From the NCBI GenBank assembly GCA_965368515.1, contig CBDUNF010000001.1, positions 4,265 to 68,264 of the forward strand: a stretch of DNA of 64,000 nucleotides, written 5' to 3'. Of this stretch, positions 1 to 64,000 are shown in pieces (within the stretch, counting starts at the first letter, position 1; the number at the start of each line of letters is the position of its first letter). Made by a program: the position numbers and the translations under genes. The stretch comes from an uncultured bacterium. Its GTDB lineage: Bacteria > Actinomycetota > Acidimicrobiia > Spongiisociales > UBA5794. The notes beneath the pieces are model-generated. The model did not search any database. It had not been told where the DNA came from and saw only the letters and a list, made by a program, of their open reading frames with translations.

Positions 1-253
1 GGCCGTTCAGTTTCCCCGAGAGTGTCGGGCGAGAGAGCCTGCCTTTCGCTTCGACGTGGAGCCCCAACTGTTGGGCGACCCGGCGCCAGGCTCCGACGCT
101 GTTCTGATGCGACTGGTACGCCATGTAGGCGATGCCGACGATGATGAGAATGACAATTGCGAAAAAGGGCATGGGCTCAAGTCTACGCCTGCGGGCGCAG
201 CCGGCAGGCTGCGCCCGCAGGTTTGAGTTCCGCTACGCGGAACTCAGCCATCC

Positions 254-1204
254 ATGTCGGATCTCTGTGGAGTATCGCCGCGGTGTGCGGGATTGCGGTA
301 CGCGGGCAGGTTTGGGTTACGCGGTGCTGGGTATCGTGCGGTGGTGCATCGTGTCCGTGATCACTCGGGAACTTCATATCTCTCTGAGGTGACTGCCTTG
401 CTCCAGCGTGCCAGGAGAGAGCATCCGACGAAGGGTCTATGGGAGGCTGCGGACCGTCAGTGGTGGTGGCGAACACCCCGAAGCACCGACGACCAACCGA
501 TGCCGTTCTGGTACGACGAGCACGGCCCGGTTGCGGCAGCTGTGACCACCGCATGGTCATCCAGTACGTGGCTCGATCTGATCACTCTCCCGTCGGTGGA
601 AGCCTCCCTGATTCGAGAGATCTTTGAGCGGGCTCAGGAGCTCACCACGGATCTTGCGCCTGTCGAGATGCTGGTTGACGACGAGGACGAGGCCCTCATC
701 AGGCTTCTCAGTGACGCCGGGTTCCATCAAGGGTCGGGGGACGTGACGGCATGGCTGAACGCAGCGACGAGACCCGAGGTCAGCACCCTTCCGGACGGTT
801 ACTCGCTCCACAGCCGAGCCACCCGTGCATCAACCGTCCACCACTTTGCTCAACGCAACGGTCCTGAGGTCGAGAGTCGGCTGCGGCAGACTTCGCTTTA
901 CCGACCGGATCTCGATCTGTTCGTGGTTGACGACGAAGGCCGTGTCGCGGCCTATGGGCTGTTTTGGAACGACCCAGCTACCGGTGTCGGCCTTGTGGAG
1001 CCAATAGGCACTGAACCGCCCCACCGAGGCAAGGGGCTCGCCCGGCACGTCGTGGCTACCGGAGTTCACAAGCTCCTTGCGGCAGGGAGCCAGCGAACCA
1101 AGGTCAGCTATGAAAGCGACAATGCCGCGGCGGTTGCCCTGTACCTCGGTGCGGGGTTTGAGCCAACCATGACCTGCTCCCTATGGAGCACCTCCCCAGA
1201 CTGA
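254..1204 (+). CDS. GNAT family N-acetyltransferase with long N-terminal extension (possibly two-domain); start uncertain (in-frame GTG at 389 possible)
   Basis: C-terminal acetyl-CoA binding motif (RGKGLARHVV...GAGFEP); first ~40 aa Arg-rich low-complexity, so the true start is probably downstream. Confidence 0.55.
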   Translation: MSDLCGVSPRCAGLRYAGRFGLRGAGYRAVVHRVRDHSGTSYLSEVTALLQRARREHPTKGLWEAADRQWWWRTPRSTDDQPMPFWYDEHGPVAAAVTTAWSSSTWLDLITLPSVEASLIREIFERAQELTTDLAPVEMLVDDEDEALIRLLSDAGFHQGSGDVTAWLNAATRPEVSTLPDGYSLHSRATRASTVHHFAQRNGPEVESRLRQTSLYRPDLDLFVVDDEGRVAAYGLFWNDPATGVGLVEPIGTEPPHRGKGLARHVVATGVHKLLAAGSQRTKVSYESDNAAAVALYLGAGFEPTMTCSLWSTSPD

Positions 1205-1298
1205 CCCGCCCATTGGCAGAATTGCCGAGCGGTGGATTCGCTTGCAGGCGAGCCTGGGCAGTCTTGCCCTCGCCCACTTCGGCTCAGCCTGCCCAGCC

Positions 1299-1775
1299 CT
1301 AGTACCCGCCGCCGAGTTTGGTGTGGTCCCAGGTGATGGTCTTCATGGGTTCTACGACCACAGCCGTGTTCTTGGACGCAAACCGCCCAAAGGCTGCTTC
1401 GAGAGCGTCGGTGTCGAGCTCGATCGGTGCATCGTTGATCATCGGGTACTTGGCCGCGAGCCCACCGTAGATCGACAGCACATAATCGGGGTCGGTGACA
1501 AGAAGCGCAGTCCCTTTGATCATCACGCCTTGCAGCTGTGAGTAGTCGTCGCCCGTCTCCACCAAGACTGTCAGTTTGGGGTTGCGTTGCAGATTGACGA
1601 TCTTCTGCGACTTGGTGAACGAGCGGAACACGACCTTGCCGTCGTCCATGACGTACCACATGGGTGCGAGATGCGGCCAGCCGTCAGCGCCGACTGTGGA
1701 TACCTCGAGCACCGTGTTCGTGCTGAGAAACTGTTGAACCTCTTCCGGGGTCATAGTTATGTCTTTGCGTGCCAT
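1299..1775 (-). CDS. pyridoxamine 5'-phosphate oxidase family / PPOX class F420-dependent enzyme
   Basis: 158 aa; split-barrel flavin-binding-like sequence (WPHLAPMWYVMDDGKVVF...); size and composition typical of PPOX-class proteins. Confidence 0.65.
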   Translation of the reverse strand: MARKDITMTPEEVQQFLSTNTVLEVSTVGADGWPHLAPMWYVMDDGKVVFRSFTKSQKIVNLQRNPKLTVLVETGDDYSQLQGVMIKGTALLVTDPDYVLSIYGGLAAKYPMINDAPIELDTDALEAAFGRFASKNTAVVVEPMKTITWDHTKLGGGY

Positions 1776-2028
1776 AGGAGCAACATAGCCGGTCGGCGGA
1801 ATGCCGTCGCAACGGGTAACGTTCTACGAATAGCAACCCGTACGGGCGACCAGATTGGCGGCCGATACACCGGTTGACCCAAACACAACTGAATCCACCG
1901 ACCCTGAGACCAGCCGCGGCGGTTCCAGGGACGCCCCTGGGCCGAGCCCCGGTTTGACGCAGCCAAACCGGAAGCTGCCCAAAGGGCAGCCCCCAACCCA
2001 TTCTCCGGGTGGGGAGAAGGGAAACGAC

Positions 2029-2940
2029 ATGACCAAGAGACTCACCGCACCGGCGATCAAAGCCCGCAAGGGTGGCGAGAAGCTGACGATGGTCACCGCA
2101 TACGACGAGCCCTCGGCCCGTATCGCCGATCGCGCCGGCGTCGACATCATTCTGGTGGGTGACTCGGTCGCCAACGCTGTCCTTGGCCGTGCGGACACGC
2201 TCGCTATGTCCGTTGATGAGATGGTCTATCACACCGCTGCGGTCATGACCGCAGCCCCCTCCGCCCTTGTTGTCGCAGACATGCCGTGGCTCAGCTATCA
2301 CACGACCCCGAAGGAAGCGGTTCATAATGCCGGTCGCTTGATTCGTGACGGGGGAGCGGGCGCCGTGAAGCTCGAAGGCGGACGCAAGCGGCTCGACGTT
2401 GTTGCTGCGGTACTGGGTGCTGAGATCCCGGTGATGGGTCATCTCGGACTCACTCCCCAATCGGTTCACGCTATGGGTGGATACCGGGTTCAGGGCAAGC
2501 AAGCTGCCGCCGCGTACGAACTGATCACCGACGCGAAACTCCTCGCCGATGCGGGTGTGTTTGCGATTGTGCTCGAAGGCGTTCCAGACATGGTTGCCAA
2601 GATGGTCACCGACGAGATCGCGATTCCAACAATCGGGATCGGAGCGGGTGCCGAATGTGACGGTCAGGTACTTGTGTTCCACGACGTGCTTGGTCTGCAC
2701 GACAAGCGTACGGCCAAGTTCGTTCGACAGTACGCCCAACTCGCAAACGTTGCGGTCGAAGCGCTCGAGCAGTTCTTTGCGGACGTCCGTAGTGGAGAAT
2801 TCCCCGGCGAAGCCGAGACCTATCACATGCCGGACGAGTCGGCCGAGATCCTCAAGGAACTGAGCGAGACCGCAGGCGAGCTCCCCGGCTCCGGTGTCGC
2901 CACCGACAGCTTCCTCGCCGACGAAGCCATGGAGCAGTAG
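2029..2940 (+). CDS. panB: 3-methyl-2-oxobutanoate hydroxymethyltransferase (ketopantoate hydroxymethyltransferase)
   Basis: TAYD...ILVGDS...GHLGLTPQS PanB signature residues; GGAGAAGG RBS upstream of ATG at 2029. Confidence 0.9.
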   Translation: MTKRLTAPAIKARKGGEKLTMVTAYDEPSARIADRAGVDIILVGDSVANAVLGRADTLAMSVDEMVYHTAAVMTAAPSALVVADMPWLSYHTTPKEAVHNAGRLIRDGGAGAVKLEGGRKRLDVVAAVLGAEIPVMGHLGLTPQSVHAMGGYRVQGKQAAAAYELITDAKLLADAGVFAIVLEGVPDMVAKMVTDEIAIPTIGIGAGAECDGQVLVFHDVLGLHDKRTAKFVRQYAQLANVAVEALEQFFADVRSGEFPGEAETYHMPDESAEILKELSETAGELPGSGVATDSFLADEAMEQ

Positions 2941-3044
2941 CGCGGGCACCAGCGCAGTGAGCGGGTGGACTACCGCCGCATGCCTAGAACAACAAGGAAG
3001 CGGCCCCCGATTGGGAGCCGCTTCCTCGTTAGTAGTGGTCGCTT

Positions 3045-4019
3045 CTAGCCCTTCACCGAGCCCGCAGTAATACCTCTCACGAAGAACCTCTGCAGTGCAA
3101 AGAACACGAGTAGAGGCCCGACGGTGATCACAAACGCTCCAGCCGTCAGCAAGTGTTCTCGAGCTCCAAACTCTCCTGCCAGCGATGCCACCACGATCGT
3201 GCCGGGCAGCGCCTCCCTATTGCCCCCGATCATCGTGAGGGCGATCAGGTAGTCGTTCCAGGTCCAGAGGAACTGGAAGATGGCGAACGCAGCCAGCACC
3301 GGAACCGATAACGGGAGAACCAGCCGCCAGAAGACCTTGAAGTGATCGGCGCCGTCGATGGCAGCCGATTCGAACAGGTCTTTCGGCAGGCCTGCGATGT
3401 AGTTGTGCAATAGGAATATCGCGAACGGCATCGCAAAACCGGTGTGGGTTAACCACACCGCCGGTATCTCGCCGGATAAGTCCAAATCCGGGAACAACTG
3501 AACCGTCTTCTCAATGAACGGCAATGTCAGGGCGACACCGTTCGAGTAGGCCGATAGCAGCGGGATCAGCGCCACCTGCGTGGGTACTGCCAACAGAGCC
3601 ACGGTGGCGATGAACAACCACTCCCGGCCCTTGAAGTCGATCCAGGCGAAGGCATACGCGGCAAAAGCTGCGATCGCGATCGGGATGATCGTGGCGACCA
3701 CTGCGATAGCGACTGAGTTGAGCAATGCGTTGCCGAGGCCTGCACCAACGTCGGGGAAGAGCACCTCGCGGTAGTTGTCCAATGTCGGGAAGTCGAACCC
3801 GTTGGCGTTGTCTCTGAAGGCATTCCAGAATCCGCTGCCGCGTTGTGCGTCTCGAGTTCGGAACGAATTCACGAACAAGCTGAAAGTCGGGATCGTCCAT
3901 AGGATGACAAGGATCCAGAGGAACCACGTAGGAATCCCACGGAGGAACCCGTAAATACGCTTCCCCAGGGGACGACGCTGTGTGACGGCGCCGGCGGGTC
4001 GTTGCTTGGTAGTTGTCAT
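3045..4019 (-). CDS. carbohydrate ABC transporter permease (MalG-like)
   Basis: EAA-like loop (ESAAIDGADHFKVFWRLVLPL); multiple TM segments; 4-nt overlap with upstream permease gene. Confidence 0.85.
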   Translation of the reverse strand: MTTTKQRPAGAVTQRRPLGKRIYGFLRGIPTWFLWILVILWTIPTFSLFVNSFRTRDAQRGSGFWNAFRDNANGFDFPTLDNYREVLFPDVGAGLGNALLNSVAIAVVATIIPIAIAAFAAYAFAWIDFKGREWLFIATVALLAVPTQVALIPLLSAYSNGVALTLPFIEKTVQLFPDLDLSGEIPAVWLTHTGFAMPFAIFLLHNYIAGLPKDLFESAAIDGADHFKVFWRLVLPLSVPVLAAFAIFQFLWTWNDYLIALTMIGGNREALPGTIVVASLAGEFGAREHLLTAGAFVITVGPLLVFFALQRFFVRGITAGSVKG

Positions 4020-5920
4020 CCCAGCCTCTCTCTCTGCATCCGTCGAATATTGATCGCCATTACAGGAAGAACAGCGATGAACAGGACGACGGCCACCGCC
4101 GAGCCCATGCCGAAGTCAAGCTGAGTAAAGGCTCGTTCCCACATCTCATTGGCAAGCACCTGGGTATCGAAGTTGCCATTGGTCATGACCTTCGGGATAT
4201 CGAAAACCTTGAGCACCGTGACGACCAGCGTGGTGACCACAACCCCGATCGTGGGATAGATCTGCGGGATCGTCACTCGCCAGAAGGTCTGCGACTCGGT
4301 TGCGCCATCGATGCGTGCTGCCTCCAGGAGATCCTCGGGCACCGCCTTGATGGCGGCTGAGAAGATGACCATGGCGAAACCGGTCTGGATCCAGATGAAC
4401 ACGACCATCATCCAGAAGTTGTTCCACGGAGCTTCCTGGATGAAGAGCACCGGATCTGAGAGCACCCGGATCTCGCCGTCGAATTCGAATAGCTCGAATC
4501 CGCCGATACCGGGTCCGTTGAACTGGTAGATCAACCATCCCAAGCCGGCGACGATGGCCAGGCATCCCGCCACGATGCCGTTAGAGCCTGCCTGCCAGCC
4601 GCGCCAAGCCAGATATCCCAAAGCGGCGATAAACGCCAGCAGCACGATGGTGACGACGAGGCGCGCCGTCCCGGAGTTGCTCCACTCACCGATCATCACC
4701 CAGAGCGAGTTGAGGACGCCGCTCTGCGGATCCTGGGGTGGTCGGGCAACGTAGATCAGACGCCAGATAATCGAGGCGCCGACGAAGCTGATTGCCATCG
4801 GCAGGAAGATCAACGACTTTGCGATGTTCTCTCCCCTGGACCGATCAGCGAGAACAGCCACCGCGAGGCCGAGGGAGACGGCGAACGTGATGACGCTCAA
4901 GATCCACCAGAGGTTGTTGGGAATCGTTCCCCTGATATTGGTAAAGATCGCAAAGAACAACAGCACGACACCGCCGGCCATCAGCGATAGGTTGCCCGGG
5001 TTGACCGAGAAGCCGGCCCCGATCTGCCTACCCGACAGTTTGCCTGCGACGATGCCGAGTATCCCGACCACGACCGCAATCCAGAAGAGAGAGCTGGTAA
5101 GGATGTCGCCCGCCTTATCGAAGTTGATAATGCCGGGATCACTAAACAGCTCTGCATAGTTGGAGAATCCGGTTGGGGATAGGTCGTTCGGGTTCCCGCT
5201 CAAGAAGCTCAACCAGATGGTTCGCCCGAGTGGAATGACCAGAGCGGATCCCACGAACAGGAGCGCCGGGGCCAGGAAGATGTACTTTCTGCTTCCGAGC
5301 GCGATCTCGGCACGTTTCACCCGGGACGGCCGAGGTCGCCATCCCACGGCCAATCCAACCAGGAGGCCGAGGACGATTGCGACCACGATCATTTCGACGC
5401 GGGAACCATCGAGCGTGGCTGCCACCCAGGCACCGAGCAGCCAACCGAATGCCGCTCCGGCTATGAGCGACCGTGTCAGCTTCTCCGGGTCTCTACCTTT
5501 CAGCACCCAGATCAGGAATCCCAAACCGACGCCGATGAGCAGGCCGACGATCACACCGATAGGGTCGATCGAGGGCTTGATCGTTTGGTCGGCGGCGACA
5601 CCAAGGAGCACCCCGAGCGCACCACCTCCGGCTGCACCGACGATCATCCGCTGGGTGCGGTCCTGGATCAGGCTGAGGGCCAGCCCGGTACCGCCGCCAA
5701 TCACTAAAGCGACCAAGGTGACTACAACCGGGGAATCGATCATGCGATTACCCCAGAGCAATAGGAACACCACGCCCGACAGGAGACCTCCCGTGATGGT
5801 GCTGTAGCGCGGGTATTTGTCCTCGGTCAGGTCAAACACCTTGTTGACCCCGATGAAGATCAGGGCGCTCAAGCCTATGGCACCGACGATGCCTAGGACG
5901 GTGACGACAAGTCTGTTCAT
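4016..5920 (-). CDS. carbohydrate ABC transporter permease (MalF-like, extended N-terminal membrane domain)
   Basis: C-terminal EAA motif (EAARIDGATESQTFWRVTIP); about 12+ predicted TM helices; in operon with the substrate-binding protein and MalG-like gene. Confidence 0.8.
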   Translation of the reverse strand: MNRLVVTVLGIVGAIGLSALIFIGVNKVFDLTEDKYPRYSTITGGLLSGVVFLLLWGNRMIDSPVVVTLVALVIGGGTGLALSLIQDRTQRMIVGAAGGGALGVLLGVAADQTIKPSIDPIGVIVGLLIGVGLGFLIWVLKGRDPEKLTRSLIAGAAFGWLLGAWVAATLDGSRVEMIVVAIVLGLLVGLAVGWRPRPSRVKRAEIALGSRKYIFLAPALLFVGSALVIPLGRTIWLSFLSGNPNDLSPTGFSNYAELFSDPGIINFDKAGDILTSSLFWIAVVVGILGIVAGKLSGRQIGAGFSVNPGNLSLMAGGVVLLFFAIFTNIRGTIPNNLWWILSVITFAVSLGLAVAVLADRSRGENIAKSLIFLPMAISFVGASIIWRLIYVARPPQDPQSGVLNSLWVMIGEWSNSGTARLVVTIVLLAFIAALGYLAWRGWQAGSNGIVAGCLAIVAGLGWLIYQFNGPGIGGFELFEFDGEIRVLSDPVLFIQEAPWNNFWMMVVFIWIQTGFAMVIFSAAIKAVPEDLLEAARIDGATESQTFWRVTIPQIYPTIGVVVTTLVVTVLKVFDIPKVMTNGNFDTQVLANEMWERAFTQLDFGMGSAVAVVLFIAVLPVMAINIRRMQRERLG

Positions 5921-5977
5921 GGTTCTCCCTTGTCCGCTCCCGGTTGGTTCAATCTAGTGAACCGATCTTGCTGGCGC

Positions 5978-6017
5978 CGAAAAGACAGAAGCCAGCCCGC
6001 AATGCGGGCTGGCTTCT
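5978..6017 (-). terminator. intrinsic terminator/attenuator hairpin between the substrate-binding protein and permease genes (14-bp perfect stem)
   Basis: AGAAGCCAGCCCGC-AAT-GCGGGCTGGCTTCT, followed on the minus strand by a TCTTTTC tract. Confidence 0.5.
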
Positions 6018-6040
6018 GTGTCTATCACGCTTGAACCGGA

Positions 6041-7450
6041 CTAGTTGGTCGGCCAAGCAGCGTCGATGGCGGTAAATGCATCCTCAACGCTCTTGTCACC
6101 GTTGACTGCGCTGGTGCCTTCAGTCCAGAAGGCTCCTGAACCGACCGCGGCCGGCATCAGGTCCGAGCCATCGAAACGGGCCGGAGCCGCGTTCAACAGG
6201 ATCGAGATGAAGCCGCCCTCGAGCTCGTTCCACAAGCTCAGGTCGACACCGAGGTTCGAAGTCAGGAAGCCAGAGGCGTCGCCGCCCTTGATCTCCCGCT
6301 GCGCCTTCTGACGCTCTTCGGCATACTCGGTGGAACCAAGGTACTCCATCACTGCCCACACCTCGGGGGCGTCACGGAACGCTGCTGCCGAGTTGCCGGC
6401 GGTCAGCGTCGGGGACGAGTCCGTGTCGACGTTCGGGAAGTAGAACGTGCCGATCTGGCCGCCCTCACCAACGGTCGTGCCTTCAGGCAGGAACGCAGCG
6501 AAGAATGAGGCCTGGCGAACCATGGCGCAAGTGCCGTCGACGAGCGGCTGCCCGTGATCAGCGCTGTGTGCCGTAGCTGAGATCGAACCGCCAGCAGCAT
6601 AGGTGTTGCCCGGCGTGTTCCAGATGTCCAGGATCGCGTTGGCCACAGCCGTGACTCGCGGATCCGAGAACTTCAGCTCATTGGAAGTCCACTGGTCGTA
6701 GGCCTCGGGGCCTTCGAGCCGCAGCATCATGTCTTCCATCCAGTCGGTGAAAACCCAACCGGTGGCAGGTCCGGATTCGATACCGATGCACCAAGGGGTT
6801 TGGCTAGCAGCGATCATCTCATTGCTGAGAGTAACGAGCTCATCGAATGTCGTCGGGATCGCATAGCCGCCGTCGGCGAAGACCTGCTGGTTGTACCAGA
6901 CGATCGACTTCAGGTCGGTCTTGACCTGGAAGGCGTAGACATCGTCCTCATACGTGTAGGTCTCGAGCGTGCCCGCCGGCCACTGTGGCCTGACGACAGC
7001 CTCGACAGCATCCGGAATGGGTAGCAGGAAGCCCTGCGCAGCAAAGTCGAGGACCTTGCCGGGCTGCGGGAACATTGCGATATCCGGCGGGTTGCCACCG
7101 GCTGCCTGTGCGTTGATCTGGTCCGAGAAGTCACGAGCACCAGTGTGGGTGATCGTCATCCCGTTCCGCTCGGCAAAGACGTCGAGCGCCCGCTGAATGC
7201 CGGTCGCCTCGTCCGCACCATCCTCAGAAGAGAAGATCGTTACGCTTGTTCCCGCGAGGTCCACCATTGGGGCCTCTGTTGTATCGGGTGCGGCAGTGGT
7301 ATCGGTTCCACCATCGCTTGGCGCGGCCGTCGTTTCGGCCGCCGTTGTGTCTGAGGGTGCCGCCGTTGTGCCTTCATCCGCATCGTCGCCGCACGCAGCA
7401 GCAAAGAGAGCGAAGACAACAAGCAGCAGCAGCCACTTGAATTGCTTCAT
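6041..7450 (-). CDS. sugar ABC transporter substrate-binding lipoprotein
   Basis: Lipoprotein signal LLLVVFALFAAACGDD; Thr/Ala-rich linker; extracellular solute-binding fold; AAGGAGGAGG RBS upstream of ATG at 7450. Confidence 0.85.
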   Translation of the reverse strand: MKQFKWLLLLVVFALFAAACGDDADEGTTAAPSDTTAAETTAAPSDGGTDTTAAPDTTEAPMVDLAGTSVTIFSSEDGADEATGIQRALDVFAERNGMTITHTGARDFSDQINAQAAGGNPPDIAMFPQPGKVLDFAAQGFLLPIPDAVEAVVRPQWPAGTLETYTYEDDVYAFQVKTDLKSIVWYNQQVFADGGYAIPTTFDELVTLSNEMIAASQTPWCIGIESGPATGWVFTDWMEDMMLRLEGPEAYDQWTSNELKFSDPRVTAVANAILDIWNTPGNTYAAGGSISATAHSADHGQPLVDGTCAMVRQASFFAAFLPEGTTVGEGGQIGTFYFPNVDTDSSPTLTAGNSAAAFRDAPEVWAVMEYLGSTEYAEERQKAQREIKGGDASGFLTSNLGVDLSLWNELEGGFISILLNAAPARFDGSDLMPAAVGSGAFWTEGTSAVNGDKSVEDAFTAIDAAWPTN

Positions 7451-7676
7451 GGAGTCCTCCTCCTTGAGCATCGGCCGAGCGCCGATGCAGGGATAACCAT
7501 ACCGACCGCTACCGGTCGCGCAAAGTCACGACGGCCCACTTCTTTCCAAGAATGGAAGCGCATCCACAGTCGGTGGAACTTCGATTGGTTAGGGCCAGGT
7601 AGTAGCCTCGACTGGAGGCGAGTTGGTGCACGCTGTTTCCCCCGAGGACACACACCCGCAAGCCGGGTAGAAAAAC

Positions 7677-7688
7677 GGAACCGGTTCC
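7677..7688. promoter_or_regulatory. perfect 12-bp palindrome GGAACCGGTTCC in the divergent promoter region (candidate operator)
   Basis: Seen directly; ~36 nt upstream of the 7724 start; shares GGAAC/GTTCC half-sites with the TTGGAACGTTCCAA boxes but with different spacing. Confidence 0.3.
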
Positions 7689-7723
7689 ATTGCTATGCTG
7701 GAGCCCAGCCCCGGAGAAGCCAT

Positions 7724-8656
7724 ATGGCCCAAGTAGTCGTATCCGAATTCATGAACGAAGCAGCGGTAGAGCCGCTGCGCGAGAAGTTCACCGTTCTATT
7801 CGACCCGGGATTGGTCGATGACCGCAACCGCCTGTTGGCGGAGCTGAGTGAAGCCGAGGCGATCATCGTTCGCAATCGAACGCAAGTCGATGCTGGCTTG
7901 CTGGCTGCCGCTCCCCGGTTGCGAGCCGTCGGACGGCTTGGTGTTGGTCTCGACAACATCGATCTCCAAGCGTGTGCAGATCGCGGAGTTGTGGTCCACC
8001 CCGCGACCGGTGCCAACGCACTAGCGGTCGCCGAGTATGTAGTTGCCTCACTCCTTATGTTGTTCCGCGGTGCGTACCAGTCGAAGGATCGGATGCTCGA
8101 CGGATCCTGGCCCCGAGCCGACCTTCAAGGTCGGGAAACTGCGGGCAAGTCTCTGGCGCTCGTCGGGCTCGGTGAGATTGCGCGCCTCGTTGCCGTGCGT
8201 GCCTCCGCCCTCGGAATGAACGTTGCCGCCTTCGATCCGTTTATTGCCGATACCGACCCGGTCTGGGATGACATCGATCGCCGCGAGACTGTCGATGCGG
8301 TGCTCGCCGGCGCAGACGCGGTGAGCGTTCACGTTCCGCTCACCGACGAGACCCGACACATACTCAACGCGTCGAGTCTCGGTGTGCTGGCCCCGGGCGC
8401 GGTTGTCGTGAATACCGCTCGTGGGGGCATCGTTGACGATGCTGCCCTCGCAGCCGCGATTCGCGCCGGGAAGATCGCCGGCGCCGCGCTTGATGTGTTC
8501 GAGGTCGAGCCGTTGACCGCTGTGGCCGCAGAGCCGTTTGTTGGACTCGACAACGTCGTGCTGACCCCACACATCGCAGGCCTCACCGCAGAATCGAATT
8601 CGCGAGTTAGCGACGTGACCGTCGCCAATGTGTTAGCAACCCTGACGAGCAAGTAG
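7724..8656 (+). CDS. D-isomer-specific 2-hydroxyacid dehydrogenase (PGDH/GyaR-like)
   Basis: NAD-binding GLGEIAR-like motif and catalytic R/E/H arrangement (NTARGGIVDDAAL...DVFEVEP...TPHIAG). Confidence 0.8.
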   Translation: MAQVVVSEFMNEAAVEPLREKFTVLFDPGLVDDRNRLLAELSEAEAIIVRNRTQVDAGLLAAAPRLRAVGRLGVGLDNIDLQACADRGVVVHPATGANALAVAEYVVASLLMLFRGAYQSKDRMLDGSWPRADLQGRETAGKSLALVGLGEIARLVAVRASALGMNVAAFDPFIADTDPVWDDIDRRETVDAVLAGADAVSVHVPLTDETRHILNASSLGVLAPGAVVVNTARGGIVDDAALAAAIRAGKIAGAALDVFEVEPLTAVAAEPFVGLDNVVLTPHIAGLTAESNSRVSDVTVANVLATLTSK

Positions 8657-8665
8657 GAGAGATAG

Positions 8666-9328
8666 ATGAAGTTCTTCCTCGATAGTGCCATGACCGACGA
8701 GATCGAATATGCCCTCGAGATGTGGGACATCGACGGGGTCACCACCAACCCACGTCACGTTCAGGTTTCCGGCAAACCGTTCATGACCGTCATCGCCGAG
8801 ATCGCCAAGATCTTCGACGGGACCGACAAGCCGATCTCGGTCGAGGTCAATCCTCACTTCGATGATTGGACAGAGATGGTGACGGAAGGCAAGAAGCTCG
8901 CCGCCCTGTCTCCCAACTTCATCATCAAGCTTCCCGCCACCGAGCCCGGATACAAGGCCGTCCACGAACTGGCCAAGGACGGCATCCAGTCGAACCTGAC
9001 TCTCGTATTCTCGGCAGCCCAGGCACTCCAAGCGATGCGCATGGGTGCGGCGTTCGTATCCCCGTTTGTCGGCTGGAAGGAAAGCAACGGCGAAGAGATC
9101 ACTCACTTCATCGACGAGGTGGCCGCGATCCGCAACGTCTTCGGATACGACACGGAGATCATCGTTGCGGCCGCCCGCAACGCCAGGCAGATCACCAACT
9201 CTGCCGTCGTCGGTGCCGACATTGTTACCGCCGGCATGCCGGTGTTCAAGGACAGCTTCGCTCATCCCTACACGGACGTTGGACTCGGCAAGTTCCAGGC
9301 TTTCTGGGACGACACCCCGTACGAGTAG
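8666..9328 (+). CDS. fructose-6-phosphate aldolase / transaldolase family protein (Fsa/TalC-like)
   Basis: MKFFLDSA...GVTTNP N-terminal signature of the Fsa/TalC subfamily; 220 aa. Confidence 0.8.
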   Translation: MKFFLDSAMTDEIEYALEMWDIDGVTTNPRHVQVSGKPFMTVIAEIAKIFDGTDKPISVEVNPHFDDWTEMVTEGKKLAALSPNFIIKLPATEPGYKAVHELAKDGIQSNLTLVFSAAQALQAMRMGAAFVSPFVGWKESNGEEITHFIDEVAAIRNVFGYDTEIIVAAARNARQITNSAVVGADIVTAGMPVFKDSFAHPYTDVGLGKFQAFWDDTPYE

Positions 9329-9332
9329 CACC

Positions 9333-10745
9333 GTGACCTCACCCCGCAAGAGACTCGGTGTCCTCGCCCTCGCCCGGCCTACCTTCGACGTTCCGTACGC
9401 AGAAGAGGTTGCCACCGCCGCAATGGAAACGCTGACGGGTCTCGACGCCGATCTGCTGGGCAACTCCGATCTCTTGTTCGACGCTGAGTCGACCGAGAAG
9501 GCGCTGGAGCAGTTCGTCGGTGTCGAACTCGACGCGTTGTTGTTGCTCCAGGTTTCGTTCACCGACTCGTCGATGACCGAAGCCATCGGGGCCCGTTTCG
9601 ATGCCCCCATTGTCATCTGGTCGTTCCCGGAGGCCCGGGTGGGTGGGCGGCTGCGCCTCAACTCGTTCTGTGGTCTCAACCTGGCTGCCTACGCACTGAT
9701 CAAGTCCGGTAGCGACTTCGACTACGTGCACCGCCTTGCGGACGACGCTGGTGCGATCGATGACATCGTCGCCCTGCTCGCTGGTGACATCAAGCAAGAT
9801 GCAAGTCGGCGGCGCCCCCCTCGATCCGCCTCACCAGCCGCGCAACAGACCGCGACCGCGGTTGCAGCGACGCTGGCGACGACGAGGATCGGTGTCATTG
9901 GTGATCGTCCCGTTGGGTTCGACCCCTGTGGCTACGACCAGGAGACATTGGCGGAAGTCACCGGGGTGATGGTCGATCGCAAAGAGCTAGAAGACCTGTT
10001 CGGGAGCGCAGCAGCGACGCCGATCGAAATCGTGTCGGCTACGCGGGAACGTGCGGTCGAGCGACTCGGCAATCTCGACGATCTGGACCAGGAAGCTCTC
10101 GACAAGTCGCTCAGCCTCTACGGGGGACTGAAGACGTTGATCGACGCTGGTGGCTGGTCCGGTGTTGCCACCCGGTGTTGGCCGGAGTGCTTCACCGACT
10201 ACGGAGGCGCCGCATGCTCTCCGCAGAGCATGCTCATCGACGATGGCATCCCCGGAACCTGCGAGGCCGATGTATATGGCAACGTGACCGCCCTGCTGCT
10301 GCAGCACACGGCGGGCGAACCATCGTTCGTTGCCGATCTGGTTGAGATGGACACCGACGGGAAGACCGGAGTTCTCTGGCATTGCGGTCTGGCCCCCATG
10401 CACATGGCACCCGATGACGGGTCTGCGGTTGGGACTATTCACTCCAACCGGAAGCTGCCGCTGCTCAACGAGTTTGCGCTCCGCCCCGGTCGGGTCACGC
10501 TATGCCGTCTGAGCCAGGCGGGTGGGGTTCATTCCCTGGTCATCGGCGGCGGTACGATGCTCGATGAGCCGCTTGCATTCTCTGGCACCGCTGGTGTCGT
10601 CGAATTCGACCGGTCGGCATCCGAAGTCGTGGCAACCATCGCTAGGGAGGGCCTCGAGCATCATTTCGGAATTGTGTACGGCGACTATCGCGAAGAATTA
10701 GAAGCCCTAGCTGCAGGCTGGGGCATCCCCGTTATCGATCTCTAG
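9333..10745 (+). CDS. L-arabinose isomerase / L-fucose isomerase family sugar isomerase
   Basis: Conserved metal-site blocks matching AraA (GTCEADVYGNVTALL ~ GEGDWKTAALL; VADLVEMD...GVLWHCGLAPMHMA ~ MEDYTYHF...GSHMLE); GTG start 5 nt after the Fsa gene stop. Confidence 0.6.
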   Translation: MTSPRKRLGVLALARPTFDVPYAEEVATAAMETLTGLDADLLGNSDLLFDAESTEKALEQFVGVELDALLLLQVSFTDSSMTEAIGARFDAPIVIWSFPEARVGGRLRLNSFCGLNLAAYALIKSGSDFDYVHRLADDAGAIDDIVALLAGDIKQDASRRRPPRSASPAAQQTATAVAATLATTRIGVIGDRPVGFDPCGYDQETLAEVTGVMVDRKELEDLFGSAAATPIEIVSATRERAVERLGNLDDLDQEALDKSLSLYGGLKTLIDAGGWSGVATRCWPECFTDYGGAACSPQSMLIDDGIPGTCEADVYGNVTALLLQHTAGEPSFVADLVEMDTDGKTGVLWHCGLAPMHMAPDDGSAVGTIHSNRKLPLLNEFALRPGRVTLCRLSQAGGVHSLVIGGGTMLDEPLAFSGTAGVVEFDRSASEVVATIAREGLEHHFGIVYGDYREELEALAAGWGIPVIDL

Positions 10746-10758
10746 AAAGGGACGGAGA

Positions 10759-11778
10759 ATGAGCAAAGTAAAGGTCGGCGTCGCCGGCTACGGAGTAATT
10801 GGGAACCGGCTCGCCGCTGGTGTCGCCATGCAAGAGGACATGGAGCTCGTCGGTGTTGCCGATGTCGCCCCGACCCTTCCCGTTCGTGCGCTCAAAGAGC
10901 GCGGGATGCCCTTCAAGTTGTTCACGGCATACGATGGCGCAGAGGTTGCGCTCGAAGAAGCAGGCATCCCGGTGTCCGGTGGCTTCGATGACTTGCTCGG
11001 CGAAGTCGATGTGATGCTCGACGCCGCTCCCGGTGGCATCGGAGCCAAGAACAAAGAGAAGTACGTGGCTGCGGGCGTCAAAGCGGTCTTCCAGGGCGGC
11101 GAGTCCGGAGAGGTGGCCGATGTTTTCTTCCACGGCACCGTCAACTACGAGAAGGGGCTTGGCGTTGACTACTTGAAGCTGACTTCGTGTAACACCACCG
11201 GCCTCATCCGTGCGGTCGATGCGGTGCACAAGGCTGTCGGTGTAAGCAAGACATTCATCACCATCATCCGCCGTGTTGCCGATCCGGGTGACACCCATCG
11301 TGGTCTCACCAACGTCCTGCAGGTGGAGCCAATCCCAAACCATCAGGCCGTTGACCTCGAGAACATCATGGACGGCGTTGCCGCCACTGGTCTTTTGGTC
11401 CACACCCCTGTCACCCACGGTCACATCATCACCATCTCGGCAACGCCGAAGGAGAAGATTTCCGTCGAAGATGCGATCGCCGCCTTCAAGGCGTATCCCC
11501 GCATCAAGGTCGTCAAGATTGCCGAAGGGTTCGACTCGAACTCATCGCTGTTCCAGTGGGCCCGCTACATGGAGTACCCGCGCGGTGACATGTACGAGAT
11601 CGGTCTCTGGGAGGAGATGGTTGGGCTGTCCGGCGACGATGTGGTGTTCGGCATCAACATCCCGCAGGAGTCGGTGACGATTCCCGAGACCATCGACGCC
11701 ATTCGTGCGTCCATGGAAATGCAGGCGACCGGTGTTGAGGCTGTCGCCTTGACCGACAAGTACCTCGGCATCAAGTAG
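10759..11778 (+). CDS. type II (archaeal-type) glyceraldehyde-3-phosphate dehydrogenase-like NAD(P)-dependent dehydrogenase
   Basis: N-terminal GYGVIGNRL Rossmann motif; active-site LTSCNTTGL, characteristic of archaeal type II GAPDH (type I has SCTTNCL); ~340 aa. Confidence 0.7.
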   Translation: MSKVKVGVAGYGVIGNRLAAGVAMQEDMELVGVADVAPTLPVRALKERGMPFKLFTAYDGAEVALEEAGIPVSGGFDDLLGEVDVMLDAAPGGIGAKNKEKYVAAGVKAVFQGGESGEVADVFFHGTVNYEKGLGVDYLKLTSCNTTGLIRAVDAVHKAVGVSKTFITIIRRVADPGDTHRGLTNVLQVEPIPNHQAVDLENIMDGVAATGLLVHTPVTHGHIITISATPKEKISVEDAIAAFKAYPRIKVVKIAEGFDSNSSLFQWARYMEYPRGDMYEIGLWEEMVGLSGDDVVFGINIPQESVTIPETIDAIRASMEMQATGVEAVALTDKYLGIK

Positions 11779-11790
11779 CAGGAGCGACCA

Positions 11791-12864
11791 GTGACTGAAG
11801 AGATTCGCTACGGCGTGATCGGCACCGGGATGATGGGTTTGGAGCACATCAACAATGTGAACGCCATCGAAGGCGCCCACGTCGTGGCTATCTCCGATCC
11901 GGATCCCCAGTCGCGCAAGTTCGGCAAAAACACAGCACGACTCGACGATGACATGGTCTTCACGGATCACAAGGACCTGTTGGCGGCAGGGGTGTGCGAT
12001 GCGGTGGTTCTCGTATCACCCAACCACACCCACGCCGACATCATGGAGGACATACTCGCCACCGACGTTCATGTGTTGGTGGAGAAACCCCTGGGGACCA
12101 CCGTCGACGAGTGTCGCCGCATTCTCAAGGCTGCGGAAGGGCACAGGGGCATCGTGTGGATGGGGCTCGAGTATCGGTACAAGCCGCCGATCCAGGCTCT
12201 GATCGATGAGGTTCGGTCCGGTGCGGTTGGCAACATCAAGATGGTCGCGATCCGCGAGCATCGCTTCCCGTTCCTCCCCAAGGTGGGAGATTGGAACAGG
12301 TTCAACCGGAACACCGGCGGCACATTGGTGGAGAAGTGCTGCCATTTCTTCGACCTGATGACACTCATTGCCGAGTCCAAGCCGACCCGTGTCTACGCGT
12401 CCGGTGGTCAGGATGTGAATCACCTCGAGGAGCGCTACGACGGCGAAGTCCCCGACATCCTCGACAACGCCTATGTGATGGTGGATTTTGCGAACGGCAT
12501 TCGGGCACTGCTGGACATCTGCATGTTCGCTGAGGGTTCCCGCAACGAACAAGAGCTGGCTGTCACCGGGGATATCGGCAAGGCCGAGTCCTTTGTGCCG
12601 GAGGCGATCATTCGGCTGGGCCGTCGCGCCGAACGCTCGTCCATAGAGCATCCGGTGTCTGATGATCACGTTGCGTTTCATGGACTCCATGAAGGCGCCA
12701 GCTATCTCGAGCACCTCGACTTCATCGATGCCATCCGCAATGACACGCCGCCCAAGGTGACGCTAGAAGACGGGCTGATGGCGGTTGCCGTCGGCCAGGC
12801 CGCCCACCTGTCGATCGAGGAGAGCCGGCCGGTGATGCTGGCCGAGGTCCTCGGCGACTCTTAG
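11791..12864 (+). CDS. Gfo/Idh/MocA family oxidoreductase
   Basis: N-terminal IRYGVIGTGMMG NAD(P)-binding motif; EKPL motif; typical length. Confidence 0.85.
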   Translation: MTEEIRYGVIGTGMMGLEHINNVNAIEGAHVVAISDPDPQSRKFGKNTARLDDDMVFTDHKDLLAAGVCDAVVLVSPNHTHADIMEDILATDVHVLVEKPLGTTVDECRRILKAAEGHRGIVWMGLEYRYKPPIQALIDEVRSGAVGNIKMVAIREHRFPFLPKVGDWNRFNRNTGGTLVEKCCHFFDLMTLIAESKPTRVYASGGQDVNHLEERYDGEVPDILDNAYVMVDFANGIRALLDICMFAEGSRNEQELAVTGDIGKAESFVPEAIIRLGRRAERSSIEHPVSDDHVAFHGLHEGASYLEHLDFIDAIRNDTPPKVTLEDGLMAVAVGQAAHLSIEESRPVMLAEVLGDS

Positions 12865-12894
12865 GAACCAAACAAACCGGGAGTGAGGAAACAA

Positions 12895-13179
12895 ATGAAA
12901 CCGGACATCGTCATCCACGACCCCACCGACTCAGTCGGTGTTGCGGTAGTGGAAGGGATCGAGGCAGGCCAGGAATTGGCCGTCTGGATCATGGACACAA
13001 ATGAGAACACATCGATCGTCTCGAAGGACCCGATCCCGCTCGGGCACAAGATCGCCATGGTCGATCTCGCCGAGGGCGATACGTTGATCAAGTACGGATA
13101 TGACATTGGCAAGGTCGTGGCGTCCACCCCTACGGGTCACCATGTCCATGTTCACAATGTCAAGACAAAGAAGTGGTAG
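12895..13179 (+). CDS. SAF-domain protein (UxaA-family dehydratase small/N-terminal subunit)
   Basis: ~94 aa; SAF-like beta-clip sequence; immediately upstream of, and likely coupled to, the UxaA-family large subunit. Confidence 0.7.
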
Positions 13180-13189
13180 GGGGTCGACG

Positions 13190-14353
13190 ATGACAGCAAC
13201 AATCAAGGCATACCGGCGCGAGAACGGTCGCGTCGGTATTCGCAACCATGTGATCATCCTGCCGGTCGATGACATCTCGAACGCATGCGTGGAGAAGGTC
13301 GCCAACAACATCTGTGGCACCCTCGCATTGCCGCACGCCTACGGTCGCCTCCAATTCGGCGCCGACCTCGAGCTCACCTTTGACACGCTCATCGGTACTG
13401 GCGCCAACCCGAACGTTGCCGCCGCCATCGTCATCGGCATCGAGCCAAAGTGGACCCAGCGCGTCGTCGACGGCATCGCAGCCACTGGCAAGCCCGTCGC
13501 CGGGTTCTCCATCGAGGAACACGGCGATCTCGAGATCGCTGCCGTTGCCGGACGCAAGGCTCAGGAGTTCGTGCAATGGGCGACTGAGTTGCAGCGCGAA
13601 GACGTTCCGCTGAGCGACCTGTGGATCGCCACCAAGTGCGGAGAATCCGACACGACCTCCGGTCTGGCCTCCAACCCGACGGTCGGGAACATGTTCGACA
13701 AGCTCGAACCCCAGGGCAACTATCTGTGCTTTGGCGAGACTTCCGAGTTGACGGGTGCCGAGATGGTCTGCGCCGACCGGGCCGCCACGCCTGAGGTGCG
13801 GCAGAAGTTCCTCGACACGTGGAACCGCTACAACGACATGATCAATCTCCACAAGACGAGTGATCTGTCCGATAGCCAGCCGACGGCAGGCAATATCGCC
13901 GGCGGTCTCACCACCATCGAAGAGAAGGCCTTCGGCAACTTCCAGAAGATCGGCAAGGAGTGCAAGTACATCGACGTTCTCGAGCCGGCGCAAGCGCCGA
14001 CCAAGGGTCCGGGTCTGTACTTCATGGATACATCGTCGGCGGCTGCCGAGTGCAACACGCTTCAGGCCGCAGCCGGTTTTGCGTTGCACATTTTTACCAC
14101 CGGTCAGGGCAACATCATCGGTCATCCGATCATGCCTGTGGTCAAGGTGACGGCCAACCCGAAGACCGCCCGCCTGATGGCCGACCATGTCGATCTCGAC
14201 GTATCCGGTCTGCTCAGCGGTGAAATGGTCCTGGACGAAGCCGGTGATCAGCTCATCGACATGGTGATCCGCACCGCCAACGGTCGGAACACCGCAGCCG
14301 AAACCCTCGGCCATCGTGAGTTCATCTTCACGAAGCTGTATCAGTCGGCCTAA
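13190..14353 (+). CDS. UxaA family hydrolase (altronate/galactarate dehydratase large subunit-like)
   Basis: Sequence typical of the D-galactarate dehydratase/altronate hydrolase C-terminal domain ([17 protein letters not shown]); split arrangement with the preceding SAF gene. Confidence 0.8.
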
Positions 14354-14390
14354 GACAACAAGGAGCGTCCCTCCCCGGCCTTTCGGGCGG

Positions 14391-14416
14391 CTCCCCCTCC
14401 CGAACGGGAGGGGGAG
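14391..14416. terminator. strong GC hairpin (11-bp perfect stem), probable operon terminator
   Basis: CTCCCCCTCCC-GAAC-GGGAGGGGGAG directly after the UxaA gene stop; flanked by further CTCCCC/GGGGAG repeats; no U-tract. Confidence 0.35.
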
Positions 14417-14522
14417 TTACCTCTCCCCACTGGGGACGTGCCGTGCGAAGCAGAGGCGGGGAGGGGGCTGATGAGATCAGCTGCAAGGTCGATTACATCG
14501 AACTCCATGGACAAGGAACATC

Positions 14523-15518
14523 ATGATCCGCACCGCGACGGAATTGGAACAACTCGCAACCAAGGTCTTGGTGAAGGCAGGTACCGCCGAACCGGCGGCT
14601 CGCTCGACGGCGAAGGCACTTGTTCGCGCCAATCGTGACGGACTCAGCTCGCACGGGCTAGCCCGGCTCAAGGCTTACTCGGCGCAGGTCGCGGCCGGCA
14701 AGGTTGCCGGGGCAGCGGTCCCTGAGCTGGAGAAGCTTGGCCCCTCGGCCGCTCGTATCGATGCCAAAGAGGGCTTTGCTTTCCCTGCGTTTGATATGGC
14801 GATCGAGGCTCTGGTCGAGATGACGTCGGAGACACCGGTCGCCGGGATCTCGGTTACCAATTCTCATCACTTCGGTGTCGCCGGTCACCATGTCGAACGC
14901 CTTGCCAAGCACGGGGTCGTTGGCCTTGTCTTTGGTAACTCACCCTCCGCTATTGCACCGTGGGGTGGCTCCCGACCTTTGTTTGGAACCAACCCGATTG
15001 CGTTCGGGTTTCCCCGTGCCGATACCGATCCGGTCGTGGTGGATCTGTCCCTTTCCAAGCAGGCTCGGGGCAAGGTGATGCTCGCTGCTCAGGAGGGCCG
15101 CGACATACCTGAAGGTTGGGCGATCGACTCCGATGGCAACGCGACGACGGATCCCAAGGCGGCTCTCGGCGGTTCGATGTTGCCTCTTGGCGACGCCAAG
15201 GGAGCGGCGTTGGTGTTGGCGGTCGAGATCATGGCTGCCGCGATGACGGGTGCCCACTTCGGATACGAGGCGAGCTCGTTCTTCGACGACAAGGGTGGCC
15301 CGCCCCGGGTCGGCCAATTCATTCTCGGCTTCAATCCAGGTCCGCTGAGCGGTGGTAGCTACGCCGAACGACTCGAAGTGTTGCTGTCCGCCGTCACGGA
15401 CCAGCCGGGGACCCGGCTGCCCGGAGCTCGCCGTGTCCGCGTGCGTATCGAGTCGGCGGCAAACGGGATCGAGATTCCCGATGATCTGTTCCATTGGATG
15501 GAGAGTGCGGTCGGGTAG
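14523..15518 (+). CDS. Ldh family oxidoreductase (malate/L-lactate dehydrogenase family 2)
   Basis: Ldh_2 family conserved blocks (SHGLARL, NSHHFG, GTNPIAFGFP, KGAALVLAVE). Confidence 0.8.
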   Translation: MIRTATELEQLATKVLVKAGTAEPAARSTAKALVRANRDGLSSHGLARLKAYSAQVAAGKVAGAAVPELEKLGPSAARIDAKEGFAFPAFDMAIEALVEMTSETPVAGISVTNSHHFGVAGHHVERLAKHGVVGLVFGNSPSAIAPWGGSRPLFGTNPIAFGFPRADTDPVVVDLSLSKQARGKVMLAAQEGRDIPEGWAIDSDGNATTDPKAALGGSMLPLGDAKGAALVLAVEIMAAAMTGAHFGYEASSFFDDKGGPPRVGQFILGFNPGPLSGGSYAERLEVLLSAVTDQPGTRLPGARRVRVRIESAANGIEIPDDLFHWMESAVG

Positions 15519-15533
15519 CAGCAGACTCCCCAC

Positions 15534-16217
15534 TCAGTTCGTGCCGCGGCGAAGTTCAGGCGTCTGTACCAATAGGTTGAGCCCCGCGGCGATCGCGAGT
15601 CCGATAAATGCGCCGGCGATCACATCAAGCGGATTATGGGCGCCGAGGTAGATGCGGGCCAGGCCGTTGAGCGCAGCTAGCGAGTAAACGATCGCCATGC
15701 CCCGGCGGCCGACATATGGGGCCAGGAGCCCCGCAAGGACAAACGCAAAGATGGCGTGGCCGGACGGGAAGCCGAGCGGTGAGCTGTTGATCTCTCGGAT
15801 TACCGCATCGGGGACCGAAAGGAAGGGCCGCTCTCGTTCAATGAGAGCCTTGACCAGCCACCACTCGATAGCGAACTTGAGCGGAATCGCCAGGCCCAGG
15901 GCAATGCCGAGACGGTACCTGCGGATCGCCAGCGCGGCCAGAGCAGCGAGAGCGACAAAAGCAAGCGAGCCAAAGATCTGGAAAACCCACATCGGAGTCC
16001 TCAAGACGTTCGGCAAGCCGTTCACGGCATCGAACGCGGTCCTCTCGATATCGCTGACGTCGCCGTCGCGGACCACCCACATGCAGACGGCGAGTCCGAG
16101 AATCCCAACGGCCGCCACGGCGTAGTAGCGCCGTCTGTTGCGGGCAAACTGCACGGGTGCGCCCGACCGCAGGTGGGTGAGTGCCATTCCGCGGTGCGGA
16201 GCGTTCATTCTGGACAT
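15534..16217 (-). CDS. PAP2 family phosphatase (phosphatidic acid phosphatase type 2 / undecaprenyl-PP phosphatase-like)
   Basis: PSGH and SRxxxxxHxxxD-type motifs (FPSGHAIFAF...ARIYLGAHNPLDV); membrane protein; GAGGAGGG RBS upstream of the chosen ATG. Confidence 0.75.
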   Translation of the reverse strand: MSRMNAPHRGMALTHLRSGAPVQFARNRRRYYAVAAVGILGLAVCMWVVRDGDVSDIERTAFDAVNGLPNVLRTPMWVFQIFGSLAFVALAALAALAIRRYRLGIALGLAIPLKFAIEWWLVKALIERERPFLSVPDAVIREINSSPLGFPSGHAIFAFVLAGLLAPYVGRRGMAIVYSLAALNGLARIYLGAHNPLDVIAGAFIGLAIAAGLNLLVQTPELRRGTN

Positions 16218-16527
16218 CCGCCCTCCTCGCAGTGGCAGGGTCACCCGTCCAGCGTAGATCAACCGAGTGGGGCGTTAGCGGACGGCTTAGGGGCCCTGGT
16301 CGCTACTCGTCAGATTGGGCTTGCCGGGTGAAGTAGTGGAATGGATACCAGGTGAGCACGTAGGTCCAGCCGTCGGCCTCGTACCGCTTGATGACCGGCG
16401 CCGCCTGCAGCGCGGTCACGCTGATGTTCTCGTGGGGGACTCCGCGAGGCGAGAAGTACAGCTTGTGGGGTCGTCAAGATGTCCTTGACATGGATGATCC
16501 ACCTCGGCGGCTTGCGGCGCTCGGACC

Positions 16528-17241
16528 TCAGGTAACCAACAGCACGAGCGCACCGGTTATGAGAAGGGTGGTTGTGATGCGATCGAACATGTCGCGGTCG
16601 AGCCTGCCGACCACGGCTCGCCCGATGATGACTCCGACCGGGATCGCAAGCCAGGCGTACCAGGTTGATGCGATCAGATCACCGTCGAACAGGCCCGCCA
16701 GGAAATAGGCCGGCACCTTCAGCATGTTGGTGACCGTGAACAGGGCGGCAGAGGTCGCAACGAATTTCCGGGGAGGTAGGTCGGTTGTCAACAGGTAGGC
16801 GAGCACCGGCGGCCCGCCGAGGTGGGCAACGGCGGAGCTAACGCCTGCGACGAACCCGGCCGGCCAGGCTCGCGTCATTGCGAGATGCGCGGCCACCCGG
16901 GTCTTGGTGATGAGGTAATACGCCGCAAAGATCAACATCGCAATGGCGATGAGGTTGCGCAACGCCGGCTCGCTGATGTTGCCGAGAATGGTGCTGCCCA
17001 GGGCGATCCCCACGACGCTGGCCGCCAGCAGCCGAAGCACGATCGGCGTGACCCACTGTCGCCAGTGAGCGGTGATGGTGAACCAATCGGCGACAATCAG
17101 CATGGGCAGCAACAGCCCGATCGCATCGTCTGCCGGCAAAGACAGCGCAACCAGCACCGTGACAAACGGTGACAGCGTCCCTCCGACGCCAGCCTTGCTG
17201 AAGCCGATCAGAAACGCAGCGATGGCGGTGACTATGAGCAC
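16528..17241 (-). CDS. sulfite exporter TauE/SafE family membrane protein
   Basis: 237 aa; two-fold repeated 4-TM architecture with Gly-rich motifs typical of TauE/SafE. Confidence 0.8.
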   Translation of the reverse strand: MLIVTAIAAFLIGFSKAGVGGTLSPFVTVLVALSLPADDAIGLLLPMLIVADWFTITAHWRQWVTPIVLRLLAASVVGIALGSTILGNISEPALRNLIAIAMLIFAAYYLITKTRVAAHLAMTRAWPAGFVAGVSSAVAHLGGPPVLAYLLTTDLPPRKFVATSAALFTVTNMLKVPAYFLAGLFDGDLIASTWYAWLAIPVGVIIGRAVVGRLDRDMFDRITTTLLITGALVLLVT

Positions 17242-17262
17242 CGCGGCACCCTACACCCCGAT

Positions 17263-17311
17263 GCTTCTTGCGTATCTGGTGTCCATATGTGGACGTGGTG
17301 TCCGCCAGAAC
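17263..17311. repeat. 49-bp repeat, copy A (37 nt identical to copy B at 33783-33831); contains hairpin GTCCA-TATG-TGGAC
   Basis: Direct comparison of the two intergenic sequences. Confidence 0.6.
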
Positions 17312-17331
17312 TGAGAAACCCGGGAGCTCGA

Positions 17332-17898
17332 CTACCCGGGCTCGTTGCCCGGCTTCCACTTGATGCCGCAGCCCATCGACGGGTATTGATCTGACGGCTG
17401 CGCAGAGTCGGCGAGCACGGCATCGACGGCGGCTCGCAGGTCGGCACCGGTGACCGGAACGCCGGAGTTGGGACGTGACTCGTCGAACCGTCCGCGGTAG
17501 ACGAGGCTGCGATCGGGACCGAACAGGAAGAAGTCCGGCGTGCATGCGGCGGTGTATGCCTTGGCGACATCCTGCGACGCGTCATAGAGAACGGGGAAGG
17601 TGTAGCCGACCTCTCTCGAAACGAGGCCGAGTTGCTCGGGGCCGTCGTCGGGGTACTGATCGGCGTTGTTGGAGCTAATGGCAATGATGTCGACGTCGCG
17701 GTCGGAATAGTCGCGCCCGAATTCGGCGAGGCCTGCCTGCACATGCTTTACGTATGGGCAGTGGTTGCAGATGAACATCACGACCAGCCCTTTGGCTGAC
17801 AGGTCCCCCAAGGCGACCCGGCCCCCACCCACTGTGTCGGGCAGATCGAAATCGGGGGCGGTAGTTCCCAGGGACAACATGGTGGACTCGACGGCCAT
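17332..17898 (-). CDS. thioredoxin family protein (CxxC; TlpA/peroxiredoxin-like)
   Basis: APDFDLPD...ICNHCPYV CxxC motif; thioredoxin-fold sequence. Confidence 0.75.
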   Translation of the reverse strand: MAVESTMLSLGTTAPDFDLPDTVGGGRVALGDLSAKGLVVMFICNHCPYVKHVQAGLAEFGRDYSDRDVDIIAISSNNADQYPDDGPEQLGLVSREVGYTFPVLYDASQDVAKAYTAACTPDFFLFGPDRSLVYRGRFDESRPNSGVPVTGADLRAAVDAVLADSAQPSDQYPSMGCGIKWKPGNEPG

Positions 17899-17975
17899 TT
17901 TGGGCTCCTCTTTGGTGCGTGTCTGCAGACTAGGTGCTGAGATGCCCTGGCTAGAACGCGCTGACCAGCAGACTC

Positions 17976-18506
17976 CTACTGAAGAATGGTGGTTGGGAAG
18001 CGGTAGACGTCAACGGGGGTCCGCGGTCCGATGCCGCCTTGCTGACGTGCCAGAGCGATCATCTCGTCAGCGGTGTCAGCGGTTCCGGGCAGCACCAAGC
18101 TGGATCGTCCGCCAGGCTTCTGGAGAAGAACCCCGTGTCTTGCCGGGTCGATCTCAGAAGGATCCTGCACCTCATCCGGTTCTCCGAGCAGATAGATGAC
18201 GATGTGCAACCGATCCACCCTGGTGTCCCTCAGTGCCTTGAGGCTCGGATCGGATATCGCCGCAAGGACGGCGGCATGTGCGATCTCGCTTCGCAAGTTC
18301 TGTCGGGTGGAGGTGACTGAGCCGATCCGCCCGCGCAGCCGTCCCTCGCGGTTGCTCCGGCGGGGCGGGTCGTACACGGCGACGAAGACGCCGGATGGAG
18401 GCGGGTCGTTCCTCTCTGCATCTAGCTCGAGGATTTGCCCGGTATCCAGGTAGTGATGGATGGCCTTCCGAGCCACCCCAATGTATGGGTGCGCACCTTC
18501 ATCCAC
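17976..18506 (-). CDS. AMMECR1 domain-containing protein (putative)
   Basis: GVFVAVYD...GRLRGRIGS and DPSLKAL blocks resembling AMMECR1 (LRGCIG, DPRFPPL); the Cys of the canonical motif is replaced. Confidence 0.5.
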   Translation of the reverse strand: MDEGAHPYIGVARKAIHHYLDTGQILELDAERNDPPPSGVFVAVYDPPRRSNREGRLRGRIGSVTSTRQNLRSEIAHAAVLAAISDPSLKALRDTRVDRLHIVIYLLGEPDEVQDPSEIDPARHGVLLQKPGGRSSLVLPGTADTADEMIALARQQGGIGPRTPVDVYRFPTTILQ

Positions 18507-18579
18507 GCCGCCACCATATTGCAGCGAGGAAGCGGTGTGAAGTGCCGGTCAGCCGGTACTGAGAGTCAGATGGCCATAG

Positions 18580-18960
18580 CTAGTCGGCGATGCCGAGCGC
18601 CGTGGCGACCTTGTCGAGGTCGCTGGCGCCGATAACGACCCGGTTGTCGAGAGCGACGTAGAAGATGAACAGCTTGGCGCCGGCGTCGGCGATCTTACGG
18701 GCCACTCGCCCAAACTCGCCGGGTCGGGGCACGACGTCGACCAGAAGTACCTTGCGGCGATCCATCGGGATGAAGCTCGCCGCCCGGAGCACCTCGTATG
18801 CATTGTCGGCGAGTTCGTCTTTGACAACGACGTGGACGATTCGCCCTTCGAGGCGCGGGAAGGTGCACGAGGCTTCCATCTGGATGCCGGCTTGGCCGAG
18901 CGTCTCCCACAGCTCGGCAACCGCCCGGTCCTCTCCAACCACAAATGTGAGATCTTCCAT
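18580..18960 (-). CDS. ACT-domain-like small protein (paralog of 25655-26038), cotranscribed downstream of iolB
   Basis: ~127 aa; beta-alpha-beta-beta-alpha-beta ACT-like pattern (VLLVDVVPRPGEFGRVARKIADAGAKLFIFYV...VVIGASDLDKV); clear paralogy to the second copy. Confidence 0.45.
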   Translation of the reverse strand: MEDLTFVVGEDRAVAELWETLGQAGIQMEASCTFPRLEGRIVHVVVKDELADNAYEVLRAASFIPMDRRKVLLVDVVPRPGEFGRVARKIADAGAKLFIFYVALDNRVVIGASDLDKVATALGIAD

Positions 18961-18971
18961 GCTTGCTCTCC

Positions 18972-19826
18972 TCAGTCGGCCGACGTCAACGGCAATCGGG
19001 GATCCGGACCGAGCGCTTGCAAAGATGCCATCGCCGGTTCCTGCCGGGGATCGTTGCAGATGCTCCACTTGCGCTCGGGCGATGGACCCGCCATCACGTT
19101 CAAGTAGTACATGTGGTGTCCGGGGAACGCCGCCGCCGGACCATGGAACCCTTTCGGGACTAGAAATGTATCGCCGTCGCGAACGGTTACGGTCTCACCG
19201 ATTTCGCCATCCATTGTGTAGCAGGTGAAGAACCCCGAGCCGTTGCTGCCGTCGATCCTGAAGTAGTAGATCTCTTCGAGTTCGACCTCGGTGTCGGACA
19301 TCTCGTCATGCTTGTGGGCCGGATACGACGACCACCCACCTTCCGGAGTGAGTACCTCGACGGCGATGAGCTTGTCCGCTTCCCATGATGCGGCGTTGAG
19401 GAAGTTGTTGATCTGCCGTGATGCGGTGCTCGCTCCACGCACCTCAACTGCCACGGCCTTCGCCGGCACAACATACGGGTCGATGCGGCGCGTCGCCTCG
19501 GCGCGACACAGAGCAATCTCGCCACCAGTTGTCGACGTGATCCGCATCTCCGTGTCGATTGGCACATACGCAAAGCCGCTGATGCCCGCAAAGACGTTGT
19601 CGCGCCCGTCGACGTCAAACCGTTTGCCCTCGACCTCGACCGTGCAGCTACCTGCAAGCGGGAGAACCGCAACCTCGGCAGACCCGGTGGCCACCGTTGT
19701 GCTGGCCCCTGCGGTCAGGTCGAGTACTGAGAGACCGCAGTAACTCCATCCGGCCAAGCCGGGATCGATGTCGACAAGCATGCCCCCGTCAGCCGTCGAA
19801 CCGGCCGGATGAAAGAGTTGTGCCAT
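18972..19826 (-). CDS. iolB: 5-deoxy-glucuronate isomerase
   Basis: IolB/KduI-like cupin signatures KHDEMSDTEVELEEIYYF and HHMYYLNVMAG; AAGGAG RBS 7 nt upstream of ATG at 19826. Confidence 0.85.
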   Translation of the reverse strand: MAQLFHPAGSTADGGMLVDIDPGLAGWSYCGLSVLDLTAGASTTVATGSAEVAVLPLAGSCTVEVEGKRFDVDGRDNVFAGISGFAYVPIDTEMRITSTTGGEIALCRAEATRRIDPYVVPAKAVAVEVRGASTASRQINNFLNAASWEADKLIAVEVLTPEGGWSSYPAHKHDEMSDTEVELEEIYYFRIDGSNGSGFFTCYTMDGEIGETVTVRDGDTFLVPKGFHGPAAAFPGHHMYYLNVMAGPSPERKWSICNDPRQEPAMASLQALGPDPRLPLTSAD

Positions 19827-19836
19827 CACCGTCTCC

Positions 19837-19850
19837 TTGGAACGTTCCAA
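19837..19850. promoter_or_regulatory. 14-bp palindromic operator TTGGAACGTTCCAA (copy 1), overlapping the iolB RBS
   Basis: Perfect palindrome with central AACGTT; identical sequence at four other promoter-proximal sites. Confidence 0.6.
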
Positions 19851-19937
19851 CATGTTGAACCTAATCGGCGGCGCTGGGTGCTGTCAACGCGGTCGAGGCG
19901 CTTGACATACTCGTACCCGGGTGTTTAGCGTGGCTTA

Positions 19938-19951
19938 TTGGAACGTTCCAG
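19938..19951. promoter_or_regulatory. operator copy 2 (TTGGAACGTTCCAG), ~50 nt upstream of iolG and just downstream of a TTGACA...TAGCGT promoter-like pair (19902-19931)
   Basis: 13/14 match to the palindrome; position relative to a candidate -35/-10. Confidence 0.5.
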
Positions 19952-20001
19952 ACAAATCTCGGCGGTCTGATTGATCTGCGGGGAGATGGAAGAGGTGACG
20001 G

Positions 20002-20991
20002 ATGCGGATCGGTCTTATCGGTGCAGGCCGGATCGGGCTCTTTCACGGGCAGACCCTGGCGGTTCATGAAGAGGTCAGCGGGATTCTGGTGAGCGATCCG
20101 CTGATCGAGCGGGCCAAGACATTGGCCGCCGACATCGGTGCCGAGGTAGCTCCCGATGCCGATGCGATGATCGGCGAGATCGACGCCATGGTGGTCGCCG
20201 CCGCGACGGACGTGCACGCTCCGATGATGCACCTAGCCGCCGACGCCGGGATCCCCGTCTTCTGTGAGAAGCCGATCGCCGTCGATCTCCCCACAACCGA
20301 TCTGGTTGTCGACCACATCCGGCAGGCGGGCATCCCCGCACAGATCGGATTCCAACGCCGGTTCGATGCGGGTTATCGCGCCGCCAAAGCCAGGGTCGAC
20401 GACGGCACACTCGGACACCTCTACTCGGTTCGCACCACAACTCACGATCACGAACCTCCCCCGCCCGGGTATGTCGACACAGGAATCTACGTCGATACCC
20501 AGATCCACGACTTTGACATCATCAGGTTCGTCACCGGCCAAGAGGCAGTCGAGGTCTATGCCGCCGGGTACACGACCACCGCGGACGCCTTTGGCCCCGA
20601 CCGCCCGATCGACACCGGCGTTGTCGTTCTCTCGTTGAGTGATGGAACCCAGGCTTTGATGTCGGGGATCCGCCACAATCCGGTCGGACACGATGTCCGC
20701 ATGGAGTTGTTTGGCGTCGAAGACAGCGTCAGCGTCGGGCTGCACCCGAGCCTCCCACTGCGTTCCGTCGAGCCGGGCGGTCTCGCCATCGTCGAACCGA
20801 CGCCGAAGTCCTTCCTGGATAGGTTCGCCCCGGCTTACAGAGCCGAGATCGAAGTGTTCCTAAACGTGGCTCAGGGACGGATCGAGAGCCCATGCACCCC
20901 CGAAGATGCCCGTGCGGCGCTGCGCATTGCGATTGCCTGCAATGTCTCACGCGCCGAGCACAGACCCGTTCGATTGGAGGAAGTGGCATGA
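20002..20991 (+). CDS. iolG: myo-inositol 2-dehydrogenase-like Gfo/Idh/MocA oxidoreductase
   Basis: MRIGLIGAGRIG Rossmann motif, EKP motif; divergent from iolB and followed by an iolE-like gene and an inositol-type ABC transporter. Confidence 0.75.
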   Translation: MRIGLIGAGRIGLFHGQTLAVHEEVSGILVSDPLIERAKTLAADIGAEVAPDADAMIGEIDAMVVAAATDVHAPMMHLAADAGIPVFCEKPIAVDLPTTDLVVDHIRQAGIPAQIGFQRRFDAGYRAAKARVDDGTLGHLYSVRTTTHDHEPPPPGYVDTGIYVDTQIHDFDIIRFVTGQEAVEVYAAGYTTTADAFGPDRPIDTGVVVLSLSDGTQALMSGIRHNPVGHDVRMELFGVEDSVSVGLHPSLPLRSVEPGGLAIVEPTPKSFLDRFAPAYRAEIEVFLNVAQGRIESPCTPEDARAALRIAIACNVSRAEHRPVRLEEVA

Positions 20992-21869
20992 CAGACATGA
21001 TGTCGCGGATAGCCGGGGCACCGATTACGTGGGGTGTGGACGGCTCCCCTGGTTGGGGCCACCTGATGGATCCCGATCGCGTCCTGGGTGAGATGGCCGC
21101 GCTGGGGTTGAAGGCGACGGAGTTGGGGCCCGATGGTTACCTGCCGATCGATCCGGCCGAACTCAAAGCGAAGCTCGATGGCTACGGCCTCGAGTTGGTT
21201 GGCGGGTTCGTGCCTGCGGTGCTTCACATTCCAGAGCGAGCTGAGGGTGACCTCGCCTATGCGGCCCGGGCGTCGAAGACGCTGGCCGGATGTGGTGCGA
21301 GCGTTCTGGTGCTTGGCCCCGGTTCCGGACTCGACGGTTACGACACATCGATTGACATGTCGGACACCGATTGGGGCATTTTCCTGGGTAACCTGAAACA
21401 TGTGATCGCTGCTGCGGCCGACGAGGGTTTGACAGTTGCCTTGCACCAACATTGGGGCATGGCCATTGAGACCCCGCAACACGTGGAGCGTTTGATTGCG
21501 CAGAGCGACGTCGAATTTTGTCTCGATACCGGGCACCTATACCTAGGAGGTGCCGATCCCGTTGCGATCGCCAAAGCCGCCGTCGGTCGGGTGGCCCATG
21601 TGCACCTCAAGGACGTTGACGAAGCGATGGCCAACCAGGTTCGACGCGGCGAACTGCCATTCCGCCAGTCAGTTATTGACGGCATTTTCAAGCCGCTTGG
21701 TGATGGCGCAGTCGACATCGCAGGCTTTGTCGGAACACTCGAAGAGGCCGGCTTTGACGGTTGGTATGTCCTCGAGCAGGACAAGGTTCTCGATGCAGAT
21801 CCGCTTCCAGGCGAGGGCCCGATACAAGACGCCCGAAAGAGCTTCTCGTATCTGGCGGGGTTGAGCTAG
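20988..21869 (+). CDS. sugar phosphate isomerase/epimerase (xylose isomerase-like TIM barrel); candidate inosose dehydratase IolE
   Basis: TIM-barrel AP-endonuclease-2 family pattern (HLKD, VLEQD); ATGA overlap with iolG. Confidence 0.65.
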
Positions 21870-21982
21870 TAACGGTTTGCCCTCACGAGCGTCGTGAGGG
21901 TGGAAGGGCCCACTCATGTGGGCGCCCGACTGCGTGGATTGATCCATATAGTCGGGGAGGAAATACGGAGGAGGAACAAGGG

Positions 21983-23005
21983 ATGAAAAGAAGTGTATGG
22001 CTGGTGTTGCTGCTGGCCTTCGCCCTGATCGTCGGAGCCTGCGGTGGCGACGATGACTCGACAACCACCGCTGCCGGTGACGACGCCACGGAGACGACCG
22101 CAGACGGCGGCGGCGACGCTGTGACCCAGCGCAGCTTGCGCATCGTTGTTGTCTCGCACGGTCAAGCGTCCGACCCGTTCTGGTCGGTAGCGGCCAACGG
22201 TGTCAGCGATGCTGGTGATGACATGGGAGTCACCGTTGAGTACCAGTCGCCGGGGACGTTCGACATGGTCGAGATGAGCCAGATCATCGATGCGGCCGTT
22301 GCGTCGCAGCCGGACGGTTTGGTTGTATCAATTCCCGATGCGGCGGCTCTTGGTGATTCGATTCGGGCCGCCGTTGCGGCTGGTATCCCGGTCATCTCGA
22401 TGAACTCGGGTAGCGACGCGTTTGCCGATCTTGGCGTGCTGGTCCATGTTGGCCAGACTGAGTACGAGGCCGGGCTCATTGCCGGTCAGCGCTTTGCCGC
22501 CGAGGGAGTTGGCAGCGCCATCTGCATCAACCAGGAAGTTGGTAACACCGCACTCGATGACCGCTGCCAAGGCTTCGAAGACGGTCTCGGCGTGGACGTC
22601 AACGTCATTCCTGTGGATCTCGCCGATCCGACGGGCACCCAGGAAACTGTTGCTGGTGCGTTGCAGGCGAATCCGGTTGAGGGAATCCTGACGCTGGGCC
22701 CGACCGGCGCTGCGCCGACCCTGGCCGCGCTGACCGAGAACGGCATGCTGGGAACTATCAAGTTCGCCACGTTCGACATGTCTCCTGACGTGCTGGCCTC
22801 GATTGTCGACGGCGACATGCTGTTCGCCATCGACCAGGCGCAGTACCTGCAGGGCTACCTGCCGATCGTGCTCCTGACGAAGTACGCCGAAACGGGCGCA
22901 CTGCCCTTGGGCAGCGTTGACCGTGTCATCCTGACCGGTCCGCAGATCGTCACCGCAGACGTGGCAGCAGACGTAATCGCCTACTCGGAGCAAGGCCTCC
23001 GCTAA
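21983..23005 (+). CDS. sugar ABC transporter substrate-binding lipoprotein (ribose/inositol-binding type I PBP)
   Basis: Lipoprotein signal [16 protein letters not shown]; periplasmic-binding-protein type I sequence; GGAGGAGGAACAAGGG RBS. Confidence 0.8.
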
Positions 23006-23074
23006 TCGAACGAACTGGCTGGGACCCGCTACGGCGGGTCCCAGCTCTATCCGCAAGAACGGAGGGAGGATTGC

Positions 23075-24151
23075 GTGACCACTGAAACGGCGCCGGCAAC
23101 AGCGCCGGCACCACCGAGCGACGAAAGAGTCAGGCAGGTTGGACTGCTCAGCCGGCTGCTGGCTCGTCCCGAGGTTGGGGCAATCGTTGGGACGGCCCTG
23201 ATTTGGGTGTTCTTTGCGATTGTCGCCTGGGACAACAACTTTGCAAGCTGGGTGACGACGGCCGCCATCTTCAATCGGGCGGCCCCGCTTGGCATTCTCG
23301 CCATCGCGGTCGCGCTGCTGATGATTGGTGGCGAGTTCGATCTGTCGATCGGCTCGATAGTGGGCTTCGCCGGCATGACGATAATGATCCTCGTCTTCCC
23401 CAGCGAAGGCGGAGGCTTTGGCTGGTCGCTGTGGCCGGCCATGCTCGTAGCGCTGGTCTTCGCCCTGACGATTGGGTTGTTCAATGGCTGGCTGGTGATG
23501 GCAACCAAGCTGCCATCGTTCATCATCACCCTGGGCACGCTATTCGTATTCCGCGGTTTGACCATCGCGGTGACACGTCTGTTGACCAACCGCACCCAGC
23601 TCGGTGGCGCTGACGAAGTGTCGGGCTTCGGCTTGGCCGACTCGATCTTCGCTGCGGAAATCGGTCTGTTCGGGGCGTCTTTCCGGATCTCCATCCTTTG
23701 GTGGATCGGCCTGACAGCTCTAGCTACCTGGATCCTCCTGCGCACCAAGCAAGGCAACTGGATCTTCGGTTCCGGCGGCGATGACAACGCCGCTCGCAAC
23801 CAGGGTGTTCCGGTCACCCGGACCAAGGTCGCACTCTTCATGACCACCGCGTTCGCCGGGTTCCTTGTGGCATTGATTCAGGTTGTGCAGTTCACCGGTG
23901 CTGACACCTTGCGAGGCCGGCAGCAGGAGTTCTTTGCGATCATTGCCGTGGTCATCGGGGGCACGCTGCTCACTGGTGGCTACGGGTCTGCGATCGGGGC
24001 GTTCTTTGGTGCGCTGATCTTTGCGATGGTGCAGCAAGGCATCATCATCACCGGTGTCGACGGTGACTGGTTCCAAGTCTTCGTCGGTGGCATTCTGATT
24101 ATCGCCGTGATCTTCAACAACTTCGTACGGCAGAAGGCGGCACAACGATGA
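23075..24151 (+). CDS. ABC transporter permease (RbsC/monosaccharide type)
   Basis: 10-TM branched-chain/ribose-type permease pattern; GTG start. Confidence 0.8.
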
Positions 24152-25017
24152 GTGGCAACGGCACCCCACTTCTGGAAATCAAGAACGTCTCCAAGTACTT
24201 CGGTAGCGTCATTGCGTTGCAGGATGTGTCGGCGTTTGTGCGTGCCGGTGAGGTCACCTGTCTCCTTGGCGACAACGGTGCCGGGAAGTCGACCCTGATC
24301 AAGGTTTTGGCCGGTGTCCACAAGCCGACCGAAGGCGAGTACTTCTTCGATGGTCAAGCGATGGATTTCAGCTCGCCGCGCGACGCTTTGGATCACGGCA
24401 TCGCCACCGTCTATCAGGACCTGGCCATGATCCCGCTAATGGCTGTGTGGCGGAACTTCTTCCTAGGGGCCGAGCCCACCAAGGGCTGGGGTCCCTGGCG
24501 GCGATTCGATGTGGATCGGGCCAAGGAGATCACTGTCACCGAGCTGGGCAAGATGGGGATCCAGATTCGGGATCCCGATCAGACGGTCGGAACGCTTTCG
24601 GGTGGTGAGCGCCAGTCGGTGGCTATCGCCCGTGCGGTCTACTTCGGCGCCAAGGTGCTGATTCTCGATGAGCCGACCGCGGCCCTCGGTGTCAAGCAGG
24701 CCGGTGTGGTCCTCAAGTACATCTTGCAGGCACGCAACCGGGGGATCGGTGTGATCTTCATTACCCACAACCCGCACCATGCGTACCCCGTTGCGGATCA
24801 CTTCGTGATCCTGCGTCGTGGAACCGTGTACGGCGACTACACGAAGGAAGAACTCCCGCTCGAGCAACTGGTCCAGATGATGGCCGGCGGCGCCGACCTC
24901 GAGGTGCTCCAGCATGAGCTGGAGGCAGCATCACGTGAAGGCGAAGAGGGGGCCGATACGCTCAAGGAGACTGCGGCGAGGATCGGCTCCGAGCTCGAGG
25001 AGCTTGGGGAAAGCTAA
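24148..25017 (+). CDS. sugar ABC transporter ATP-binding protein
   Basis: Walker [10 protein letters not shown], signature LSGGERQ, Walker [12 protein letters not shown]; ATGA overlap with the permease gene. Confidence 0.85.
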
Positions 25018-25051
25018 GAGTGATCGGGTCGTGGCTGAGTCTCGTGCTCCG

Positions 25052-25594
25052 TCACGATCCGAGTCCCCAGTCGCGGACGACTATCACCGCAGCGTCTGTG
25101 AGTTGGATCCCGGCGCGATGGCTACGTCGCTCTTCCACCAACTCAACTATCGCTTCGGCGTACTGCTCCGAGGGTGTGGTCTCCCACGTGTCTGCTTCGA
25201 ACCAATCAACGGAAGGCGAAAAACCCTGCGCTGCGAGAAACGCTGTGCGGAGATCCTCGTGCTCTGGGCAGGTGAATTCGACATGATGGGCAAACTCATG
25301 CAGCAGTTCGCTGCGCAGGGTTGCCGGGGTCCCCGGCACCCGAACCACGATTGTCTCCGTAGCCGGCCGGTATTCGCCACGATTATCGAGCTCCCACGCT
25401 GCCGCCAGGGTCGGAGACGGGATGCAATCACGACGACCCGGCACCGCGGCGAGAAAGTCGCTCCAGGCCTCGAGAGCCAGCTCGCGCAGGTCACCGGGGA
25501 CTGTGTCGTCAAAGTGGAGGTCGGCGGAACCACCGCCGCAACCGGTGAGGCCGACGAATGCGATCAAGGCTGTCGAGAAGAGGCGGCGGAGCAC
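25052..25594 (-). CDS. HExxH-motif lipoprotein (putative zinc metallopeptidase-like); start uncertain (GTG)
   Basis: Lipobox LIAFVGLTGCGGG after a positive N-region; LLHEFAHHVEF zincin-like motif; no canonical RBS. Confidence 0.4.
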   Translation of the reverse strand: MLRRLFSTALIAFVGLTGCGGGSADLHFDDTVPGDLRELALEAWSDFLAAVPGRRDCIPSPTLAAAWELDNRGEYRPATETIVVRVPGTPATLRSELLHEFAHHVEFTCPEHEDLRTAFLAAQGFSPSVDWFEADTWETTPSEQYAEAIVELVEERRSHRAGIQLTDAAVIVVRDWGLGS

Positions 25595-25654
25595 ATAATG
25601 ACAATAACCCGAGGCTCGGCGCACGCAGCCCGAGCGACCAAGTGAGGTGTTGCG

Positions 25655-26038
25655 ATGAATGACATCACGATCATGATTCCAGAGCGCGGTGGGGCAGTTC
25701 CCGAGGTGTGGGAGGCTCTCGGTGCTGCTGCCGTTTCTGTCGAGGCGGCGCTCTCGTTTTCCCGAGAACATCACCGCGTCGTCCATGTCGTTGTTGCTGA
25801 CGAAGCGGTGGCGCCCGCACGTGGCGCTCTCGAATCTGCCGGTTTCCTCATCGTGGATCAGCGTGAAGTCCTGCTGGTCGACCTGGCGGATCACCCCGGA
25901 GGCCTCGCTGAGGTAACCCGGGTCGCGTATGACTCGGGCGCCGGCGTCTACCTACTGTCGATGGCCACCGAGAACCGGGTGATGCTTGGCGTCGCCGACC
26001 TCGAAGCAGCACACCGCGCCTTTGGCAGGGCCAAATGA
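25655..26038 (+). CDS. ACT-domain-like small protein (paralog of 18580-18960), translationally coupled to the gluconolactonase gene
   Basis: 127 aa; alignable to the other copy along its full length; GAGGTG RBS. Confidence 0.45.
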   Translation: MNDITIMIPERGGAVPEVWEALGAAAVSVEAALSFSREHHRVVHVVVADEAVAPARGALESAGFLIVDQREVLLVDLADHPGGLAEVTRVAYDSGAGVYLLSMATENRVMLGVADLEAAHRAFGRAK

Positions 26039-26907
26039 AGGTCGAATGCGTCCTCCCCGCAAAAGCCGATCTGGGGGAGTGCCCGGTGTGGAGTCCGGCG
26101 GACGAACTCCTCTACTGGGTGGATATCGATGGTCGTGCGGTTCACGCCTTCGACCCATCTCTGGGCACCGATCGGAAGTGGCAGCTGGAGGTGCGTCCCG
26201 CAACCATCGCCAGAACCAACGATCCAAAGCGGTTGCTTGTTGCCGCAGAGAACGAGCTGGCGTGGCTGGCTCTGGATACCGGCGAGCTGACGTCGTGGGT
26301 GAGTCTCGAAGAGTCAAAGGAAGGCATCCGACTCAACGACGGACGTTGTGACCCGGCAGGCCGGCTGTGGATTGGCGGCATGTATGTGCCAACGTCGGCG
26401 ATGAGATTCGAAGCCTTCTTGCACCGGGTTGATCCCGATGGCAGCTTCGTCACGGTCCGTAGCGAGGTCGGTTGTGCCAACGGGTCGGCCTTCTCGCCGG
26501 ACGGATCGGTGATGTATTGGGCCGACACGCTGCACGGAATCGTGTGGGCATACGACTATGACATAGATACCGGGAATCAACACAACGAGCGTGTCTTCTT
26601 GGATTTCGCCCCGCTGCCCGGCAAGCCCGACGGAGCATGTGTGGATGAAACCGGCTGCTACTGGGTCGCGTGTGTCGGTGGTGGGGCGGTCGCCCGGATC
26701 ACGCCGCACGGTGATGTCGATCAGGTAATCGACGTTCCTGTGATTCGACCCACCATGCCTGCCTTCGGGGGTCCCACTCTGGACACGCTCTACATCACAA
26801 CCATTGGTGTCCGCGATCCGGCGCAGGACGGCCCCGGTGACCACGGTGGCATCTTCGCCTTCAACCCCGGGGTACGAGGGCTGCCTGAGCCGGTGTTCGG
26901 CGGGTAA
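26035..26907 (+). CDS. SMP-30/gluconolactonase/LRE family protein (sugar lactonase)
   Basis: Six-bladed propeller lactonase blocks (GECPVWS, NDGRCDPAGRLWIG, PDGACVDETGCYWVA). Confidence 0.8.
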   Translation: MKVECVLPAKADLGECPVWSPADELLYWVDIDGRAVHAFDPSLGTDRKWQLEVRPATIARTNDPKRLLVAAENELAWLALDTGELTSWVSLEESKEGIRLNDGRCDPAGRLWIGGMYVPTSAMRFEAFLHRVDPDGSFVTVRSEVGCANGSAFSPDGSVMYWADTLHGIVWAYDYDIDTGNQHNERVFLDFAPLPGKPDGACVDETGCYWVACVGGGAVARITPHGDVDQVIDVPVIRPTMPAFGGPTLDTLYITTIGVRDPAQDGPGDHGGIFAFNPGVRGLPEPVFGG

Positions 26908-27097
26908 GCCCCGATTCAGACCGGACGAAGCATCCATAGACAACCGAGACGATGGCTTCGAAGAGCTTGCGAGTTTGTTGTGTAGCTCTGGCCAGGCAGA
27001 GCACCGTTGCGGCGGGCGACCCATCGATTGCGAAGCTAGTGCCGATAGCCCGCGGCTCACTGATACGCTCGGGAACACGCAACCTGTAGGAGGGACA

Positions 27098-28027
27098 ATG
27101 GCGTCTTCACACCGAATTGTCAGCCGAGGCACGGTATTGACTCTGGTTCTGGGCCTGCTGCTCGGGGCCGCCATCACCTCTGCGTTGGCAGCGCCGCTCG
27201 ATGCGGGGAAAGCGCCGGGGCAGCGGGTGGTCGAACACCGCATCGACATCCCTGCAGGCGACCATGTGATTCCGGCGATCCTTGCGGTGCCGAGAAGGGG
27301 TGGCCCGAACGCTGAGTTTCCCGCGGTCCTAATGGTGCACGGCTTCGCCTCGCACAAGGACGAAGTCGGCGACATGTACAAACGAGAGGCGCGATATCTG
27401 GCCGGCGCCGGGTACGCCTCGCTGCGGATTGATTTTGCCGGGTCGGGCGAGAGCGCCCAGCCGTGGGTCGCCAACACCTACGACGGGATGGTCGCCGACA
27501 CTCGGATCGCGCTCGATTGGCTCGTTGACCACTCGGCGACCGACGACGATCGAATCGGGATTCTGGGGTTCAGCCTGGGTTCGCGGATCTCGGCAGCGGT
27601 AGCCGGAACGGACGACCGGATCGCCGCGTTTGCCAGCTGGTCTGGTTCGGTTGAGAACGGTCGCACCGGGTTCGATTTCTTCTTTGACACCTACTACGAG
27701 GAGGCCCAGGCCAACGGGTCGGTCGTCGTTGATCTTGGGTTCACGGTCATCGAGTTGAGTGCTGAGTGGTTCGAGAGCATGGATGCGTCTCACGCCCGCG
27801 ACGATGTCGGCGGCTACGTCGGCCCACTTCTCGCCATTGCGGGTACCGACGACTTGACCGTCGATCCGGTCGTATCGAGAGAGCTGATTCTGCATGCGGG
27901 GAGCCTCGACGCGACCCTGAGGATCCTCCCCGGAGCAGACCACATCTACCACGTGCTGACACCCGACCAGACTCTTGCCGAGGAGGTCATGCTGCTGACG
28001 GCACGCTGGTTCGCCGACAAGCTGTAA
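27098..28027 (+). CDS. secreted alpha/beta hydrolase (dienelactone hydrolase-like)
   Basis: Signal peptide; GFSLGS nucleophile elbow; AGGAGGGA RBS. Confidence 0.7.
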   Translation: MASSHRIVSRGTVLTLVLGLLLGAAITSALAAPLDAGKAPGQRVVEHRIDIPAGDHVIPAILAVPRRGGPNAEFPAVLMVHGFASHKDEVGDMYKREARYLAGAGYASLRIDFAGSGESAQPWVANTYDGMVADTRIALDWLVDHSATDDDRIGILGFSLGSRISAAVAGTDDRIAAFASWSGSVENGRTGFDFFFDTYYEEAQANGSVVVDLGFTVIELSAEWFESMDASHARDDVGGYVGPLLAIAGTDDLTVDPVVSRELILHAGSLDATLRILPGADHIYHVLTPDQTLAEEVMLLTARWFADKL

Positions 28028-28100
28028 GCGGGCCATGCCGCACGGTCCGTATCGCCTCTGTGCGTTGCGGGCCGTGCCTCATTCTGTCAGGACCAAACGA

Positions 28101-28114
28101 TTGGAACGTTCCAA
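28101..28114. promoter_or_regulatory. operator copy 3 (TTGGAACGTTCCAA), 20 nt upstream of the 28134 dehydrogenase gene
   Basis: Perfect 14-bp palindrome. Confidence 0.6.
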
Positions 28115-28133
28115 TCACCAGCGTTAGTATCGG

Positions 28134-29117
28134 GTGACATCGTCGGAGGGTGCGTTGGAAGTGTCGATGCCAGCAGTCTGGTTTGAGCGGGAGATCCTGC
28201 CGGATCTATATGCCGACGTGGTCACTCATGTCCAGGTGCTTGGGCCGGCCAGTGCTACCCCGGACGAGCCTTATCGTGGTCTTCCGACGGCTCTCGGCGT
28301 CGTCGCCTCCCAACACAACTACACAGCAGAGGTGATGGATCTCGCCCCCGGGCTGCTCGTTATCTCTCGCACCGGAATCGGTTACGAAAAGGTTGATGTT
28401 GACGCAGCCACCGCAAGGGGAATCGCTGTCTGCAACACCCCGGATGCTCCAACCGTCTCGACCGCCGAGCACGCCATCGCACTGCTGCTCATGGTCGCCA
28501 AGAACGTCAAACGCTCCGAGGCGGCTCTCCGAGGTGGCGGCTCGGACTTCTACGCCCGGCATGTCGGCATCGAATTGGAGGGGCTCACCCTGGGTCTCGT
28601 TGGATTCGGCAGGATCGCCCGGCAGGTCGCTGGTCTTGCCCATGGCTTTGGCATGCAAGTCTTGGCATTCGATCCGTTTCTGGATGATTCCGAGTTCGAA
28701 GGAGCGACTCGCTGCGACACAGCAGAGCAGTTGGCCGCCCAGGCGGATGCGCTCTCGTTGCATGTCCCACTCACCAGCGACAACGCTGGGCTCGTCGGTG
28801 GGGACTTCCTGCGGGTGATGAAGTCGGGGGCAATCCTCATCAATACCGCACGTGGGGGGCTGGTGGACCTTGCCGCGCTGGAAGCCGCACTCGAGTCCGG
28901 CCATCTCTTTGGTGTCGGACTCGACGTGACCGATCCGGAACCGCTACCGCCCGACCATCCCCTACTGCACAGGGACGATGTAGTGGTCACCCCCCACGTC
29001 GCCGCCGGTACTGCCGGGGCCAAGCGCAGGATCTTCAACACAGCCTTTACACAAGTCACGCAGGTTCTCAACGGAACACGACCCCAGCACCTCGTCAATC
29101 CCGAGGTGTGGAGTTGA
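28134..29117 (+). CDS. D-isomer-specific 2-hydroxyacid dehydrogenase; start uncertain (GTG 28134 / GTG 28161 / ATG 28167)
   Basis: NAD-binding GLVGFGRIAR, catalytic NTARGGLVD...GLDVTDPEP...TPHVAAGT. Confidence 0.75.
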   Translation: MTSSEGALEVSMPAVWFEREILPDLYADVVTHVQVLGPASATPDEPYRGLPTALGVVASQHNYTAEVMDLAPGLLVISRTGIGYEKVDVDAATARGIAVCNTPDAPTVSTAEHAIALLLMVAKNVKRSEAALRGGGSDFYARHVGIELEGLTLGLVGFGRIARQVAGLAHGFGMQVLAFDPFLDDSEFEGATRCDTAEQLAAQADALSLHVPLTSDNAGLVGGDFLRVMKSGAILINTARGGLVDLAALEAALESGHLFGVGLDVTDPEPLPPDHPLLHRDDVVVTPHVAAGTAGAKRRIFNTAFTQVTQVLNGTRPQHLVNPEVWS

Positions 29118-29148
29118 TGCTCCCAGCAGCGCATTGATAGGAGAAACA

Positions 29149-30324
29149 GTGAACAAGACCATCGGCATCGGTGTCGTCGGGTTTGGTTGGATGGGCCAGG
29201 CGCACAGCCGCGCCTACCGCAACATCCCCGTGTATTTCCCTGAGACCGGGCTGGAGCCCAAGCTGGTTGCCATTGCGGACAACGTGCCCGAGCGGGTCGA
29301 CCTGGCAGTCAACAACTTCGGCTTCGAGACCGGCACCGCCGATTGGCGCGAGCTCCTGGACCGTGATGACATCGACGTCATCGATTGCACAGCACCAACT
29401 GGCATGCATGAAGAGGTGGCCGTTGCGGCTGCTGCTGCCGGCAAACACGTCACCTGCGAGAAGCCGGTGGGCATCACACCGATGGCAACGGCCGCCATCG
29501 AAAAGGCGTCGCGAGATGCTGGTGTGATCACCGGGTGCGGCTACAACTATCGGTGGGCGCCGATGGTGCAGTACACCAAGCAGCTCATCGATGACGGTCG
29601 GTTCGGAGACCTGACTCACTACCGCGGCCGGTTCTTCTCCATGTATGGGCGGGATCGGCTCGGCCTTCTGTCGTGGCGGTTCAAGCAAGACGAGGCCGGG
29701 TTTGGGGCTCTCGCCGACATCATGTCCCACGCCGTCGACATGGCTCAGTACCTATGCGGACCGATCAAGAAGGTCGTCTCCGTCAAGGAGATCTTCGTCA
29801 AGGACCGCCCTCTGCCCACTCCGGGTTCGGGCACACACTATGACCGGGGCAAGCCCGATGACCCTACCGGCGTGGTCACCAACGAGGACTACGTCGGAGC
29901 TCTGGTTGAGTTCGAGAACGGAGTGCGAGGGACACTCGAGGCGGATCGCTCCATCTTTGGACCGCAGAGCCAGATGGCCTTTGAGATGAACGGTTCCAAG
30001 GGCGCCGCATACTGGGACCACGAGAAGCTCAATCAACTGTCGTTGTATCTCCCCGAGGAACAGCCAACCGACGGGTTTGTCGAGGTGCTGTCGGGCGATG
30101 CCTACAAGCACCACGGCAACTTCGTGCCGGGCGGCGGCAACTCGATTGGCTACGAGGACCTCAAGACGATCGAGGCCCTCGAGTTCATCACTGCGGTTGC
30201 CGAAGGCCGTCCCAACAAGCCCGACTTTGGTGACGCGTTGTCCGCTGCGTCGGTTGCGGCTGCGATGGTGCGGTCCTGGGAATCGGAGAAGTGGGAAGAC
30301 GTCGTCAGCCTTCGTATCGACTGA
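29149..30324 (+). CDS. Gfo/Idh/MocA family oxidoreductase
   Basis: IGIGVVGFGWMG N-terminal motif, CEKP motif; AGGAGAAACA RBS before GTG. Confidence 0.8.
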   Translation: MNKTIGIGVVGFGWMGQAHSRAYRNIPVYFPETGLEPKLVAIADNVPERVDLAVNNFGFETGTADWRELLDRDDIDVIDCTAPTGMHEEVAVAAAAAGKHVTCEKPVGITPMATAAIEKASRDAGVITGCGYNYRWAPMVQYTKQLIDDGRFGDLTHYRGRFFSMYGRDRLGLLSWRFKQDEAGFGALADIMSHAVDMAQYLCGPIKKVVSVKEIFVKDRPLPTPGSGTHYDRGKPDDPTGVVTNEDYVGALVEFENGVRGTLEADRSIFGPQSQMAFEMNGSKGAAYWDHEKLNQLSLYLPEEQPTDGFVEVLSGDAYKHHGNFVPGGGNSIGYEDLKTIEALEFITAVAEGRPNKPDFGDALSAASVAAAMVRSWESEKWEDVVSLRID

Positions 30325-30336
30325 CCCGGAGGACAA

Positions 30337-31098
30337 ATGCTGCTCGAGAACACAACCAAGCGCAAGCTCCGTGACGGCGGGACCGTCTATGGATGTTTCA
30401 TGCGCCAGGCCGAGGCGACCCTCGCCGAATTCATCGCGATGCAGGGCATGGACTTCATGATCTTCGACGGCGAACACGGGTCGCTCGAAGCCCGCGACAT
30501 CGAAGGGCTCAGCCGGGCCTGTGAGTTGCACGGCGTAACACCGATCGCCCGGGTCAGTAGCAACCAGCCGGCGGCGATATTGCGCTTTCTCGATGCCGGA
30601 GCCCATGGAGTCCAGATCCCCTGGGTGAATACCGCGGCCGAGGTCGAGCAGGCAGTGCAGTCGGCGAAGTACGGGCCTCGCGGGTTGCGCGGACTCGCCG
30701 GGAGCAGGCAAGGCGGATGGGGCCTCACCGAACCGCTGGGCGAATACACCCAGCGTGCCAATCGTGAAACGATGGTGGTTATCCACATCGAAACCGCCCA
30801 GGCCGCCGCGGCGGTCGAGGAGTACGTCGGCATCGACGATGTCGACGTCTTGTTCATCGGCCCCACCGATCTGTCCCATTCGCTTGGGCACCCCGGGAAC
30901 CCTGGTCATTCCGAAGTGGTCGAGGTCATGGATCGGGTCACCGAGGCCGTGGTGGCGTCCGACAAGACACTCGGCATCTTTGTTGGGACCCGGAAGGCGG
31001 CTGCAGATTGGCACGCCAAGGGTGCTCGCTACATCGCAACAGGTCTAGAAGGAATCATCAAGCAAGGAATCCAGGCATACCTACCTGGCGACCGGTAA
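30337..31098 (+). CDS. HpcH/HpaI family class II aldolase (2-keto-3-deoxy-acid aldolase-like)
   Basis: TIM-barrel PEP-utilising/HpcH pattern (MIFDGEHG...HIET...LFIGPTDLS). Confidence 0.8.
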   Translation: MLLENTTKRKLRDGGTVYGCFMRQAEATLAEFIAMQGMDFMIFDGEHGSLEARDIEGLSRACELHGVTPIARVSSNQPAAILRFLDAGAHGVQIPWVNTAAEVEQAVQSAKYGPRGLRGLAGSRQGGWGLTEPLGEYTQRANRETMVVIHIETAQAAAAVEEYVGIDDVDVLFIGPTDLSHSLGHPGNPGHSEVVEVMDRVTEAVVASDKTLGIFVGTRKAAADWHAKGARYIATGLEGIIKQGIQAYLPGDR

Positions 31099-31109
31099 AG
31101 GAGTCACCA

Positions 31110-32954
31110 ATGGAGACCATCCGACTGACAACTGCGCAGGCCATCGTCAAGTGGCTGCTCGCGCAGCGAACAATCGTTGCCGGTGAAGAAGTCGGCATCT
31201 TCGCCGGAGCCTTCGGCATCTTCGGTCACGGCAATGTCACATGTCTCGCCGAGGCGCTCCAGCCGGTCCAGGACGAGCTGCCGACCTGGCGCGGCCACAA
31301 CGAGCAGTCAATGGCTCTTGCCGCCGTCGCCTACGGCAAAGCTATGCGTGGCAAGCGCATCATGATCGCCACCTCCTCGATCGGCCCCGGCAGCACCAAC
31401 ATGGTTACCGCTGCTGCCGCTGCTCACGCCAATCGCATCCCCGTGCTGCTGTTCTCAGGCGACACATTTCAGCACCGCATCGTTGATCCGGTGCTCCAGC
31501 AGGTTGAGAACTTTGGGAACCCGACCATCACCGCAGCAGATACCTTCAAGCCGGTCACTCGGTATTGGGATCGGATCAGCCGTCCAGAGCAGGTGGTTCA
31601 GTCGCTCCCGCAGGCGCTGGCCGTCATGCTCGACCCCGCCACGCGCGGCCCGGCGTTCTTTGCGCTGCCGCAGGACATCCAAGCCGAGGCGTACGACTAT
31701 CCGGCCCGATTCTTCGAGCCCAAGGTGCATTTCGTTCGTCGTCCTGGGCCCGATCCGCGTGAGGTCGCCGCAGCTGCCGCGATGCTCACCAAGGCCGAAA
31801 AGCCGATGATCATCGCCGGTGGAGGGGTGCATTACTCCGACGCGGTTGCGGAGTTGACCGACTTCGCCGAACGGCGGGGCATTCCGGTCGTCGAGACGGT
31901 CGCCGGCAAGGCCACCATGGTCCACGACCATCCGAACTATGCGGGTCCTATCGGTGTGACGGGGTCGGCCGCTGCAAACTCTGTGGCCGAAGACGCAGAC
32001 GTCGTTGTTGCCATCGGCACCCGACTGCAGGATTTCACGACCGGATCATGGTCCGTGTTCAAGAACCCGAACACCCGCTTCATTGCCATCAACACTGCCG
32101 GTTGGGATGCACACAAGCAGATGTCGCAGCCGGTAGTCGCCGATGCAAAGGCAGCGCTCGCCGCACTGGACGCTGCGATCGGTGATTACAGGGCTGCGCC
32201 CGCCTGGCTGGCCTTTGCTCAGGACCGTATCGCCGAGTGGCACGACTATCTCGACTCCTGGAAGGGCCGGGAGCACGATGGGCCGCCGGCGTATGCCGAG
32301 GTCATCCAGGTAGTCAACGAGGTCTGCGACGACGACGACTACTGCCTCTCGGCGGCCGGTGGGCTGCCGGGTGAGCTAGTGATGGGTTGGAGGTCCAAGG
32401 CTGTCGGTTCGTTCGACTCCGAGTATGGCTACTCCACCATGGGATACGAGATCGCCGGTGCCTGGGGAGCGAAGATGGCTCGCGGTGACGGTGATGTCGT
32501 TTGCTGGGTTGGCGACGGCTCGTACTTGATGATGAACTCCGACATCTACTCAACGGTGATGACGGGTAAGAAGGTCATTTTCATGGTCTGTGACAACGGC
32601 GGGTTCGCCGTCATCAACCGGCTCCAGGTCAACACCGGTGGCGAGGAGTTCAACAACCTGTTGCGGACTGCACGGCACGAGCGCTATTTCCATGTCGACT
32701 TTGTCAAGCACATCGAAGCGATGGGTGCTCTAGCCGAGAAGGTAGACAACATCGAAGACCTGCCCGCGGCATATGCCCGGGCGAAGGCGGCAGACCGCAG
32801 CTACGCCATCGTTGTCGACATCGATGAGTACACATGGACCGAGGGTGGCGCCTGGTGGGAGGTTGGCATCCCCGAGGTCAGCGACCGTGAGCAGGTGCGA
32901 GTCGCCCGTGCGGAACTCGAGGCCGAGAAGAAGCACCAACGAGTCGGGATCTGA
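31110..32954 (+). CDS. iolD: 3D-(3,5/4)-trihydroxycyclohexane-1,2-dione acylhydrolase (decyclizing), TPP-dependent
   Basis: TPP enzyme with GDGS...NN ThDP-binding motif (VGDGSYLMMNSD...VCDNGGFAV); IolD-type length ~615 aa; AAAGGAG RBS. Confidence 0.8.
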   Translation: METIRLTTAQAIVKWLLAQRTIVAGEEVGIFAGAFGIFGHGNVTCLAEALQPVQDELPTWRGHNEQSMALAAVAYGKAMRGKRIMIATSSIGPGSTNMVTAAAAAHANRIPVLLFSGDTFQHRIVDPVLQQVENFGNPTITAADTFKPVTRYWDRISRPEQVVQSLPQALAVMLDPATRGPAFFALPQDIQAEAYDYPARFFEPKVHFVRRPGPDPREVAAAAAMLTKAEKPMIIAGGGVHYSDAVAELTDFAERRGIPVVETVAGKATMVHDHPNYAGPIGVTGSAAANSVAEDADVVVAIGTRLQDFTTGSWSVFKNPNTRFIAINTAGWDAHKQMSQPVVADAKAALAALDAAIGDYRAAPAWLAFAQDRIAEWHDYLDSWKGREHDGPPAYAEVIQVVNEVCDDDDYCLSAAGGLPGELVMGWRSKAVGSFDSEYGYSTMGYEIAGAWGAKMARGDGDVVCWVGDGSYLMMNSDIYSTVMTGKKVIFMVCDNGGFAVINRLQVNTGGEEFNNLLRTARHERYFHVDFVKHIEAMGALAEKVDNIEDLPAAYARAKAADRSYAIVVDIDEYTWTEGGAWWEVGIPEVSDREQVRVARAELEAEKKHQRVGI

Positions 32955-32956
32955 CG

Positions 32957-33754
32957 ATGGCCGACCTTGATGGCAAGGTTGCGCTGCTGACCGGAGCCGG
33001 GTCGCTGGTCGGCGGCGCCATCGGCCAGAAGCTGGTCGATGCGGGGGCCAGGGTGGTGATGGCCGGTCGCAATGAAGCGAACGGAGCCGAGGTGGTTGCG
33101 CCGCTTGGTGACTCCGGCGTGTTCGTGAGCACCGACATCACCAAGGATGAAGACCTCGATGCGCTGGTGGCGGTGGCCGTGGGTCGGTTTGGCGGAGTAG
33201 ACATTGTTGTCTCCGCTGCTGCCATCTTCGATTGCGGGATGCTGGAGACCACACGGGAGAATTGGTTGCGGTCGTTCGATACCAACGTGATCAGCGGTGC
33301 AATGCTGATCGAGAAAGCGGTACCCCACATGCGGGAGCGCGGGGGAGGGGCTGTCGTCATCGTCGGTTCGATCTCCGGCAAGCAGTCGCAGCCAAATCGG
33401 ATTGTGTATCCGACCACCAAGTCCGCCCTGCTCGGTTTGACCCGGAACATGTCCCAGGCGCTGGCGCCGGACAATGTCCGGGTCAACCACATCACCCTGG
33501 GGTGGACGTGGAGCCGCAACATCGAGCGCCGCTACGGCAGCCGGGAACGAGCGGACCTGTTTGCCGCGGAGTTCCAACCGATGGGCCGGATGGTGCACCC
33601 TGAAGAGTGCGGCGATGCAGTCGTCTTCCTGAGCTCGGATCGGGCATCGTTCATCACCGGCGCCGATCTTGCCGTCGACGGTGGCTACGACGCAATCGGC
33701 CCCGAAGCGATGGGTCAGCCGTTCGAGAAGGTCCCGGCGCTGCCGGACACATAG
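32957..33754 (+). CDS. SDR family oxidoreductase
   Basis: TGAGSLVGGAIG cofactor motif; YxxxK (YPTTKSAL). Confidence 0.85.
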   Translation: MADLDGKVALLTGAGSLVGGAIGQKLVDAGARVVMAGRNEANGAEVVAPLGDSGVFVSTDITKDEDLDALVAVAVGRFGGVDIVVSAAAIFDCGMLETTRENWLRSFDTNVISGAMLIEKAVPHMRERGGGAVVIVGSISGKQSQPNRIVYPTTKSALLGLTRNMSQALAPDNVRVNHITLGWTWSRNIERRYGSRERADLFAAEFQPMGRMVHPEECGDAVVFLSSDRASFITGADLAVDGGYDAIGPEAMGQPFEKVPALPDT

Positions 33755-33782
33755 AAGCGGCGCCACCCAGCCGGCCCCTTAC

Positions 33783-33831
33783 GCTTCTTGCGTATCTGGT
33801 GTCCATATGTGGACGTGGTCTACGCCAGAAC
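33783..33831. repeat. 49-bp repeat, copy B (matches 17263-17311)
   Basis: gcttcttgcgtatctggtgtccatatgtggacgtggt identical in both copies. Confidence 0.6.
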
Positions 33832-33943
33832 GGTTAGGGGGTGGCCACCGCTGACCTCAGTGGCGGCCGGGCGAAGATGCAGATGTGTGACGGTTCAGCA
33901 TCGATCCGCAAGTTCAGCAAAGCGGCCGGCAGTCAGGTTCCAT

Positions 33944-34624
33944 ATGCTGTCGCCCATGCCCTACGAGATGGACCTGAGCACGTTCTCGCTTGATCGGTTT
34001 GCCGAGGTGCTGACAACGGTTGAACCGCTGCCCAGCCGCCGGATCCTCGTCGACCACATCGTCGACATCACGGCACGACTTGGAGCCGAGGGCGTGTCAG
34101 ACATAGAAGAGCTGCGCAAACTGTTGGCCGACAAGAAACGGTACGAAACAATCGGCGAGGATCTGGGGGTCGATGCCGCCTACCTGACGGTGCTGAACCG
34201 TGAGGTGAACTCGTACAGGACCAAACCGTTGCCGCTGGCGAAGCTCAACTTCCTCACCGCTGACGAGCTGGCGGTATTGGAAGGTGTCGGCATCAGGTCA
34301 ACGAAGGCTCTCTACGAACGTTGCGCCGCAAAGAGCGATCGCTATGCGCTCGCCGAGGAACTGGCCATCGATACCGGGCGGTTGGTCGAGACGCTGCGGC
34401 TGGCCAACCTGGTGCGAATCAACGGCGTCGGTCCCTCATTTGCGCGGTTCCTCCTCGATCTTGGAGTGCGCGGCCCTGATGATCTTCGGTTGATGGAGAC
34501 CGATGAGATCGTCCGGCGCTACTCGGATTCGATCGCCGGCGAGCCGAATCAACCAAAGCTACGAGGCGAGGACATCGAATACTGCAAGCGGTTCTGCGAA
34601 GGCCTTCAGGACGACGTTGAGTGA
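33944..34624 (+). CDS. DUF4332-like helix-hairpin-helix domain protein (putative); start uncertain
   Basis: Repeated HhH-like segments (LEGVGIRSTKALYE, INGVGPSFARFLLDLGV); weak RBS. Confidence 0.4.
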   Translation: MLSPMPYEMDLSTFSLDRFAEVLTTVEPLPSRRILVDHIVDITARLGAEGVSDIEELRKLLADKKRYETIGEDLGVDAAYLTVLNREVNSYRTKPLPLAKLNFLTADELAVLEGVGIRSTKALYERCAAKSDRYALAEELAIDTGRLVETLRLANLVRINGVGPSFARFLLDLGVRGPDDLRLMETDEIVRRYSDSIAGEPNQPKLRGEDIEYCKRFCEGLQDDVE

Positions 34625-35271
34625 ATCCGCTCGATGCCGTCGAGGATCAGGCGAAGCCCAAACTCGAACTCAGTTTCATCAACGTCGACTGGATCAACAA
34701 GATGCTGACGGACGTGAACAGCCAGATCCGGGTACTCGTCGGCCGGCAGTTCGGCTAGGAACCGGTCAGCGAACTCGTCGAGGTTGTCCATATCGGCGGC
34801 AAAACTGAGCAGCTGCATCGTGTAACCGAGGATGTGGTTTTCGACGACGTGATAGGCGTGGTGGGTGAGGTCCTCAGACAATCCTCCGTTGCGGAGGGTC
34901 GACAGGGCAACGTCCATGTAGCGCATCCGGGCGGGTCCGAGGTTGAGACGAGAGACCCACAGCATTCCCGCCCATGGGTGACGCAACAGAACTTCCTGGG
35001 CGGAGATCGCGCGGTGCCGGGTTGCCGACTTCCAACCACCCCTACCGGTGAGATCGATCTCGGCCGCGACGACGTCGATGATCCCGTCGAGGATCTCGTC
35101 CTTGTTCCTGACGTGGTGATAGAGCGACATCGCCTCCACCCCCAACTCCGCGGCTAGCTTGCGCATCGTGAGCGAGCCAAGACCGCCCGCATCGGCGAGA
35201 CCGACTGCTGCCTGCAGCACACGGTCACGGCTGAGCGGGGCTCGCGGTGTATCTGTCATTTCGTCTGGCAC
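34606..35271 (-). CDS. TetR/AcrR family transcriptional regulator
   Basis: N-terminal HTH (LTMRKLAAELGVEAMSLYHHVRNKDEIL) and TetR_C-like C-terminal domain. Confidence 0.8.
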   Translation of the reverse strand: MPDEMTDTPRAPLSRDRVLQAAVGLADAGGLGSLTMRKLAAELGVEAMSLYHHVRNKDEILDGIIDVVAAEIDLTGRGGWKSATRHRAISAQEVLLRHPWAGMLWVSRLNLGPARMRYMDVALSTLRNGGLSEDLTHHAYHVVENHILGYTMQLLSFAADMDNLDEFADRFLAELPADEYPDLAVHVRQHLVDPVDVDETEFEFGLRLILDGIERIHSTSS

Positions 35272-35369
35272 GATTCCTCCTCAGGGGATATTACCTCTTG
35301 ACAGCCTTACTTTGTATGGGTAGCTTTGAAGTGTACCCTTACAACGTAAGAATAGGGTAGGAGGAAATC

Positions 35370-36338
35370 GTGAAGGCAATCACCCAGTACAAATACGGCG
35401 GTCCCGAGACGCTTCAATTCGAGGACATCGCCAAGCCCATTCCCCAGGACGATGAGGTCCTGGTCGAAGTCCGGGCTGCGTCACTCAACATTGCCGATTG
35501 GCACATGATGACGGGCACTCCATGGATCGTGAGACTCATGGGCGGGGGTTTCCGCCGACCAAAGAACACGACCATTGGTAGTGATGTCGCAGGGGTAGTG
35601 GAAGCCGTCGGGACTGCGATCTCCACGTTCCAGCCCGGTGACGAGGTCATGGGCGACATCCGCAGGTCGTTCGCCGAGTACGCCGTCGCCAAGGAGAGGT
35701 GGCTGACCCATAAGCCGGAAGGTACGAGTTTCGACCAGGCCGCCGGGATTCCGTTGGCGGCGATCACTGCACTCCAGGGCCTGCGCGATCACGGCAAGCT
35801 ACAGGCCGGGCAGAAGGTCTTGGTCAATGGTGCGTCGGGATCTGTCGGCACCTTCACGGTGCAGATCGCCACCGCCATGGGGGCGGAGGTGACAGCCGTG
35901 TGCAGCACCCGCAATGTCGATACGGCCCGCTCGCTCGGGGCCTCGCATGTCATCGACTACACCAAAGAGGATTTCACCAAGGTGGCCGAGCGGTTCGATG
36001 TGATGATCGATATCGTTGGCAACCGTTCTCCGAAGGCATGTCGTGATTTGCTCGTCGCCGGCGGAATCTACGTCATCATTGGCGGTCCCAAGGGGCGGGT
36101 CCTGGGCCCCATTCCCAGGATGATCAGGGCGAAGTTTGCGTTCATGGGCCGCAGCCAGCACATGGTCTGGTTCGTGGCGAAGGTGAACCGGCCGGACCTG
36201 GATGTCCTGAGCGGCATGGTCGAGGAGGGCAAGCTCGTCTCGGTTGTCGATCGCACTTACTCGCTCGACCAGGTGCCGGACGCCTTCCGCTATCTCGGCG
36301 AGGGCCATGCCAAAGGCAAGCTCATCGTCACCATCTAG
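35370..36338 (+). CDS. NADPH:quinone reductase / zinc-binding alcohol dehydrogenase (MDR) family oxidoreductase
   Basis: GASGSVGTFTVQIA cofactor motif; MDR length; TAGGAGGAAATC RBS before GTG. Confidence 0.8.
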   Translation: MKAITQYKYGGPETLQFEDIAKPIPQDDEVLVEVRAASLNIADWHMMTGTPWIVRLMGGGFRRPKNTTIGSDVAGVVEAVGTAISTFQPGDEVMGDIRRSFAEYAVAKERWLTHKPEGTSFDQAAGIPLAAITALQGLRDHGKLQAGQKVLVNGASGSVGTFTVQIATAMGAEVTAVCSTRNVDTARSLGASHVIDYTKEDFTKVAERFDVMIDIVGNRSPKACRDLLVAGGIYVIIGGPKGRVLGPIPRMIRAKFAFMGRSQHMVWFVAKVNRPDLDVLSGMVEEGKLVSVVDRTYSLDQVPDAFRYLGEGHAKGKLIVTI

Positions 36339-36347
36339 CTGAGGCTG

Positions 36348-36638
36348 TTAGCGGTCGGCCATGTCCTTCTTCAGCACCCGGAGGACATCGCCGATCGCGA
36401 CGTGCGACTCGATGGGATGGCGGAGGGGAGCTTCGTCGATCAATTCGTAGTGGTTGCGCCTACCCACTTTCTCATGGCTCAGGTAGCCGTCGTGCTCGAG
36501 TTCGGCGACGATGCGCTGGGTGGCCCGCTCGGTGATCCCGACCTTCATGGCGACCTCGCGCAGCGTAATGTCGGGGTCCTCCGAGATGCTGAAAAGCACA
36601 TGGGCGTGATTCGTAAAGAACGTCCATTTTGCGTTCAT
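36348..36638 (-). CDS. small winged-helix HTH transcriptional regulator (ArsR/MarR-like)
   Basis: 97 aa; HTH LREVAMKVGITERATQRIVAELEHDGYL; GAAGGAGG RBS; divergent from the mrp operon. Confidence 0.6.
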   Translation of the reverse strand: MNAKWTFFTNHAHVLFSISEDPDITLREVAMKVGITERATQRIVAELEHDGYLSHEKVGRRNHYELIDEAPLRHPIESHVAIGDVLRVLKKDMADR

Positions 36639-36717
36639 CACCGAACCTCCTTCGTCATTCGTATCTTCTAGCTTTCCAATTATATACGCTCTAGATTTCG
36701 TGTAAATTGGTTCATCT
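36639..36717. promoter_or_regulatory. AT-rich divergent control region with inverted repeat CCAATTATA...TAAATTGG
   Basis: ~80 bp strikingly AT-rich segment in a ~67% GC genome, located between the regulator and mrpA starts. Confidence 0.35.
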
Positions 36718-39015
36718 ATGGTCTCCCTCCTTCTGATACATCTCGTTGTCGCCGTCTGCCTGGCGATCTTCCGTCGCTCGATCGGGCGGGGGGCCTTTGT
36801 TTTGGGTGCGATCGGCCCGGCCGCGGTCCTGACGTGGGCAGCAGTGAGCGCCGGTGACATCGTTTCCGGTACGCCGTTCGAGCAGTCGATCTCTTGGGTA
36901 ACCAACCTCAACCTCGTATTTGGGTTCCGAGTCGATGCGTATGCCCTCGTGTTCCTGTTGGTGATTGCAGGCGCCGGGCTGCCGATCTTTCTCTACGCGA
37001 GCCGCTACTTCTCCTCTTCACCGCAGGCGACGACTTTTGCCGCAACGATGACCGTGTTTGCCGGAGCGATGGTCGGTCTGGTCGGTTCCGATCACATGAT
37101 CTCCCTGTTTGTGTTCTGGGAACTGACCACCATCACGTCGTACCTGCTGATTGGATTCGACGACGGGAAGGCAGCCGCCCGGTCCGCCGCTCTCCACGCG
37201 GCTCTTGTGACTGGGGCGGGTGGGTTGGCCATGCTTGGAGGTATGGTGCTCCTAGCGGGTGAGGCCGGCACTTACTCGCTGTCGCAGATTGCCCAGAACC
37301 CGCCGGCACAGTCCGGCTTGGTCACCCTTGCATGGGTCTTGATCCTGCTCGGCGCGGTGACCAAGTCGGCTCAGTTCCCTTTCCATGCGTGGCTCCCCGG
37401 CGCCATGGCGGCTCCGACGCCGGCGAGTGCCTTTCTGCATTCCGCGACCATGGTCAAGGCGGGGATCTTCCTCGTCGGCCGCTTTGGCACAGCCGCGATT
37501 GCCACAACCGATTGGTGGCAGCCTGCGGTCCTGGCAATCGGGTTTGCGACGATGATCATTGGAGGATGGCGAGCCCTGCGCCAGTACGACCTGAAGCTGC
37601 TGCTCGCCTTTGGGACCGTATCGCAACTCGGATTCATCTTTCTCCTCGTTGGCTCGGGTGCTCCCGAGCTGATCTTCGGCGGGGTGGCCATCCTTATCGC
37701 TCACGCTCTCTTCAAGTCCACGCTTTTCCTCGTTGTTGGTGCGATTGATCATGAGGTTGGGACGCGTGATCTACGCCGTCTGTCTGGCCTTCGCACTGCG
37801 ATGCCAACGTTGTTCTGGACGGCGACCGGCGCCGCGTTGTCGATGGCTGCGGTTCCGCTGTCGCTCGGCTTTGCAGCAAAAGAGGCTGCATTCGACGGTC
37901 TACTCGGGCAAAGCACGCTTCTGATCGCGATCGCCGCTATCTCATCAGTGCTGACCGTGGCTTACACCTCGCGTTTCCTCATGGGGGCGTTCGGTCGCCA
38001 TCACGAAGGAGCCGAAGCGGTTGGAGCCGACGTGTCGGGGCCGCGCAGCGTGCTGCTCTGGGCCCCGGCCGCGATCGCAGGGCTGTCTGTTCTGCTCGGT
38101 CTCACGCCGGGGGTGCTCTTCCCTCTGGTCGATGAGGCAACTCGAGTTGTCACGGGCGTTAGCAAGGCGGGCAAGCTGGTCATCTGGCCGGGCCTGGTGC
38201 CGGCGCTCGCCTGGTCGGTGGCTTCGCTGACCGTCGGTGGGCTACTTGCCTGGCGAACCGGCGGAGTTGATGCCGCAATGGTACGGGTCGGTGTGGTCGC
38301 CGGTCATCTGCCTACCGCGGACGGCGCGTACCGTCGCTCGATTCCAGCGCTGCTTCGTTTTGCCGATCGCGCTAGTGGTCTTCTCCAGAACGGCTCACTG
38401 CCCGCGTACTTGGCGACGATCCTGATCGTTGCGATCGGTGCGCCGACAGTTGCCGTGCTATCTAACCGGCCGACCTTTGCCGTTCCGCAGTCGGGGACTC
38501 TGCTCGAATGGATCCTCGGCTTGCTAATCGTTGCCTTTGCAGTGTCGCTGGTCTTTGTCCGGCGGCGGTTCGCAGTCGTGATCTTGCTCGGGGGAGTGGG
38601 CTACGGAATCGCCGGTCTCTATTCCGTGCTCGGCGGTCCCGATCTCACCCTCACTCAGCTTCTGGTGGAGACACTGGCTATCGCCCTGTTCGCCTTTGTG
38701 TTGCGCCACCTGCCCGCCGTTTTCACCAAGCCGGCAACCGCCCGCCTTCCCCGCTTGGCGGTGGCCCTCTTGGTTGGAGCGTTTGTGTTTGGTGCGGGGT
38801 TGTTGGCCAACGCCGCCCGAACAACCGAGACGGTTTCTGCAACCTACCTGGCCGACGCGGTGCCGAAGGCTGCTGGCGGGAACGTCGTCAACGTGATCCT
38901 CGTTGACTTCCGTGCGTTCGACACTCTCGGCGAGATCACCGTGTTGGTCGCCGCGGCACTTGGTGTCGCGGGCTTGGTGCTGCCGGTGATCCGCGGCCAA
39001 CGGAGCCGAGCATGA
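36718..39015 (+). CDS. mrpA: Na+/H+ antiporter subunit A (MrpA/MnhA, with C-terminal MrpB-like domain)
   Basis: 765 aa; NuoL-like proton-pumping subunit sequence (HAWLPGAMAAPTPASAFLHSATMVKAG). Confidence 0.85.
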   Translation: MVSLLLIHLVVAVCLAIFRRSIGRGAFVLGAIGPAAVLTWAAVSAGDIVSGTPFEQSISWVTNLNLVFGFRVDAYALVFLLVIAGAGLPIFLYASRYFSSSPQATTFAATMTVFAGAMVGLVGSDHMISLFVFWELTTITSYLLIGFDDGKAAARSAALHAALVTGAGGLAMLGGMVLLAGEAGTYSLSQIAQNPPAQSGLVTLAWVLILLGAVTKSAQFPFHAWLPGAMAAPTPASAFLHSATMVKAGIFLVGRFGTAAIATTDWWQPAVLAIGFATMIIGGWRALRQYDLKLLLAFGTVSQLGFIFLLVGSGAPELIFGGVAILIAHALFKSTLFLVVGAIDHEVGTRDLRRLSGLRTAMPTLFWTATGAALSMAAVPLSLGFAAKEAAFDGLLGQSTLLIAIAAISSVLTVAYTSRFLMGAFGRHHEGAEAVGADVSGPRSVLLWAPAAIAGLSVLLGLTPGVLFPLVDEATRVVTGVSKAGKLVIWPGLVPALAWSVASLTVGGLLAWRTGGVDAAMVRVGVVAGHLPTADGAYRRSIPALLRFADRASGLLQNGSLPAYLATILIVAIGAPTVAVLSNRPTFAVPQSGTLLEWILGLLIVAFAVSLVFVRRRFAVVILLGGVGYGIAGLYSVLGGPDLTLTQLLVETLAIALFAFVLRHLPAVFTKPATARLPRLAVALLVGAFVFGAGLLANAARTTETVSATYLADAVPKAAGGNVVNVILVDFRAFDTLGEITVLVAAALGVAGLVLPVIRGQRSRA

Positions 39016-39443
39016 ACCGCCCATCTCCAATCCTCGAAGCGGGTGTCATTGCGGTCGCCGGGCCGATGCTCGTCTTCTCGATGTACTTGCTCTTTGCCGG
39101 ACACAATCAGCCCGGCGGTGGCTTCGCTGCCGGCTTGGTTGCCGGAGTCACGGTTCTTCTCGTGTGGGCCGCAGGCGGCACCGACACCGTGCGCCGAGTA
39201 CTGCCGATGCGTTCGACTCTGCTGATGGGTCTTGGTCTGCTCGTCGCCGCGCTGACCGGTTTCGCCGCGCTGTTGGGCGGTCTCTCCTTCTTGGAGTCCG
39301 GTTATGTCGAGTTCTCTCTCCCCGTTGTGGGGAAGGCCAAAATCGTTTCTGCCTTGTTCTTCGACATCGGCGTCTACCTCGTCGTTGTAGGCATGGCGCT
39401 CGGCTTGATCCGTGCCCTCGGCGAAGAGGGGGTTCCGCGATGA
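39012..39443 (+). CDS. mrpB: Na+/H+ antiporter subunit B
   Basis: LFAGHNQPGGGF motif typical of MnhB; ATGA overlaps with neighbouring genes. Confidence 0.8.
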   Translation: MNRPSPILEAGVIAVAGPMLVFSMYLLFAGHNQPGGGFAAGLVAGVTVLLVWAAGGTDTVRRVLPMRSTLLMGLGLLVAALTGFAALLGGLSFLESGYVEFSLPVVGKAKIVSALFFDIGVYLVVVGMALGLIRALGEEGVPR

Positions 39444-39817
39444 GCATCATCACGCTTGGTGTTGCGTCGCTGCTCTTCACCGTGGGGACGTACCTCGTCC
39501 TGCAGCGCATGTTGTCCAGGGTGATCATTGGTCTTGGCCTCATCTCTCATGGGGCCAATCTGCTGATCATGCTTGCCGGCTCGGGACCGGCCGCTCCGCC
39601 CGTGCTCACCGCGGATGGATCGGTCGCGGTCGTCGCCGATCCGCTGCCGCAAGCGATGGTTCTCACCGCGATAGTCATCACCTTCGGCATTACGGCATTC
39701 CTGCTGGCGCTGGCTCTTCGTAGCTACCTGCTTACCGGGACGGACGCCGTCGAGGACGACATCGAGGATCGACGAATCGCTCAATCAGCAAAGAAGACGT
39801 CGGAGGCCGCAATATGA
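39440..39817 (+). CDS. mrpC: Na+/H+ antiporter subunit C (NuoK-like)
   Basis: ~125 aa, 3 TM; NuoK/MnhC-like. Confidence 0.8.
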   Translation: MSIITLGVASLLFTVGTYLVLQRMLSRVIIGLGLISHGANLLIMLAGSGPAAPPVLTADGSVAVVADPLPQAMVLTAIVITFGITAFLLALALRSYLLTGTDAVEDDIEDRRIAQSAKKTSEAAI

Positions 39818-41280
39818 GCTGGCTTCTTCCCGCCATCGTTGCGATACCTGTGCTCGGTGCGGGTCTGACGGTCCTCGTCGGGCGCCGTCTCCTGCTCCAG
39901 CGCGTCATTGCGCTCTCCGGAGTGAGTTTTGTACTCATTGCCGCGGTACTTCTGCTGGTTTCCGCTGATGCCGGCACCCCGCAGGTTGCGCAGATTGGTG
40001 GATGGGCGGCGCCGGCAGGGATAACGCTCTTCGCCGACCGATTTGCGGCGATCGTATTGACCGTGTCGGCGGCGATGCTTCTGGCGGTTCTTGTCTATGC
40101 GATGGCACAGCTCGGGCGTGATGCTGTGGACTGGTGGTTCCACAGTAAGTATCTCGTGTTGACCGCAGGTGTCGCGCTGTCACTCGCCACCGGCGACCTG
40201 TTCAACCTCTTCGTCGGCTTCGAAATCATGCTGATTGCAAGCTACGTCTTGCTGACGGTGAAAGCCGGGCCGGATGAGGTCCGGGCGACCATGACCTACG
40301 TCGTGATCAACCTGGTCGCGTCAGCGCTGTTCCTTGTGGCGATTGCGTTCGTATACACGACCACCGGAACGCTCAACCTGGCCGACCTCTCCCGCGAGTT
40401 GGCGACTGTCGATCCGGCCGTTCGTTCCGGGCTCAGCATGTTGATGCTCGTGGTGTTCGGTATCAAAGCAGCCATTTTTCCGCTGTTCATGTGGCTTCCC
40501 GACTCGTACCCGACCGCCCCGACGCCGGTTACCGCAATCTTCGCCGGGCTGCTCACCAAGGTTGGTGTGTTCGTGATCATCCGCACCCAGACACTCCTGT
40601 TCAACCAGGACGAGCCGTCCACCCTCTTGCTGTTCGTGGCCGGTGCCACGATGACAGTCGGTGTACTCGGGGCCATCGCCCAGAACGACGTCAAGCGAAT
40701 CCTCAGCTTCCACATCGTGAGCCAGATTGGGTACATGATGATGGGGCTCGGCTTCCTTTCTGTTGCCGGTCTTGCTGCGGCCATCCTCTACATCACCCAC
40801 CACATCGTTGTGAAGACCGGTCTGTTCCTGGTTGGTGGACTGGTGGAATCCGAGCACGGCACCGGTGCATTGGACCGCATCGGCGGTGTGCTGCACCGAA
40901 GGCCGGTGATCGCTGCCCTCTTCCTGCCGCTGGCGCTGAGCCTGGCCGGGATCCCGCCATTCTCGGGATTCGTCGCAAAACTCGCACTCATCCAGGAAGG
41001 CATAGCGCTCGATCGCGGGCTGATCGTTGCGGTCAGCCTGCTAGTCAGCATGCTGACCCTGTTTTCGATGACGAAGATCTGGGGTGGGGTGTTCTGGGGT
41101 GAGCCGACCAAGGCTACGGGGAGTGCAGGTGCCGGGATGGTCGGAGCAACGGTGCTAGTGGTGACGCTCAGCATTGGTGTTGCCTTGTTTGCCTCACCGT
41201 TGGCGGAACTGGCCGAGCGGGCGGCAGCCGATCTGGTCGACCCTGCGGTCTATGCCGACGCGGTCTTGGGGAGGCGCTGA
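39814..41280 (+). CDS. mrpD: Na+/H+ antiporter subunit D (NuoN/M-like)
   Basis: 488 aa; NuoM/N-type antiporter subunit sequence. Confidence 0.85.
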   Translation: MSWLLPAIVAIPVLGAGLTVLVGRRLLLQRVIALSGVSFVLIAAVLLLVSADAGTPQVAQIGGWAAPAGITLFADRFAAIVLTVSAAMLLAVLVYAMAQLGRDAVDWWFHSKYLVLTAGVALSLATGDLFNLFVGFEIMLIASYVLLTVKAGPDEVRATMTYVVINLVASALFLVAIAFVYTTTGTLNLADLSRELATVDPAVRSGLSMLMLVVFGIKAAIFPLFMWLPDSYPTAPTPVTAIFAGLLTKVGVFVIIRTQTLLFNQDEPSTLLLFVAGATMTVGVLGAIAQNDVKRILSFHIVSQIGYMMMGLGFLSVAGLAAAILYITHHIVVKTGLFLVGGLVESEHGTGALDRIGGVLHRRPVIAALFLPLALSLAGIPPFSGFVAKLALIQEGIALDRGLIVAVSLLVSMLTLFSMTKIWGGVFWGEPTKATGSAGAGMVGATVLVVTLSIGVALFASPLAELAERAAADLVDPAVYADAVLGRR

Positions 41281-41543
41281 TGGGATCCGTTGTCACCATC
41301 GTCCAGGTAGTGCTCGGTATCGGCGCGACCCTTGCCTTCGTGCGTGCAGCGCGAGGTCCGAATCTCGTCGACCGGATCGTGGCCCTTGATCTTGTGCTCC
41401 TTCTCCTGGCAGGTGGGCTGGCCGCTCATGGAGCTCGTACGGGGTCCGATCTGTACGTTGCCGTTCTTGTCGTGGTGGCTCTGGTTGCGTTTGCCGGCAC
41501 GGTTGTGGTCGCTCGGTTCATCGAGTGGAGGGATGGTTCATGA
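41280..41543 (+). CDS. mrpF: Na+/H+ antiporter subunit F
   Basis: 87 aa; RGPNLVDRIVALDLV motif typical of MnhF. Confidence 0.7.
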   Translation: MGSVVTIVQVVLGIGATLAFVRAARGPNLVDRIVALDLVLLLLAGGLAAHGARTGSDLYVAVLVVVALVAFAGTVVVARFIEWRDGS

Positions 41544-42379
41544 GCCCGCTCGAGATTCTCGGATCCGCGTTGATGGTGTCCGGCGCGGGCCTTTCCGCTC
41601 TTGCTGCATGGGGTGTTCTCGATTTTCCATCGGCCCTGGCGCGAATGCACGCAGCGACCAAGTCGGCCTCCCTTGGCCTGGCGCTAATCGCCATGGGCGC
41701 GGGGTTGGCCGCGGAATCGGCCGGCCTGGCCGGCGTCAGCCTGCTCATGGCTGTGTTCTTGTTCATGACGGCTCCGATCTCGGGCCACATGCTCGGCAGA
41801 GCCGTCTATTCCGCGGGGCAGGCCACAGGGCTCGTCCACGACGACATGCCCAAGACGTCACCACAGCCGCTTCGGTTCGTGCAGGGCGAGCGGTCCCGCT
41901 TCTCCATTAATCGTGCGTTGGTTCTCACCACGGTGTGGGTCCTCCTGTGGCGGGACGCGAGTCCCGGTGTCTGGGTCGGGGGGCTGGTGGTGGCTGCGGC
42001 GATAGAGGCGGTTCGCCGCACCCGGGAGCGACCGTCACGAATTCGAGTTGGTGGTCTTCTTCGCTTCGTGGTCTATTACCTACGGATGGTCGTGCTCTCC
42101 AACCTTCGCGTAGCTTGGGAGGTGGTCACCCCGAACAACGACCAGATCAGCGAGGCGATCGTCGCAGTTCCATTGCGGACAGAGTCGGTCCAGGCAGCCC
42201 TATTGGTGGCCAATGCGATCAGTTACACACCAGGCTCCTTGACGATCGATCTGTCGGAGAGCCCGTTGGTGCTCTATGTCCATGTACTCCACTTCGAGTC
42301 GGCTGATGCCATCCGGAGCGAGGTTGCCGAACTCGAGGACCTAGTAGTCACTTCGGTCGCCGGGTCGGTGCGCACGTAG
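41540..42379 (+). CDS. fused Na+/H+ antiporter subunit G (N-terminal) and subunit E (C-terminal)
   Basis: N-terminal half matches MnhG (ILGSALMVSGAGLSALAAWGVLDFPSALARMHAATKSASLG); C-terminal half matches MnhE (YTPGSLTIDLSE...LYVHVL); ATGA overlap with mrpF. Confidence 0.65.
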   Translation: MSPLEILGSALMVSGAGLSALAAWGVLDFPSALARMHAATKSASLGLALIAMGAGLAAESAGLAGVSLLMAVFLFMTAPISGHMLGRAVYSAGQATGLVHDDMPKTSPQPLRFVQGERSRFSINRALVLTTVWVLLWRDASPGVWVGGLVVAAAIEAVRRTRERPSRIRVGGLLRFVVYYLRMVVLSNLRVAWEVVTPNNDQISEAIVAVPLRTESVQAALLVANAISYTPGSLTIDLSESPLVLYVHVLHFESADAIRSEVAELEDLVVTSVAGSVRT

Positions 42380-42455
42380 GGGGTCACGCTGCCGTTGCTG
42401 TCGTGTCGATGGCCATGGGCCCGAATCCCCCGGACGACCGGGGTCGAAGCCCAGT

Positions 42456-44306
42456 TCAGTGCTCTCCCTTTTCGGAGCCCCACGCTGCGGCGGTGATGTC
42501 GCTGCCGGCCGAAGGCTTTGTCTGCACCGGCATACCGATTGCCAATACCTCTTCGCCATCGCGAACCTCGCGATTGGATGAGAAGACATCGCAGCCCTGC
42601 GCCGACCGGACTACTAGCGGCAGGCTCTGCACGTCGGGCCGCGGTGTGCCTCGTGGCGTCTTGCGAACAACCTCGTCCGGGTCGGCGACCGTATAGGCGA
42701 GATCGACCACGTTCTCTGCCATCACGGCAACATCCCAAACTGTCAGGTCGACGCAGCGTCCGAAGAGCTGCTCTCCGGCAACCTCGTCGAGCAGGCGTGT
42801 CATGCTTTGTGTCGCCTCCGGTGGCATCGCCACATGAATGCTGGGTACGCCGAAGCGCTGCTTGGCGAGGCGTGCGGTAAGGAGGTTGACCTCGGCATTG
42901 GTAGTGGCTGCTACGAGCGCCGTCGCGTGCGAGGCGCCTGCCTCCTCCAGGACGTCATCATCGATCGCGTTTCCTTTGACAACCATCAGTCCCCGTTCGG
43001 TAGCTGAGCGCAGATGATCGGAGTTGGTGTCGATCATGACCACATCGGTGTGCTCGGCCAGCAGCACCGCCATCCGCTGAGCCACCGGTCCGGCTCCGAC
43101 GAACACGACGCCGTTGCGATCGTCTGCGACAAGCTCGCCACGATCCCTCAGGTGGTTGATTGCCCTAGTGAGGAACACCGGCACCGTTGCCGTCGTGAAG
43201 ACCGCCATGAACACGAGTATCGAGAAGATGCGTTCATCGATGATCCCTGCCGTCAATGCGATCTCGGCGACGATGATCTCTACTGCGCCGCGCCCGTTCA
43301 TGCCGGCACCGACCGCCACTCCCTCCCGGAAACCGTATCCGGTCGGAAGGTAGAAGATTGCAGTTCCGACGATCTTGCCGGCCGTCGCGAGAACGATGAC
43401 CGTAACCACGAGGGGGAGGGACTCGGAAATCACCGAGAAGGAAACCTTGAATCCCGCGGTCACGAAGAAGACCGGGGCCAACAGCCCAACGGACACGTTT
43501 CGCGCCCGACTCTCTACAGCATGGAGTTGATCGTGAGTGAGGACATCGGACCTTATGAATAGGCCTGCCAGGAAGGCGCCGAGGATGCCGTGAAGCCCGG
43601 CGGCTTCTGCTGCGGCAGCGTAGGCCAGGCCGACACCGACAACCGCAATGAAGAGAACCGACTGGTCGATTTTCATCCTGGCAACGACCTTGCCGATACG
43701 GGGGAACACTTTCATGCCGACCAGCCAGGCACCGGCTAGGAACACTGAGGCTTTGGCCACTGTTGCCAGTACTCCGGCGAGGGCGATAGTGCCAGTCGCG
43801 GCGAGTCCGAGGAGCGCAGCAAAGAAGACGAGAGCCGCGATGTCGGAGAACAGCGCACCCGCCATCAGCACATGGGCGATTCGTGTGTTCAAGATGCCGA
43901 GATCGACCAGTATGCGCGACTTCGTGGCCAATGACGTAACCCCCATTGCTACGGCCACGAATGAAGCGGCGACCGCGTCCCCCTCAACGAGCATCATCAA
44001 ACCGAAACCCAAACCGGCAGGCACTATGAACCCGCCCAGTGAGGCGAGCAGCCCGGGGCGGGTGGCGTTGCCGATTGAGGTTGGGTCGAGGTGGATGCCG
44101 ATATAGAGCATCAGGAGCGTTACGCCGAGCTTGCCGATGACGGTGATGGCATCATCGGTCGCGAGCAGTCCCAGCAGGGGAGGGCCCAGTGCGATCCCCG
44201 CCGCTAGTTCCCCCAGGATCGAGGGGTAGCCGAGTCTCCGCGCCAGCCAACCACCGGCAAGGGCAGCTGCCAGCACCAACATCAGATTCATGGGGTCGAG
44301 GCTCAT
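42456..44306 (-). CDS. cation:proton antiporter (CPA2, KefB-like) with C-terminal RCK/TrkA-N and TrkA-C domains
   Basis: N-terminal 12-13 TM Na_H_Exchanger domain; GVVFVGAGPVAQRMAVLL Rossmann (RCK) motif. Confidence 0.85.
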   Translation of the reverse strand: MSLDPMNLMLVLAAALAGGWLARRLGYPSILGELAAGIALGPPLLGLLATDDAITVIGKLGVTLLMLYIGIHLDPTSIGNATRPGLLASLGGFIVPAGLGFGLMMLVEGDAVAASFVAVAMGVTSLATKSRILVDLGILNTRIAHVLMAGALFSDIAALVFFAALLGLAATGTIALAGVLATVAKASVFLAGAWLVGMKVFPRIGKVVARMKIDQSVLFIAVVGVGLAYAAAAEAAGLHGILGAFLAGLFIRSDVLTHDQLHAVESRARNVSVGLLAPVFFVTAGFKVSFSVISESLPLVVTVIVLATAGKIVGTAIFYLPTGYGFREGVAVGAGMNGRGAVEIIVAEIALTAGIIDERIFSILVFMAVFTTATVPVFLTRAINHLRDRGELVADDRNGVVFVGAGPVAQRMAVLLAEHTDVVMIDTNSDHLRSATERGLMVVKGNAIDDDVLEEAGASHATALVAATTNAEVNLLTARLAKQRFGVPSIHVAMPPEATQSMTRLLDEVAGEQLFGRCVDLTVWDVAVMAENVVDLAYTVADPDEVVRKTPRGTPRPDVQSLPLVVRSAQGCDVFSSNREVRDGEEVLAIGMPVQTKPSAGSDITAAAWGSEKGEH

Positions 44307-44404
44307 TGTCAGGCTCCCCTCGGCTGTTACACGTCAACGGATACACGAAACATAATACGTGTTACAATAGTCGTCAACCACCATCCTGAAACAGGAGGGA
44401 GAAC

Positions 44405-45364
44405 ATGAAGCGCTTCAAGAACATCCTCGTTGTCGCAGAAAAGGACGACGGTCAGACACGCTCGCTGCTCCACGCGGCCGTCGATATGGCTCGTCGCAAC
44501 GGTGCGGTGCTAACTGTGTTCTCGGTTGTCGACGAAGTCTCGGAGCTACGTCGCTATCTCAAGACGAAGAGCGGTCGAGTGGATCTGGTGAATCTGATGA
44601 TTGAAGGCAGAATCGCCGAGCTACGAGCAGCAACTCCGCAGACCGACGTCTCAGTGCACTACGAGGTGAGGAGCGGCATCCCGTACCTCGAGGTCATCGA
44701 CAGGGTCGGTCTCTACGGGCATGACCTCGTCCTGACCGTCCCCATGCCACCAATCCGGAAGATCGGCCTTGGTTCTTCGTCGACGACGATGCACCTGTTG
44801 CGCAAGTGCCCGGTGCCCGTCTGGGTGCATTCACCGCTGTCGGCGACAGCCGATGCGCTGCTTGTTGCGATCGGGCCGTTCGGCGCAGCGACAGAGGAAT
44901 TGAACGTGAGGCTGCTGGAACTGGCATCGTCGCTGGCACGGACCACCGGTAGCGAGCTTCACATCGTCCATGCCTGGAGGATCGAAGGAGAGACAATGCT
45001 CCGCAGTCCTCGCTTGGCCTATACGACCAAAGAGATAGAAGCGATGGGCACAGAGGCGCAGCAGGCCGCTGCAGCCGGGATCGAAGCCTTGCTCGACCAG
45101 GTCGATGTCGCGGCCTCCAGTCGGATCCACGTTCTGAAAGGTCACGCCGGGGATGTGATCCCCGCCCTTATCGACGAAATCAACCCGAACGCGGTCGTAA
45201 TGGGAACTGTCGCTCGAACCGGGATACCCGGCCTGATAATCGGCAACACCGCCGAACGTGTCCTCGCCACAGTCGACCGAACTGTTCTCGCAGTCAAGCC
45301 GGACGGGTTTGTCTCACCGGTCGGTGGCGTCTTGGATTGGCACGCCACTCACCTGCCCTACTGA
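44405..45364 (+). CDS. universal stress protein (tandem UspA domains)
   Basis: Two Usp domains, each with the ATP-binding G-x2-G-x9-G(S/T) region (MGTVARTGIPGLIIGNTAERVL). Confidence 0.8.
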   Translation: MKRFKNILVVAEKDDGQTRSLLHAAVDMARRNGAVLTVFSVVDEVSELRRYLKTKSGRVDLVNLMIEGRIAELRAATPQTDVSVHYEVRSGIPYLEVIDRVGLYGHDLVLTVPMPPIRKIGLGSSSTTMHLLRKCPVPVWVHSPLSATADALLVAIGPFGAATEELNVRLLELASSLARTTGSELHIVHAWRIEGETMLRSPRLAYTTKEIEAMGTEAQQAAAAGIEALLDQVDVAASSRIHVLKGHAGDVIPALIDEINPNAVVMGTVARTGIPGLIIGNTAERVLATVDRTVLAVKPDGFVSPVGGVLDWHATHLPY

Positions 45365-45428
45365 GTTCTCAGGTCACAATTCGTGTTCGGCGGCCAATGG
45401 CGTGAAGCCAGTCGTGGCGTGGCCTCCT

Positions 45429-45442
45429 TGGAACGTTCCAAC
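45429..45442. promoter_or_regulatory. operator copy 4 (TTGGAACGTTCCAA), ~40 nt upstream of the SDR-iolC-iolB2-aldolase operon
   Basis: Perfect 14-bp palindrome. Confidence 0.6.
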
Positions 45443-45482
45443 GCTCGGGGATATACTGCGCGGACGCCACTTTGGAGGGGCC

Positions 45483-46292
45483 ATGGGTCGGTTCGACGGC
45501 AAGATCGCTCTCATCACCGGGAGCACGCAGGGCGTAGGTGAGGCCGTCGCCCGCCGTCTCGCAGTCGAAGGGGCTGCCGGCATCGTCGTGTGTGGCCGTA
45601 ATCAGAGTCGGGGGGAGACGGTTGCCGGAGCTCTGGCGGAAGCAGGGACGGCGGCGCTATTCGTACCGGTCGAACTTGGTGATGCGGAGAGCTGCCAGCG
45701 TCTGATTGCCAGCGCTGATGAGCAGTTCGGTCGCATCGATGTGTTGGTCAACGCGGCGGCTCTCACTCTGCGCGGTTCGATCATCGATACCTCGGTCGAA
45801 TTATGGGACCTGATAATGAACGTCAACCTGCGCGCTCCCTTTCTATTGATGCAGGGTGCGATCAAGATCATGAGGCGGGAAGGAAGCGGGGGCACCATCG
45901 TCAACGTCGGCTCAGTTGCATCGCACGGCGGTGCCCCGATCCTCATGCCGTATTCCGCATCGAAGGCAGCCTTGGCGGCCATGACCAAGAATGTGGCGTA
46001 CTCAGTTGCCTGGGACGGCATCCGCGTCAACTGCATCAACCCGGGCTGGATGGACACGCCGGGTGAGGACGATATCCAGCGACGCTTCCACACCGACGGG
46101 CAGGATTGGCTCGACAAAGCTGAGGCAGGAATGCCATCCGGGCAGCTCATCAAGACCGACGAGGTTGCAGCCGCCATCGCCTTCCTAGCATCCGGTGAAT
46201 CCGGCATCATGACCGGCTCGGTTGTCGACTATGACCAATCCGTCGTCGGCGCCGGCAACGCCCCGGTTCCCAAACGGGAGGAGACACCGTGA
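45483..46292 (+). CDS. SDR family oxidoreductase
   Basis: TGSTQGVGEAVA motif; YSASKAA catalytic YxxxK. Confidence 0.85.
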   Translation: MGRFDGKIALITGSTQGVGEAVARRLAVEGAAGIVVCGRNQSRGETVAGALAEAGTAALFVPVELGDAESCQRLIASADEQFGRIDVLVNAAALTLRGSIIDTSVELWDLIMNVNLRAPFLLMQGAIKIMRREGSGGTIVNVGSVASHGGAPILMPYSASKAALAAMTKNVAYSVAWDGIRVNCINPGWMDTPGEDDIQRRFHTDGQDWLDKAEAGMPSGQLIKTDEVAAAIAFLASGESGIMTGSVVDYDQSVVGAGNAPVPKREETP

Positions 46293-47287
46293 CATACGAT
46301 CTCATCACCGTCGGCCGGGTCAACATGGATCTGTTTGCTCAGGATATCGGCGCCGACTTTGCCGACATCACCGGCTTCGATGCGGCGGTAGGGGGCAGCC
46401 CTTCCAACATCGCCATGGGCACCAGCCGGCTTGGTTTGACGACAGCCGCGTTCACCGCAGTCGGCGACGACACGGTCGGCGACTTTGTGCGCCGTTTCCT
46501 CGGCGACATGGGTGTCGTGACTGATTTTGTTGCAACCAAACCAGGGAAGCGGACCTCGCTGGCCCTGGTCGGCGTGCAGCCACCCGATCGGTTCCCGCTC
46601 ACGTTCTATCGCGACGATCCGGCCGACATCTACCTGACTATCGATGATGCTTCTGCGCTGCCGTTCGGCAGCACCTCGGCTGTCCTGCTGTCCGGCAATG
46701 CCTTCAGCCGAGGCACCTGCGCTGACGCCGCTCGTCGCGCTGCGGAACGGGCGGGGCACTTCGGGCTGACCACGTTCATGGATCTCGATCTGCGGCCGAC
46801 CGACTGGTCCCATCCCCATGCGTTCGGTCTGACCCTGCGTCCCGTGCTGCCGTGGGTCGATGTCCTGATCGGCACCGAAGAGGAGTTCTTTGCGCTGCTC
46901 GCCCCCGATCCCGGCCCTGTGGCGACTGGCGCCCCGGTCACGGCCGTCGACAGGAACGTCCTCGAGCAGCTTGTCGGGGTCCTGCTCGAGACGGGAACTG
47001 TGGGGACGGTGGTCCTCAAGCGGGGGGCCACCGGTGCGACGGTCCTCACCGGGTCGGAACGTATTGACGTTCCGGGTTTCCCGGTCGATCCCGTCAACAC
47101 GGTCGGTGCGGGTGACTCATTTGCGTCGGGGCTCATCTGGAGTCGGCTCCGTGGCGACGATTGGTATCGGGCGTGTCGATTCGGCAACGCTTGTGGTGCC
47201 ATCGTGGTTACCCGGCATGGCTGTGCGGTGGCCTTCCCTACCGAGCAAGAGGTCGTCGAGTTCGTGACAGGCGCGGGAGGGTTCTAG
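46289..47287 (+). CDS. iolC: 5-dehydro-2-deoxygluconokinase (PfkB family)
   Basis: PfkB carbohydrate kinase motifs (N-terminal GG, C-terminal VNTVGAGDSFASG); GTGA overlap with the SDR gene; context with iolB and aldolase. Confidence 0.75.
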   Translation: MTYDLITVGRVNMDLFAQDIGADFADITGFDAAVGGSPSNIAMGTSRLGLTTAAFTAVGDDTVGDFVRRFLGDMGVVTDFVATKPGKRTSLALVGVQPPDRFPLTFYRDDPADIYLTIDDASALPFGSTSAVLLSGNAFSRGTCADAARRAAERAGHFGLTTFMDLDLRPTDWSHPHAFGLTLRPVLPWVDVLIGTEEEFFALLAPDPGPVATGAPVTAVDRNVLEQLVGVLLETGTVGTVVLKRGATGATVLTGSERIDVPGFPVDPVNTVGAGDSFASGLIWSRLRGDDWYRACRFGNACGAIVVTRHGCAVAFPTEQEVVEFVTGAGGF

Positions 47288-48171
47288 TGGTTCACAAACT
47301 GACATCAACCGAGGGCCCCGGTCGGGTCCTGGAGGTCACCCCCGAGATCGTCGGCTGGGATGTCCTCGACTTCTCCGTCATGGTGCTCGAAGCCGCGGGA
47401 CGGTGGGCGATGACCACAGGTGGTCGCGAGGTCGCAGTCGTGCCTCAAGCAGGATCATTCGTTGCCCACGTCGGCGAACAGAGCTTCTCTCTCAACCGCT
47501 CCAGCGTCTTTGCAGAGATGGCCTCCGTTCTGTATCTCCCACCGAACACGGAGCTCACGGTTGAGGCGGCTACCGATGCCGAGTTTGCGATCGGCGGTGC
47601 CCCTGCCGAGGGCAAATACCCGGTGCGTCTATTCGATCCGTCGGAGATGAAGACTGAAGTCCGCGGGGGCGGTGGCGCCACTCGTCAGGTGAACCACATC
47701 CTGGCGCACCCGCTACCCGCCGAGCGCCTGATCCTCTATGAGGTCTATGTACCTCGTGGCAAGTGGTCTGGCTGGCCCCCTCATTGCCACGATGGCTACG
47801 AAGGCTCGCCCTATCTAGAAGAGACCTACTACTTCCGTTTCGATCCACCCAACGGCTGGGGCATGCACCGCAACTACCGGCTCGACAACGACTTCGATGA
47901 GGTGTTCTCGGTCAGTGACCGGGATGTGGTCATGGTCACCCAGGGGTTCCACTCCAGCGCGGCGTCACCCGGCAACCACATGTATTTCCTCAACTATCTG
48001 GCGGGGAAGCCGTGGGACGAAGCGCGCGCCATTCCGCCTTTCTTCCAACCAGAGTACCGATGGATCGACGGCAACTGGGATCAGGATGCAATGACCCTTC
48101 CCGCAGTGACTCCGACCCCCCAGCCCGGTTCCGCCGGCGGTGGCTTTCCTCGAGAGCGAGGGCTGAAATGA
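47287..48171 (+). CDS. 5-deoxy-glucuronate isomerase family protein (second, divergent IolB copy)
   Basis: HCHD...YLEETYYFRF and GNHMYFLNYLAG IolB-type cupin motifs; GTG start overlapping the iolC stop. Confidence 0.75.
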   Translation: MVHKLTSTEGPGRVLEVTPEIVGWDVLDFSVMVLEAAGRWAMTTGGREVAVVPQAGSFVAHVGEQSFSLNRSSVFAEMASVLYLPPNTELTVEAATDAEFAIGGAPAEGKYPVRLFDPSEMKTEVRGGGGATRQVNHILAHPLPAERLILYEVYVPRGKWSGWPPHCHDGYEGSPYLEETYYFRFDPPNGWGMHRNYRLDNDFDEVFSVSDRDVVMVTQGFHSSAASPGNHMYFLNYLAGKPWDEARAIPPFFQPEYRWIDGNWDQDAMTLPAVTPTPQPGSAGGGFPRERGLK

Positions 48172-49154
48172 GTCTGCCGACAATCACACCGGGCAAGGCG
48201 AGGGGTTTGGCTGCAACTTCTTCGGCGGGCGGGATCTTCAAGGTGCTTGCAGTGGATCATCGTGATTCGATGCGTGTCCTGATCGAACCAGAGAATCCAC
48301 AGGTTTTGGCTGCCTCTCATCTGACGGAGGTCAAGCTCGACTTGCTGCGACAGTTGGGCGCCGATGCCACTGCGATCATGCTTGATCCGGAGTACAGCGT
48401 CGCCCAAGCCATCGTGGCGCGGGCGCTCCCCGGCAGTGTGGGTTTCCTCGCAGCCGTTGAAGCCCAGGGGTATCTGGGCGACCCGACGGCGCGGCAGACC
48501 TCTCTTCTCGACGGCTGGGGAGTCGAGAAGGCAAAGAGAGTCGGTGCCAACGCCATCAAGCTCCTCGTGCTGTATCGGCCGGATGCCGGTGCTGTGACAG
48601 AGGCCCAGGACGAAGTGATCAAGGCCGTTATCGCCGACTGCGCCCGCTACGACATTCCGCTATTCCTCGAGCCGCTGGCGTATGCCACCGAACCTGGAGT
48701 CGCCACCGGTTCCTCCGAGTTCGCCGCGATTCGTCGCGGCCTGGTTGTGGAGACCGTTCGTCGCCTGGGGGCCCTCGGCCCCGATGTCTTGAAGGTTCAG
48801 TTTCCCGTAGACACCCGCCACGAGCCGGACCGGGTGGCCTGGGCAGACGCTTGCGCCGAACTCGATGCAGTTGCCCCAGTGCCTTGGGCGCTGCTGTCTG
48901 GAGGTGATCCGTACGATCTGTTTCGTGACCAAGTTCGCATCGCCGCCGAGGCGGGTGCGTCGGGTTTCCTCGTGGGGCGGGCACTGTGGGGCGACTACAT
49001 CTCCGCCGAGTCCGCAGACAAGCCGCACATCATGGAGGAGACGGTGCGGCCCCGGCTTGCCGAGTTGTCGGCCCTGGCGGATGAGTTCGGCCATGACTGG
49101 GCTGATCGGTACCGGTTGCCGGAGATCGACGAGCGCTGGTTCACGACCTACTAG
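48168..49154 (+). CDS. class I aldolase of the tagatose-1,6-bisphosphate aldolase (LacD) family; candidate 2-deoxy-5-keto-gluconate-6-P aldolase
   Basis: Blocks matching LacD (VLAVDHRDSMRV, IMLDPEYSV, GANAIKLLVLY, DIPLFLEPLAYA); ATGA overlap with the preceding gene. Confidence 0.7.
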   Translation: MSLPTITPGKARGLAATSSAGGIFKVLAVDHRDSMRVLIEPENPQVLAASHLTEVKLDLLRQLGADATAIMLDPEYSVAQAIVARALPGSVGFLAAVEAQGYLGDPTARQTSLLDGWGVEKAKRVGANAIKLLVLYRPDAGAVTEAQDEVIKAVIADCARYDIPLFLEPLAYATEPGVATGSSEFAAIRRGLVVETVRRLGALGPDVLKVQFPVDTRHEPDRVAWADACAELDAVAPVPWALLSGGDPYDLFRDQVRIAAEAGASGFLVGRALWGDYISAESADKPHIMEETVRPRLAELSALADEFGHDWADRYRLPEIDERWFTTY

Positions 49155-50167
49155 TCGCCGGCTTTAGGAAGCTGGAGATCGGCTGCGGCAAAGAGCCGTT
49201 CGATGATCTTCATGTTCGCCACCGATCCAGAAGCCGGTACCGGCGATGGGCTACCCGACACGACGGCGTCCGCCAGCGCAGTCGCCTGGAGTCCGTATTG
49301 GTTGGCAACCGGCACTTTCGTAGAGGTGACCGTCGATGCGTGTGGGTGATGATTTCCGCTCGTTCCGATCGTGATCTGCGTCTCGTGATGTGGAGGGCAG
49401 TTGAAGGGATCGGCGATCGACAGCCATCCACCCGTCCCGTGGATGACGACGCGATGCAGAGGTTCTTGTTCCATGGAACAGGTGAACGAAGCGATGCCGG
49501 TGCCGTAGTCGAGAACGGCGCTGAACGTCAGGTCGACTCCGCTGACAGGATCGATACGCGCCGTTCCTAGTACGTGTTCCGGCTGGTCGCCCAGCAACAT
49601 GCGGCTGACGTCTACCGCGTAACATCCAACGTCGTACAAAGCGCCCCCGCCGGATGTGGCGTCGTGGCGGTAGTCGGTTGGTCGAGTCGACCGGAACGAG
49701 AACCAGACGTCGACGTCGGTGACTGTCCCGATCGTGTTGGCGGCGAGGAGCCGTTTGGTCTCAACCCATGCCGGGTGGAAGCGGTACATGAAAGCTTCCA
49801 TCACGAGCACGCCACGATCGGCGCAATGGCCGATGACCGCTTCCGCCTCCGCCGCGGTCAGCGTCAGCGGCTTCTCACAGAGGATGTGCTTGCCCGCATC
49901 GGCAGCCCGCATTATCCACTCCGCATGCAGATGGTTTGGTAGTGGGATGTACACGCAGTCGATATCGGGATCGGCGAGCAGGTCGTTGTACGAGCCGTAC
50001 GCCCTGGCGATGCCAAACTCCTCAGCTACATCTTCTGCGCTGAGCAGAGATCGGGATCCGATTGCCAACAGGTTGCAGCGCTCTGCGTCGAGCAGCGCAG
50101 GGATGACGTGAGCCTTGGCAATGAGCGCAGTGCCGAGGACACCCCAATTGAGGCGGGAGTTGGTCAT
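49151..50167 (-). CDS. Gfo/Idh/MocA family oxidoreductase
   Basis: LNWGVLGTALIAK N-terminal motif, CEKPL motif. Confidence 0.8.
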   Translation of the reverse strand: MTNSRLNWGVLGTALIAKAHVIPALLDAERCNLLAIGSRSLLSAEDVAEEFGIARAYGSYNDLLADPDIDCVYIPLPNHLHAEWIMRAADAGKHILCEKPLTLTAAEAEAVIGHCADRGVLVMEAFMYRFHPAWVETKRLLAANTIGTVTDVDVWFSFRSTRPTDYRHDATSGGGALYDVGCYAVDVSRMLLGDQPEHVLGTARIDPVSGVDLTFSAVLDYGTGIASFTCSMEQEPLHRVVIHGTGGWLSIADPFNCPPHHETQITIGTSGNHHPHASTVTSTKVPVANQYGLQATALADAVVSGSPSPVPASGSVANMKIIERLFAAADLQLPKAGD

Positions 50168-50190
50168 GGATTGCAGCCTACCGGACCGGT

Positions 50191-50204
50191 CTGGAACGTT
50201 CCAA
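50191..50204. promoter_or_regulatory. operator copy 5 (CTGGAACGTTCCAA) in the divergent region between the Gfo/Idh/MocA gene and the LacI regulator gene
   Basis: 13/14 match to the palindrome. Confidence 0.55.
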
Positions 50205-50235
50205 TAACGGCTTGCTATTATGCGCGGATTAGGAA

Positions 50236-51252
50236 GTGAGAGTCTTGAAGCAGCCGACAATCCTTGATGTAGCCGATCGGGCTGGTGTCTCGAAATCCCT
50301 GGTGTCGCTTGTCATGCGAGAGCCCGATCGGGTGAGCGATGCCAGCCGTGCCGCAGTGCTCGCCGCCGCCGCCGAGCTCGGCTATCGACCGAATGCCGTC
50401 GCCCGCAGTCTTGTCCAGCAACGCACGCATGTCATTGGTGTGGTCCTCTCCGACCTCCACAACCCCTTCTTTGCCGACGTCGCCGATGGCATTGAATCGG
50501 CCGCAGCGGCGGCCGGGTATCGGACAATGCTGTCTTCGGGATTCCTCGATCCGGTGCGCGAGCGGTCATCAATGGAGACCCTGCTCGAATTGCGGGTTGA
50601 TGCGCTGATACTGATGGGCTCGATGATGGAGGTCAACGACATCGAGACGCTGGCGTCGTCCCTGCCGGTGACGCTGGTTGGGCGTCACTCCGATTCCGAC
50701 ATGCTCGACACGGTCGGAGTCGACGACGCAGTCGGGGCACAGGTTGCAGTCGACTACCTGGTGGGTCTCGGGCACTCCAACATCACCCACATCCACGCTG
50801 GTTCGGCGGCAGGTGCGCCTCGACGGCGTTCCGGTTACGAAAAGGCGATGCGCGCACACGGTCTGGAGCGTTGGATTCGCAGCGTCGCAGGAGACTTCAC
50901 CGAGGCGGGCGGTGCCAAAGCGATGGCGGATATCCTCCAGAGCGGCAACATTCCCACTGCCGTCTTCGCCCCGAATGACTTCTCGGCGCTGGGTGCGATG
51001 GATGTCATCGACTCCGCCGGCCTGCAGATCCCTGGCGATATCTCGCTGTTTGGCTATGACAATCTGACCATCTCGGGTTTGCCTCGTATTGCGTTGACCA
51101 CTGTCGGGCAGCCGCGGGCAACCCTTGGCGAGGAAGCCGTATACCTGGTGCTGGAGCGTCTCAACGAGGGTCGGGACCTGGTGCGGAGGATGGTGGTCCC
51201 GCCATTCCTGGTGATTCGTTCAACAACGGGACCGCCGCGTTCCGGCGACTAG
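50236..51252 (+). CDS. LacI family transcriptional regulator (candidate repressor of the TTGGAACGTTCCAA regulon); start GTG 50236 or TTG 50245
   Basis: N-terminal HTH TILDVADRAGVSKSLVSLVM; periplasmic-binding-like effector domain. Confidence 0.85.
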   Translation: MRVLKQPTILDVADRAGVSKSLVSLVMREPDRVSDASRAAVLAAAAELGYRPNAVARSLVQQRTHVIGVVLSDLHNPFFADVADGIESAAAAAGYRTMLSSGFLDPVRERSSMETLLELRVDALILMGSMMEVNDIETLASSLPVTLVGRHSDSDMLDTVGVDDAVGAQVAVDYLVGLGHSNITHIHAGSAAGAPRRRSGYEKAMRAHGLERWIRSVAGDFTEAGGAKAMADILQSGNIPTAVFAPNDFSALGAMDVIDSAGLQIPGDISLFGYDNLTISGLPRIALTTVGQPRATLGEEAVYLVLERLNEGRDLVRRMVVPPFLVIRSTTGPPRSGD

Positions 51253-51272
51253 CGCCGTGACATACTGCTCGC

Positions 51273-51836
51273 ATGGTTCGACTGTTCCTCCTGGTTCCGA
51301 CGCTGATGGTGGTGGCGGCCGCCTGTAGTAGCCAAACCCCAACCACTTCGACCACTGAGGCGATCGCTGATCCAACTCCGTCCACTGTCGTCGCGCCGGG
51401 CACTGGGGCAACTGACACCACAACCACCGCGGAGTCGCCGCCGGCCGAGGTCGAGATCGAGGTGCCGGCATCTCTCGGAGACTTCGCCGTCGCGACGGTG
51501 TGGCTTGATGACATCGAGATTCGGGTAGCCCTTGCCGACACGAGCGAGCTCCGACGTCGCGGACTGATGCAGGTGGATGATCTGCTGGATCTCGAAGGGA
51601 TGGTGTTCGTATTCGAGCAGGACTCGTCGTCGGGTTTCTGGATGAAGGACACCCTCATCAGTCTCGACATTGCCTTCTTCGACGTTGCGGGCAGGTTTGT
51701 CGATGGCTTCACCATGGAACCGTGCACAACGACCGACTGCCCGACCTATCGTCCTTCCGGGTCATACCGGTTTGCATTGGAGATGGCTGCGGGGACGATG
51801 CCGGCCGGTGTAACGGAACTCCGGTTTGATCAGTAG
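51273..51836 (+). CDS. DUF192 domain-containing lipoprotein
   Basis: Lipobox VVAAACSSQ; DTLISLDIAFFD block typical of DUF192. Confidence 0.6.
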   Translation: MVRLFLLVPTLMVVAAACSSQTPTTSTTEAIADPTPSTVVAPGTGATDTTTTAESPPAEVEIEVPASLGDFAVATVWLDDIEIRVALADTSELRRRGLMQVDDLLDLEGMVFVFEQDSSSGFWMKDTLISLDIAFFDVAGRFVDGFTMEPCTTTDCPTYRPSGSYRFALEMAAGTMPAGVTELRFDQ

Positions 51837-51850
51837 CGGAGGAACTCGAG

Positions 51851-52420
51851 ATGCCGACGGTTGAAGTCTTGTTCGATGGCTATGTGGGGGAGCGGGTCGC
51901 CGGCACGGTGAGCCTCGTGAGGTCGGGTGATGTCGTTGCGATCATCGATCCCGGCATGGTGCCCGATCGGTCGGCGATCCTCGATCCCCTACGGGGTCAG
52001 GGTGTCGAACCCGAGGATGTGACTGACGTGATCTTGTCCCATCACCACCCGGACCACACCATGAACATCGCACTGTTCCCCAACGCCATGGTGCACGATC
52101 ACTGGGCCACCTACCGCAACGACGAGTGGATCTCGCGTCCCGCTGAAGGGTTTGCGGTTGCTGGTGGCATCACCCTGTTGGAGACGCCGGGGCATACCCC
52201 GCAGGACGTCACGACGCTGGTCCACACCGCTGCCGGCACGTATGCCTTCACCCACCTGTGGTGGAACGGGTCGATCGACGGTGATCCCCGCGCAACGCTG
52301 CCTGAGCTGCTGCAGCCCAATCGGGACCGAGTGCTGGGAATTGCGGACATCATCGTTCCGGGCCATGGTTCGCCCTTCCCGGCGGCAAGCGCCCCACGGA
52401 TCGAACAGGAGGCCGAGTAA
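51851..52420 (+). CDS. MBL-fold metallo-hydrolase
   Basis: HHHPDH metal-binding motif (ILSHHHPDHTMN), downstream His/Asp ligands. Confidence 0.75.
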   Translation: MPTVEVLFDGYVGERVAGTVSLVRSGDVVAIIDPGMVPDRSAILDPLRGQGVEPEDVTDVILSHHHPDHTMNIALFPNAMVHDHWATYRNDEWISRPAEGFAVAGGITLLETPGHTPQDVTTLVHTAAGTYAFTHLWWNGSIDGDPRATLPELLQPNRDRVLGIADIIVPGHGSPFPAASAPRIEQEAE

Positions 52421-53121
52421 TGGCACAGCGGAACATCGTCGCAATGGGTGGTGGTGGCTTCAGCTCGGGGAACTCGATGCTCGATCGTTATGCGTTGTCA
52501 CTGGTCGACGCGCCACGGCCGAAGGTCTGCTTCATTCCCACGGCGAGTGGAGACGACGCCGGATACACCCTCGAGTTCTTCAAGGCCTACAGCAGTTACG
52601 GTTGCGATCCGTTTGTGCTCAATCTCTTTTCGCGCGAAGTAGAGGACATCCCTGAGTTTCTCCATGGCATGGACATGGTTTATGTGGGCGGTGGTAGTAC
52701 TGCGAACCTCCTTGCGGTCTGGAGGTTGCACGGTGTGGATACGGCGCTCGAAGAGGCCTGGTACGACGGTGTGGTCCTGAGCGGTCTGAGCGCCGGCGCA
52801 AACTGCTGGTTCGACGCCAGCACCACCGATTCGTACCTTCTCGGCAAGGCGGATGCCCTCACAGACGGAGTCGGGTTCCTTCCCGGCAGCTACTGCCCGC
52901 ATTACACCTCGGAACCGGAGCGCCGGCCCAATTACATGAATCTGGTTGCTACCGGAGTACTGCCCTCTGGCTACGCATGTGAGGACGGCACTGCAGTTCA
53001 TTTTGTCGGCACCGAGCTGAAGATAGCGGTGTCCGTCGACGGCGATGCCAGGGCGTTTCGGGTGGCGCGACTCGGCGAAGGTGCATCCGAGGAGCCCCTC
53101 GAGTTTGTGACGCCAAGCTGA
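52420..53121 (+). CDS. peptidase E (S51 family alpha-aspartyl dipeptidase-like)
   Basis: S51 blocks (CFIPTASGD, YVGGGSTANLL, GLSAGANCWF with Ser nucleophile). Confidence 0.75.
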   Translation: MAQRNIVAMGGGGFSSGNSMLDRYALSLVDAPRPKVCFIPTASGDDAGYTLEFFKAYSSYGCDPFVLNLFSREVEDIPEFLHGMDMVYVGGGSTANLLAVWRLHGVDTALEEAWYDGVVLSGLSAGANCWFDASTTDSYLLGKADALTDGVGFLPGSYCPHYTSEPERRPNYMNLVATGVLPSGYACEDGTAVHFVGTELKIAVSVDGDARAFRVARLGEGASEEPLEFVTPS

Positions 53122-53295
53122 CCAAATGGCCTCTCCTGGGGCCATCCAACTGCCCGGCAGACCCGCGGTTGGTTCGCCACGTTGCGTGGTCGGGCCACGG
53201 CGAGGCGCATAACCGCTTGTAATGAGGCGCCCAATCCCTCTAATTTGACTCATGAATGGCGCGCTCTGAAGGCGCCGTCAGAGGAGAGGGAAACA

Positions 53296-54309
53296 ATGAA
53301 ACGACTATTAATGGCCGTCGTCGCGCTCGCGATGCTGGCAGCGGCTTGCGGAGGTGACGACGAGAGCAGCTCTCTGCTCGATGATGTCATCGACCGCGGC
53401 AACATCATTTGTGGTGTCAATGAGACACTGCCCGGGTTCGGTGTTGTCGACGACGCCGGCAACCTGAGTGGCTTCGATATCGACTTCTGCAAAGTTGTCG
53501 CTGCGGGCGTGCTTGGTGACGCCAATGCCGTCGAGTACGTACCGCTCAACGCTGATGCACGCTTCACTGCGCTTCAGTCGGGCGAGATCGACCTACTGAT
53601 TCGCAACACCACCTGGACGGCAACCCGTGACGGGCAAGAGGGCGCAAACTTCTTGTTCACCACGTACTACGACGGGCAGGGCATCATGGTGCCGGCCGCG
53701 ACTGGTTTCACCACGCTCGAGGATCTGGCCGACGCCAACATCTGCGTGCTGTCGGGTACCACTACCGAGCTGAACCTCACCGCTGTGTTCAATGCGCGCG
53801 GCATCCCGTTCAACCCGGTCGTGTTCGGTGACAACACCCAGCTGCGGCCGGCTTACGAGTCCGGTCAGTGCGAGGCGTGGACTTCGGATGCGAGCCAGAT
53901 CGGTTCGTTCAAGTTCACCATCGAGAGTGAGGGCGGCGCCGAGCAGCACATCATGTCGGAGGTCTTCTCCAAGGAGCCACTCGGTCCGGTCGTTGCTGAT
54001 GGCGATACGCAGTGGGCCCAGGCTGTCGAATGGTCAGTGATGGCCACGGTGCAGGCGTGGGAGTTTGGTTTGGATTCGGGCAACATCGGAAGCTATTCCG
54101 GTTCCGACCCCAACATTCTCAACTTCCTTGGCGATGGTGACTTCAACCCGACTCTTGGCTTGCCAAGTGATTTTGCGGTTCAGGTTGTCTCCCAGGTTGG
54201 CAACTACGAGGAGATCTACAACAAGTTCCCGGAGCTTGCTCCCCTCGATGGAAGTGTCAACGATCTGTGGAGCAACGGCGGTCTGATGTACGTACCGCCT
54301 TACCGCTAG
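53296..54309 (+). CDS. amino acid ABC transporter substrate-binding protein (general L-amino-acid AapJ/BztA-like)
   Basis: Signal/lipobox LAMLAAACGGDDE; family-3 solute-binding blocks. Confidence 0.8.
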   Translation: MKRLLMAVVALAMLAAACGGDDESSSLLDDVIDRGNIICGVNETLPGFGVVDDAGNLSGFDIDFCKVVAAGVLGDANAVEYVPLNADARFTALQSGEIDLLIRNTTWTATRDGQEGANFLFTTYYDGQGIMVPAATGFTTLEDLADANICVLSGTTTELNLTAVFNARGIPFNPVVFGDNTQLRPAYESGQCEAWTSDASQIGSFKFTIESEGGAEQHIMSEVFSKEPLGPVVADGDTQWAQAVEWSVMATVQAWEFGLDSGNIGSYSGSDPNILNFLGDGDFNPTLGLPSDFAVQVVSQVGNYEEIYNKFPELAPLDGSVNDLWSNGGLMYVPPYR

Positions 54310-54337
54310 ATCAACCGAGCTTGACATATAAACGGTG

Positions 54338-54366
54338 GGTGGCCGGCACGTGGGGTGCCGGCCACC
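54338..54366 (+). terminator. 12-bp perfect-stem hairpin (attenuator/terminator) between the substrate-binding protein and permease genes
   Basis: GGTGGCCGGCAC-GTGGG-GTGCCGGCCACC. Confidence 0.4.
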
Positions 54367-54392
54367 TCCGACACCTGTAGGACAAGATTGCC

Positions 54393-55625
54393 TTGACACA
54401 GACCACCCTGGAGCCGCCTAACTCGGCGGACACGGGCCCCGAAGAACACATAGTCTGGTACCGCAACGTGCGGACCTTACGCATCGTGGCGCAAGTCACT
54501 GCGGTTGTGGCCGTTCTTGCTCTGATGTCGTGGTTCTTCAACAACCTGCTCACAAATCTGGATCGCCGCAATATCGGCACCGACTTTGGATTCCTTAGCC
54601 GGCCGACCAACTTCGAGATTCCCTACGACGAAGGCTTCAATCCACGTAGCCCCGTGACCGACATGATCCTGGTCGGTCTGAAGAACACCTTCCTGGCGGG
54701 CTTCTTCGGGATCATCATCGCAAGCATTGTTGGTCTGCTTGTTGGCATCTCCCGGCTATCGACTAACTGGCTGGTCGCCAAGTTGGCGATGATCTATGTC
54801 GAGACCTTCCGCAATATCCCGCCGCTGGTCATCATCGTGTTCTTTGGAGCAGCGATGTTCACAGCCGGGCCGTTCCCGGTCCTTCAGGAAGCCGACACTG
54901 TTTCGTTCTTCGGTACCGACAACAACTTCCTGATTCTGTCGAACGAACGCTTTGGCATCCCCTCCTTCATCGCCGGGGGCAACGTTGGGCTGTTCTGGAT
55001 CACAGTTATCGTCGCGCTGTTAGCGGCAATCGCCGTAGGCGTCTACCGCACCCGACTCAGTGACAGAACAGGTGTGCACCACCATCGGATCCGATGGGGC
55101 TTCGGCGCCTTTGTCGTGATCAGCTTGCTGGGGTTCTTGCTCATCGGTGACGCGTTCACGATGTCGTGGCCCGAGGTTTCGGAGAACGGCCGGCGGATCG
55201 TCGGTGGGTTCATCATGAACTCCGGCTTCATGTCGATCACCGTCGCTCTCGGCCTCTATACGGCGAGCCATATCGCGGAGATCATTCGCGGTTCGATCCT
55301 TGCGGTCCCCAGCGGTCAAACCGAGGCGGCTAATGCGATCGCCCTCACCGCGTTCCAACGGTACCGATACATCGTCCTTCCGCAGGCCCTCCGAATAGCA
55401 TTGCCGCCGACGATCAACCAGTACCTCAACCTCGTCAAGAACACTTCGCTCGGGACCGTGGTGGCTTATGCCGAGATCACGGCGCTGACCCGAAGCTCGA
55501 TCGGCAACGGTCGCCCGGCACCGCAATCCATTGCGATTCTGATGTTGGTCTATCTGACCTTCTCGCTTGGGATTTCCGCCGTTTTGAATATCTATAACCG
55601 GCGCATTCAACTGGTGGAGAGGTAG
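54393..55625 (+). CDS. amino acid ABC transporter permease (AapQ/BztB-like); TTG start uncertain
   Basis: His/Glu/Gln/Arg/opine family permease domain with EAA-like loop. Confidence 0.7.
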   Translation: MTQTTLEPPNSADTGPEEHIVWYRNVRTLRIVAQVTAVVAVLALMSWFFNNLLTNLDRRNIGTDFGFLSRPTNFEIPYDEGFNPRSPVTDMILVGLKNTFLAGFFGIIIASIVGLLVGISRLSTNWLVAKLAMIYVETFRNIPPLVIIVFFGAAMFTAGPFPVLQEADTVSFFGTDNNFLILSNERFGIPSFIAGGNVGLFWITVIVALLAAIAVGVYRTRLSDRTGVHHHRIRWGFGAFVVISLLGFLLIGDAFTMSWPEVSENGRRIVGGFIMNSGFMSITVALGLYTASHIAEIIRGSILAVPSGQTEAANAIALTAFQRYRYIVLPQALRIALPPTINQYLNLVKNTSLGTVVAYAEITALTRSSIGNGRPAPQSIAILMLVYLTFSLGISAVLNIYNRRIQLVER

Positions 55626-55628
55626 ATC

Positions 55629-57086
55629 ATGGATCCCGACCTTCCCTTCACTCCGCTCGAGACGGGCACTTTGGAGCCTATGCCTGTTGCTGAAACGCGA
55701 GAGCGTCAGCCGAAGCTGCCGCCAGGCAAGTGGATCCATAAGAACCTGTTCAACAACTGGTACAACTCGGCTATCACAGTGGTCCTCGGCGTCTCCGTCA
55801 TCGCTGCGACATACTTCTTGCTGAGATTCGTTTTCGTCACTGCTCGATGGGCGCCCGTCATCGAGAACCTGACGCTGTTCATGGTTGGTCGTTTCCCGCG
55901 TACCGCAGCCAACGATCAGCTATGGCGTGTGGTCGCCCAGGTACTTATCTGGTCGGGGGCAATGGGACTGGCTTGGGGCGCCGCAGTGTCGGGCGCGAAG
56001 TTCCGGGCAATGCAGGCCGGCGTCGAGTACACCGAAGACACGCTGCTGACCAGGCTCAGGCGGTATTGGAGCCTGATCGGGCTGATCGTGCTACTTCTCG
56101 TAATCGCCAAGACGTTTGGCCCGGCTCTAGTCGTGATCGCGGCCGTCGCGATTGGGGCGGCGCTGCAGATGGTCGGAGCTCGAATCCCGGGTCAGTACGC
56201 CGGAGTCACCTGGGCCGGCGTCGCCTTCCTCGGCGTCCTCGGCTATCAGATCGTTAGCGGGTTCGTTGGTACCGGCTGGCTGTGGCTCTTTCTCCCGATC
56301 GTGCTCGCATCCGTTTCCCTGCTGGGGAGGCGTGATTGGGACGACGTGCGTCGCATGCACATCGTCCAAAGCGCAGCTGCAGTTGCCATATTGGCGGTCG
56401 GCTTCCTCTTGTACTCGGTGACCAATTTCGAAGGCGTCGGGTGGGACGAGTGGGAAGGTTTCCATCTCAATCTCATAATGGCTGCCCTGGCGATCACGCT
56501 GTCATTCCCGCTCGGTCTTCTGCTGGCGCTGGCTCGCCGATCGAGTTTCCCCGCCCTGCGAACACTCGCCACGCTCTACATCGAGCTGATCCGTGGTGTG
56601 CCGTTGATTTCGCTGCTGTTGATGGCTCAGTTCTTCCTTGGCTTTTTCCTGAATACGACCACGCTTCCCTCTGAGATCACCAGGGCGCTAGCGGCCATGA
56701 CGATGTTCACGGCTGCCTATGTGGCCGAGATCGTTCGCGGTGGACTCCAGGCGGTTCCGGGGGGCCAGGTCGAAGCGGGCAACTCGCTTGGGCTCTCGCC
56801 TTGGAAGGTCACAAGGCTCATCGTCCTGCCCCAGGCCCTTCGCGCCGTTATCCCGGCAATGGTTGGCCAGTTCATCTCGCTGTTCAAGGACACGACGCTG
56901 CTGTTCATCATCGGTATCGGCGAGATCCTTCGGGTTCGTGAGATTGTCCATGCGCAGACGGATTTCCGGGGCTTCGGGATCACAGAGACACTGGTGTTCG
57001 TGATGCTTGCCTTCTGGGCAGTGTCGTTTGCTATGTCTAGGGAAAGCCAACGTTTGGAACGGAAGCTTGGAGTTGGAGAACGATGA
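55629..57086 (+). CDS. amino acid ABC transporter permease (AapM/BztC-like)
   Basis: Polar amino-acid permease C-terminal domain ([17 protein letters not shown]). Confidence 0.8.
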
Positions 57087-57880
57087 CAGACAGAAACGAC
57101 TCAGGATCTGGTGAGGTATTCGCCGACGCCACCCAGATGGCCGGTACCGGCGAGCTGATGATCGAACTCGTCGATGTCGACAAGTACTTCGGCGACTTCC
57201 AAGCTCTGAAAGACATCAATCTGAGAATCGCCAAGCAGGAGGTTGTCGTTGTCATCGGGCCTTCGGGTTCCGGCAAGTCGACGATGATCCGCTGCATCAA
57301 CCGGCTCGAGAAGCATGATCACGGCAGGATCACGGTTGATGGCATCGAGCTCTCCGATGACATCAGGCACATCCAGGAGATCCGTCGTGAGACGGGAATG
57401 GTGTTCCAGCAGTTCAACCTGTTCCCACATCTAACGGTGCTGGAGAACGTAACCCTCGGACCACGCCAGGTTCGCAACATGCCCAAGAAGGAAGCGGACG
57501 ACCTGGGGATGGAGCAGCTCACTGCGGTGCAGATCCCCGAGCAGGCGCACAAATACCCCGGCCAACTCTCAGGTGGGCAGCAGCAACGTGTGGCCATCGC
57601 CCGGTCCTTGGCGATGAGCCCGAAGGTGATGCTCTTTGATGAGCCGACGTCAGCATTGGACCCAGAGATGATCAAAGAGGTGCTCGACTCCATGAAGGAA
57701 CTGGCCCTTTCCGGAATGACGATGATCGTCGTCACTCACGAGATGGGGTTTGCCCGCGAGGTTGCGGATCGTGTCGTCTTCATGGCCGACGGGCAGATCG
57801 TCGAAGTTGGCACCCCCGAGCACTTCTTCACCAACCCGACAGAAGATCGCACCAAGCTCTTCCTCAGCCAGATCCTGTAG
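57083..57880 (+). CDS. amino acid ABC transporter ATP-binding protein
   Basis: Walker [23 protein letters not shown] signature, Walker [12 protein letters not shown]; ATGA overlap. Confidence 0.9.
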
Positions 57881-58025
57881 GCGCCACGTCTCACCCAATC
57901 CGGCTGAGACGGCCGATGCCATTTGCGCGCTCCCGCGTCCTCAACCAGGTTCACTCCGTGGCCTAGCTGCCGATATAGGCGTGAGGATCAGGAGGGGCCG
58001 CCGGCCCACAGATAGAAGAAGAGGG

Positions 58026-58812
58026 ATGCGCATGAATCGCATAGCGGAGTTGGCCGATGTGACTCCCGACGTTGGACATCCAGTCTGTCTGTACTCGTCG
58101 GGGACCATGCCGTTTACTGGGTAGGGATTTCAGATGCAACGGCGTTTCGGTGCAATGTCTACTTCATCCAGGATGGAGATGTGGGGATCGTTGTCGATCC
58201 GGGTAGCTCCGATCACTTCGAGAGCGTGAAGCACAACATCGGTGAACTAATGGATCCAGCCGCCGTGACGGGATGATTCTATGTCACCAGGACCCCGATG
58301 TCGCGGCGTCCATGGTGGATTGGCTCGAGCTCAATCCGACAATGAAGGTCTTCACCAGTCCGCGCACCCAGGTGCTGATTCCCCACTACGGAGTCTCCGA
58401 CTACGACTTCTACGACACGTCGGTGAACCCGCGTTACGAATTGCCTTCCGGTGAGCATCTCCAGTTCATTGAGGCTCCATTCCTCCATTTCCCCGGGGCG
58501 ATCACGACATACGACACTGCAGCGAAGTTCCTGCTGTCTGGAGACATCTTTGCGGCACTGGATCTCGATTGGACTCTGACGGTTGACGATTTCTCGTTGC
58601 ACATCGCAAAGATGGACCTATTCCACATGGACTACATGGCCTCGAACCTTGCGGCCCGCGGTTTCGTCAGGCGCTTGGATGGAATTGAGATCGAGGGAAT
58701 CCTGCCGCAGCACGGGTCGATCATCAAACAGGAGCATGTGCCGCTTGCTCTCGACTATCTCGAGAACCTGCAATGTGGGCTCGACATCATCTACGCCGAC
58801 ATGGTGGACTAA
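58026..58812 (+). pseudogene. MBL-fold (flavodiiron/ODP-like) protein gene disrupted by two frameshifts (frames change near 58060-58115 and at 58273-58276)
   Basis: RBS+ATG ORF 58026-58124; frame-2 segment encoding VYWVGISDATAFRCNVYFIQDGDVGIVVDPG...ELMDPAAVTG ends at TGA 58274-58276; third frame ORF 58273-58812 (MILCHQDPDV...FLHFPGAITTYD...LLSGDIFAA); the pieces align as one flavodiiron-type MBL domain. Confidence 0.4.
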
Positions 58813-59320
58813 TGACAACGTCTGCACCGTCGGACGGTGAAGTTGCCGCGCTGCGACAGAAGATTGCCCTGCTCGAACAGGGAATGGGACAGGCTGCTCG
58901 TATTAGGGAGCTCTGGGAGAAATCCGCCAGCGACCTGAAGGCGACGAAGTCCGAGCTCAGTCACTCGCTGCAGGAACTGGCGGAAGCCCACGACGAACTA
59001 ACCGAGAAGAGCGAAGCGCTGGAGCGCCTCAACGATCAACTGCGTGAGGAGCTGGCGTTCCGCGAGAAGGTGGAGGCCGAGCGATTGTTGTCGCAGAAGC
59101 TCGAATCGATCGGCCAGTTGGCTGCGGGCATAGCCCACGAAATCAACACGCCAATTCAGTACGTAAGCGACAACACGCACTTTTTGCGGTCGGCCTTTGC
59201 GTCGCTTCAGCAGCTTGTTGTCGCACTCGATCCCGAGAAGGACGTTGCTGAGGGAAGCGAACCAGCTCGGCTGGCGGCTGTGCTGGACGTGGCCGAATCT
59301 GAAGCCTTGCTTGAAATCGA
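58812..59320 (+). pseudogene. histidine kinase fragment: coiled-coil + HisKA H-box (LAAGIAHEINTP) without an ATPase domain; ORF reads without stop into rpsF
   Basis: HisKA phospho-acceptor motif present; no HATPase_c N/G1/G2 boxes anywhere downstream; the frame continues through Arg/Cys-rich non-protein-like sequence to the rpsF stop. Confidence 0.4.
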
Positions 59321-59486
59321 AGCTTCCCCTGTGGCCAGTCAGGGTCGATGTGGACGGGTGACCCCAGCCCAGTTACACTCACGCACCGCAAACGGGGCAT
59401 GTCGAACAGTTTCGCCATGCCGCTACCCCTGCTCCCGGAGAGTCCGGGGGCCTTCCGCACTGCGGATGTCCACAGGAGGTGAGATA

Positions 59487-59774
59487 TTGCGTTCCTATGA
59501 GTTGATGATGATTCATCGTCCCGAGCTGGCCGAGCCCGATGTTCGGACTCTCGTCGGCGAGGTAGAAGGTGTCATCGCAAGTTCCGGTTCCGTAGAGGAC
59601 ACCGATTTTTGGGGCAAGCGTCGTTTTGCCTATGAGATCGATCACTTGAACGAGGGCTTCTACTCCGTCGTTACATTCGAAGCGGGCACCGAGATGGTCG
59701 AAACCCTTGACCGCGCCCTCGGGCTTCATGATGCCGTTATCCGGCACAAGATCACCCGCTCCGCCGGCAAGTAG
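59487..59774 (+). CDS. rpsF: 30S ribosomal protein S6 (TTG start)
   Basis: LRSYELMMIHRPEL...FYSVVTFEAG...DAVIRHKI S6 signature; AGGAGGTGA RBS 4-5 nt upstream of TTG. Confidence 0.85.
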   Translation: MRSYELMMIHRPELAEPDVRTLVGEVEGVIASSGSVEDTDFWGKRRFAYEIDHLNEGFYSVVTFEAGTEMVETLDRALGLHDAVIRHKITRSAGK

Positions 59775-59836
59775 AAAACTTGTCACCCTCGCCCTGCACA
59801 CTATGAACGAGTGCGCAGAGAGAAGAGAGATACGTA

Positions 59837-60307
59837 ATGAGTAACAACAGCGTGACATTGATCGGCAACCTCGTTGATGATCCGGAGCTTCGATTCACCC
59901 CGTCCGGTGTAGCCATGGCCAAGGTTCGTTTTGCGGTGAGCCGACGCTATCAAGACCGCAACCAGGAATGGCAGGAGGAGACCAGCTTCTTCGGCGGTAC
60001 CTGCTGGCGCGATATGGCCGAGAACGTCGCCGAGTCCCTGCAAAAGGGGATGCGGGTCATCGTGACCGGCCGGCTCGAGCAGCGTTCCTGGGAGAACCAA
60101 GAGGGCGAGAAGCGCTCGATGATCGAGGTCAGGATCGACGACATCGGCCCTTCGGTCCGATGGGCAACCGCATCGGTCACCCGTACCCCGCGCAGCGGTG
60201 GCACTGGTGACTGGGCCGGCAAGCAGAGTGGTGGCGGTGGTGGAGGCTCGGTACCACCGGCCCCTGTCGCCCGCGACGACTACGGCCCAGACGAAGCCCC
60301 TTTCTAA
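59837..60307 (+). CDS. ssb: single-stranded DNA-binding protein
   Basis: OB-fold SSB N-terminus (VTLIGNLVDDPELRFTPSG), Gly-rich tail ending in an acidic DEAPF. Confidence 0.9.
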   Translation: MSNNSVTLIGNLVDDPELRFTPSGVAMAKVRFAVSRRYQDRNQEWQEETSFFGGTCWRDMAENVAESLQKGMRVIVTGRLEQRSWENQEGEKRSMIEVRIDDIGPSVRWATASVTRTPRSGGTGDWAGKQSGGGGGGSVPPAPVARDDYGPDEAPF

Positions 60308-60337
60308 ACACTTTCACTTCCTCAGGAGGACAACAAT

Positions 60338-60604
60338 ATGCCCCCCAATACACGTAAGAAGCGTCGCCGTCCCTCGGCGGCAGACTCCCGTCGCCGTCCC
60401 AAGGTCTGTCAGTTCTGCAAGGAAAAGGCCGAGTTCGTCGACTACAAAGAGGTTGCGGTGCTCCGCAAGTTCATGTCCGACCGCGGCAAGATCCGCGCTC
60501 GTCGGGTGACCGGTCTCTGTCCGAAGCATCAGCGTGCGCTGGCGATCGCCATCAAGAACGCCCGCGAAATGGCGCTGCTGCCCTACATCTCGCAGAGGGG
60601 CTAA
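60338..60604 (+). CDS. rpsR: 30S ribosomal protein S18
   Basis: CQFCKEK...VDYKEV...[12 protein letters not shown]18 signature. Confidence 0.9.
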
Positions 60605-61050
60605 TGAACGTCATACTGCTCAAGGACGTCGCCGATCTCGGCGGCAAGGGAGACATCGTTGATGTTTCCAAGGGATTTGCCCGCAACTACCTGCTGCCCA
60701 AGAAGTTGGCCATGAAGGCAACCGACGGTGCGATCAAGCAGGCCGACAAGCTGCGTCAGCAGCGCATCGAGAGCGAAGCCAAGCTCAAGGGCGCTGCGGA
60801 AGAGCTGGCCAGGAACCTGGTCGGTTCCCGCATCGTCATCGCGGCGCGGTCCGGCGATGAAGGCAAGCTATTCGGATCGGTCGGTACGCACGACATCGCC
60901 GAAGCGGTCAAGAAGTTCAGCGGTGTCGATGTTCCGAGCGCGATCATCGAGATCCCGAATGCAATCAAGGAGATCGGTCTGCACGAGGTGACGATGAAGC
61001 CGCATGAAGAAGTGGAATTCAGTGTCAGCCTCGACGTGATCCCCGCCTAG
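60604..61050 (+). CDS. rplI: 50S ribosomal protein L9
   Basis: [29 protein letters not shown]9 N-terminal signature. Confidence 0.9.
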   Translation: MNVILLKDVADLGGKGDIVDVSKGFARNYLLPKKLAMKATDGAIKQADKLRQQRIESEAKLKGAAEELARNLVGSRIVIAARSGDEGKLFGSVGTHDIAEAVKKFSGVDVPSAIIEIPNAIKEIGLHEVTMKPHEEVEFSVSLDVIPA

Positions 61051-61060
61051 GAGGCGCAAC

Positions 61061-62419
61061 ATGGCTTTGGGAATCGACGATCCCCGATCCGGTTCCCTGC
61101 GCGTTCCACCACACAGCGTCGAGGCCGAGGAGTCGGTCCTCGGCGCTGTTTTGTTGGACAGCGATGCTGCCAACGTTGCACTCGAGAAGCTTCACCCGGA
61201 CGATTTCTACCGACCCGCCCATCAAGCGATCTTTGATGGGGTACTTGCCCTGTTCAATAAGAACGAGCCCGTTGACGCTGTCACCGTTGCGGAGGAGCTA
61301 CGGCGTGCCGACATGCTGGAGAGGGTTGGCGGTCTCGGCTATCTCACGCAGCTCATCGAGGTGGTCCCGGCGACCTCCAACATCGAGCACTATGCGGCCA
61401 TCGTCGAAGAGCATGCGCTCCGGCGTCGGCTCATGAGAGTCGGCGGCGACATCGGCAAGCTGGCGACCGAAGTCGACCAACCAATTGCCGAGGTTGTCGA
61501 CAAGGCCGAGCAATCCGTTTACGCCGTGTCGGAGAAGCGTGTCGGCGAGGGGCTGGCCCTAATCGACCCGCTGTTGGGTCCTGCGATCGAGAGAGCGGAA
61601 GAGCTACACCGCCACGGTGCCGAGGTGACCGGTTTGTCAACGGGCCTGCGTGACTTGGATCGCAAGCTCGCCGGTCTGCACCCGGGCAACCTCATCATCG
61701 TTGCCGCTCGTCCCGGTATGGGGAAGTCGACGCTCGCCATCGGCATCGCACAGCATATTGCGGTTCAGGGCGATCCAGTTGCCATCTTCACGTTGGAGAT
61801 GGGTCGGGAAGAGATCGTCTCGAGGATGCTGTGTTCGCAGGGACGAATCGATTCACAACGGCTGCGTACCGGGCGTCTCACTGAGGGCGACTTCTCGAAA
61901 CTGTCCAACGCCGCCAACGTCCTATACAAGAAGCCGATCTACGTCGATGACTCCGCAGGATTGACCGTGACTGAGATCCGAGCCAAGTGCCGGCGTCTCA
62001 AGCGGCGGAGTGGTCTTGGTCTGGTAGTAGTTGACTACCTCCAGTTGATGCACGGCACCGCCGGCGAGAATCGCCAGCAGGAGATCGCCATCATCAGTCG
62101 CAGCCTCAAGAGCCTTGCCCGCGAGCTCGAGGTGCCGGTCATCGGTGTTTCCCAGCTCAATCGTTCTCTAGAACAACGTGAAGACAAGCGTCCCCGTCTT
62201 GGCGACCTACGGGAGTCCGGGGCCATCGAACAGGACGCTGACATCGTGCTGTTCATCTACCGCCACGAGTACTACCACCCCGAGGCGATCGAAACCAAAG
62301 GTATCGCCGAGGTCGCGATTGCTAAGCACAGACAGGGCTCAGTTGGTCGTGTCGACCTCACCTTCCTGCCCGAATTCACCCTCTTTTCCGACATGGGCCG
62401 CGACACCCCGGTTATTTAG
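61061..62419 (+). CDS. dnaB: replicative DNA helicase
   Basis: PHSVEAEESVLGAVLLD N-terminal domain; Walker A GMGKST; DnaB C-terminal RecA-like domain; 452 aa (no intein). Confidence 0.9.
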   Translation: MALGIDDPRSGSLRVPPHSVEAEESVLGAVLLDSDAANVALEKLHPDDFYRPAHQAIFDGVLALFNKNEPVDAVTVAEELRRADMLERVGGLGYLTQLIEVVPATSNIEHYAAIVEEHALRRRLMRVGGDIGKLATEVDQPIAEVVDKAEQSVYAVSEKRVGEGLALIDPLLGPAIERAEELHRHGAEVTGLSTGLRDLDRKLAGLHPGNLIIVAARPGMGKSTLAIGIAQHIAVQGDPVAIFTLEMGREEIVSRMLCSQGRIDSQRLRTGRLTEGDFSKLSNAANVLYKKPIYVDDSAGLTVTEIRAKCRRLKRRSGLGLVVVDYLQLMHGTAGENRQQEIAIISRSLKSLARELEVPVIGVSQLNRSLEQREDKRPRLGDLRESGAIEQDADIVLFIYRHEYYHPEAIETKGIAEVAIAKHRQGSVGRVDLTFLPEFTLFSDMGRDTPVI

Positions 62420-62431
62420 AGGTACGAACGC

Positions 62432-63172
62432 TTACTCGCCCCGTGGCGTTTTTGGTCGAAGCACGACAGCGTCGGCAGCTCCGCCGGCGCTGGTCAGCGA
62501 AGCCAGGATCGCATCGAACATCCGCATCCGGCCGGTCTCGACCTGACGCTCAGCGAGCTCGCGAGCTGCGTGGTGATTACCCTTGAGAAGGGCGTCGAGC
62601 AGGTCACGGTGCTCACCCGCATGCAGCGATATGTCATGGTCGATCTCGAAGCCCATCGACAGCAGACGCTGCATCTCGTCGAGGAGGCTGGCCAGGGAAG
62701 CAGCCAGGCGTTCACTTCCGGAGGCGCTCGCCAGGATCTCGTGAAAGCGGAGCACCTTCGCCACACTCTGCTCGTAGGTATCTTGGTCAGTGTCCTCCAC
62801 AAGCGTGCGCAGTTGTTGGAGCTGTTCGGGTGTCGCTCTGGTGGCTGCCAGTTCCGCGGCTGCCGGTTCGAGGATCTGACGGAGTTGGTAGATCTCCTGG
62901 ACATCGGCGAGGGTCACCTCGGTAACCCGGTATCCGTGTCTGGGCTGAACCTCGACAAACCCTTCGTGGATCAGCATGCCGAGTGCCCGCTTCACCGGTG
63001 TCTTGCTCATGTTGAGTCGTTCGGCGATGTCGCCCTCGATCACCCGCGTGCCGGGCGGCAGGATGCACCGCAGGATTTCATCACGAAGCACCTTATAGGC
63101 GGTTTCGGTAGCGCTGCGGCCCCTGGTGTCGGATTCTGATGTCTCCCCGAGAATTGCGCGATAGCTTGGCAT
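62432..63172 (-). CDS. GntR family transcriptional regulator (FadR/FCD subfamily)
   Basis: N-terminal winged HTH (IAERLNMSKTPVKRALGMLIHEGFV) plus all-helical FCD C-terminal domain. Confidence 0.8.
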   Translation of the reverse strand: MPSYRAILGETSESDTRGRSATETAYKVLRDEILRCILPPGTRVIEGDIAERLNMSKTPVKRALGMLIHEGFVEVQPRHGYRVTEVTLADVQEIYQLRQILEPAAAELAATRATPEQLQQLRTLVEDTDQDTYEQSVAKVLRFHEILASASGSERLAASLASLLDEMQRLLSMGFEIDHDISLHAGEHRDLLDALLKGNHHAARELAERQVETGRMRMFDAILASLTSAGGAADAVVLRPKTPRGE

Positions 63173-63445
63173 TTCAGTTTGACGCCTCTGATATTCTTTA
63201 ACTACGGTACAAAAGTCCTACAGAATGGCTCCTGCAGGTATTACAGGAGCCTGTCCCGGCAGAAGGATAGCGTTCTGAACACCAACGAATCAGGGATCAA
63301 CATAGGCGACACGGATCATGAACACGCCGACGGCGATGGTGCTGAGGCCCACACCCACACCGTCCAGGACGGTGACCACTCCCACGAGCACAACCATGAC
63401 CACGACCACGAGCACCCGACGGGTATCTGGGGTCGGATCAAGTCG

Positions 63446-64000
63446 ATGTATGCTCCCCATAGCCATGATGCCGCCGATTCGATAGATACCGCGCTCGAGT
63501 CGTCGGCCAAGGGAATACGGGCGGTCAAGATCTCACTGGTCGGCCTGATGTCAACCGCCATCGTCCAGGTTTTCATCGTGATCCTCACCGGATCGGTCGC
63601 TCTGCTGGCGGACACGATCCACAACTTCTCCGATGCGCTCACCTCGATTCCGTTGTGGATCGCATTCATTCTTGGACGCCGCGCTGCGACCAGCTCGTAC
63701 ACATACGGTTATCGCCGCGCAGAAGACCTGGCGGGTTTATTCATTGTGTTCATGATCGCTTTGTCGGCGGTATTAGCTGCATGGGAGTCCATCGACCGGC
63801 TGTTCAATCCACAGGATGTCGAGAATCTGTGGCTAGTTGCTGTCGCCGCGATCGTCGGGTTCATCGGTAATGAGATCGTTGCCATCTACCGCATACGGGT
63901 CGGGCGGTCCATTGGTTCCGCGGCCCTCGTCGCTGATGGATACCACGCCAGAACTGATGGGTTGACCTCGCTTGCCGTGCTCTTTGGTGCGATCGGGGTC
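63446..64000 (+). CDS. cation diffusion facilitator (CDF) family metal transporter, 5' partial at window edge (ATG 63446; a His-rich in-frame segment lies upstream without a canonical start)
   Basis: CDF TM blocks (LADTIHNFSDALTS, GYRRAEDLAG); runs off the window end; in-frame upstream His-rich stretch HEHADGDGAEAHTHT...HSHEHNHDHDHEH. Confidence 0.55.
   Translation, partial: MYAPHSHDAADSIDTALESSAKGIRAVKISLVGLMSTAIVQVFIVILTGSVALLADTIHNFSDALTSIPLWIAFILGRRAATSSYTYGYRRAEDLAGLFIVFMIALSAVLAAWESIDRLFNPQDVENLWLVAVAAIVGFIGNEIVAIYRIRVGRSIGSAALVADGYHARTDGLTSLAVLFGAIGV

Follow-up and report, generated by a model that had tools for sequence, protein, structure and literature searches.

Locus organization and conservation

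The locus lies within the window (the whole 64-kb stretch of DNA that was analysed, from an Acidimicrobiia bacterium) and comprises an ABC importer on the minus strand and a divergently transcribed plus-strand operon (Table 1). The ORFs, coordinates and domain calls of the original prediction were all recovered as real with Pfam and NCBIfam. The tight packing that it described holds through the suyB-like gene, with intergenic gaps of 9, 4, 13, 12, 30 and 10 bp, but not for the last gene, encoding the Ldh_2 protein, which is set off by a 169-bp, strongly structured spacer (MFE of -85 kcal/mol, z = -4.4) that lacks a U-tail and matched no Rfam family. Because of this spacer, co-transcription of comC with the rest of the operon is not assured; judging from gene start positions, the gap seems much shorter in two related loci (L005 and L007).

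Table 1 Genes and features of the locus, in window coordinates (SQ, sulfoquinovose)
Feature	Position	Strand	Basis or remark
ABC importer permease (BPD_transp_1)	3045..4019	-	Pfam; candidate SQ/SQ-glycerol uptake
ABC importer permease, 634 aa	4016..5920	-	Pfam
Solute-binding protein (SBP_bac_1), lipoprotein-like N-terminus	6041..7450	-	Pfam; candidate SQ/SQGro binder
SlcC-like D-2-hydroxyacid dehydrogenase	7724..8656	+	PF00389+PF02826
Sulfofructose transaldolase (SftT/SqvA type), TAL_FSA	8666..9328	+	BmSF-TAL homology and residues
SftI-like sulfoquinovose isomerase, distant member	9333..10745	+	NF048012; weak Fucose_iso_C
Type II (archaeal-type) GAPDH paralog, proposed sulfolactaldehyde dehydrogenase	10759..11778	+	NF003251; role inferred from context
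GH188 NAD+-dependent sulfoquinovosidase (SqgA), Gfo/Idh/MocA	11791..12864	+	SqgA structure homology
SuyA-like small subunit, SAF-like, 94-98 aa	12883/12895-13179	+	No Pfam family
SuyB-like large subunit, GD_AH (UxaA-type)	13190..14353	+	PF04295+PF20629
Structured GC-rich spacer with hairpin CTCCCCCTCCCGAACGGGAGGGGGAG	14354..14522	+	
ComC-like Ldh_2 dehydrogenase	14523..15518	+	PF02615
TauE/SafE family exporter, candidate sulfite (or sulfolactate) export	16528..17241	-	Pfam; loosely part of the locus

The original prediction had proposed comparing the gene order with that of relatives. Over 20 independent Acidimicrobiia loci from genome and metagenome collections show the whole order, so the arrangement is far from chance and the divergent catabolic locus is genuine. 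The full order slcC-sftT-sftI-gapII-sqgA-suyA-suyB-comC, together with the divergent ABC genes, was found in L001, L003, L005, L007, L012, L014, L090, L093 and L106, and at least 12 further loci show the same order truncated by contig ends. The TauE gene lies directly 3' of comC in L090 and is also present in L003; since it occurs as well in L006, a locus without SQ genes, it may be part of the chromosomal backbone rather than of the SQ locus.

No regulator gene was found between positions 254 and 19853, as had been noted for the locus. The perfect palindrome reported upstream of the first gene is a real conserved site: GGAACCGGTTCC (7677-7688; extended form AACGGAACCGGTTCCA) lies 35 nt 5' of the ATG at 7724 and stands out as a phylogenetic footprint when orthologous intergenic regions are aligned. 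Perfect copies number 16 in the 1.94 Mb that were searched, made up of the fetched loci and the window. Of these, 15 stand upstream of slcC-like genes in clusters of this type, and one lies in another sulfofructose transaldolase (SF-TAL) cluster, L108. A second box, GGTAGTAG(C/T)CT (7598..7608), is kept in most of the aligned regions, where its flanking sequence is divergent. The palindrome is a candidate operator, and a regulator whose gene lies elsewhere would probably control expression through AACGGAACCGGTTCCA in the 273-bp divergent region.

Proposed import, release and cleavage of sulfoquinovose

According to the original prediction, no described pathway combined these enzymes, and arabinose, fucose, rhamnose and sugar acids were among the candidate substrates. 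The genes instead fit described modules, namely the sulfo-transaldolase (sulfo-TAL/SFT) branch of sulfoglycolysis, a GH188 sulfoquinovosidase and the SlcC/ComC/SuyAB module, which points to sulfoquinovose, an abundant plant sulfosugar, or its glycerol glycoside as the substrate.

The Gfo/Idh/MocA protein, initially taken for an oxidoreductase, would be a glycosidase: it matched the SqgA structures 8qc3 and 8qc2 (Kaur et al. 2023) with E-values of 1.5e-102 and 2.7e-100, and it retains the full set of eight residues for catalysis and sulfonate binding, including the R-x3-L-x-K sulfonate triad (K99, Y128, R158, L162, K164, E181, H185 and H300, equivalent to K107, Y136, R166, L170, K172, E189, H193 and H321 of ArSqgA). 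Given this close homology and the conservation of specificity residues, it is predicted to release SQ. By the same kind of evidence, the gene first read as an Fsa aldolase is assigned as a sulfofructose transaldolase. Its product scored 272 bits against the BmSF-TAL structures 8bc3/8bc4 and at most 152 bits against ordinary transaldolases, is 57% identical to BmSF-TAL and keeps D6, E60, K88, N110 and S132 as well as the W137/A169/R171 sulfonate motif, with a Trp (SPFVGW) in place of the phosphate-binding Arg. Rather than delivering glyceraldehyde-3-phosphate (GAP) and a ketose, as had been proposed, such an enzyme would consume GAP as the acceptor of the C1-C3 unit of sulfofructose, yielding fructose-6-phosphate and (S)-sulfolactaldehyde (SLA). 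Between these two steps, the isomerase, earlier called AraA-like, would convert SQ to sulfofructose, as its family and context suggest. Its sole NCBIfam match was NF048012, the sulfoquinovose isomerase SftI (E-value 4e-79), at 266 bits, below the family cut-off of 700 bits, and a sequence search found no solved homolog.

The divergent ABC system is predicted to import SQ-glycerol or SQ, with its ATPase encoded elsewhere. The solute-binding protein and permeases are common to this cluster and to a second SQ cluster type, the SqgA-containing sulfo-EMP-type clusters L087 and L088. The first permease (3045..4019) is 54-57% identical to the one in those clusters and is kept in L003-L014; the solute-binding protein shows 42% identity over 409 aa to theirs, has no close solved relative and showed no similarity to known SQ-binding proteins. 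In the longer permease, the Pfam match is restricted to residues 350-622, following an N-terminal membrane extension of about 300 aa; a gene call of identical length was found in L086, and most orthologous loci of full length conserve the protein at 70-72%, L005 at 54%.

The distant position of the isomerase, below its family cut-off, and a binding protein unlike known SQ binders would also suit another sulfonated sugar handled by the same chemistry, such as sulfofucose, another 6-deoxy-6-sulfohexose or a glycoside, and SuyAB-coupled sulfofucose pathways exist in the literature. We consider this improbable, given that SqgA keeps all the residues contacting the SQ hydroxyls and sulfonate in crystal complexes, including the Glu ligand of the C4-OH, that the transaldolase keeps the sugar-orienting residues of the SQ-pathway enzyme, and that the described sulfofucose route is of the ED type and not of the TAL type. 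The generic Pfam names (TAL_FSA, Fucose_iso_C, GD_AH, Ldh_2 and Gfo/Idh/MocA) would allow the pathway originally envisaged, a new one whose substrate is a sugar, deoxy-sugar or sugar acid without a sulfonate group; this appears highly improbable in view of the sulfonate-specific residues of the transaldolase (the SPFVGW Trp) and SqgA (R-x3-L-x-K), the SftI match of the isomerase and the four other genes, which reproduce the SlcC/ComC/SuyAB module.

Proposed desulfonation of sulfolactate

These four genes encode proteins whose Pfam architectures are identical to those of the biochemically validated Chromohalobacter salexigens SlcC, ComC, SuyA and SuyB, the SuyA-like protein and validated SuyA sharing the lack of any Pfam family. 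NCBIfam scores of the SftI-, SlcC- and ComC-like proteins were all under the equivalog cut-offs. The top match of the SlcC-like protein was phosphoglycerate dehydrogenase, under its cut-off; chemically, (S)-sulfolactate corresponds to D-3-phosphoglycerate as its sulfonate analogue. The ComC-like protein matched L-sulfolactate dehydrogenase best (207 bits, under the cut-off of 500) and, among PDB sequences, is nearer to DpkA and ureidoglycolate dehydrogenases than to Methanocaldococcus jannaschii ComC. What had been called a split UxaA dehydratase is best read as the putative sulfo-lyase SuyAB, for which no structure exists for comparison. Its small subunit weakly matched the N-terminus of galactarate dehydratase, and its large subunit is 90-97% conserved across the cluster family.

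In the route described in the literature, S-SLA is converted through S-sulfolactate, sulfopyruvate and R-sulfolactate to pyruvate and sulfite, with export by TauE. Family membership and context suggest that here the SlcC-like enzyme would oxidise (S)-sulfolactate to 3-sulfopyruvate and the ComC-like enzyme reduce the latter to (R)-sulfolactate, inverting the stereocentre, after which SuyAB would cleave (R)-sulfolactate into pyruvate and sulfite. The nearby TauE protein may export the sulfite.

A type II GAPDH as candidate sulfolactaldehyde dehydrogenase

By their family matches and architectures, all the genes but one fit described SQ modules, the exception being the type II GAPDH, which scored 370 bits with NF003251 (cut-off 185) and 242 bits with the Pyrococcus horikoshii GAPDH, and retains the catalytic C144 and H220. 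We assign it the oxidation of SLA to (S)-sulfolactate because SLA, a sulfonate, is isosteric with GAP, and consider this role, drawn from context, probable. The original prediction came close in having the GAPDH take the C3 product of the neighbouring enzyme; that product would, however, be sulfolactaldehyde, with GAP being consumed.

The rival reading keeps the same SQ pathway and makes the GAPDH an ordinary isoenzyme, co-induced to carry the triose-phosphate flux that the transaldolase product fructose-6-phosphate feeds, with the oxidation of SLA left to an unlinked enzyme, for instance an ALDH encoded outside the cluster or the housekeeping GAPDH. The score well over the type II GAPDH cut-off agrees with it. 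Moreover, the cluster copies are 80-86% identical to gapII genes of related Acidimicrobiia that have pgk directly behind them, and share their active-site motifs; no diagnostic substitution separating the two groups was found, and the sequence itself gives no sign of an altered substrate. Close relatives occur without SQ genes (L006, L008), and members of the subclade to which the cluster copies belong lie beside a different sugar ABC transporter, again without SQ genes (L006/L051). No ALDH-family gene was found within the window, nor any other aldehyde-oxidising gene in the operon, but other SQ clusters (L087/L088, L108, L121, L141) also lack an aldehyde oxidiser in range, so that a missing ALDH does not force the assignment.

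On the other side, the operon encodes no PFK, aldolase, TPI or PGK with which a solitary GAPDH would form a sensible pathway, whereas it is otherwise short of exactly one step, from SLA to sulfolactate. The gene was found in every cluster instance in which its position was covered. In the gapII tree the cluster copies group as one monophyletic subclade that descends from the pgk-linked genes of Acidimicrobiia, and at least one MAG has a gapII-pgk pair of its own (L045) besides its cluster copy (L012). Where SF-TAL loci from other lineages, mostly with SuyAB and/or LarA, bear an aldehyde oxidiser, it is of one of three types that do not overlap: a GAPN-like ALDH (L111, L114, L119, L123, L125), an AFOR (L110, L113, L147) or GAPDH-II with PGK (L116). 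An Opitutaceae SQ locus (YihQ-equivalog GH31, SuyAB, LarA) likewise bears GAPDH-II-PGK; in other phyla, GAPDH-II has entered SQ loci by independent recruitment (L072, L116). On balance, we regard the ordinary isoenzyme as rather unlikely and favour the sulfolactaldehyde dehydrogenase.

Judged from its sequence, the locus is a tandem cluster that couples sulfolactate desulfonation to the sulfo-TAL branch of sulfoglycolysis. It very probably serves the complete catabolism of SQ or sulfoquinovosyl-glycerol in this Acidimicrobiia bacterium, in which SQ would be broken down fully to fructose-6-phosphate, pyruvate and sulfite. The unusual part of the operon is the archaeal-type GAPDH at the place where a sulfolactaldehyde dehydrogenase would be expected.

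Layout and conservation of the operon

The original prediction of an undescribed sugar/sugar-acid island was partly supported. An ORF and Pfam check bore out its gene layout and domain content, that is, an ABC importer divergent from a compact plus-strand operon (successive gaps of 9, 4, 13, 12, 30 and 10 bp) whose final Ldh_2 gene is set off by a 169-bp spacer. In line with the lack of a regulator in the locus noted there, no regulator gene occurs between 254 and 19853. Genome-context comparison showed that the gene order is kept across relatives, indicating a real conserved catabolic island. The substrate class was wrong, since the genes match sulfosugar (sulfoquinovose, SQ) modules, and the statement that no described pathway has this enzyme combination did not hold, as the modules (sulfo-TAL, GH188 and SlcC/ComC/SuyAB) have each been described already. 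All functional statements on the locus are computational.

Features of the sulfosugar locus in the window, and of candidate enzymes in homologous loci from genome and metagenome collections (L handles)
Feature	Location	Strand	Basis or remark
ABC permeases, two	3045-4019, 4016-5920	minus	Pfam
Solute-binding protein (SBP)	6041-7450	minus	Pfam
Perfect palindrome GGAACCGGTTCC	7677-7688		35 nt upstream of first start codon
Eight-gene catabolic operon	7724-15518	plus	Pfam families as originally named
slcC-like	7724-8656	plus	first gene
sftT (sulfofructose transaldolase, SF-TAL)	8666-9328	plus	
sftI-like	9333-10745	plus	
gapII (type II GAPDH, GAPDH-II)	10759-11778	plus	
sqgA	11791-12864	plus	
suyA-like		plus	
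suyB-like	13190-14353	plus	
suyB-comC spacer	14354-14522		
comC-like	14523-15518	plus	last gene
LarA-family racemase	L111, L113, L114, L116, L121, L123, L124, L141, L147 (12239-13507), L072 (3743-4993)		
GH4 glycosidase	L114:10699, L116:10669-12087, L121:10669, L123:10698, L124:1086, L125:10705		
AFOR-family aldehyde:ferredoxin oxidoreductase	L110:2521, L113:14781, L147:14570-16516		in aldehyde-oxidiser position
Threonine-synthase-like PLP enzyme	L087:5863-7128, L088:5863-7128, L123:13817-14992, L006:11036-12235		

Homologous loci were gathered by scanning species-representative genomes with a GAPDH query and metagenome contigs with a transaldolase query, and markers in them were detected by tblastn with coverage thresholds. 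Many of the compared contigs are truncated, and for some MAGs the taxon label probably reflects a binning error (e.g. L006 "Gemmatimonadales" and L071 "Gammaproteobacteria"). The conserved order, with the ABC genes divergent from slcC-sftT-sftI-gapII-sqgA-suyA-suyB-comC, was complete in nine loci (L001, L003, L005, L007, L012, L014, L090, L093 and L106) and was found interrupted by contig ends in at least 12 more, all of them assigned to Acidimicrobiia or unclassified; the window's own sequence is also present on three further ENA contigs. Chance juxtaposition was rejected on the grounds of this synteny in more than 20 loci. One variant (L013:1258-6400) keeps slcC-sftT-sftI-gapII-sqgA and apparently lacks suyAB and comC, with the contig running on for 9 kb; it may excrete sulfolactate or sulfopyruvate. 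Two further loci (L006:4578-12970 and L051) are syntenic with window 1855-17241 (panB ... TauE) but carry a different island, consisting of LacI, a sugar ABC importer, a 184-aa protein, a GAPDH-II of the same subclade and a ThrC-like enzyme, so that the panB...TauE site appears as a variable island with GAPDH-II as its only constant.

Downstream, a TauE exporter gene (Pfam) lies 1 kb from the operon. The PAP2 gene (15534-16217) was rejected as a cluster member because it is missing from every orthologous locus, and the inositol cluster at 18972-33000 was set aside as a separate unit. The latter, an inositol or sugar catabolic cluster, encodes IolB/KduI, two or three Gfo/Idh/MocA dehydrogenases, a xylose-isomerase-like TIM barrel protein, a ribose-type ABC importer, a gluconolactonase, another D-2-hydroxyacid dehydrogenase and an IolD-like TPP enzyme.

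The perfect palindrome noted originally near the first gene was confirmed. In its extended form (AACGGAACCGGTTCCA) it is the best-conserved element of an otherwise divergent intergenic region, which holds a second conserved box, GGTAGTAG(C/T)CT. Among the 16 copies of the perfect palindrome in the 1.94 Mb searched, 15 occupy this position and the remaining one belongs to a different SF-TAL cluster. A sigma-70 scan found no promoter, a terminator scan gave nothing convincing and an Rfam search of the window returned no family. The GC-rich 169-nt suyB-comC spacer has a very stable predicted fold (-85 kcal/mol, z = -4.4, no U-tail) and holds a perfect 11-bp-stem hairpin, without Rfam match, and judged from gene starts it is apparently much shorter in two of the syntenic loci (L005 and L007).

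Predicted genes for sulfoquinovose cleavage and sulfolactate desulfonation

The transaldolase, 57% identical to the B. megaterium enzyme (BmSF-TAL), scored 272 bits against the cryo-EM structure of the latter (8bc3), compared to 152 for the best ordinary transaldolase and at most 73 for Fsa, which marks it as a clear SftT/SqvA ortholog on sequence grounds. It keeps the catalytic D6/E60/K88 and the sugar-orienting N110 and S132, plus W137, A169 and R171; the W-A-R motif of BmSF-TAL presumably corresponds to W138/A170/R172. The window enzyme reads SPFVGW where phosphate-binding transaldolases have SPFVGR, a Trp replacing the phosphate-binding Arg. SPFIGW was found in nearly all the SF-TAL homologs of 60-72% identity (L140 and L141 not read), and the ordinary transaldolase of the SQ locus L072 reads SPFVGR. 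The key residues reported for BmSF-TAL are the catalytic D6/E61/K89, the sugar-orienting N111/S133 and the sulfonate-orienting W-A-R (PMC11659671).

The Gfo/Idh/MocA protein matched the SqgA structures 8qc3 and 8qc2 (E values of 1.5e-102 and 2.7e-100), while the next Gfo/Idh/MocA structure reached 2e-26; 8qc3 and 8qc2 are the NAD+-dependent sulfoquinovosidases ArSqgA and FlSqgA, founders of family GH188 (Kaur 2023). Its sulfonate triad is R158, L162 and K164 in EHRFPFLPK (ArSqgA R166/L170/K172), and K99, Y128, E181, H185 and H300, which align with ArSqgA K107, Y136, E189, H193 and H321, show that all five catalytic or hydroxyl-binding residues are kept. The sole NCBIfam match of the isomerase was the SftI model NF048012 (E 4e-79), and since its 266 bits fall under the 700-bit equivalog cut-off, we filed it as a distant SftI relative, not a proven member, with a putative SftI-like function suggested by context; a PDB sequence search found no solved homolog. 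The ABC components resemble those of a second SQ cluster type (L087/L088), at 42% identity for the SBP and 54-57% for the permeases. That type contains SqgA, an SftI-like protein, an SF-kinase-like PfkB and a LacD/DeoC aldolase, and the resemblance supports the ABC system as a candidate importer of SQ or SQ-glycerol. The PDB sequence search with the SBP gave generic sugar binders only. In the longer permease (634 aa) the transporter domain is limited to residues 350-622, and the ~300 conserved residues at the N-terminus resemble additional transmembrane segments.

The four remaining genes have the Pfam architectures of a sulfolactate desulfonation module. The slcC-like gene combines PF00389 and PF02826, matching the validated SlcC of Chromohalobacter salexigens, and the nearest NCBIfam model of its product is PGDH, with a score under the cut-off. 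A PGDH-like enzyme fits (S)-sulfolactate as substrate, the sulfonate counterpart of D-3-phosphoglycerate. The comC-like gene carries PF02615, as does C. salexigens ComC; its best NCBIfam match was L-sulfolactate dehydrogenase (207 bits, below the cut-off of 500), and in the PDB it scored 215 bits against DpkA vs 142 against M. jannaschii ComC. The small lyase subunit is SAF-like without a Pfam family, as in validated SuyA, and the large one has the PF04295 plus PF20629 architecture of C. salexigens SuyB. Pfam architecture and gene context thus make the SAF and GD_AH pair a candidate (2R)-sulfolactate sulfo-lyase, SuyAB: it shares the operon with the slcC-like and comC-like genes, and SuyB homologs were found beside SF-TAL in many other loci. 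By sequence search, the PDB relatives of the window SuyB were galactarate dehydratase only.

In the pathway that we propose, the ABC system would import SQ-glycerol or SQ, SqgA would release free SQ and the isomerase would convert it into sulfofructose, whose C1-C3 unit SF-TAL would transfer onto GAP to give F6P and (S)-sulfolactaldehyde (SLA). After oxidation of SLA to (S)-sulfolactate, SlcC and ComC would invert the stereocentre through sulfopyruvate, SuyAB would release pyruvate and sulfite, and TauE would export the sulfite. The steps downstream of SLA match the literature route.

The type II GAPDH as candidate sulfolactaldehyde dehydrogenase

With 370 bits against an NCBIfam equivalog cut-off of 185, a 242-bit match to the P. 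horikoshii enzyme and the catalytic C144 (in SCNTT) and H220 in place, the gapII product is, as far as family scores and active-site residues tell, a bona fide type II GAPDH. It shares fold family and catalytic Cys and His with the archaeal enzymes (P. horikoshii 2czc, M. fervidus 1cf2) but falls in a bacterial clade with (N/S)HQA(V)D instead of SHHGPD, which spans Acidimicrobiia, Chloroflexota, Firmicutes, Verrucomicrobiota and others. In this clade the phosphoglycerate kinase (PGK) gene, pgk, almost always follows; the window copy is detached from pgk and placed in a sulfosugar operon, and no pgk was found within the 64-kb window. Within the Acidimicrobiia gapII-pgk clade, the cluster copies group together as a monophyletic subclade of shallow depth, and a single MAG has both kinds (cluster copy L012 and pgk-linked copy L045).

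We consider it probable, with some reserve, that GAPDH-II acts as the SLA dehydrogenase of the operon, because SLA oxidation is needed and other candidate genes are absent from the operon; tblastn gave no ALDH (PF00171) match in the 64-kb window at E <= 1e-5. This elimination is not watertight, since four other loci have no oxidiser in range and L087/L088 are also without any. As the main alternative, the enzyme could be an isoenzyme of ordinary GAPDH type, SLA being oxidised in trans. No residues conserved in the cluster copies yet rare in the pgk-linked ones were found, which argues against neofunctionalisation, and the active-site motifs are identical throughout the bacterial clade, as an ordinary GAPDH would have it; NHQAVD (vs archaeal SHHGPD) was rejected as an SQ signature, the difference being common to the whole clade. 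We nevertheless regard an ordinary GAPDH as rather unlikely, given that the oxidation step has no alternative gene in the operon, nor any ALDH in the window, and that GAPDH-II(+PGK) alternates with ALDH or AFOR in other SF-TAL/SQ loci. In the other-lineage SF-TAL loci, defined by transaldolases of 60-72% identity (nearly all shown to have the Trp motif), the aldehyde oxidiser was a GAPN-like ALDH in five, an AFOR in three and GAPDH-II plus PGK in one, never co-occurring. Since the oxidiser varies without overlap, these GAP-oxidising families seem to be recruited interchangeably for SLA, the sulfonate isostere of GAP. An Opitutaceae locus joins a YihQ-equivalog GH31 (NF007746/PRK10426, which we take to be YihQ), GlpD, SuyAB, LarA and a transaldolase with GAPDH-II-PGK.

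If GAPDH-II is the SLA oxidiser, additional ATP becomes possible. The enzyme might be a phosphorylating SLA dehydrogenase yielding 3-sulfolactoyl phosphate, from which a PGK-type kinase, acting here in trans, would make ATP; we put this forward tentatively, as possible rather than probable. A PGK-type kinase is encoded beside GAPDH-II in two SQ loci (L072 and L116) and in two operons (L089 and L032). To our knowledge, all described pathways oxidise the sulfonated half of SQ by non-phosphorylating ALDHs, or excrete it; a phosphorylating route, if true, would be a "lower sulfoglycolysis" conserving energy from that half. The L089 operon (5694-11407) runs PfkB kinase, GAPDH-II, PGK, LacD/DeoC-type aldolase and SftI-like isomerase, and kinase, GAPDH-II, PGK and isomerase alone were detected in L032 (9015-13700). 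They represent either sulfo-EMP whose SLA branch yields ATP, or an EMP operon of archaeal type, source of the lineage's duplicated sulfo-enzymes; the second reading being equally possible, they were set aside as proof of a link between GAPDH/PGK and sulfo-EMP, to which they lend weak support. In Ilumatobacteraceae (L081:7033-12298, L019, L029, L030 and L033) a SAF and GD_AH pair, ~60% identical to the window SuyB, lies with LarA divergent beside gapII-pgk, tying a sulfolactate-type lyase and racemase to "housekeeping" gapII-pgk outside SQ clusters.

Related clusters, known pathways and significance

Several other enzymes recur in related clusters. SF-TAL/SQ clusters without SlcC/ComC have a LarA-family nickel-pincer racemase after SuyAB, the L072 copy exceeding the "malate racemase LarAH5" cut-off. 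Given that sulfolactate is a sulfonate counterpart of malate, LarA is a candidate one-enzyme sulfolactate racemase; nothing relevant was found in the literature on a racemase of this type. Six metagenomic clusters, which gave no GH188 match and a GH31 match only in L121 (weak, 27%), have a GH4 (NAD+/metal-dependent) glycosidase gene directly after that of the SF transaldolase. This glycosidase is a candidate third sulfoquinovosidase family, and a search for GH4 sulfoquinovosidases returned no relevant literature. The AFOR of SF-TAL loci is a candidate sulfolactaldehyde:ferredoxin oxidoreductase of anaerobes; two of its three loci (L113 and L147) also have SuyAB and LarA. A threonine-synthase-like PLP enzyme weakly similar to cysteate synthase is recurrent in sulfonate contexts: sulfo-EMP clusters have it adjacent to the SlcC-like gene, in L123 it is flanked by SuyB and LarA, and in L006 it separates GAPDH-II from TauE. 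It is possibly desulfonating or cysteate-related.

The closest described system is the sulfo-TAL (SFT) pathway of Bacillus aryabhattai SOS1 and B. (Priestia) megaterium (SftI/SqvD, SftT/SqvA, SftD/SlaB, SftG and SftE; Frommeyer 2020; Liu 2020; Snow 2023), with GH188 reported in SFT clusters (Kaur et al. 2023). As in the window, an SQ isomerase is followed by an SF transaldolase with GAP as acceptor, yielding F6P and SLA, and a TauE-type exporter is nearby. The window differs in its glycosidase (GH188 SqgA vs GH31 SftG), its uptake (ABC vs MFS), an isomerase only distantly related to Bacillus SftI, the type II GAPDH in the slot of an ALDH-type SLA dehydrogenase (SftD) or SLA reductase, both missing, and sulfolactate that would be desulfonated within the operon instead of excreted. 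The SlcC/ComC/SuyAB module of Chromohalobacter salexigens and Paracoccus pantotrophus, credited in the literature to Denger & Cook 2010, has the same four Pfam architectures and the same expected chemistry, a two-dehydrogenase racemase and then an Fe-dependent sulfo-lyase; the window splits it around the sulfoglycolysis genes of one operon, slcC first and comC last. Paracoccus wurundjeri (mBio 2025, PMC12421959) likewise takes a sulfosugar to SLA, followed by SlcC/ComC-SuyAB and TauE export, and, like the window, has no classical SlaB/GabD SLA dehydrogenase, but its pathway is ED-type, for sulfofucose and proteobacterial, whereas that of the window is TAL-type, for SQ and actinobacterial. Backlund & Higgins 2024 (PMC11465081) flagged actinobacterial GH188 clusters, which L087/L088 resemble, as possible new sulfoglycolytic pathways. 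Those clusters share with the window GH188, a "fucose isomerase", a "D-3-phosphoglycerate dehydrogenase", SuyA/SuyB and an ABC transporter; they are sulfo-EMP-like (SF kinase and SFP aldolase), with an ALDH-type SLA dehydrogenase, a regulator and Tyr at the GH188 L170 position, where the window has SF-TAL, GAPDH-II, no regulator and the canonical Leu.

We found no description in the literature of the TAL-type tandem operon, of its occurrence in Acidimicrobiia or of a type II GAPDH in the position of the SLA dehydrogenase, and nothing relevant on GAPDH or PGK acting on SLA or on SQ in Acidimicrobiia. GAPDH, which two 2026 reviews do not mention, is the only operon gene without a described counterpart in SQ clusters. 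SQ is produced at ~10 billion tonnes a year, and in the accepted picture one organism cleaves it and excretes a C3 sulfonate, which another desulfonates, both halves in one bacterium being termed unusual. The window unites SQ cleavage and desulfonation in a single operon, in Acidimicrobiia, a common environmental group, and would make six of six SQ carbons available to the cell, whereas the classical sulfo-TAL pathway excretes sulfolactate or DHPS. The names under which isomerase and GAPDH were seen in public annotation ("fucose isomerase" and "type II GAPDH") conceal this SQ role, and the locus suggests a testable answer on the identity of the non-classical sulfolactaldehyde dehydrogenases.

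Follow-up and report, generated by a model that had tools for sequence, protein, structure and literature searches.

A Type II GAPDH-Fold Candidate for SLA Oxidation in a Sulfoquinovose Operon of an Uncultured Acidimicrobiia Bacterium

The gap2 Gene and the Operon around It

The window analyzed here is the whole 64,000-nucleotide (64 kb) stretch of DNA from an uncultured bacterium of the Acidimicrobiia, and the gene of interest, gap2, is an open reading frame in this window that starts with ATG, stops with TAG, and encodes 339 amino acids (Table 1). Profile searches bear out its original classification as an archaeal-type (type II) GAPDH homologue, as the protein exceeds both curated type II models (NCBIfam NF003251, "type II GAPDH", 369.6 bits with a cutoff of 185; TIGR01546, 285 bits with a cutoff of 232.9), with type I GAPDH models reaching only 25.6 bits at best. 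Its single Pfam match is PF02800, the aldehyde dehydrogenase (ALDH) family PF00171 being absent, and the closest solved structures are all archaeal GAPDHs (2CZC, 242 bits; 1CF2, 222 bits; 1B7G, 210 bits; 2YYY, 205 bits). The counter-case raised earlier, an aspartate-semialdehyde-dehydrogenase-like identity, was checked and rejected, as no such model matched gap2 in the NCBIfam and Pfam profile searches. The bacterial type II GAPDHs, gap2 included, form a large monophyletic clade separate from the archaeal enzymes, in which the closest relatives of gap2 come from other Acidimicrobiia. Given this placement, and a GC3 of 0.76 and codon adaptation of 0.735 that are typical for the window, recent horizontal transfer of gap2 was rejected, and the suggestion that the gene was horizontally acquired is to that extent unsupported. 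A protein identical to gap2 was found on 8 metagenome contigs, each time in the same operon.

Table 1. Annotated features of the sulfoquinovose operon and of gap2 (window coordinates)
Feature	Position	Strand	Evidence
Divergent ABC importer (solute-binding protein 6041-7471; permeases 4016-5920 and 3045-4019)	3045..7471	-	PF01547
SlcC-like D-2-hydroxyacid dehydrogenase, putative (S)-sulfolactate dehydrogenase	7724..8656	+	PF02826 + PF00389, Pfam pair of C. salexigens SlcC
Sulfofructose transaldolase (SftT/SF-TAL), SLA-producing	8666..9328	+	PDB 8BC3/8BC4/8BC2
SftI-like sulfoquinovose isomerase, distant relative	9333..10745	+	PF02952; NF048012
gap2, type II GAPDH-fold dehydrogenase, 339 aa, candidate SLA dehydrogenase	10759..11778	+	NF003251, TIGR01546, PDB 2CZC, gene context
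GVADVAPT, Asp35 in place of archaeal Lys33	10852..10875	+	Alignment to archaeal enzymes
LTSCNTTGL active-site block, Ser143-Cys144-Asn145	11179..11205	+	Aligned to S139-C140-N141 of 1CF2
Anion-site residues: Arg171, Arg172 (Ps site) and His195 kept; Gln196 for archaeal Pi-site His194	11263..11355	+	Alignment
SqgA/GH188 NAD+-dependent sulfoquinovosidase	11791..12864	+	PDB 8QC3 (ArSqgA) 346.5 bits, 8QC2 (FlSqgA) 339 bits
SuyA-like small subunit, sulfolactate sulfo-lyase	12883..13179	+	No Pfam match, as for SuyA; weak match to galactarate dehydratase N-terminus
SuyB-like large subunit, sulfolactate sulfo-lyase	13190..14353	+	PF20629 + PF04295, SuyB Pfam signature
ComC-like (R)-sulfolactate dehydrogenase, Ldh_2 family	14523..15518	+	PF02615 326.9 bits; Pfam as in ComC
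TauE/SafE sulfite exporter	16528..17241	-	PF01925 95.7 bits

As originally described, gap2 lies between an isomerase gene and a Gfo-type gene, at distances of 13 and 12 nt, respectively, and outside any gap-pgk-tpi cluster, with no pgk or tpi nearby; across the 64 kb window, no ALDH, PGK, LarA, type I GAPDH, TIM, enolase, or transketolase was found. By homology of its neighbors, the operon is one for sulfoquinovose (SQ) mineralization, which joins the sulfo-transaldolase (sulfo-TAL/SFT) pathway to sulfolactate desulfonation, such that the earlier term "sugar operon" holds as far as it goes and is made more exact by the SqgA, SF-TAL, SftI-like, and SlcC/ComC/SuyAB homologues. The neighbor once read as an Fsa aldolase is instead a sulfofructose transaldolase, with 272 bits (E = 3e-80) against BmSF-TAL, compared with 152 bits for ordinary transaldolases and about 70 bits for Fsa. 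The "GFO oxidoreductase" is a Gfo/Idh/MocA protein, but its function is better assigned as that of the sulfoquinovosidase SqgA, the identities of both matched structures as SqgA being confirmed in the literature (PMC10755693).

The isomerase is more distant from its reference family, scoring 266 bits against NF048012 (cutoff 700), its sole NCBIfam match, and a PDB search returned no solved-structure relative; its homologues adjoin SqgA in 40+ metagenome loci. The desulfonation signature is complete in the operon (PF00389 + PF02826, PF02615, a Pfam-less small subunit, and PF20629 + PF04295), when read against the SlcC, ComC, SuyA, and SuyB Pfam signatures (Table S2 of PMC12421959), with the ComC-like protein having L-sulfolactate dehydrogenase as its top NCBIfam match at 207 bits, under the cutoff. 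The ABC importer is syntenic in six other loci. We note that the public gene call starts the SuyA-like gene at 12895, that iol (inositol) genes lie 1.7 kb past TauE, that a promoter/terminator scan returned 0 promoter-like sites, and that an AT-skew anomaly at 36-42 kb corresponds to ordinary membrane-protein genes. All steps from SQ to pyruvate and sulfite can be assigned except that from 3-sulfolactaldehyde (SLA) to sulfolactate, and since gap2 is the only unassigned gene, it becomes the candidate for SLA oxidation.

Active-Site Residues

The predicted LTSCNTTGL block is present at residues 141-149, and its SCNTTG core has no second occurrence in any of the six reading frames across the window. 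Taking residue roles from a review of the archaeal type II enzymes (PMC12041015), the catalytic pair Cys144 and His220 (His219 in 1CF2 numbering) is intact, and Arg167 and Arg168 of the Ps site correspond to Arg171 and Arg172, although these arginines could bind a sulfonate equally well and so do not discriminate between substrates. At the Pi site (Ser139, Asn141, Arg167, His193, and His194 in 1CF2), four of the five residues are kept, His194 being replaced by Gln196 in gap2 and by Gln in all bacterial clade members examined, and the surrounding loop reads PNHQAVD in gap2 versus SHHGPD in the archaeal enzymes. The second difference is at Lys33, which specifies NADP in the archaeal enzymes (PMC12041015), and the Asp35 that replaces it suggests a preference of gap2 for NAD+. 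As the residues otherwise match those of archaeal GAPDH, activity on GAP is possible. Furthermore, when the operon copies were compared with their PGK-linked sister clade, no active-site substitution divided the two at 85% fixation, and those that did so at 70% were all peripheral; therefore, sequence alone cannot separate the hypotheses weighed below.

gap2 Loci in Other Genomes and the Partner PGK

Among 80 genome loci, 13 contain the same operon, and in an independent isomerase-centered metagenome scan it was present in all 19 of the close loci whose contigs reach this position, although these syntenic loci are phylogenetically related and both counts thus describe non-independent events. 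An ALDH was found in just 4 distant loci of the isomerase-centered scan, all of which lack gap2, such that ALDH and gap2 never occur together. For high-GC loci, gene calls were taken from tblastn and public annotation, as greedy longest-ORF calling gave antisense artifacts.

In 60 of 67 other loci, gap2 is followed by an archaeal-type PGK, whereas none was found in any locus syntenic with the window operon. In all 62 sequences of this partner PGK, Asp, Ser, Gly, or Asn takes the place of Arg65, which in PGK is one of three arginines that bind the 3-phosphate of 3PG. The divergent PGK is the only glycolytic linkage of the gap2 relatives; genes for TIM, enolase, and type I GAPDH were absent within 8 kb of all 84 gap2 loci. 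One metagenome-assembled genome (MAG) carries both an operon copy (L012) and a PGK-linked copy (L045), which suggests that the gap2 copies are specialized paralogues and not one housekeeping gene.

Several PGK-linked copies stand beside genes of sulfonate metabolism, and two of them belong to sulfoglycolysis clusters of other gene arrangements. An Opitutaceae locus (L072) has the order mutarotase-SuyA-SuyB-LarA-TAL-gap2-PGK, together with a YihQ-type GH31 (949 bits) and GlpD, and another locus (L165) contains a PfkB-gap2-PGK-DeoC aldolase-SftI-like isomerase operon, both without an ALDH. SuyAB and LarA adjoin gap2-PGK in five further loci, and SuyAB without LarA lies near gap2 in one more (L022). 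In two sulfoglycolysis clusters (L159 and L160), no SLA-oxidizing gene was found in the recovered stretch, so the gene for a "missing step" may lie elsewhere. Relatives of gap2 in Firmicutes and Chloroflexota are found in inositol or transketolase clusters, and some relatives adjoin AFOR, a family that includes GAPOR.

Proposed Role of gap2 and Comparison with Known Systems

SLA is the sulfonate analogue of glyceraldehyde-3-phosphate (GAP). With SF-TAL and SqgA as neighbors, SLA is the likely substrate of gap2, in place of the GAP released by Fsa or the non-phosphorylated aldose considered originally, whereas the broader idea of a pathway-dedicated aldehyde dehydrogenase remains, from operon context, the best reading. 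We judge it probable that gap2 is an NAD-dependent SLA dehydrogenase of the GAPDH fold, and one that is probably phosphorylating; its assignment to the SLA step is proposed from the operon context only. In this pathway, sulfoquinovosyl glycerol or SQ would be taken up by the ABC importer, SqgA would release SQ, and the SftI-like isomerase would convert SQ to sulfofructose, from which the transaldolase would transfer a C3 unit onto GAP, freeing SLA. We propose that gap2 would oxidize SLA through a thiohemiacetal at Cys144 and then a thioester, after which the SlcC-like and ComC-like dehydrogenases would convert (S)- to (R)-sulfolactate via sulfopyruvate, SuyAB would cleave (R)-sulfolactate to pyruvate and sulfite, and TauE would export the sulfite. 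Release of the thioester by phosphate, to give 3-sulfolactoyl phosphate, which a PGK-type kinase would convert to sulfolactate with formation of ATP, is the most likely outcome, since nearly every phosphate-site residue is retained and the relatives are nearly all PGK-paired. As the operon has no such kinase, it would have to come from elsewhere in the genome.

The known SLA dehydrogenases (SlaB, GabD, and SftD) are all PF00171 ALDHs, and in a 2025 study of another organism with SuyAB, the SLA dehydrogenase is described as "missing". The cross-reactivity of an ALDH-type SLA dehydrogenase with GAP shows how closely the two substrates resemble each other. According to the literature, no functional evidence exists for bacterial type II GAPDHs, and the only one assayed, from P. 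thermosuccinogenes (66% identity to gap2), was inactive on GAP, whereas both type I GAPDHs encoded in that genome did show activity (PMC6543838); this negative result came from cell extracts, and poor expression could be its cause. A search of open-access papers and bioRxiv found no report of sulfolactoyl or sulfolactyl phosphate, a GAPDH-type SLA dehydrogenase, or a transketolase-dependent inositol route.

The main alternative is an ordinary phosphorylating GAPDH of EC 1.2.1.12/13/59, which would convert GAP to 1,3-bisphosphoglycerate and be co-expressed for SQ-derived triose phosphate while SLA is oxidized by an enzyme encoded elsewhere. Such an enzyme is conceivable in this operon, since the adjoining transaldolase uses GAP as a cosubstrate and the carbon is obtained as triose phosphate, and it would be consistent with the equivalog-level HMM scores, the conserved Cys, His, and Ps arginines, the usual pairing of relatives with PGK and occasional proximity to AFOR, and the existence of SQ clusters without a local SLA dehydrogenase. 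We nevertheless consider it unlikely, because it would leave the SLA step without an enzyme in three independent SLA-making cluster layouts, and because tpi, eno, and type I gap are never linked to gap2, Arg65, a phosphate ligand, is missing from the partner PGK, one MAG holds both kinds of gap2 copy, and the P. thermosuccinogenes enzyme failed to act on GAP.

An SLA dehydrogenase turned non-phosphorylating, which would free sulfolactate by hydrolysis and for which the type I GAPDH paralogue Epd of E. coli is a parallel, would explain why PGK is absent from the operon, the whole window, and every syntenic locus, and the loss of the Pi-site His194 is in keeping with it. However, this Gln and the remaining active-site residues are common to the PGK-linked paralogues, no fixed substitution marks the operon clade, and the MAG with a separate gap2-PGK locus could supply the kinase in trans, which makes hydrolytic release rather improbable. 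Least credible is a role on another anionic 2-hydroxy-aldehyde (erythrose-4-phosphate, or the 3-hydroxy-4-oxobutanoate that the neighboring inositol genes would provide) or a non-catalytic one: the inositol and transketolase clusters around Firmicutes and Chloroflexota relatives, and the iol genes beyond TauE, point that way, but gap2 is flanked by SQ genes at no more than 13 nt, transketolase is absent from the window, and the catalytic residues are intact, and we would give this role very little credence.

Beyond SLA oxidation by gap2 itself, we tentatively suggest, with more doubt than confidence, that bacterial type II "GAPDH" and archaeal-type "PGK" constitute a portable ATP-conserving module for GAP-like aldehydes of the form OHC-CHOH-CH2-X that is not glycolytic. 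Where X is a sulfonate, the module would allow substrate-level phosphorylation via 3-sulfolactoyl phosphate in new sulfo-TAL and sulfo-EMP variants; where X is a carboxylate, it would complete a so far undescribed pathway that leads from inositol, with the help of transketolase, to malate and ATP; and the gap2 of the window would be a member of the sulfonate branch recruited without its kinase. SQ is produced at about 10 billion tonnes per year, which makes its degradation a major path in the sulfur cycle, and at least one well-studied organism shows a gap where an SLA dehydrogenase is expected. If the assignment is correct, a GAPDH-fold SLA dehydrogenase would be a second, unrelated solution beside the ALDHs, and a function would have been found for bacterial type II GAPDHs. 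The scoring of pathway completeness in metagenomes would also change, as SlaB/GabD BLAST panels would miss these Acidimicrobiia. If phosphorylating, gap2 would bring energy conservation to the sulfonate branch for the first time.

Compared with the archaeal type II GAPDHs (P. horikoshii 2CZC, M. fervidus 1CF2, and S. solfataricus 1B7G), gap2 shares the HMM family, aligns over the full length, and keeps the SCNTTG Cys, His219, Arg167/Arg168, and His193, but has Asp and Gln for Lys33 and His194 (loop NHQAVD), and whereas the archaeal enzymes serve gluconeogenesis, gap2 belongs to a sulfosugar operon and a separate bacterial clade. The ALDH-superfamily SLA dehydrogenases have the pathway position, substrate, and product proposed for gap2 but an unrelated fold, and they are non-phosphorylating and conserve no energy, whereas the thioester and phosphorolysis chemistry proposed for gap2 could yield ATP. 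E. coli Epd (erythrose-4-phosphate dehydrogenase) is a precedent in which the GAPDH fold was recruited, within a dedicated pathway, for another anionic aldehyde, although, unlike what is proposed for gap2, it is a type I, non-phosphorylating enzyme with a phosphate-bearing substrate. The sulfo-TAL/sulfo-SFT pathway of Bacillus aryabhattai and B. megaterium (SftI, SftT, and SftD) has the sulfofructose transaldolase orthologue and, as a more distant counterpart, the SftI-like isomerase in common with the window operon; here, however, SqgA/GH188 serves as the SQase, a putative GAPDH-fold enzyme would take over the SLA step, and sulfolactate would be desulfonated by SlcC/ComC/SuyAB, with TauE in the locus, and not excreted. 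Finally, the SlcC/ComC-SuyAB system of Chromohalobacter salexigens and Paracoccus has the same four Pfam signatures as the window locus, where, with the ComC model score below its cutoff, they are joined with upstream sulfoglycolysis genes in a single operon.

Family membership and active site of gap2

The gene at 10759–11778, gap2 (a name that we also use for its relatives), encodes 339 amino acids between an ATG start and a TAG stop and is, by homology, a member of the type II (archaeal-type) GAPDH family, as the original prediction had claimed from the active-site block LTSCNTTGL (residues 141–149, nucleotides 11179–11205; across all six reading frames of the window, SCNTTG occurs once). 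Its product passes both NCBIfam type II equivalog cut-offs (NF003251, 369.6 bits, cut-off 185; TIGR01546, 285 bits, cut-off 232.9), while type I models reach at best 25.6 bits, and the aspartate-semialdehyde-dehydrogenase-like alternative found no matching model in the same NCBIfam search. Gp_dh_C is the sole Pfam match, and the nearest solved structures are four archaeal GAPDHs (2CZC 242, 1CF2 222, 1B7G 210, and 2YYY 205 bits), all aligning over the full length of gap2.

Active-site positions are numbered after 1CF2, and residue roles follow PMC12041015, which summarises Charron et al. On this scale gap2 keeps Ser139-Cys140-Asn141, Arg167/Arg168 (where the phosphate of the substrate binds), His193 and His219, as S143, C144, N145, R171, R172, H195 and H220. 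The inorganic-phosphate-site His194 is replaced by Gln196 and the NADP-specifying Lys33 by Asp35, the latter pointing to NAD+ as the cofactor; both changes are common to the entire bacterial clade.

Scanning one genome per species gave 80 loci with gap2 homologues (63–96% identity) from Acidimicrobiia, Chloroflexota, Firmicutes, Atribacterota, Spirochaetota and Verrucomicrobiota. Neighbour-joining groups the bacterial type II proteins into a single clade, well apart from the archaeal enzymes. The operon copies branch as a subclade whose sister consists of PGK-linked copies from Ilumatobacteraceae, and both types occur together in one MAG (L012, L045). Sequence comparison found zero fixed substitutions between operon copies and their PGK-linked sisters; the two probably share the same chemistry. 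Of the suggested horizontal acquisition, a recent event is not supported: GC3 (0.76; window range 0.68–0.81) and codon adaptation (0.735; window range 0.64–0.78) are both unremarkable.

The predicted sulfoquinovose operon and its missing step

Coordinates of the features discussed (window unless a related locus, L plus number, is named)
Feature	Coordinates	Strand	Match or remark
Sugar-type ABC importer	3045–7471	-	divergent from operon
ABC permease	4016–5920	-	634 aa
D-2-hydroxyacid dehydrogenase	7724–8656	+	PF02826 + PF00389
Sulfofructose transaldolase match	8666–9328	+	Bacillus megaterium 8BC3/8BC4/8BC2, 272 bits, E 3e-80
Isomerase, SftI-like	9333–10745	+	SftI (sulfoquinovose isomerase) sole NCBIfam match, 266 bits, below cut-off 700
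gap2	10759–11778	+	fourth gene of the operon, between the isomerase and the SqgA-like gene
SqgA-like NAD+-dependent sulfoquinovosidase (GH188)	11791–12864	+	8QC3 346.5 bits, 8QC2 339 bits
Small protein, SuyA-like	12883–13179	+	no Pfam match
SuyB-like protein	13190–14353	+	PF20629 + PF04295
Spacer	14354–14522		169 nt
Ldh_2 protein, ComC-like	14523–15518	+	PF02615
TauE/SafE sulfite exporter	16528–17241	-	PF01925, 95.7 bits
IolB	18972–19853	-	
IolG-like	20002–20991		
IolE-like	about 21006–21854		
Ribose-type ABC transporter	23075–25017		
SMP-30/gluconolactonase-like gene	26035–26907		
Second Gfo/Idh/MocA gene	29134–30324		
IolD	31008–32954		
Partner PGKs	L081:11030–12298; L072:6865–8133; L165:11023–12345		downstream of gap2
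LarA homologue by SuyAB	L081:7033–8280	-	LarAH5 model, 521 bits, cut-off 462
LarA homologue by SuyAB	L072:3617–4993	+	LarAH5 model, 529 bits, cut-off 462
gap2 cassette adjoining TauE	L006:2578–10970		
gap2-PGK inositol cluster	L166:8759–19147		P. thermosuccinogenes-type contig

The operon comprises eight plus-strand genes with spacers of 9–19 nt except one of 169 nt, and eight metagenome contigs with an identical gap2 protein carry the same gene set in public gene calls. Two neighbours had been misnamed: the supposed Fsa aldolase matches sulfofructose transaldolase far better (272 bits) than ordinary transaldolases (152 bits) or Fsa (about 70 bits), and the supposed GFO oxidoreductase matches ArSqgA (8QC3) and FlSqgA (8QC2), NAD+-dependent sulfoquinovosidases of family GH188 (PMC10755693). 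Four further genes have exactly the Pfam signatures that PMC12421959 (Table S2) gives for the sulfolactate enzymes of a characterised system: SlcC (PF00389 + PF02826), ComC (PF02615), SuyA (none) and SuyB (PF20629 + PF04295). Because of these matches, together with TauE, the locus is predicted to be a sulfo-transaldolase pathway fused with complete sulfolactate desulfonation, the published route running from S-SLA (3-sulfolactaldehyde, the sulfonate analogue of glyceraldehyde-3-phosphate, GAP) through S-sulfolactate, sulfopyruvate and R-sulfolactate to pyruvate and sulfite.

Only one step from sulfoquinovose (SQ) to pyruvate and sulfite, SLA to sulfolactate, lacks a candidate gene, and the sole operon gene left without a role is gap2, which stands two genes downstream from the SLA-releasing enzyme. 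Searching the whole 64 kb by tblastn returned no ALDH, PGK, LarA or type I GAPDH, and the NAD_binding_2 domains of SLA reductases are absent from all operon proteins. We thus lean toward gap2 being the operon's SLA dehydrogenase, which retains from the original interpretation a GAPDH-type, pathway-dedicated aldehyde dehydrogenase, though not the Fsa and GFO identities.

As such a dehydrogenase, gap2 would bind D-SLA, with the same spatial configuration as D-GAP, placing the sulfonate at Arg171 and Arg172; the thiohemiacetal would form at Cys144, the hydride would pass to NAD+, and phosphate would cleave the thioester to 3-sulfolactoyl phosphate, from which a PGK-type kinase would produce sulfolactate and ATP. 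Because the window operon has no PGK, either the kinase would be encoded elsewhere or the thioester would be hydrolysed. What homology and synteny support is which genes the operon contains and in what order, that the catalytic and anion-site residues are kept, and that gap2 occurs in three sulfoglycolysis layouts.

In the main rival reading, which we consider less likely, gap2 would be an ordinary GAPDH that handles triose-phosphate flux; in its favour, the active site is nearly archaeal-like and the transaldolase uses GAP as co-substrate. Among the features of functional GAPDHs tested, gap2 lacks two, as its Pi site is incomplete and it is not linked to glycolytic genes, and no TIM, enolase or type I gap lies within 8 kb of gap2 in the 84 loci examined. 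When the three GAPDH homologues of Pseudoclostridium thermosuccinogenes were expressed, GAP activity was seen for both type I enzymes; the type II one, CDQ83_07070, had none with either NAD+ or NADP+, and its authors note no functional evidence for class II GAPDH in bacteria (Koendjbiharie et al. 2019, PMC6543838).

Elsewhere in the locus, the operon's only long spacer, between the SuyB-like and ComC-like genes, holds an inverted repeat rich in G and C (CTCCCCCTCCCGAACGGGAGGGGGAG); this spacer could serve as an attenuator or internal terminator, or be a REP-like element. The importer's permease is unusually long, with a hydrophobic N-terminal extension of ~300 aa before the usual permease core.

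Cluster layouts and the partner kinase

As an unbiased check, metagenome contigs were also scanned with an isomerase profile. gap2 lies directly downstream of the isomerase in all 19 close loci (at least 75% isomerase identity) with enough contig, none of which has an ALDH. More distant isomerase homologues usually adjoin a SqgA homologue, with an ALDH adjacent in four loci (L127, L149, L150, L158). gap2 and ALDH never occur together across the scanned isomerase loci, which fits functional replacement. Three distant-isomerase loci (L134, L159, L160; L159 with a YihT-type aldolase) have SuyAB, SlcC and ComC and no visible SLA-oxidising gene, showing that clusters can be incomplete, which weakens an argument from the "missing step" alone.

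The window operon is shared, as far as contigs extend, by 13 of the 80 gap2 loci (86–96% identical gap2, Acidimicrobiia); a PGK gene directly follows gap2 in 60 of the remaining 67. An Opitutaceae MAG (L072) has mutarotase-SuyA-SuyB-LarA-transaldolase-gap2-PGK-ROK on one strand and a GlpD-like gene, GH31 (949 bits on YihQ model NF007746, cut-off 553) and a transporter on the opposite one. L165 (gap2 80% identical) reads PfkB-gap2-PGK-DeoC aldolase-SftI-like isomerase; the sulfo-EMP kinase YihV belongs to PF00294, and the aldolase YihT to PF01791. Its gene content is that of a putative five-gene sulfo-EMP-type operon with gap2 and PGK at the place of the SLA reductase or dehydrogenase; L032, L121 and L124 are similar. 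SuyA-SuyB-LarA stands back to back with gap2-PGK in five loci (L019, L028, L029, L030, L033), and L022 has SuyAB with no LarA match. The LarA homologues beside SuyAB in L081 and L072, which pass the cut-off of a model named 'nickel-dependent malate racemase LarAH5', may take the place of the SlcC/ComC pair as one-enzyme sulfolactate racemases. In L006 and L051, a LacI-ABC importer-gap2-PLP-dependent enzyme cassette occupies the chromosomal position of the window SQ operon, with the same TauE and AhpC flanks (window 16528–17898); the PLP-dependent enzyme is possibly a CuyA-like cysteate sulfo-lyase, and this looks like one more sulfonate setting in which the same gap2 clade is found.

The partner PGK most resembles the archaeal Pyrococcus enzyme (2CUN, 251.6 bits, versus 187 bits for Thermotoga) and retains Asp23, Asn25, Arg38, His62, Arg122 and Arg170. 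At Arg65, one of three arginines binding the 3-phosphate of 3PG (PMC7729029), which is Arg in human and E. coli PGK and Lys in 2CUN, the 62 partner sequences have Asp (55), Ser (4), Gly (2) or Asn (1). This replacement would fit a substrate whose 3-substituent is other than a dianionic phosphate.

Inositol-linked relatives and comparison with known systems

P0219, the P. thermosuccinogenes type II protein (66% identity to gap2), lies in a LacI-gap2-PGK-split transketolase-IolB-IolD-IolE-IolG cluster, whose recovered 10 kb flanks lack IolC, IolJ and IolA. Across L166 (the P. thermosuccinogenes-type contig), L067, L075, L077, L078 and L079, gap2-PGK accompanies split transketolase, IolB/KduI, IolD, IolE and IolG, and the recovered flanks showed neither IolC nor IolJ nor IolA. 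Transketolase would cleave 2-deoxy-5-keto-gluconate to 3-hydroxy-4-oxobutanoate, which is GAP with a carboxylate replacing the phosphate and is oxidised to malate. We infer that this is why gap2-PGK often has malic enzyme, a tartrate/D-malate dehydrogenase-like (Iso_dh) protein or the LarAH5 "malate racemase" as a neighbour. The clusters suggest an undescribed transketolase-dependent inositol route to malate and ATP, on which we found no publication in open-access literature and bioRxiv.

The window itself has an inositol-catabolism region right after the SQ locus (18972–33000), in which transketolase is absent. Farther on, 36000–42000 has a strongly negative AT skew (-0.26 to -0.33) and encodes Mrp/complex-I-type antiporter subunits (PF00361, MbhD/MbhE); we attribute the anomaly to the ordinary composition effect of membrane proteins.

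Neither GAPDH nor PGK is mentioned for sulfoglycolysis in two reviews from 2026, in an SQ-degrader survey of the same year or in the Pfam tables of the SqgA paper, and open-access literature and bioRxiv yielded no publication on sulfolactoyl phosphate. In gap2, a pathway and a fold that are each known come together in a way that is new, probably with a new substrate, and a GAPDH-type SLA dehydrogenase would be unexpected for the GAPDH and sulfoglycolysis fields alike. SLA dehydrogenases described to date all belong to PF00171; gap2 lies outside that family, though it probably fills the same role.

Follow-up and report, generated by a model that had tools for sequence, protein, structure and literature searches.

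The two near-identical stretches that lie 16.5 kb apart in the window, i.e., in the whole 64,000-nt stretch of DNA that was analysed, are probably copies of a palindromic repeat that is dispersed in the genome of an uncultured Acidimicrobiia bacterium and restricted to its lineage. It is very likely that they belong to a dispersed hairpin repeat and are neither a pair of attachment sites nor an operator. The best reading is a new REP/MITE-like family working through a single-stranded hairpin, which probably forms in RNA at the ends of transcripts. An exact repeat whose boundaries coincide with the ends of a palindrome supports such a repeat family. The population from which the window derives has at least three near-identical copies (A, B, and C), and diverged copies were found in two related genomes (D and E).

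The Repeated Element and its Architecture

The 37-mer GCTTCTTGCGTATCTGGTGTCCATATGTGGACGTGGT has two exact occurrences on the + strand of the window (17263–17299 and 33783–33819). Allowing up to 3 mismatches gave no match in the window beyond these two, and 0 of 100 dinucleotide shuffles contained any match. The first-pass annotation had described a near-identical pair of 49 bp, and this holds for the exact 37 nt, but the 12 nt on their 3' side (GTCCGCCAGAAC in copy A, CTACGCCAGAAC in copy B) differ at two positions, not three, and the copies are identical at 47 of 49 positions (95.9%). To the left, 7 nt more of weak similarity extend the pair to a 56-nt family (D2, 91%), past which the flanks of A and B are unrelated. 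Searches with blastn-short, nhmmer and two covariance models (filters off) recovered only copies A and B within the window.

The core of the element is a 48-nt palindrome (22 positions) at 17264–17311 and 33784–33831; the hairpin GTCCA-TATG-TGGAC reported earlier exists but is only the tip of it. The outer arms of the palindrome are TTCTTGCGTA/TACGCMAGAA, its ends reading (G/C)TTCTTGCG...CGCMAGAAC, and the core is built from outer arms GTTCTTGCGTA/TACGCAAGAAC, an inner stem and a CAUAU-containing loop. In most copies a 5' C-tract and a 3' G-tract lengthen the hairpin to about 75 nt. The features in the window are:

17256..17263, + strand, C-rich left flank of copy A, CCCCGATG, from alignments; a similar C-tract lies 5' of copies B, C, and D
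17264..17311, + strand, copy A, 48-nt element CTTCTTGCGTATCTGGTGTCCATATGTGGACGTGGTGTCCGCCAGAAC; covariance models R1 77 bits, R2 67.9 bits
17281..17294, + strand, hairpin tip GTCCA-TATG-TGGAC of copy A
33770..33845, + strand, extended hairpin of copy B, C-rich GCCGGCCCCUUAC pairing with G-rich GGUUAGGGGGUGGC round the core; fold −39.7 kcal/mol
33784..33831, + strand, copy B, 48-nt element CTTCTTGCGTATCTGGTGTCCATATGTGGACGTGGTCTACGCCAGAAC; covariance models R1 83.6 bits, R2 70.4 bits
33801..33814, + strand, hairpin tip GTCCA-TATG-TGGAC of copy B

Copy A occupies the spacer bounded by the TauE start codon (GTG 17241, minus strand) and the AhpC/redoxin stop codon (17332) and is antisense to both neighbours, which are on the minus strand. 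Copy B is located downstream of the SDR stop (33754) and upstream of the DUF4332 gene, which truly starts at ATG 33944 (226-aa product on record), and is sense relative to both genes; it was present in all 8 listed ENA contigs of the same population (model-checked in L023 and L027). Pfam annotation of the neighbours bears out the earlier claim that both copies are intergenic. The C- and G-tracts are of a kind found at few random positions (CCCC within 12 nt at 2.6% of those in the window, GGGGG within 14 nt at 0.7%). There is no common coding potential, the small-ORF ATG of copy A being ACG in B and GGT in C. The direct repeat TGGTGTCC, also reported earlier, is found in copy A; since B and C lack it, it is taken to be incidental. 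Logan contigs (k = 31) end within the element at A and at B alike, which is what a repeat exceeding k should cause. The initial interpretation is supported in that the element forms a self-contained hairpin module in non-coding DNA and cannot be put down to chance.

Further Copies in the Population and in Relatives

Copy C was found on ENA contigs L008 and L009, between a trpG-like gene and an inositol-monophosphatase (IMPase)-family gene, and has perfect 11-nt arms; contigs of the same project match the window at 99.7–99.8%. This third copy is located elsewhere in the genome of the population. The exact 20-/21-mer cores had 0 matches in 185,579 species-representative genomes and in JGI metagenomes. 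A 91-nt stretch round copy A had no match in plasmids or phages. Two further copies, both intergenic and exactly 48 nt long, are carried by related Acidimicrobiia: copy D in the MAG MO_071.B23 (L012 2110–2157) and copy E in SWCD01023529 (L011 1881–1928), the latter recovered (32 bits, E 2.6e-5) by a model that had not included it. Both have the same centre of symmetry as A–C, similar ends and a CAUAU-containing loop, and both occupy sites unrelated (non-orthologous) to those of A–C. Copy E has a divergent tRNA-Ala gene and a thiolase gene as neighbours and does not follow a stop codon. Five members were thus seen in total in the about 400 kb examined, i.e., three in about 83 kb of this population's genome and one each in 10–13 kb of two relatives. 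Judged from synteny, copies A–C all appear to share one oriC-proximal neighbourhood.

Copies within the genome are identical at 45–46 of 48 positions, and copies from different genomes at 23–31 of 48; the 27 nt between the arms are identical among copies of one genome and different between genomes. In relatives, the sites orthologous to those of A and C carry no element. The spacer between trpG and IMPase measures 38 nt in L010 (86% identity) and is unrelated in L011 (78%), and the region upstream of TauE in L012 (87%) has no element although the −10-like motif is kept. Occupied (L009) and empty (L010) sites differ by 66–68 nt with no duplication, and no direct repeat indicative of target-site duplication flanks A, B, or C. 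These empty orthologous sites, together with diverged copies at non-orthologous positions, imply that the element spreads or turns over within genomes in a REP/MITE-like manner and that it is no fixed, inherited regulatory site.

Stem Covariation and Strand Polarity

In the proposed register 79% of cells are paired, compared to 25–50% in slid registers, and four pairs of the stem have changed on both sides, i.e., in a compensatory manner. The covariation draws on just three independent lineages, and 8 of 500 shuffles reached the observed score. Every wobble position is G·U (G·T) on the + strand and none is A·C (3–4 G·U and 0 A·C in each of A–C; 3 and 0 in E). On the + strand copy E folds at −22.9 kcal/mol, compared to −14.6 on the − strand. 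Fold z-scores are −5.6 (core) and −4.5 (extended) for copy C and −6.4 (extended) for copy D, both of which have the extended architecture of B. Copy A has two pairing-breaking changes in its right arm; its folds, −13.8 kcal/mol on the + strand and −12.8 on the − strand, are no more stable than those of shuffled sequences (z −0.6 to −1.1). The compensatory stem changes and the restriction of wobbles to G·U, never A·C, argue that the element is selected as a single-stranded hairpin with polarity, which the data establish in part. All four substitutions among A–C fall in the right arm, a pattern not predicted by pure hairpin selection.

Alternative Explanations

It was initially suggested that the two copies are attL/attR-like sites or recombination remnants bounding an acquired 16.5-kb inositol/ABC-transporter island. 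They are direct repeats, in the same orientation, round a functionally coherent block, and distant relatives (DUF4332 69% and 61% identical) have another gene upstream of DUF4332. Recombination between copies is conceivable, as Logan contig L005 connects the left side of A with the right side of C. An island is nevertheless highly improbable. GC is flat at 0.61–0.63 inside the interval and beyond it; the interval holds metabolic and ABC-transport genes only, with no integrase or transposase, and there is no tRNA gene anywhere in the window. Inositol genes and their common TTGGAACGTTCCAA operator are also found outside the interval, at 45–50 kb, and the third copy and the related copies occupy unrelated loci. 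Comparison with relatives, likewise proposed at the outset, did not reveal loss of the interval: MAG MO_071.B23 has IolB-127aa-AMMECR1-AhpC beside TauE, without the element, and as these genes from inside the interval remain joined to TauE, which lies outside it, copy A does not mark the edge of an island. Within the population, the order SDR-B-DUF4332 is kept in 8/8 ENA contigs and the TauE contigs that reach past copy A (L001–L004, L006) all keep the window arrangement. No deletion variant occurred among the TauE contigs (7 listed of 8; L005 joins copy C) or the DUF4332 contigs (10 listed of 12).

The remaining explanations concern what the palindrome might do where it stands. As an operator for a dimeric or tetrameric transcription factor co-regulating TauE, DUF4332 and the IMPase-family gene, it would fit the position upstream of a gene start in 5/5 copies (21 to about 112 nt away), the −10-like TAGGGT of TauE that copy A abuts and the inositol theme common to IMPase and the iol genes. 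However, a centre-to-centre distance of 37 nt is atypical for half-sites, the 27-nt spacer is constant within the genome and variable between genomes, the positions are non-orthologous and the relatives' orthologous promoters lack the element. Furthermore, the downstream genes are functionally incoherent (TauE, DUF4332, IMPase, radical SAM, thiolase), the G·U-only asymmetry is unexpected for a double-stranded DNA site, and the real operator-like motif of the window is a different 14-nt palindrome with 5 occurrences. The transcription-factor site offered in the first-pass annotation is therefore hardly probable. A cis-regulatory RNA or sRNA (5'-UTR riboregulator, thermometer, sRNA gene) acting on the downstream gene would be consistent with a stable, strand-specific hairpin with a conserved loop that is sense to that gene in 4/5 copies, and with the GGAGG in the 3' flank of copy D, which is followed after 14 nt by an ATG and is paired to the C-tract. 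We consider it improbable, as the element belongs to no Rfam family (Rfam 15 gave 0 matches in the window at the gathering threshold, and the best sub-threshold matches were generic miRNA-precursor hairpins with at most 22 bits against cut-offs of 76–107), no promoter lies upstream of it, copy A is antisense, and the starts downstream of B and C are 57–112 nt away with ribosome-binding sites of their own. Moreover, conserved −10-like motifs (TAGGGT/TAACGT for A; TGGCACAAT, common to L010, for C) lie downstream of the element, which places it outside the 5' UTR for A and C and makes the small-RNA/riboregulator option raised earlier unlikely for these copies as a 5'-UTR riboregulator. Finally, the copies could be a neutral relic, a hairpin (an old terminator, for example) that was copied a few times locally by chance duplication or gene conversion and that is now neither functional nor mobile. 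Only three copies were seen in about 83 kb, all apparently oriC-proximal, copy A is degenerating and no mobilising gene was found. On the other hand homology stops precisely at the palindrome ends in three independent contexts, three genomes keep the exact length, centre and loop while the stem co-varies, and the substitutions have a strand-specific G·U bias, and we regard a relic as unlikely.

Relation to Known Repeat Families

The dispersed repeat resembles REP/REPIN sequences (RAYT Y1 transposases) in being a short imperfect intergenic palindrome, as all five members are, with copies that are near-identical within a genome, diverged between related genomes and non-orthologous in position, with no target-site duplication and with a strand-specific hairpin. 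REPs are also often found just 3' of stop codons and are able to stabilise or end transcripts. They are shorter, 20–40 nt compared to 48 nt here (about 75 nt with flanks), and have a conserved GTAG or CGTC tetranucleotide at one palindrome end (PMC3733652), whereas the ends here are GTTC...GAAC with no such tag, and the left flanks of the five copies read GATG, TACG (TTACG), CCCG, CCCC, and AGCG. REPs occur in tens to hundreds per genome together with a single-copy RAYT gene (Y1 HUH transposase) that the repeats flank. High copy number is the hallmark of a REP-type family, and the five members in the about 400 kb examined, 3 of them in about 83 kb of this population's genome, are a point against such a family within the scope of that material. 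No transposase-family Pfam match was found among the window genes scanned or pre-annotated, and no mention of Actinobacteria was found in two REP/RAYT papers.

The Tuberculosis Rho-independent terminator (TRIT), with 147 copies in M. tuberculosis and restricted to Mycobacterium (PMC3152330), is alike by description only: it is an actinobacterial, lineage-restricted, sequence-conserved palindromic hairpin near gene termini, with no canonical U-tract logic, and is largely bidirectional because of its palindromy. A factor recognising a double-stranded RNA motif was suggested by its authors (PMC3152330), and its terminator activity is debated, as mycobacterial RNAP is reported to need a U-tract (PMC3993855). 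TRITs centre at about −8 to the stop codon, inside the gene, whereas four of the copies here begin +11 to +29 nt after a stop and one is not after a gene; the 147 copies also differ from the 3 known per genome sample here.

MITEs share the terminal inverted repeats (11 nt, GTTCTTGCGTA/TACGCAAGAAC, perfect in copy C), the discrete boundaries, the intergenic location and the presence/absence polymorphism among relatives. However, typical MITEs are about 100–400 nt and the element is far shorter, and no target-site duplication is visible despite 94–96% identity between copies. The material examined contained no parent IS whose ends match. The subterminal hairpins of IS200/IS605 and their derivatives (PATEs) are similar as strand-specific single-stranded DNA hairpins that tolerate G·T pairs and insert without duplication. 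A, B, and probably C are on the same G-rich, presumably leading-sequence strand, a further likeness resting on 2–3 copies only. Here, unlike in these systems, there is no tnpA or tnpB nearby and no conserved 4–5-nt target beside the left end. Intrinsic terminators likewise have a GC-containing stem-loop soon after the stop codon, as in 4/5 copies, but the element has no U-tract and scored negative in the consensus scan, and ordinary terminators at unrelated loci do not share their sequence.

Possible Function

For the dispersed hairpin repeat, an RNA-level role as a terminator or transcript-end module is the most plausible function. The terminator module proposed in the first-pass annotation survives in this form and not as a canonical one: a U-tract is missing after the hairpin (tails TGAGAAAC, GGTTAGGG, GAGGAGGG, and GGAGGGGG), no canonical promoter or terminator was found at the element, and the terminator scan gave 0 sites at both window copies. 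It is possible, and suggested here tentatively, that the main effect in the cell is that of a transcript-end RNA hairpin. The element, lying between genes, would then be transcribed at the 3' end of the mRNA of the upstream gene (3/5 copies) and may there fold into a long stem-loop, which could bring about U-tract-independent termination or insulation, form a barrier to 3' exonucleases or serve as a processing site. It is conceivable that a putative spreading enzyme recognises the same strand-specific hairpin. A transcript-end role cannot fit every copy, as copy E is not located after a stop codon.

There is an outside chance that the element represents the first strand-specific, REP-like system of hairpin repeats to be described in Actinomycetota (class Acidimicrobiia). 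If so, the element may be mobilised through single-stranded DNA by an unrecognised enzyme of the HUH/Y1 type or another type, or it may serve as a transcript-end signal that is sequence-specific and depends on a factor, in analogy to the mycobacterial TRIT, and the recognition determinants would be the loop with its conserved CAUAU and the base of the stem, GTTCTTGCG/CGCAAGAAC.

A 48-nt palindrome in the window

The first-pass annotation described a 37-nt exact repeat, and GCTTCTTGCGTATCTGGTGTCCATATGTGGACGTGGT does occur exactly twice, at 17263-17299 and 33783-33819, both on the + strand. No further match with up to three mismatches was found in the window, and none in 100 dinucleotide shuffles. 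The adjoining 12 nt are similar as well, but with two mismatches and not three as had been claimed, so that 47 of 49 nt are identical. In repeat detection the similarity of the pair reaches 56 nt, at 91%, and an alignment of the 310-nt surroundings showed no similarity outside the 56-nt repeat. The hairpin GTCCA-TATG-TGGAC that had been pointed out is present, but it is the tip of a 48-nt palindrome with the outer arms TTCTTGCGTA and TACGCMAGAA, recognised in full because a third copy made it obvious. Pfam assignments of the neighbouring genes bear out the intergenic placement of both window copies.

The five copies of the element
Copy A: window 17264-17311; between the AhpC/redoxin stop (17332) and the TauE GTG start (17241), both genes on the minus strand
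Copy B: window 33784-33831; between the SDR stop (33754) and the gene for a DUF4332 protein, + strand
Copy C: contigs L008 and L009 (same population); trpG/pabA-like amidotransferase stop, 11 nt, GTTCTTGCGTATCTGGTGTCCATATGTGGACGTGGTGTACGCAAGAAC, 57 nt, TTG start of a ~260-aa inositol-monophosphatase-family (IMPase) gene
Copy D: contig L012 (MAG MO_071.B23) 2110-2157; exactly 48 nt, after a gene for 127 aa; GTTCTTGCGTAACTGGCGGCACATATTGGCCGCCAGTTACGCATTCTC
Copy E: contig L011 (SWCD01023529) 1881-1928; 48 nt, flanked by a divergent tRNA-Ala gene and a thiolase gene

Judged from its sequence the element is non-coding. A small open reading frame in copy A, MLLAYLVSICGRGVRQN, was rejected as coding, its start codon being missing in B (ACG) and C. 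Inspection of the 48-mer shows all six reading frames to be free of stop codons, which makes it an annotation trap. A 278-aa DUF4332 reading frame is called through it from TTG 33788 (window 33788-33943), and 292-aa and 298-aa "IMPase" products also run through it (L008, position 182, and the Logan contig L005, position 965). The real start of the DUF4332 gene is ATG 33944, where its homologues also start, and the exact 226-aa product is on record. The 292-298-aa lengths were likewise rejected as over-extensions, since IMPase orthologues are ~260 aa.

A third locus and a hybrid contig

An exact look-up of TauE returned L005 (Logan SRR26386734, 1-1821), a contig reported in three samples on which the element lies beside an IMPase gene (TauE-IMPase junction 915-963). 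Sequence from the left of A continues on L005, across the 37-mer that both copies share, into sequence from the right of C, an exact hybrid; L005 was therefore rejected as evidence of a different gene order or of an "empty" arrangement. Most likely it is a k=31 assembly chimera, because SPAdes contigs of the ENA project (L008, L009) show A and C as separate loci, the latter being the true locus of copy C; a real A x C recombinant, i.e., a duplication junction or an excised circle, is possible. Other Logan contigs begin inside the element, one at A (L007) and two at B (L031, L032), as would be predicted when the length of a repeat exceeds k. The arms of copy C are perfect over 11 nt, with a predicted fold of -24.7 kcal/mol (+ strand) and -21.0 kcal/mol (- strand). 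The 49-nt variant in the L005 form, with the same perfect arms, has z values of -5.6 (+) and -6.7 (-) relative to shuffles.

Empty sites and divergent copies in relatives

By its IMPase homologues the organism falls among the uncultured Acidimicrobiia, and relatives lack the element at the sites orthologous to A and C. In L010, whose IMPase is 86% identical, the trpG-IMPase spacer is 38 nt and without the element, while the downstream TGGCACAATCGG motif is kept; in L011, a 78% relative, the spacer is 110 nt and unrelated. Upstream of TauE the element is missing from MO_071.B23 (TauE 87% identical). At this gene a -10-like hexamer stands 6 nt before the start codon, TAGGGT in the window (17239-17253, minus strand) and TAACGT in L012 (5983-6003), with no space for a Shine-Dalgarno sequence in between; the TauE mRNA is probably leaderless.

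Both relatives L012 and L011 carry a copy elsewhere. Copy D and A-C have the symmetry centre and the first 11 nt in common, and D likewise has a right arm with TACGCA and a loop with CATAT; the inner stem of D is a different one and pairs perfectly over 15 bp. Copy E was found with a covariance model built from A-D (32 bits, E 2.6e-5). Identity is 45-46 of 48 nt within one genome and 23-31 of 48 between genomes. A model built from all five members, run with filters off over ~240 kb (the window, ~15 kb beyond both ends and ~160 kb of relatives), gave no further member above 16 bits. A 20-mer core had no match in 185,579 species-representative genomes, a 21-mer core none in JGI metagenome contigs, and a 91-nt stretch none among plasmids and phages (blastn); hence the element is not a widespread known repeat, a plasmid sequence or a phage attP. 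A protein search with the concatenated six-frame peptides of the element, aimed at proteins whose called reading frames enter it, gave 36 word-sharing candidates, none at E <= 10.

Gene content differs at these junctions. AMMECR1 stands alone in the window (17976-18506), and in L012 (2177-4663) it is preceded by a radical-SAM gene and a 221-aa gene, a group that resembles an AmmeMemoRadiSam set. L012 also has a DoxX gene between AhpC and TauE, absent at copy A. The window lineage lost or never had these three genes. The palindromes sit at the points of difference (DoxX at A; the radical-SAM and 221-aa genes at D), which in this very small sample would fit repeat-associated rearrangement.

Pairing and strand polarity

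With the five copies aligned in their shared register, 79% of cells are paired, compared with 25-50% in slid registers. Four stem pairs are changed on both sides, and the covariation score was reached by 8 of 500 shuffles. All wobbles on the + strand are G·U (three to four in A-C, three in E), and no A·C wobble occurs in the five copies; the fold of copy E is -22.9 kcal/mol on the + strand and -14.6 on the - strand. The wobbles run one way in 7 of 7 cases, a two-sided probability of ~0.016 by our own calculation, which assumes that transitions are equal on either arm and counts A-C once. The compensatory changes, together with the bias of the wobbles to G·U on one strand, indicate that selection acts on a hairpin in single-stranded form, either RNA or single-stranded DNA. 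In B, C, and D a left C-tract and a right G-tract lengthen the hairpin to ~75 nt (z of -4.5 for C and -6.4 for D); such tracts are found at 2.6% (C-tract) and 0.7% (G-tract) of random window positions. Copy A, which lies antisense to its flanking genes, is mismatched at two arm positions, and its fold is no more stable than that of shuffled sequences.

The interval between the window copies

It had also been proposed that the two copies are attachment or recombination sites that delimit an acquired segment. The 16.5 kb between them contains the following genes.

Genes of the interval
IolB, Gfo/Idh/MocA oxidoreductases, sugar-phosphate isomerase-like protein, ABC sugar transporter, gluconolactonase
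Hydrolase, 2-hydroxyacid dehydrogenase, HpcH aldolase, IolD-like ThDP enzyme, SDR

The evidence does not support this proposal. The GC content is flat (0.61-0.63 both within and beyond the interval), there is no integrase or transposase in the interval and no tRNA gene in the window, and no deletion variant was found among the contigs of the population. In the relative L012 the genes stay together, with IolB, the 127-aa gene and onward to AMMECR1 and AhpC beside TauE. Inositol genes are also found outside the interval, at 45-51 kb (PfkB/IolC-like, DeoC/LacD aldolase, another Gfo/Idh and a LacI regulator). A 14-nt perfect palindrome with a central CG, TTGGAACGTTCCAA, occurs five times in the window against 0.11 expected and links the gene clusters on either side of copy B.

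Sites of TTGGAACGTTCCAA in the window
19837-19850
19938-19951
28101-28114
45428-45441
50191-50204

These include the divergent iolB / Gfo-Idh region and positions just upstream of the gene at 28134 and of a LacI-family gene at ~50236. The motif is similar to LacI-family operators, and its sites appear to be the true set of operators for the inositol/sugar regulon. Near the end of the interval, gene calling on L025 (ENA ERZ25043458, 1175-3811) gives one product of 878 aa for the IolD-like ThDP enzyme and the next SDR, which are separate genes of 614 and 265 aa in the other samples. This suggests an assembly error at window ~32954 or a variant there that affects a stop codon or the reading frame.

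Identity and possible role

The element belongs to the broad class of small palindromic repeats that are dispersed through genomes, and within that class it is a lineage-restricted form not described before. Its copies are nearly identical inside one genome and diverge from genome to genome while keeping length, centre and loop; they occupy non-orthologous positions, orthologous sites are empty, and the boundaries fall at the palindrome ends. Taken together, these five features argue for a REP/MITE-type repeat and not an operator. By behaviour REP/REPIN is the closest known system, but the available DNA shows neither its defining GTAG/CGTC tag nor a transposase; the REP/RAYT papers PMC5581495 and PMC3733652 make no mention of Actinobacteria. 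The target-site duplication of a MITE is likewise absent. Judged by its description, TRIT is the closest actinobacterial analogue: a palindromic hairpin of conserved sequence, confined to Mycobacterium, of which M. tuberculosis has 147 copies close to gene ends (PMC3152330). Its placement relative to the stop codon differs.

Other identities were weighed against the same sequences. The element is not a known RNA: Rfam gave no gathering-level match, and in E-value mode only sub-threshold matches to generic hairpins. No canonical intrinsic terminator is present at the element, which has no U-tract. A promoter inside it was rejected, as no TANNNT -10 was seen by eye on either strand and none was found in a scan. 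Sequestration of a Shine-Dalgarno sequence by the C-tract/G-tract stem is geometrically plausible for copy D alone and was set aside. The centre of A-C (17281-17294, 33801-33814) contains two inverted 9-mers, each matching 7 of 9 positions of TTGTCCACA, the actinobacterial DnaA-box consensus; this is probably coincidence, since D and E do not keep those bases. By synteny, the neighbourhood of the window resembles the oriC-proximal region of Mycobacterium as on the M. tuberculosis map. To its left (contig L037) are PadR and inositol-1-phosphate synthase genes, its right end (57-62.4 kb) carries rpsF-ssb-rpsR-rplI-dnaB, and copy C adjoins trpG and a pknB-pbpA-rodA-PP2C cluster; the comparison also takes in contig L011. 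A, B, and C may therefore all belong to a single stretch near the origin and share its G-rich strand.

The earlier suggestion of a functional hairpin module is plausible. Four of the five copies begin 11-29 nt past the stop of a co-directional gene, and in three of these (B, C, and D) it is the strand with the G·U pairs that is transcribed. At A and C, the next gene has its conserved -10-like motif directly past the element. This arrangement suggests that the element would be transcribed as the last part of the upstream mRNA and may act there as a transcript-end stem-loop, in termination or insulation without a U-tract, in protection against exonucleases, or in processing. Copy A, antisense and weakly folded, and copy E, in a divergent promoter region, are clear counter-examples to such a role.

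Significance

For the annotation of the window the results mean that the inositol/ABC block is not to be read as a mobile island and that gene callers over-extend reading frames through the element. It offers a test case for how transcripts are ended or insulated in high-GC bacteria without U-tract terminators. If confirmed, it would be a marker for strain typing and, because assemblies at k=31 already end or join wrongly there, for assembly breaks and chimeras in Acidimicrobiia MAGs. If confirmed genome-wide, it would extend conserved hairpin repeats of the REP or TRIT type to an abundant, uncultured actinobacterial class.
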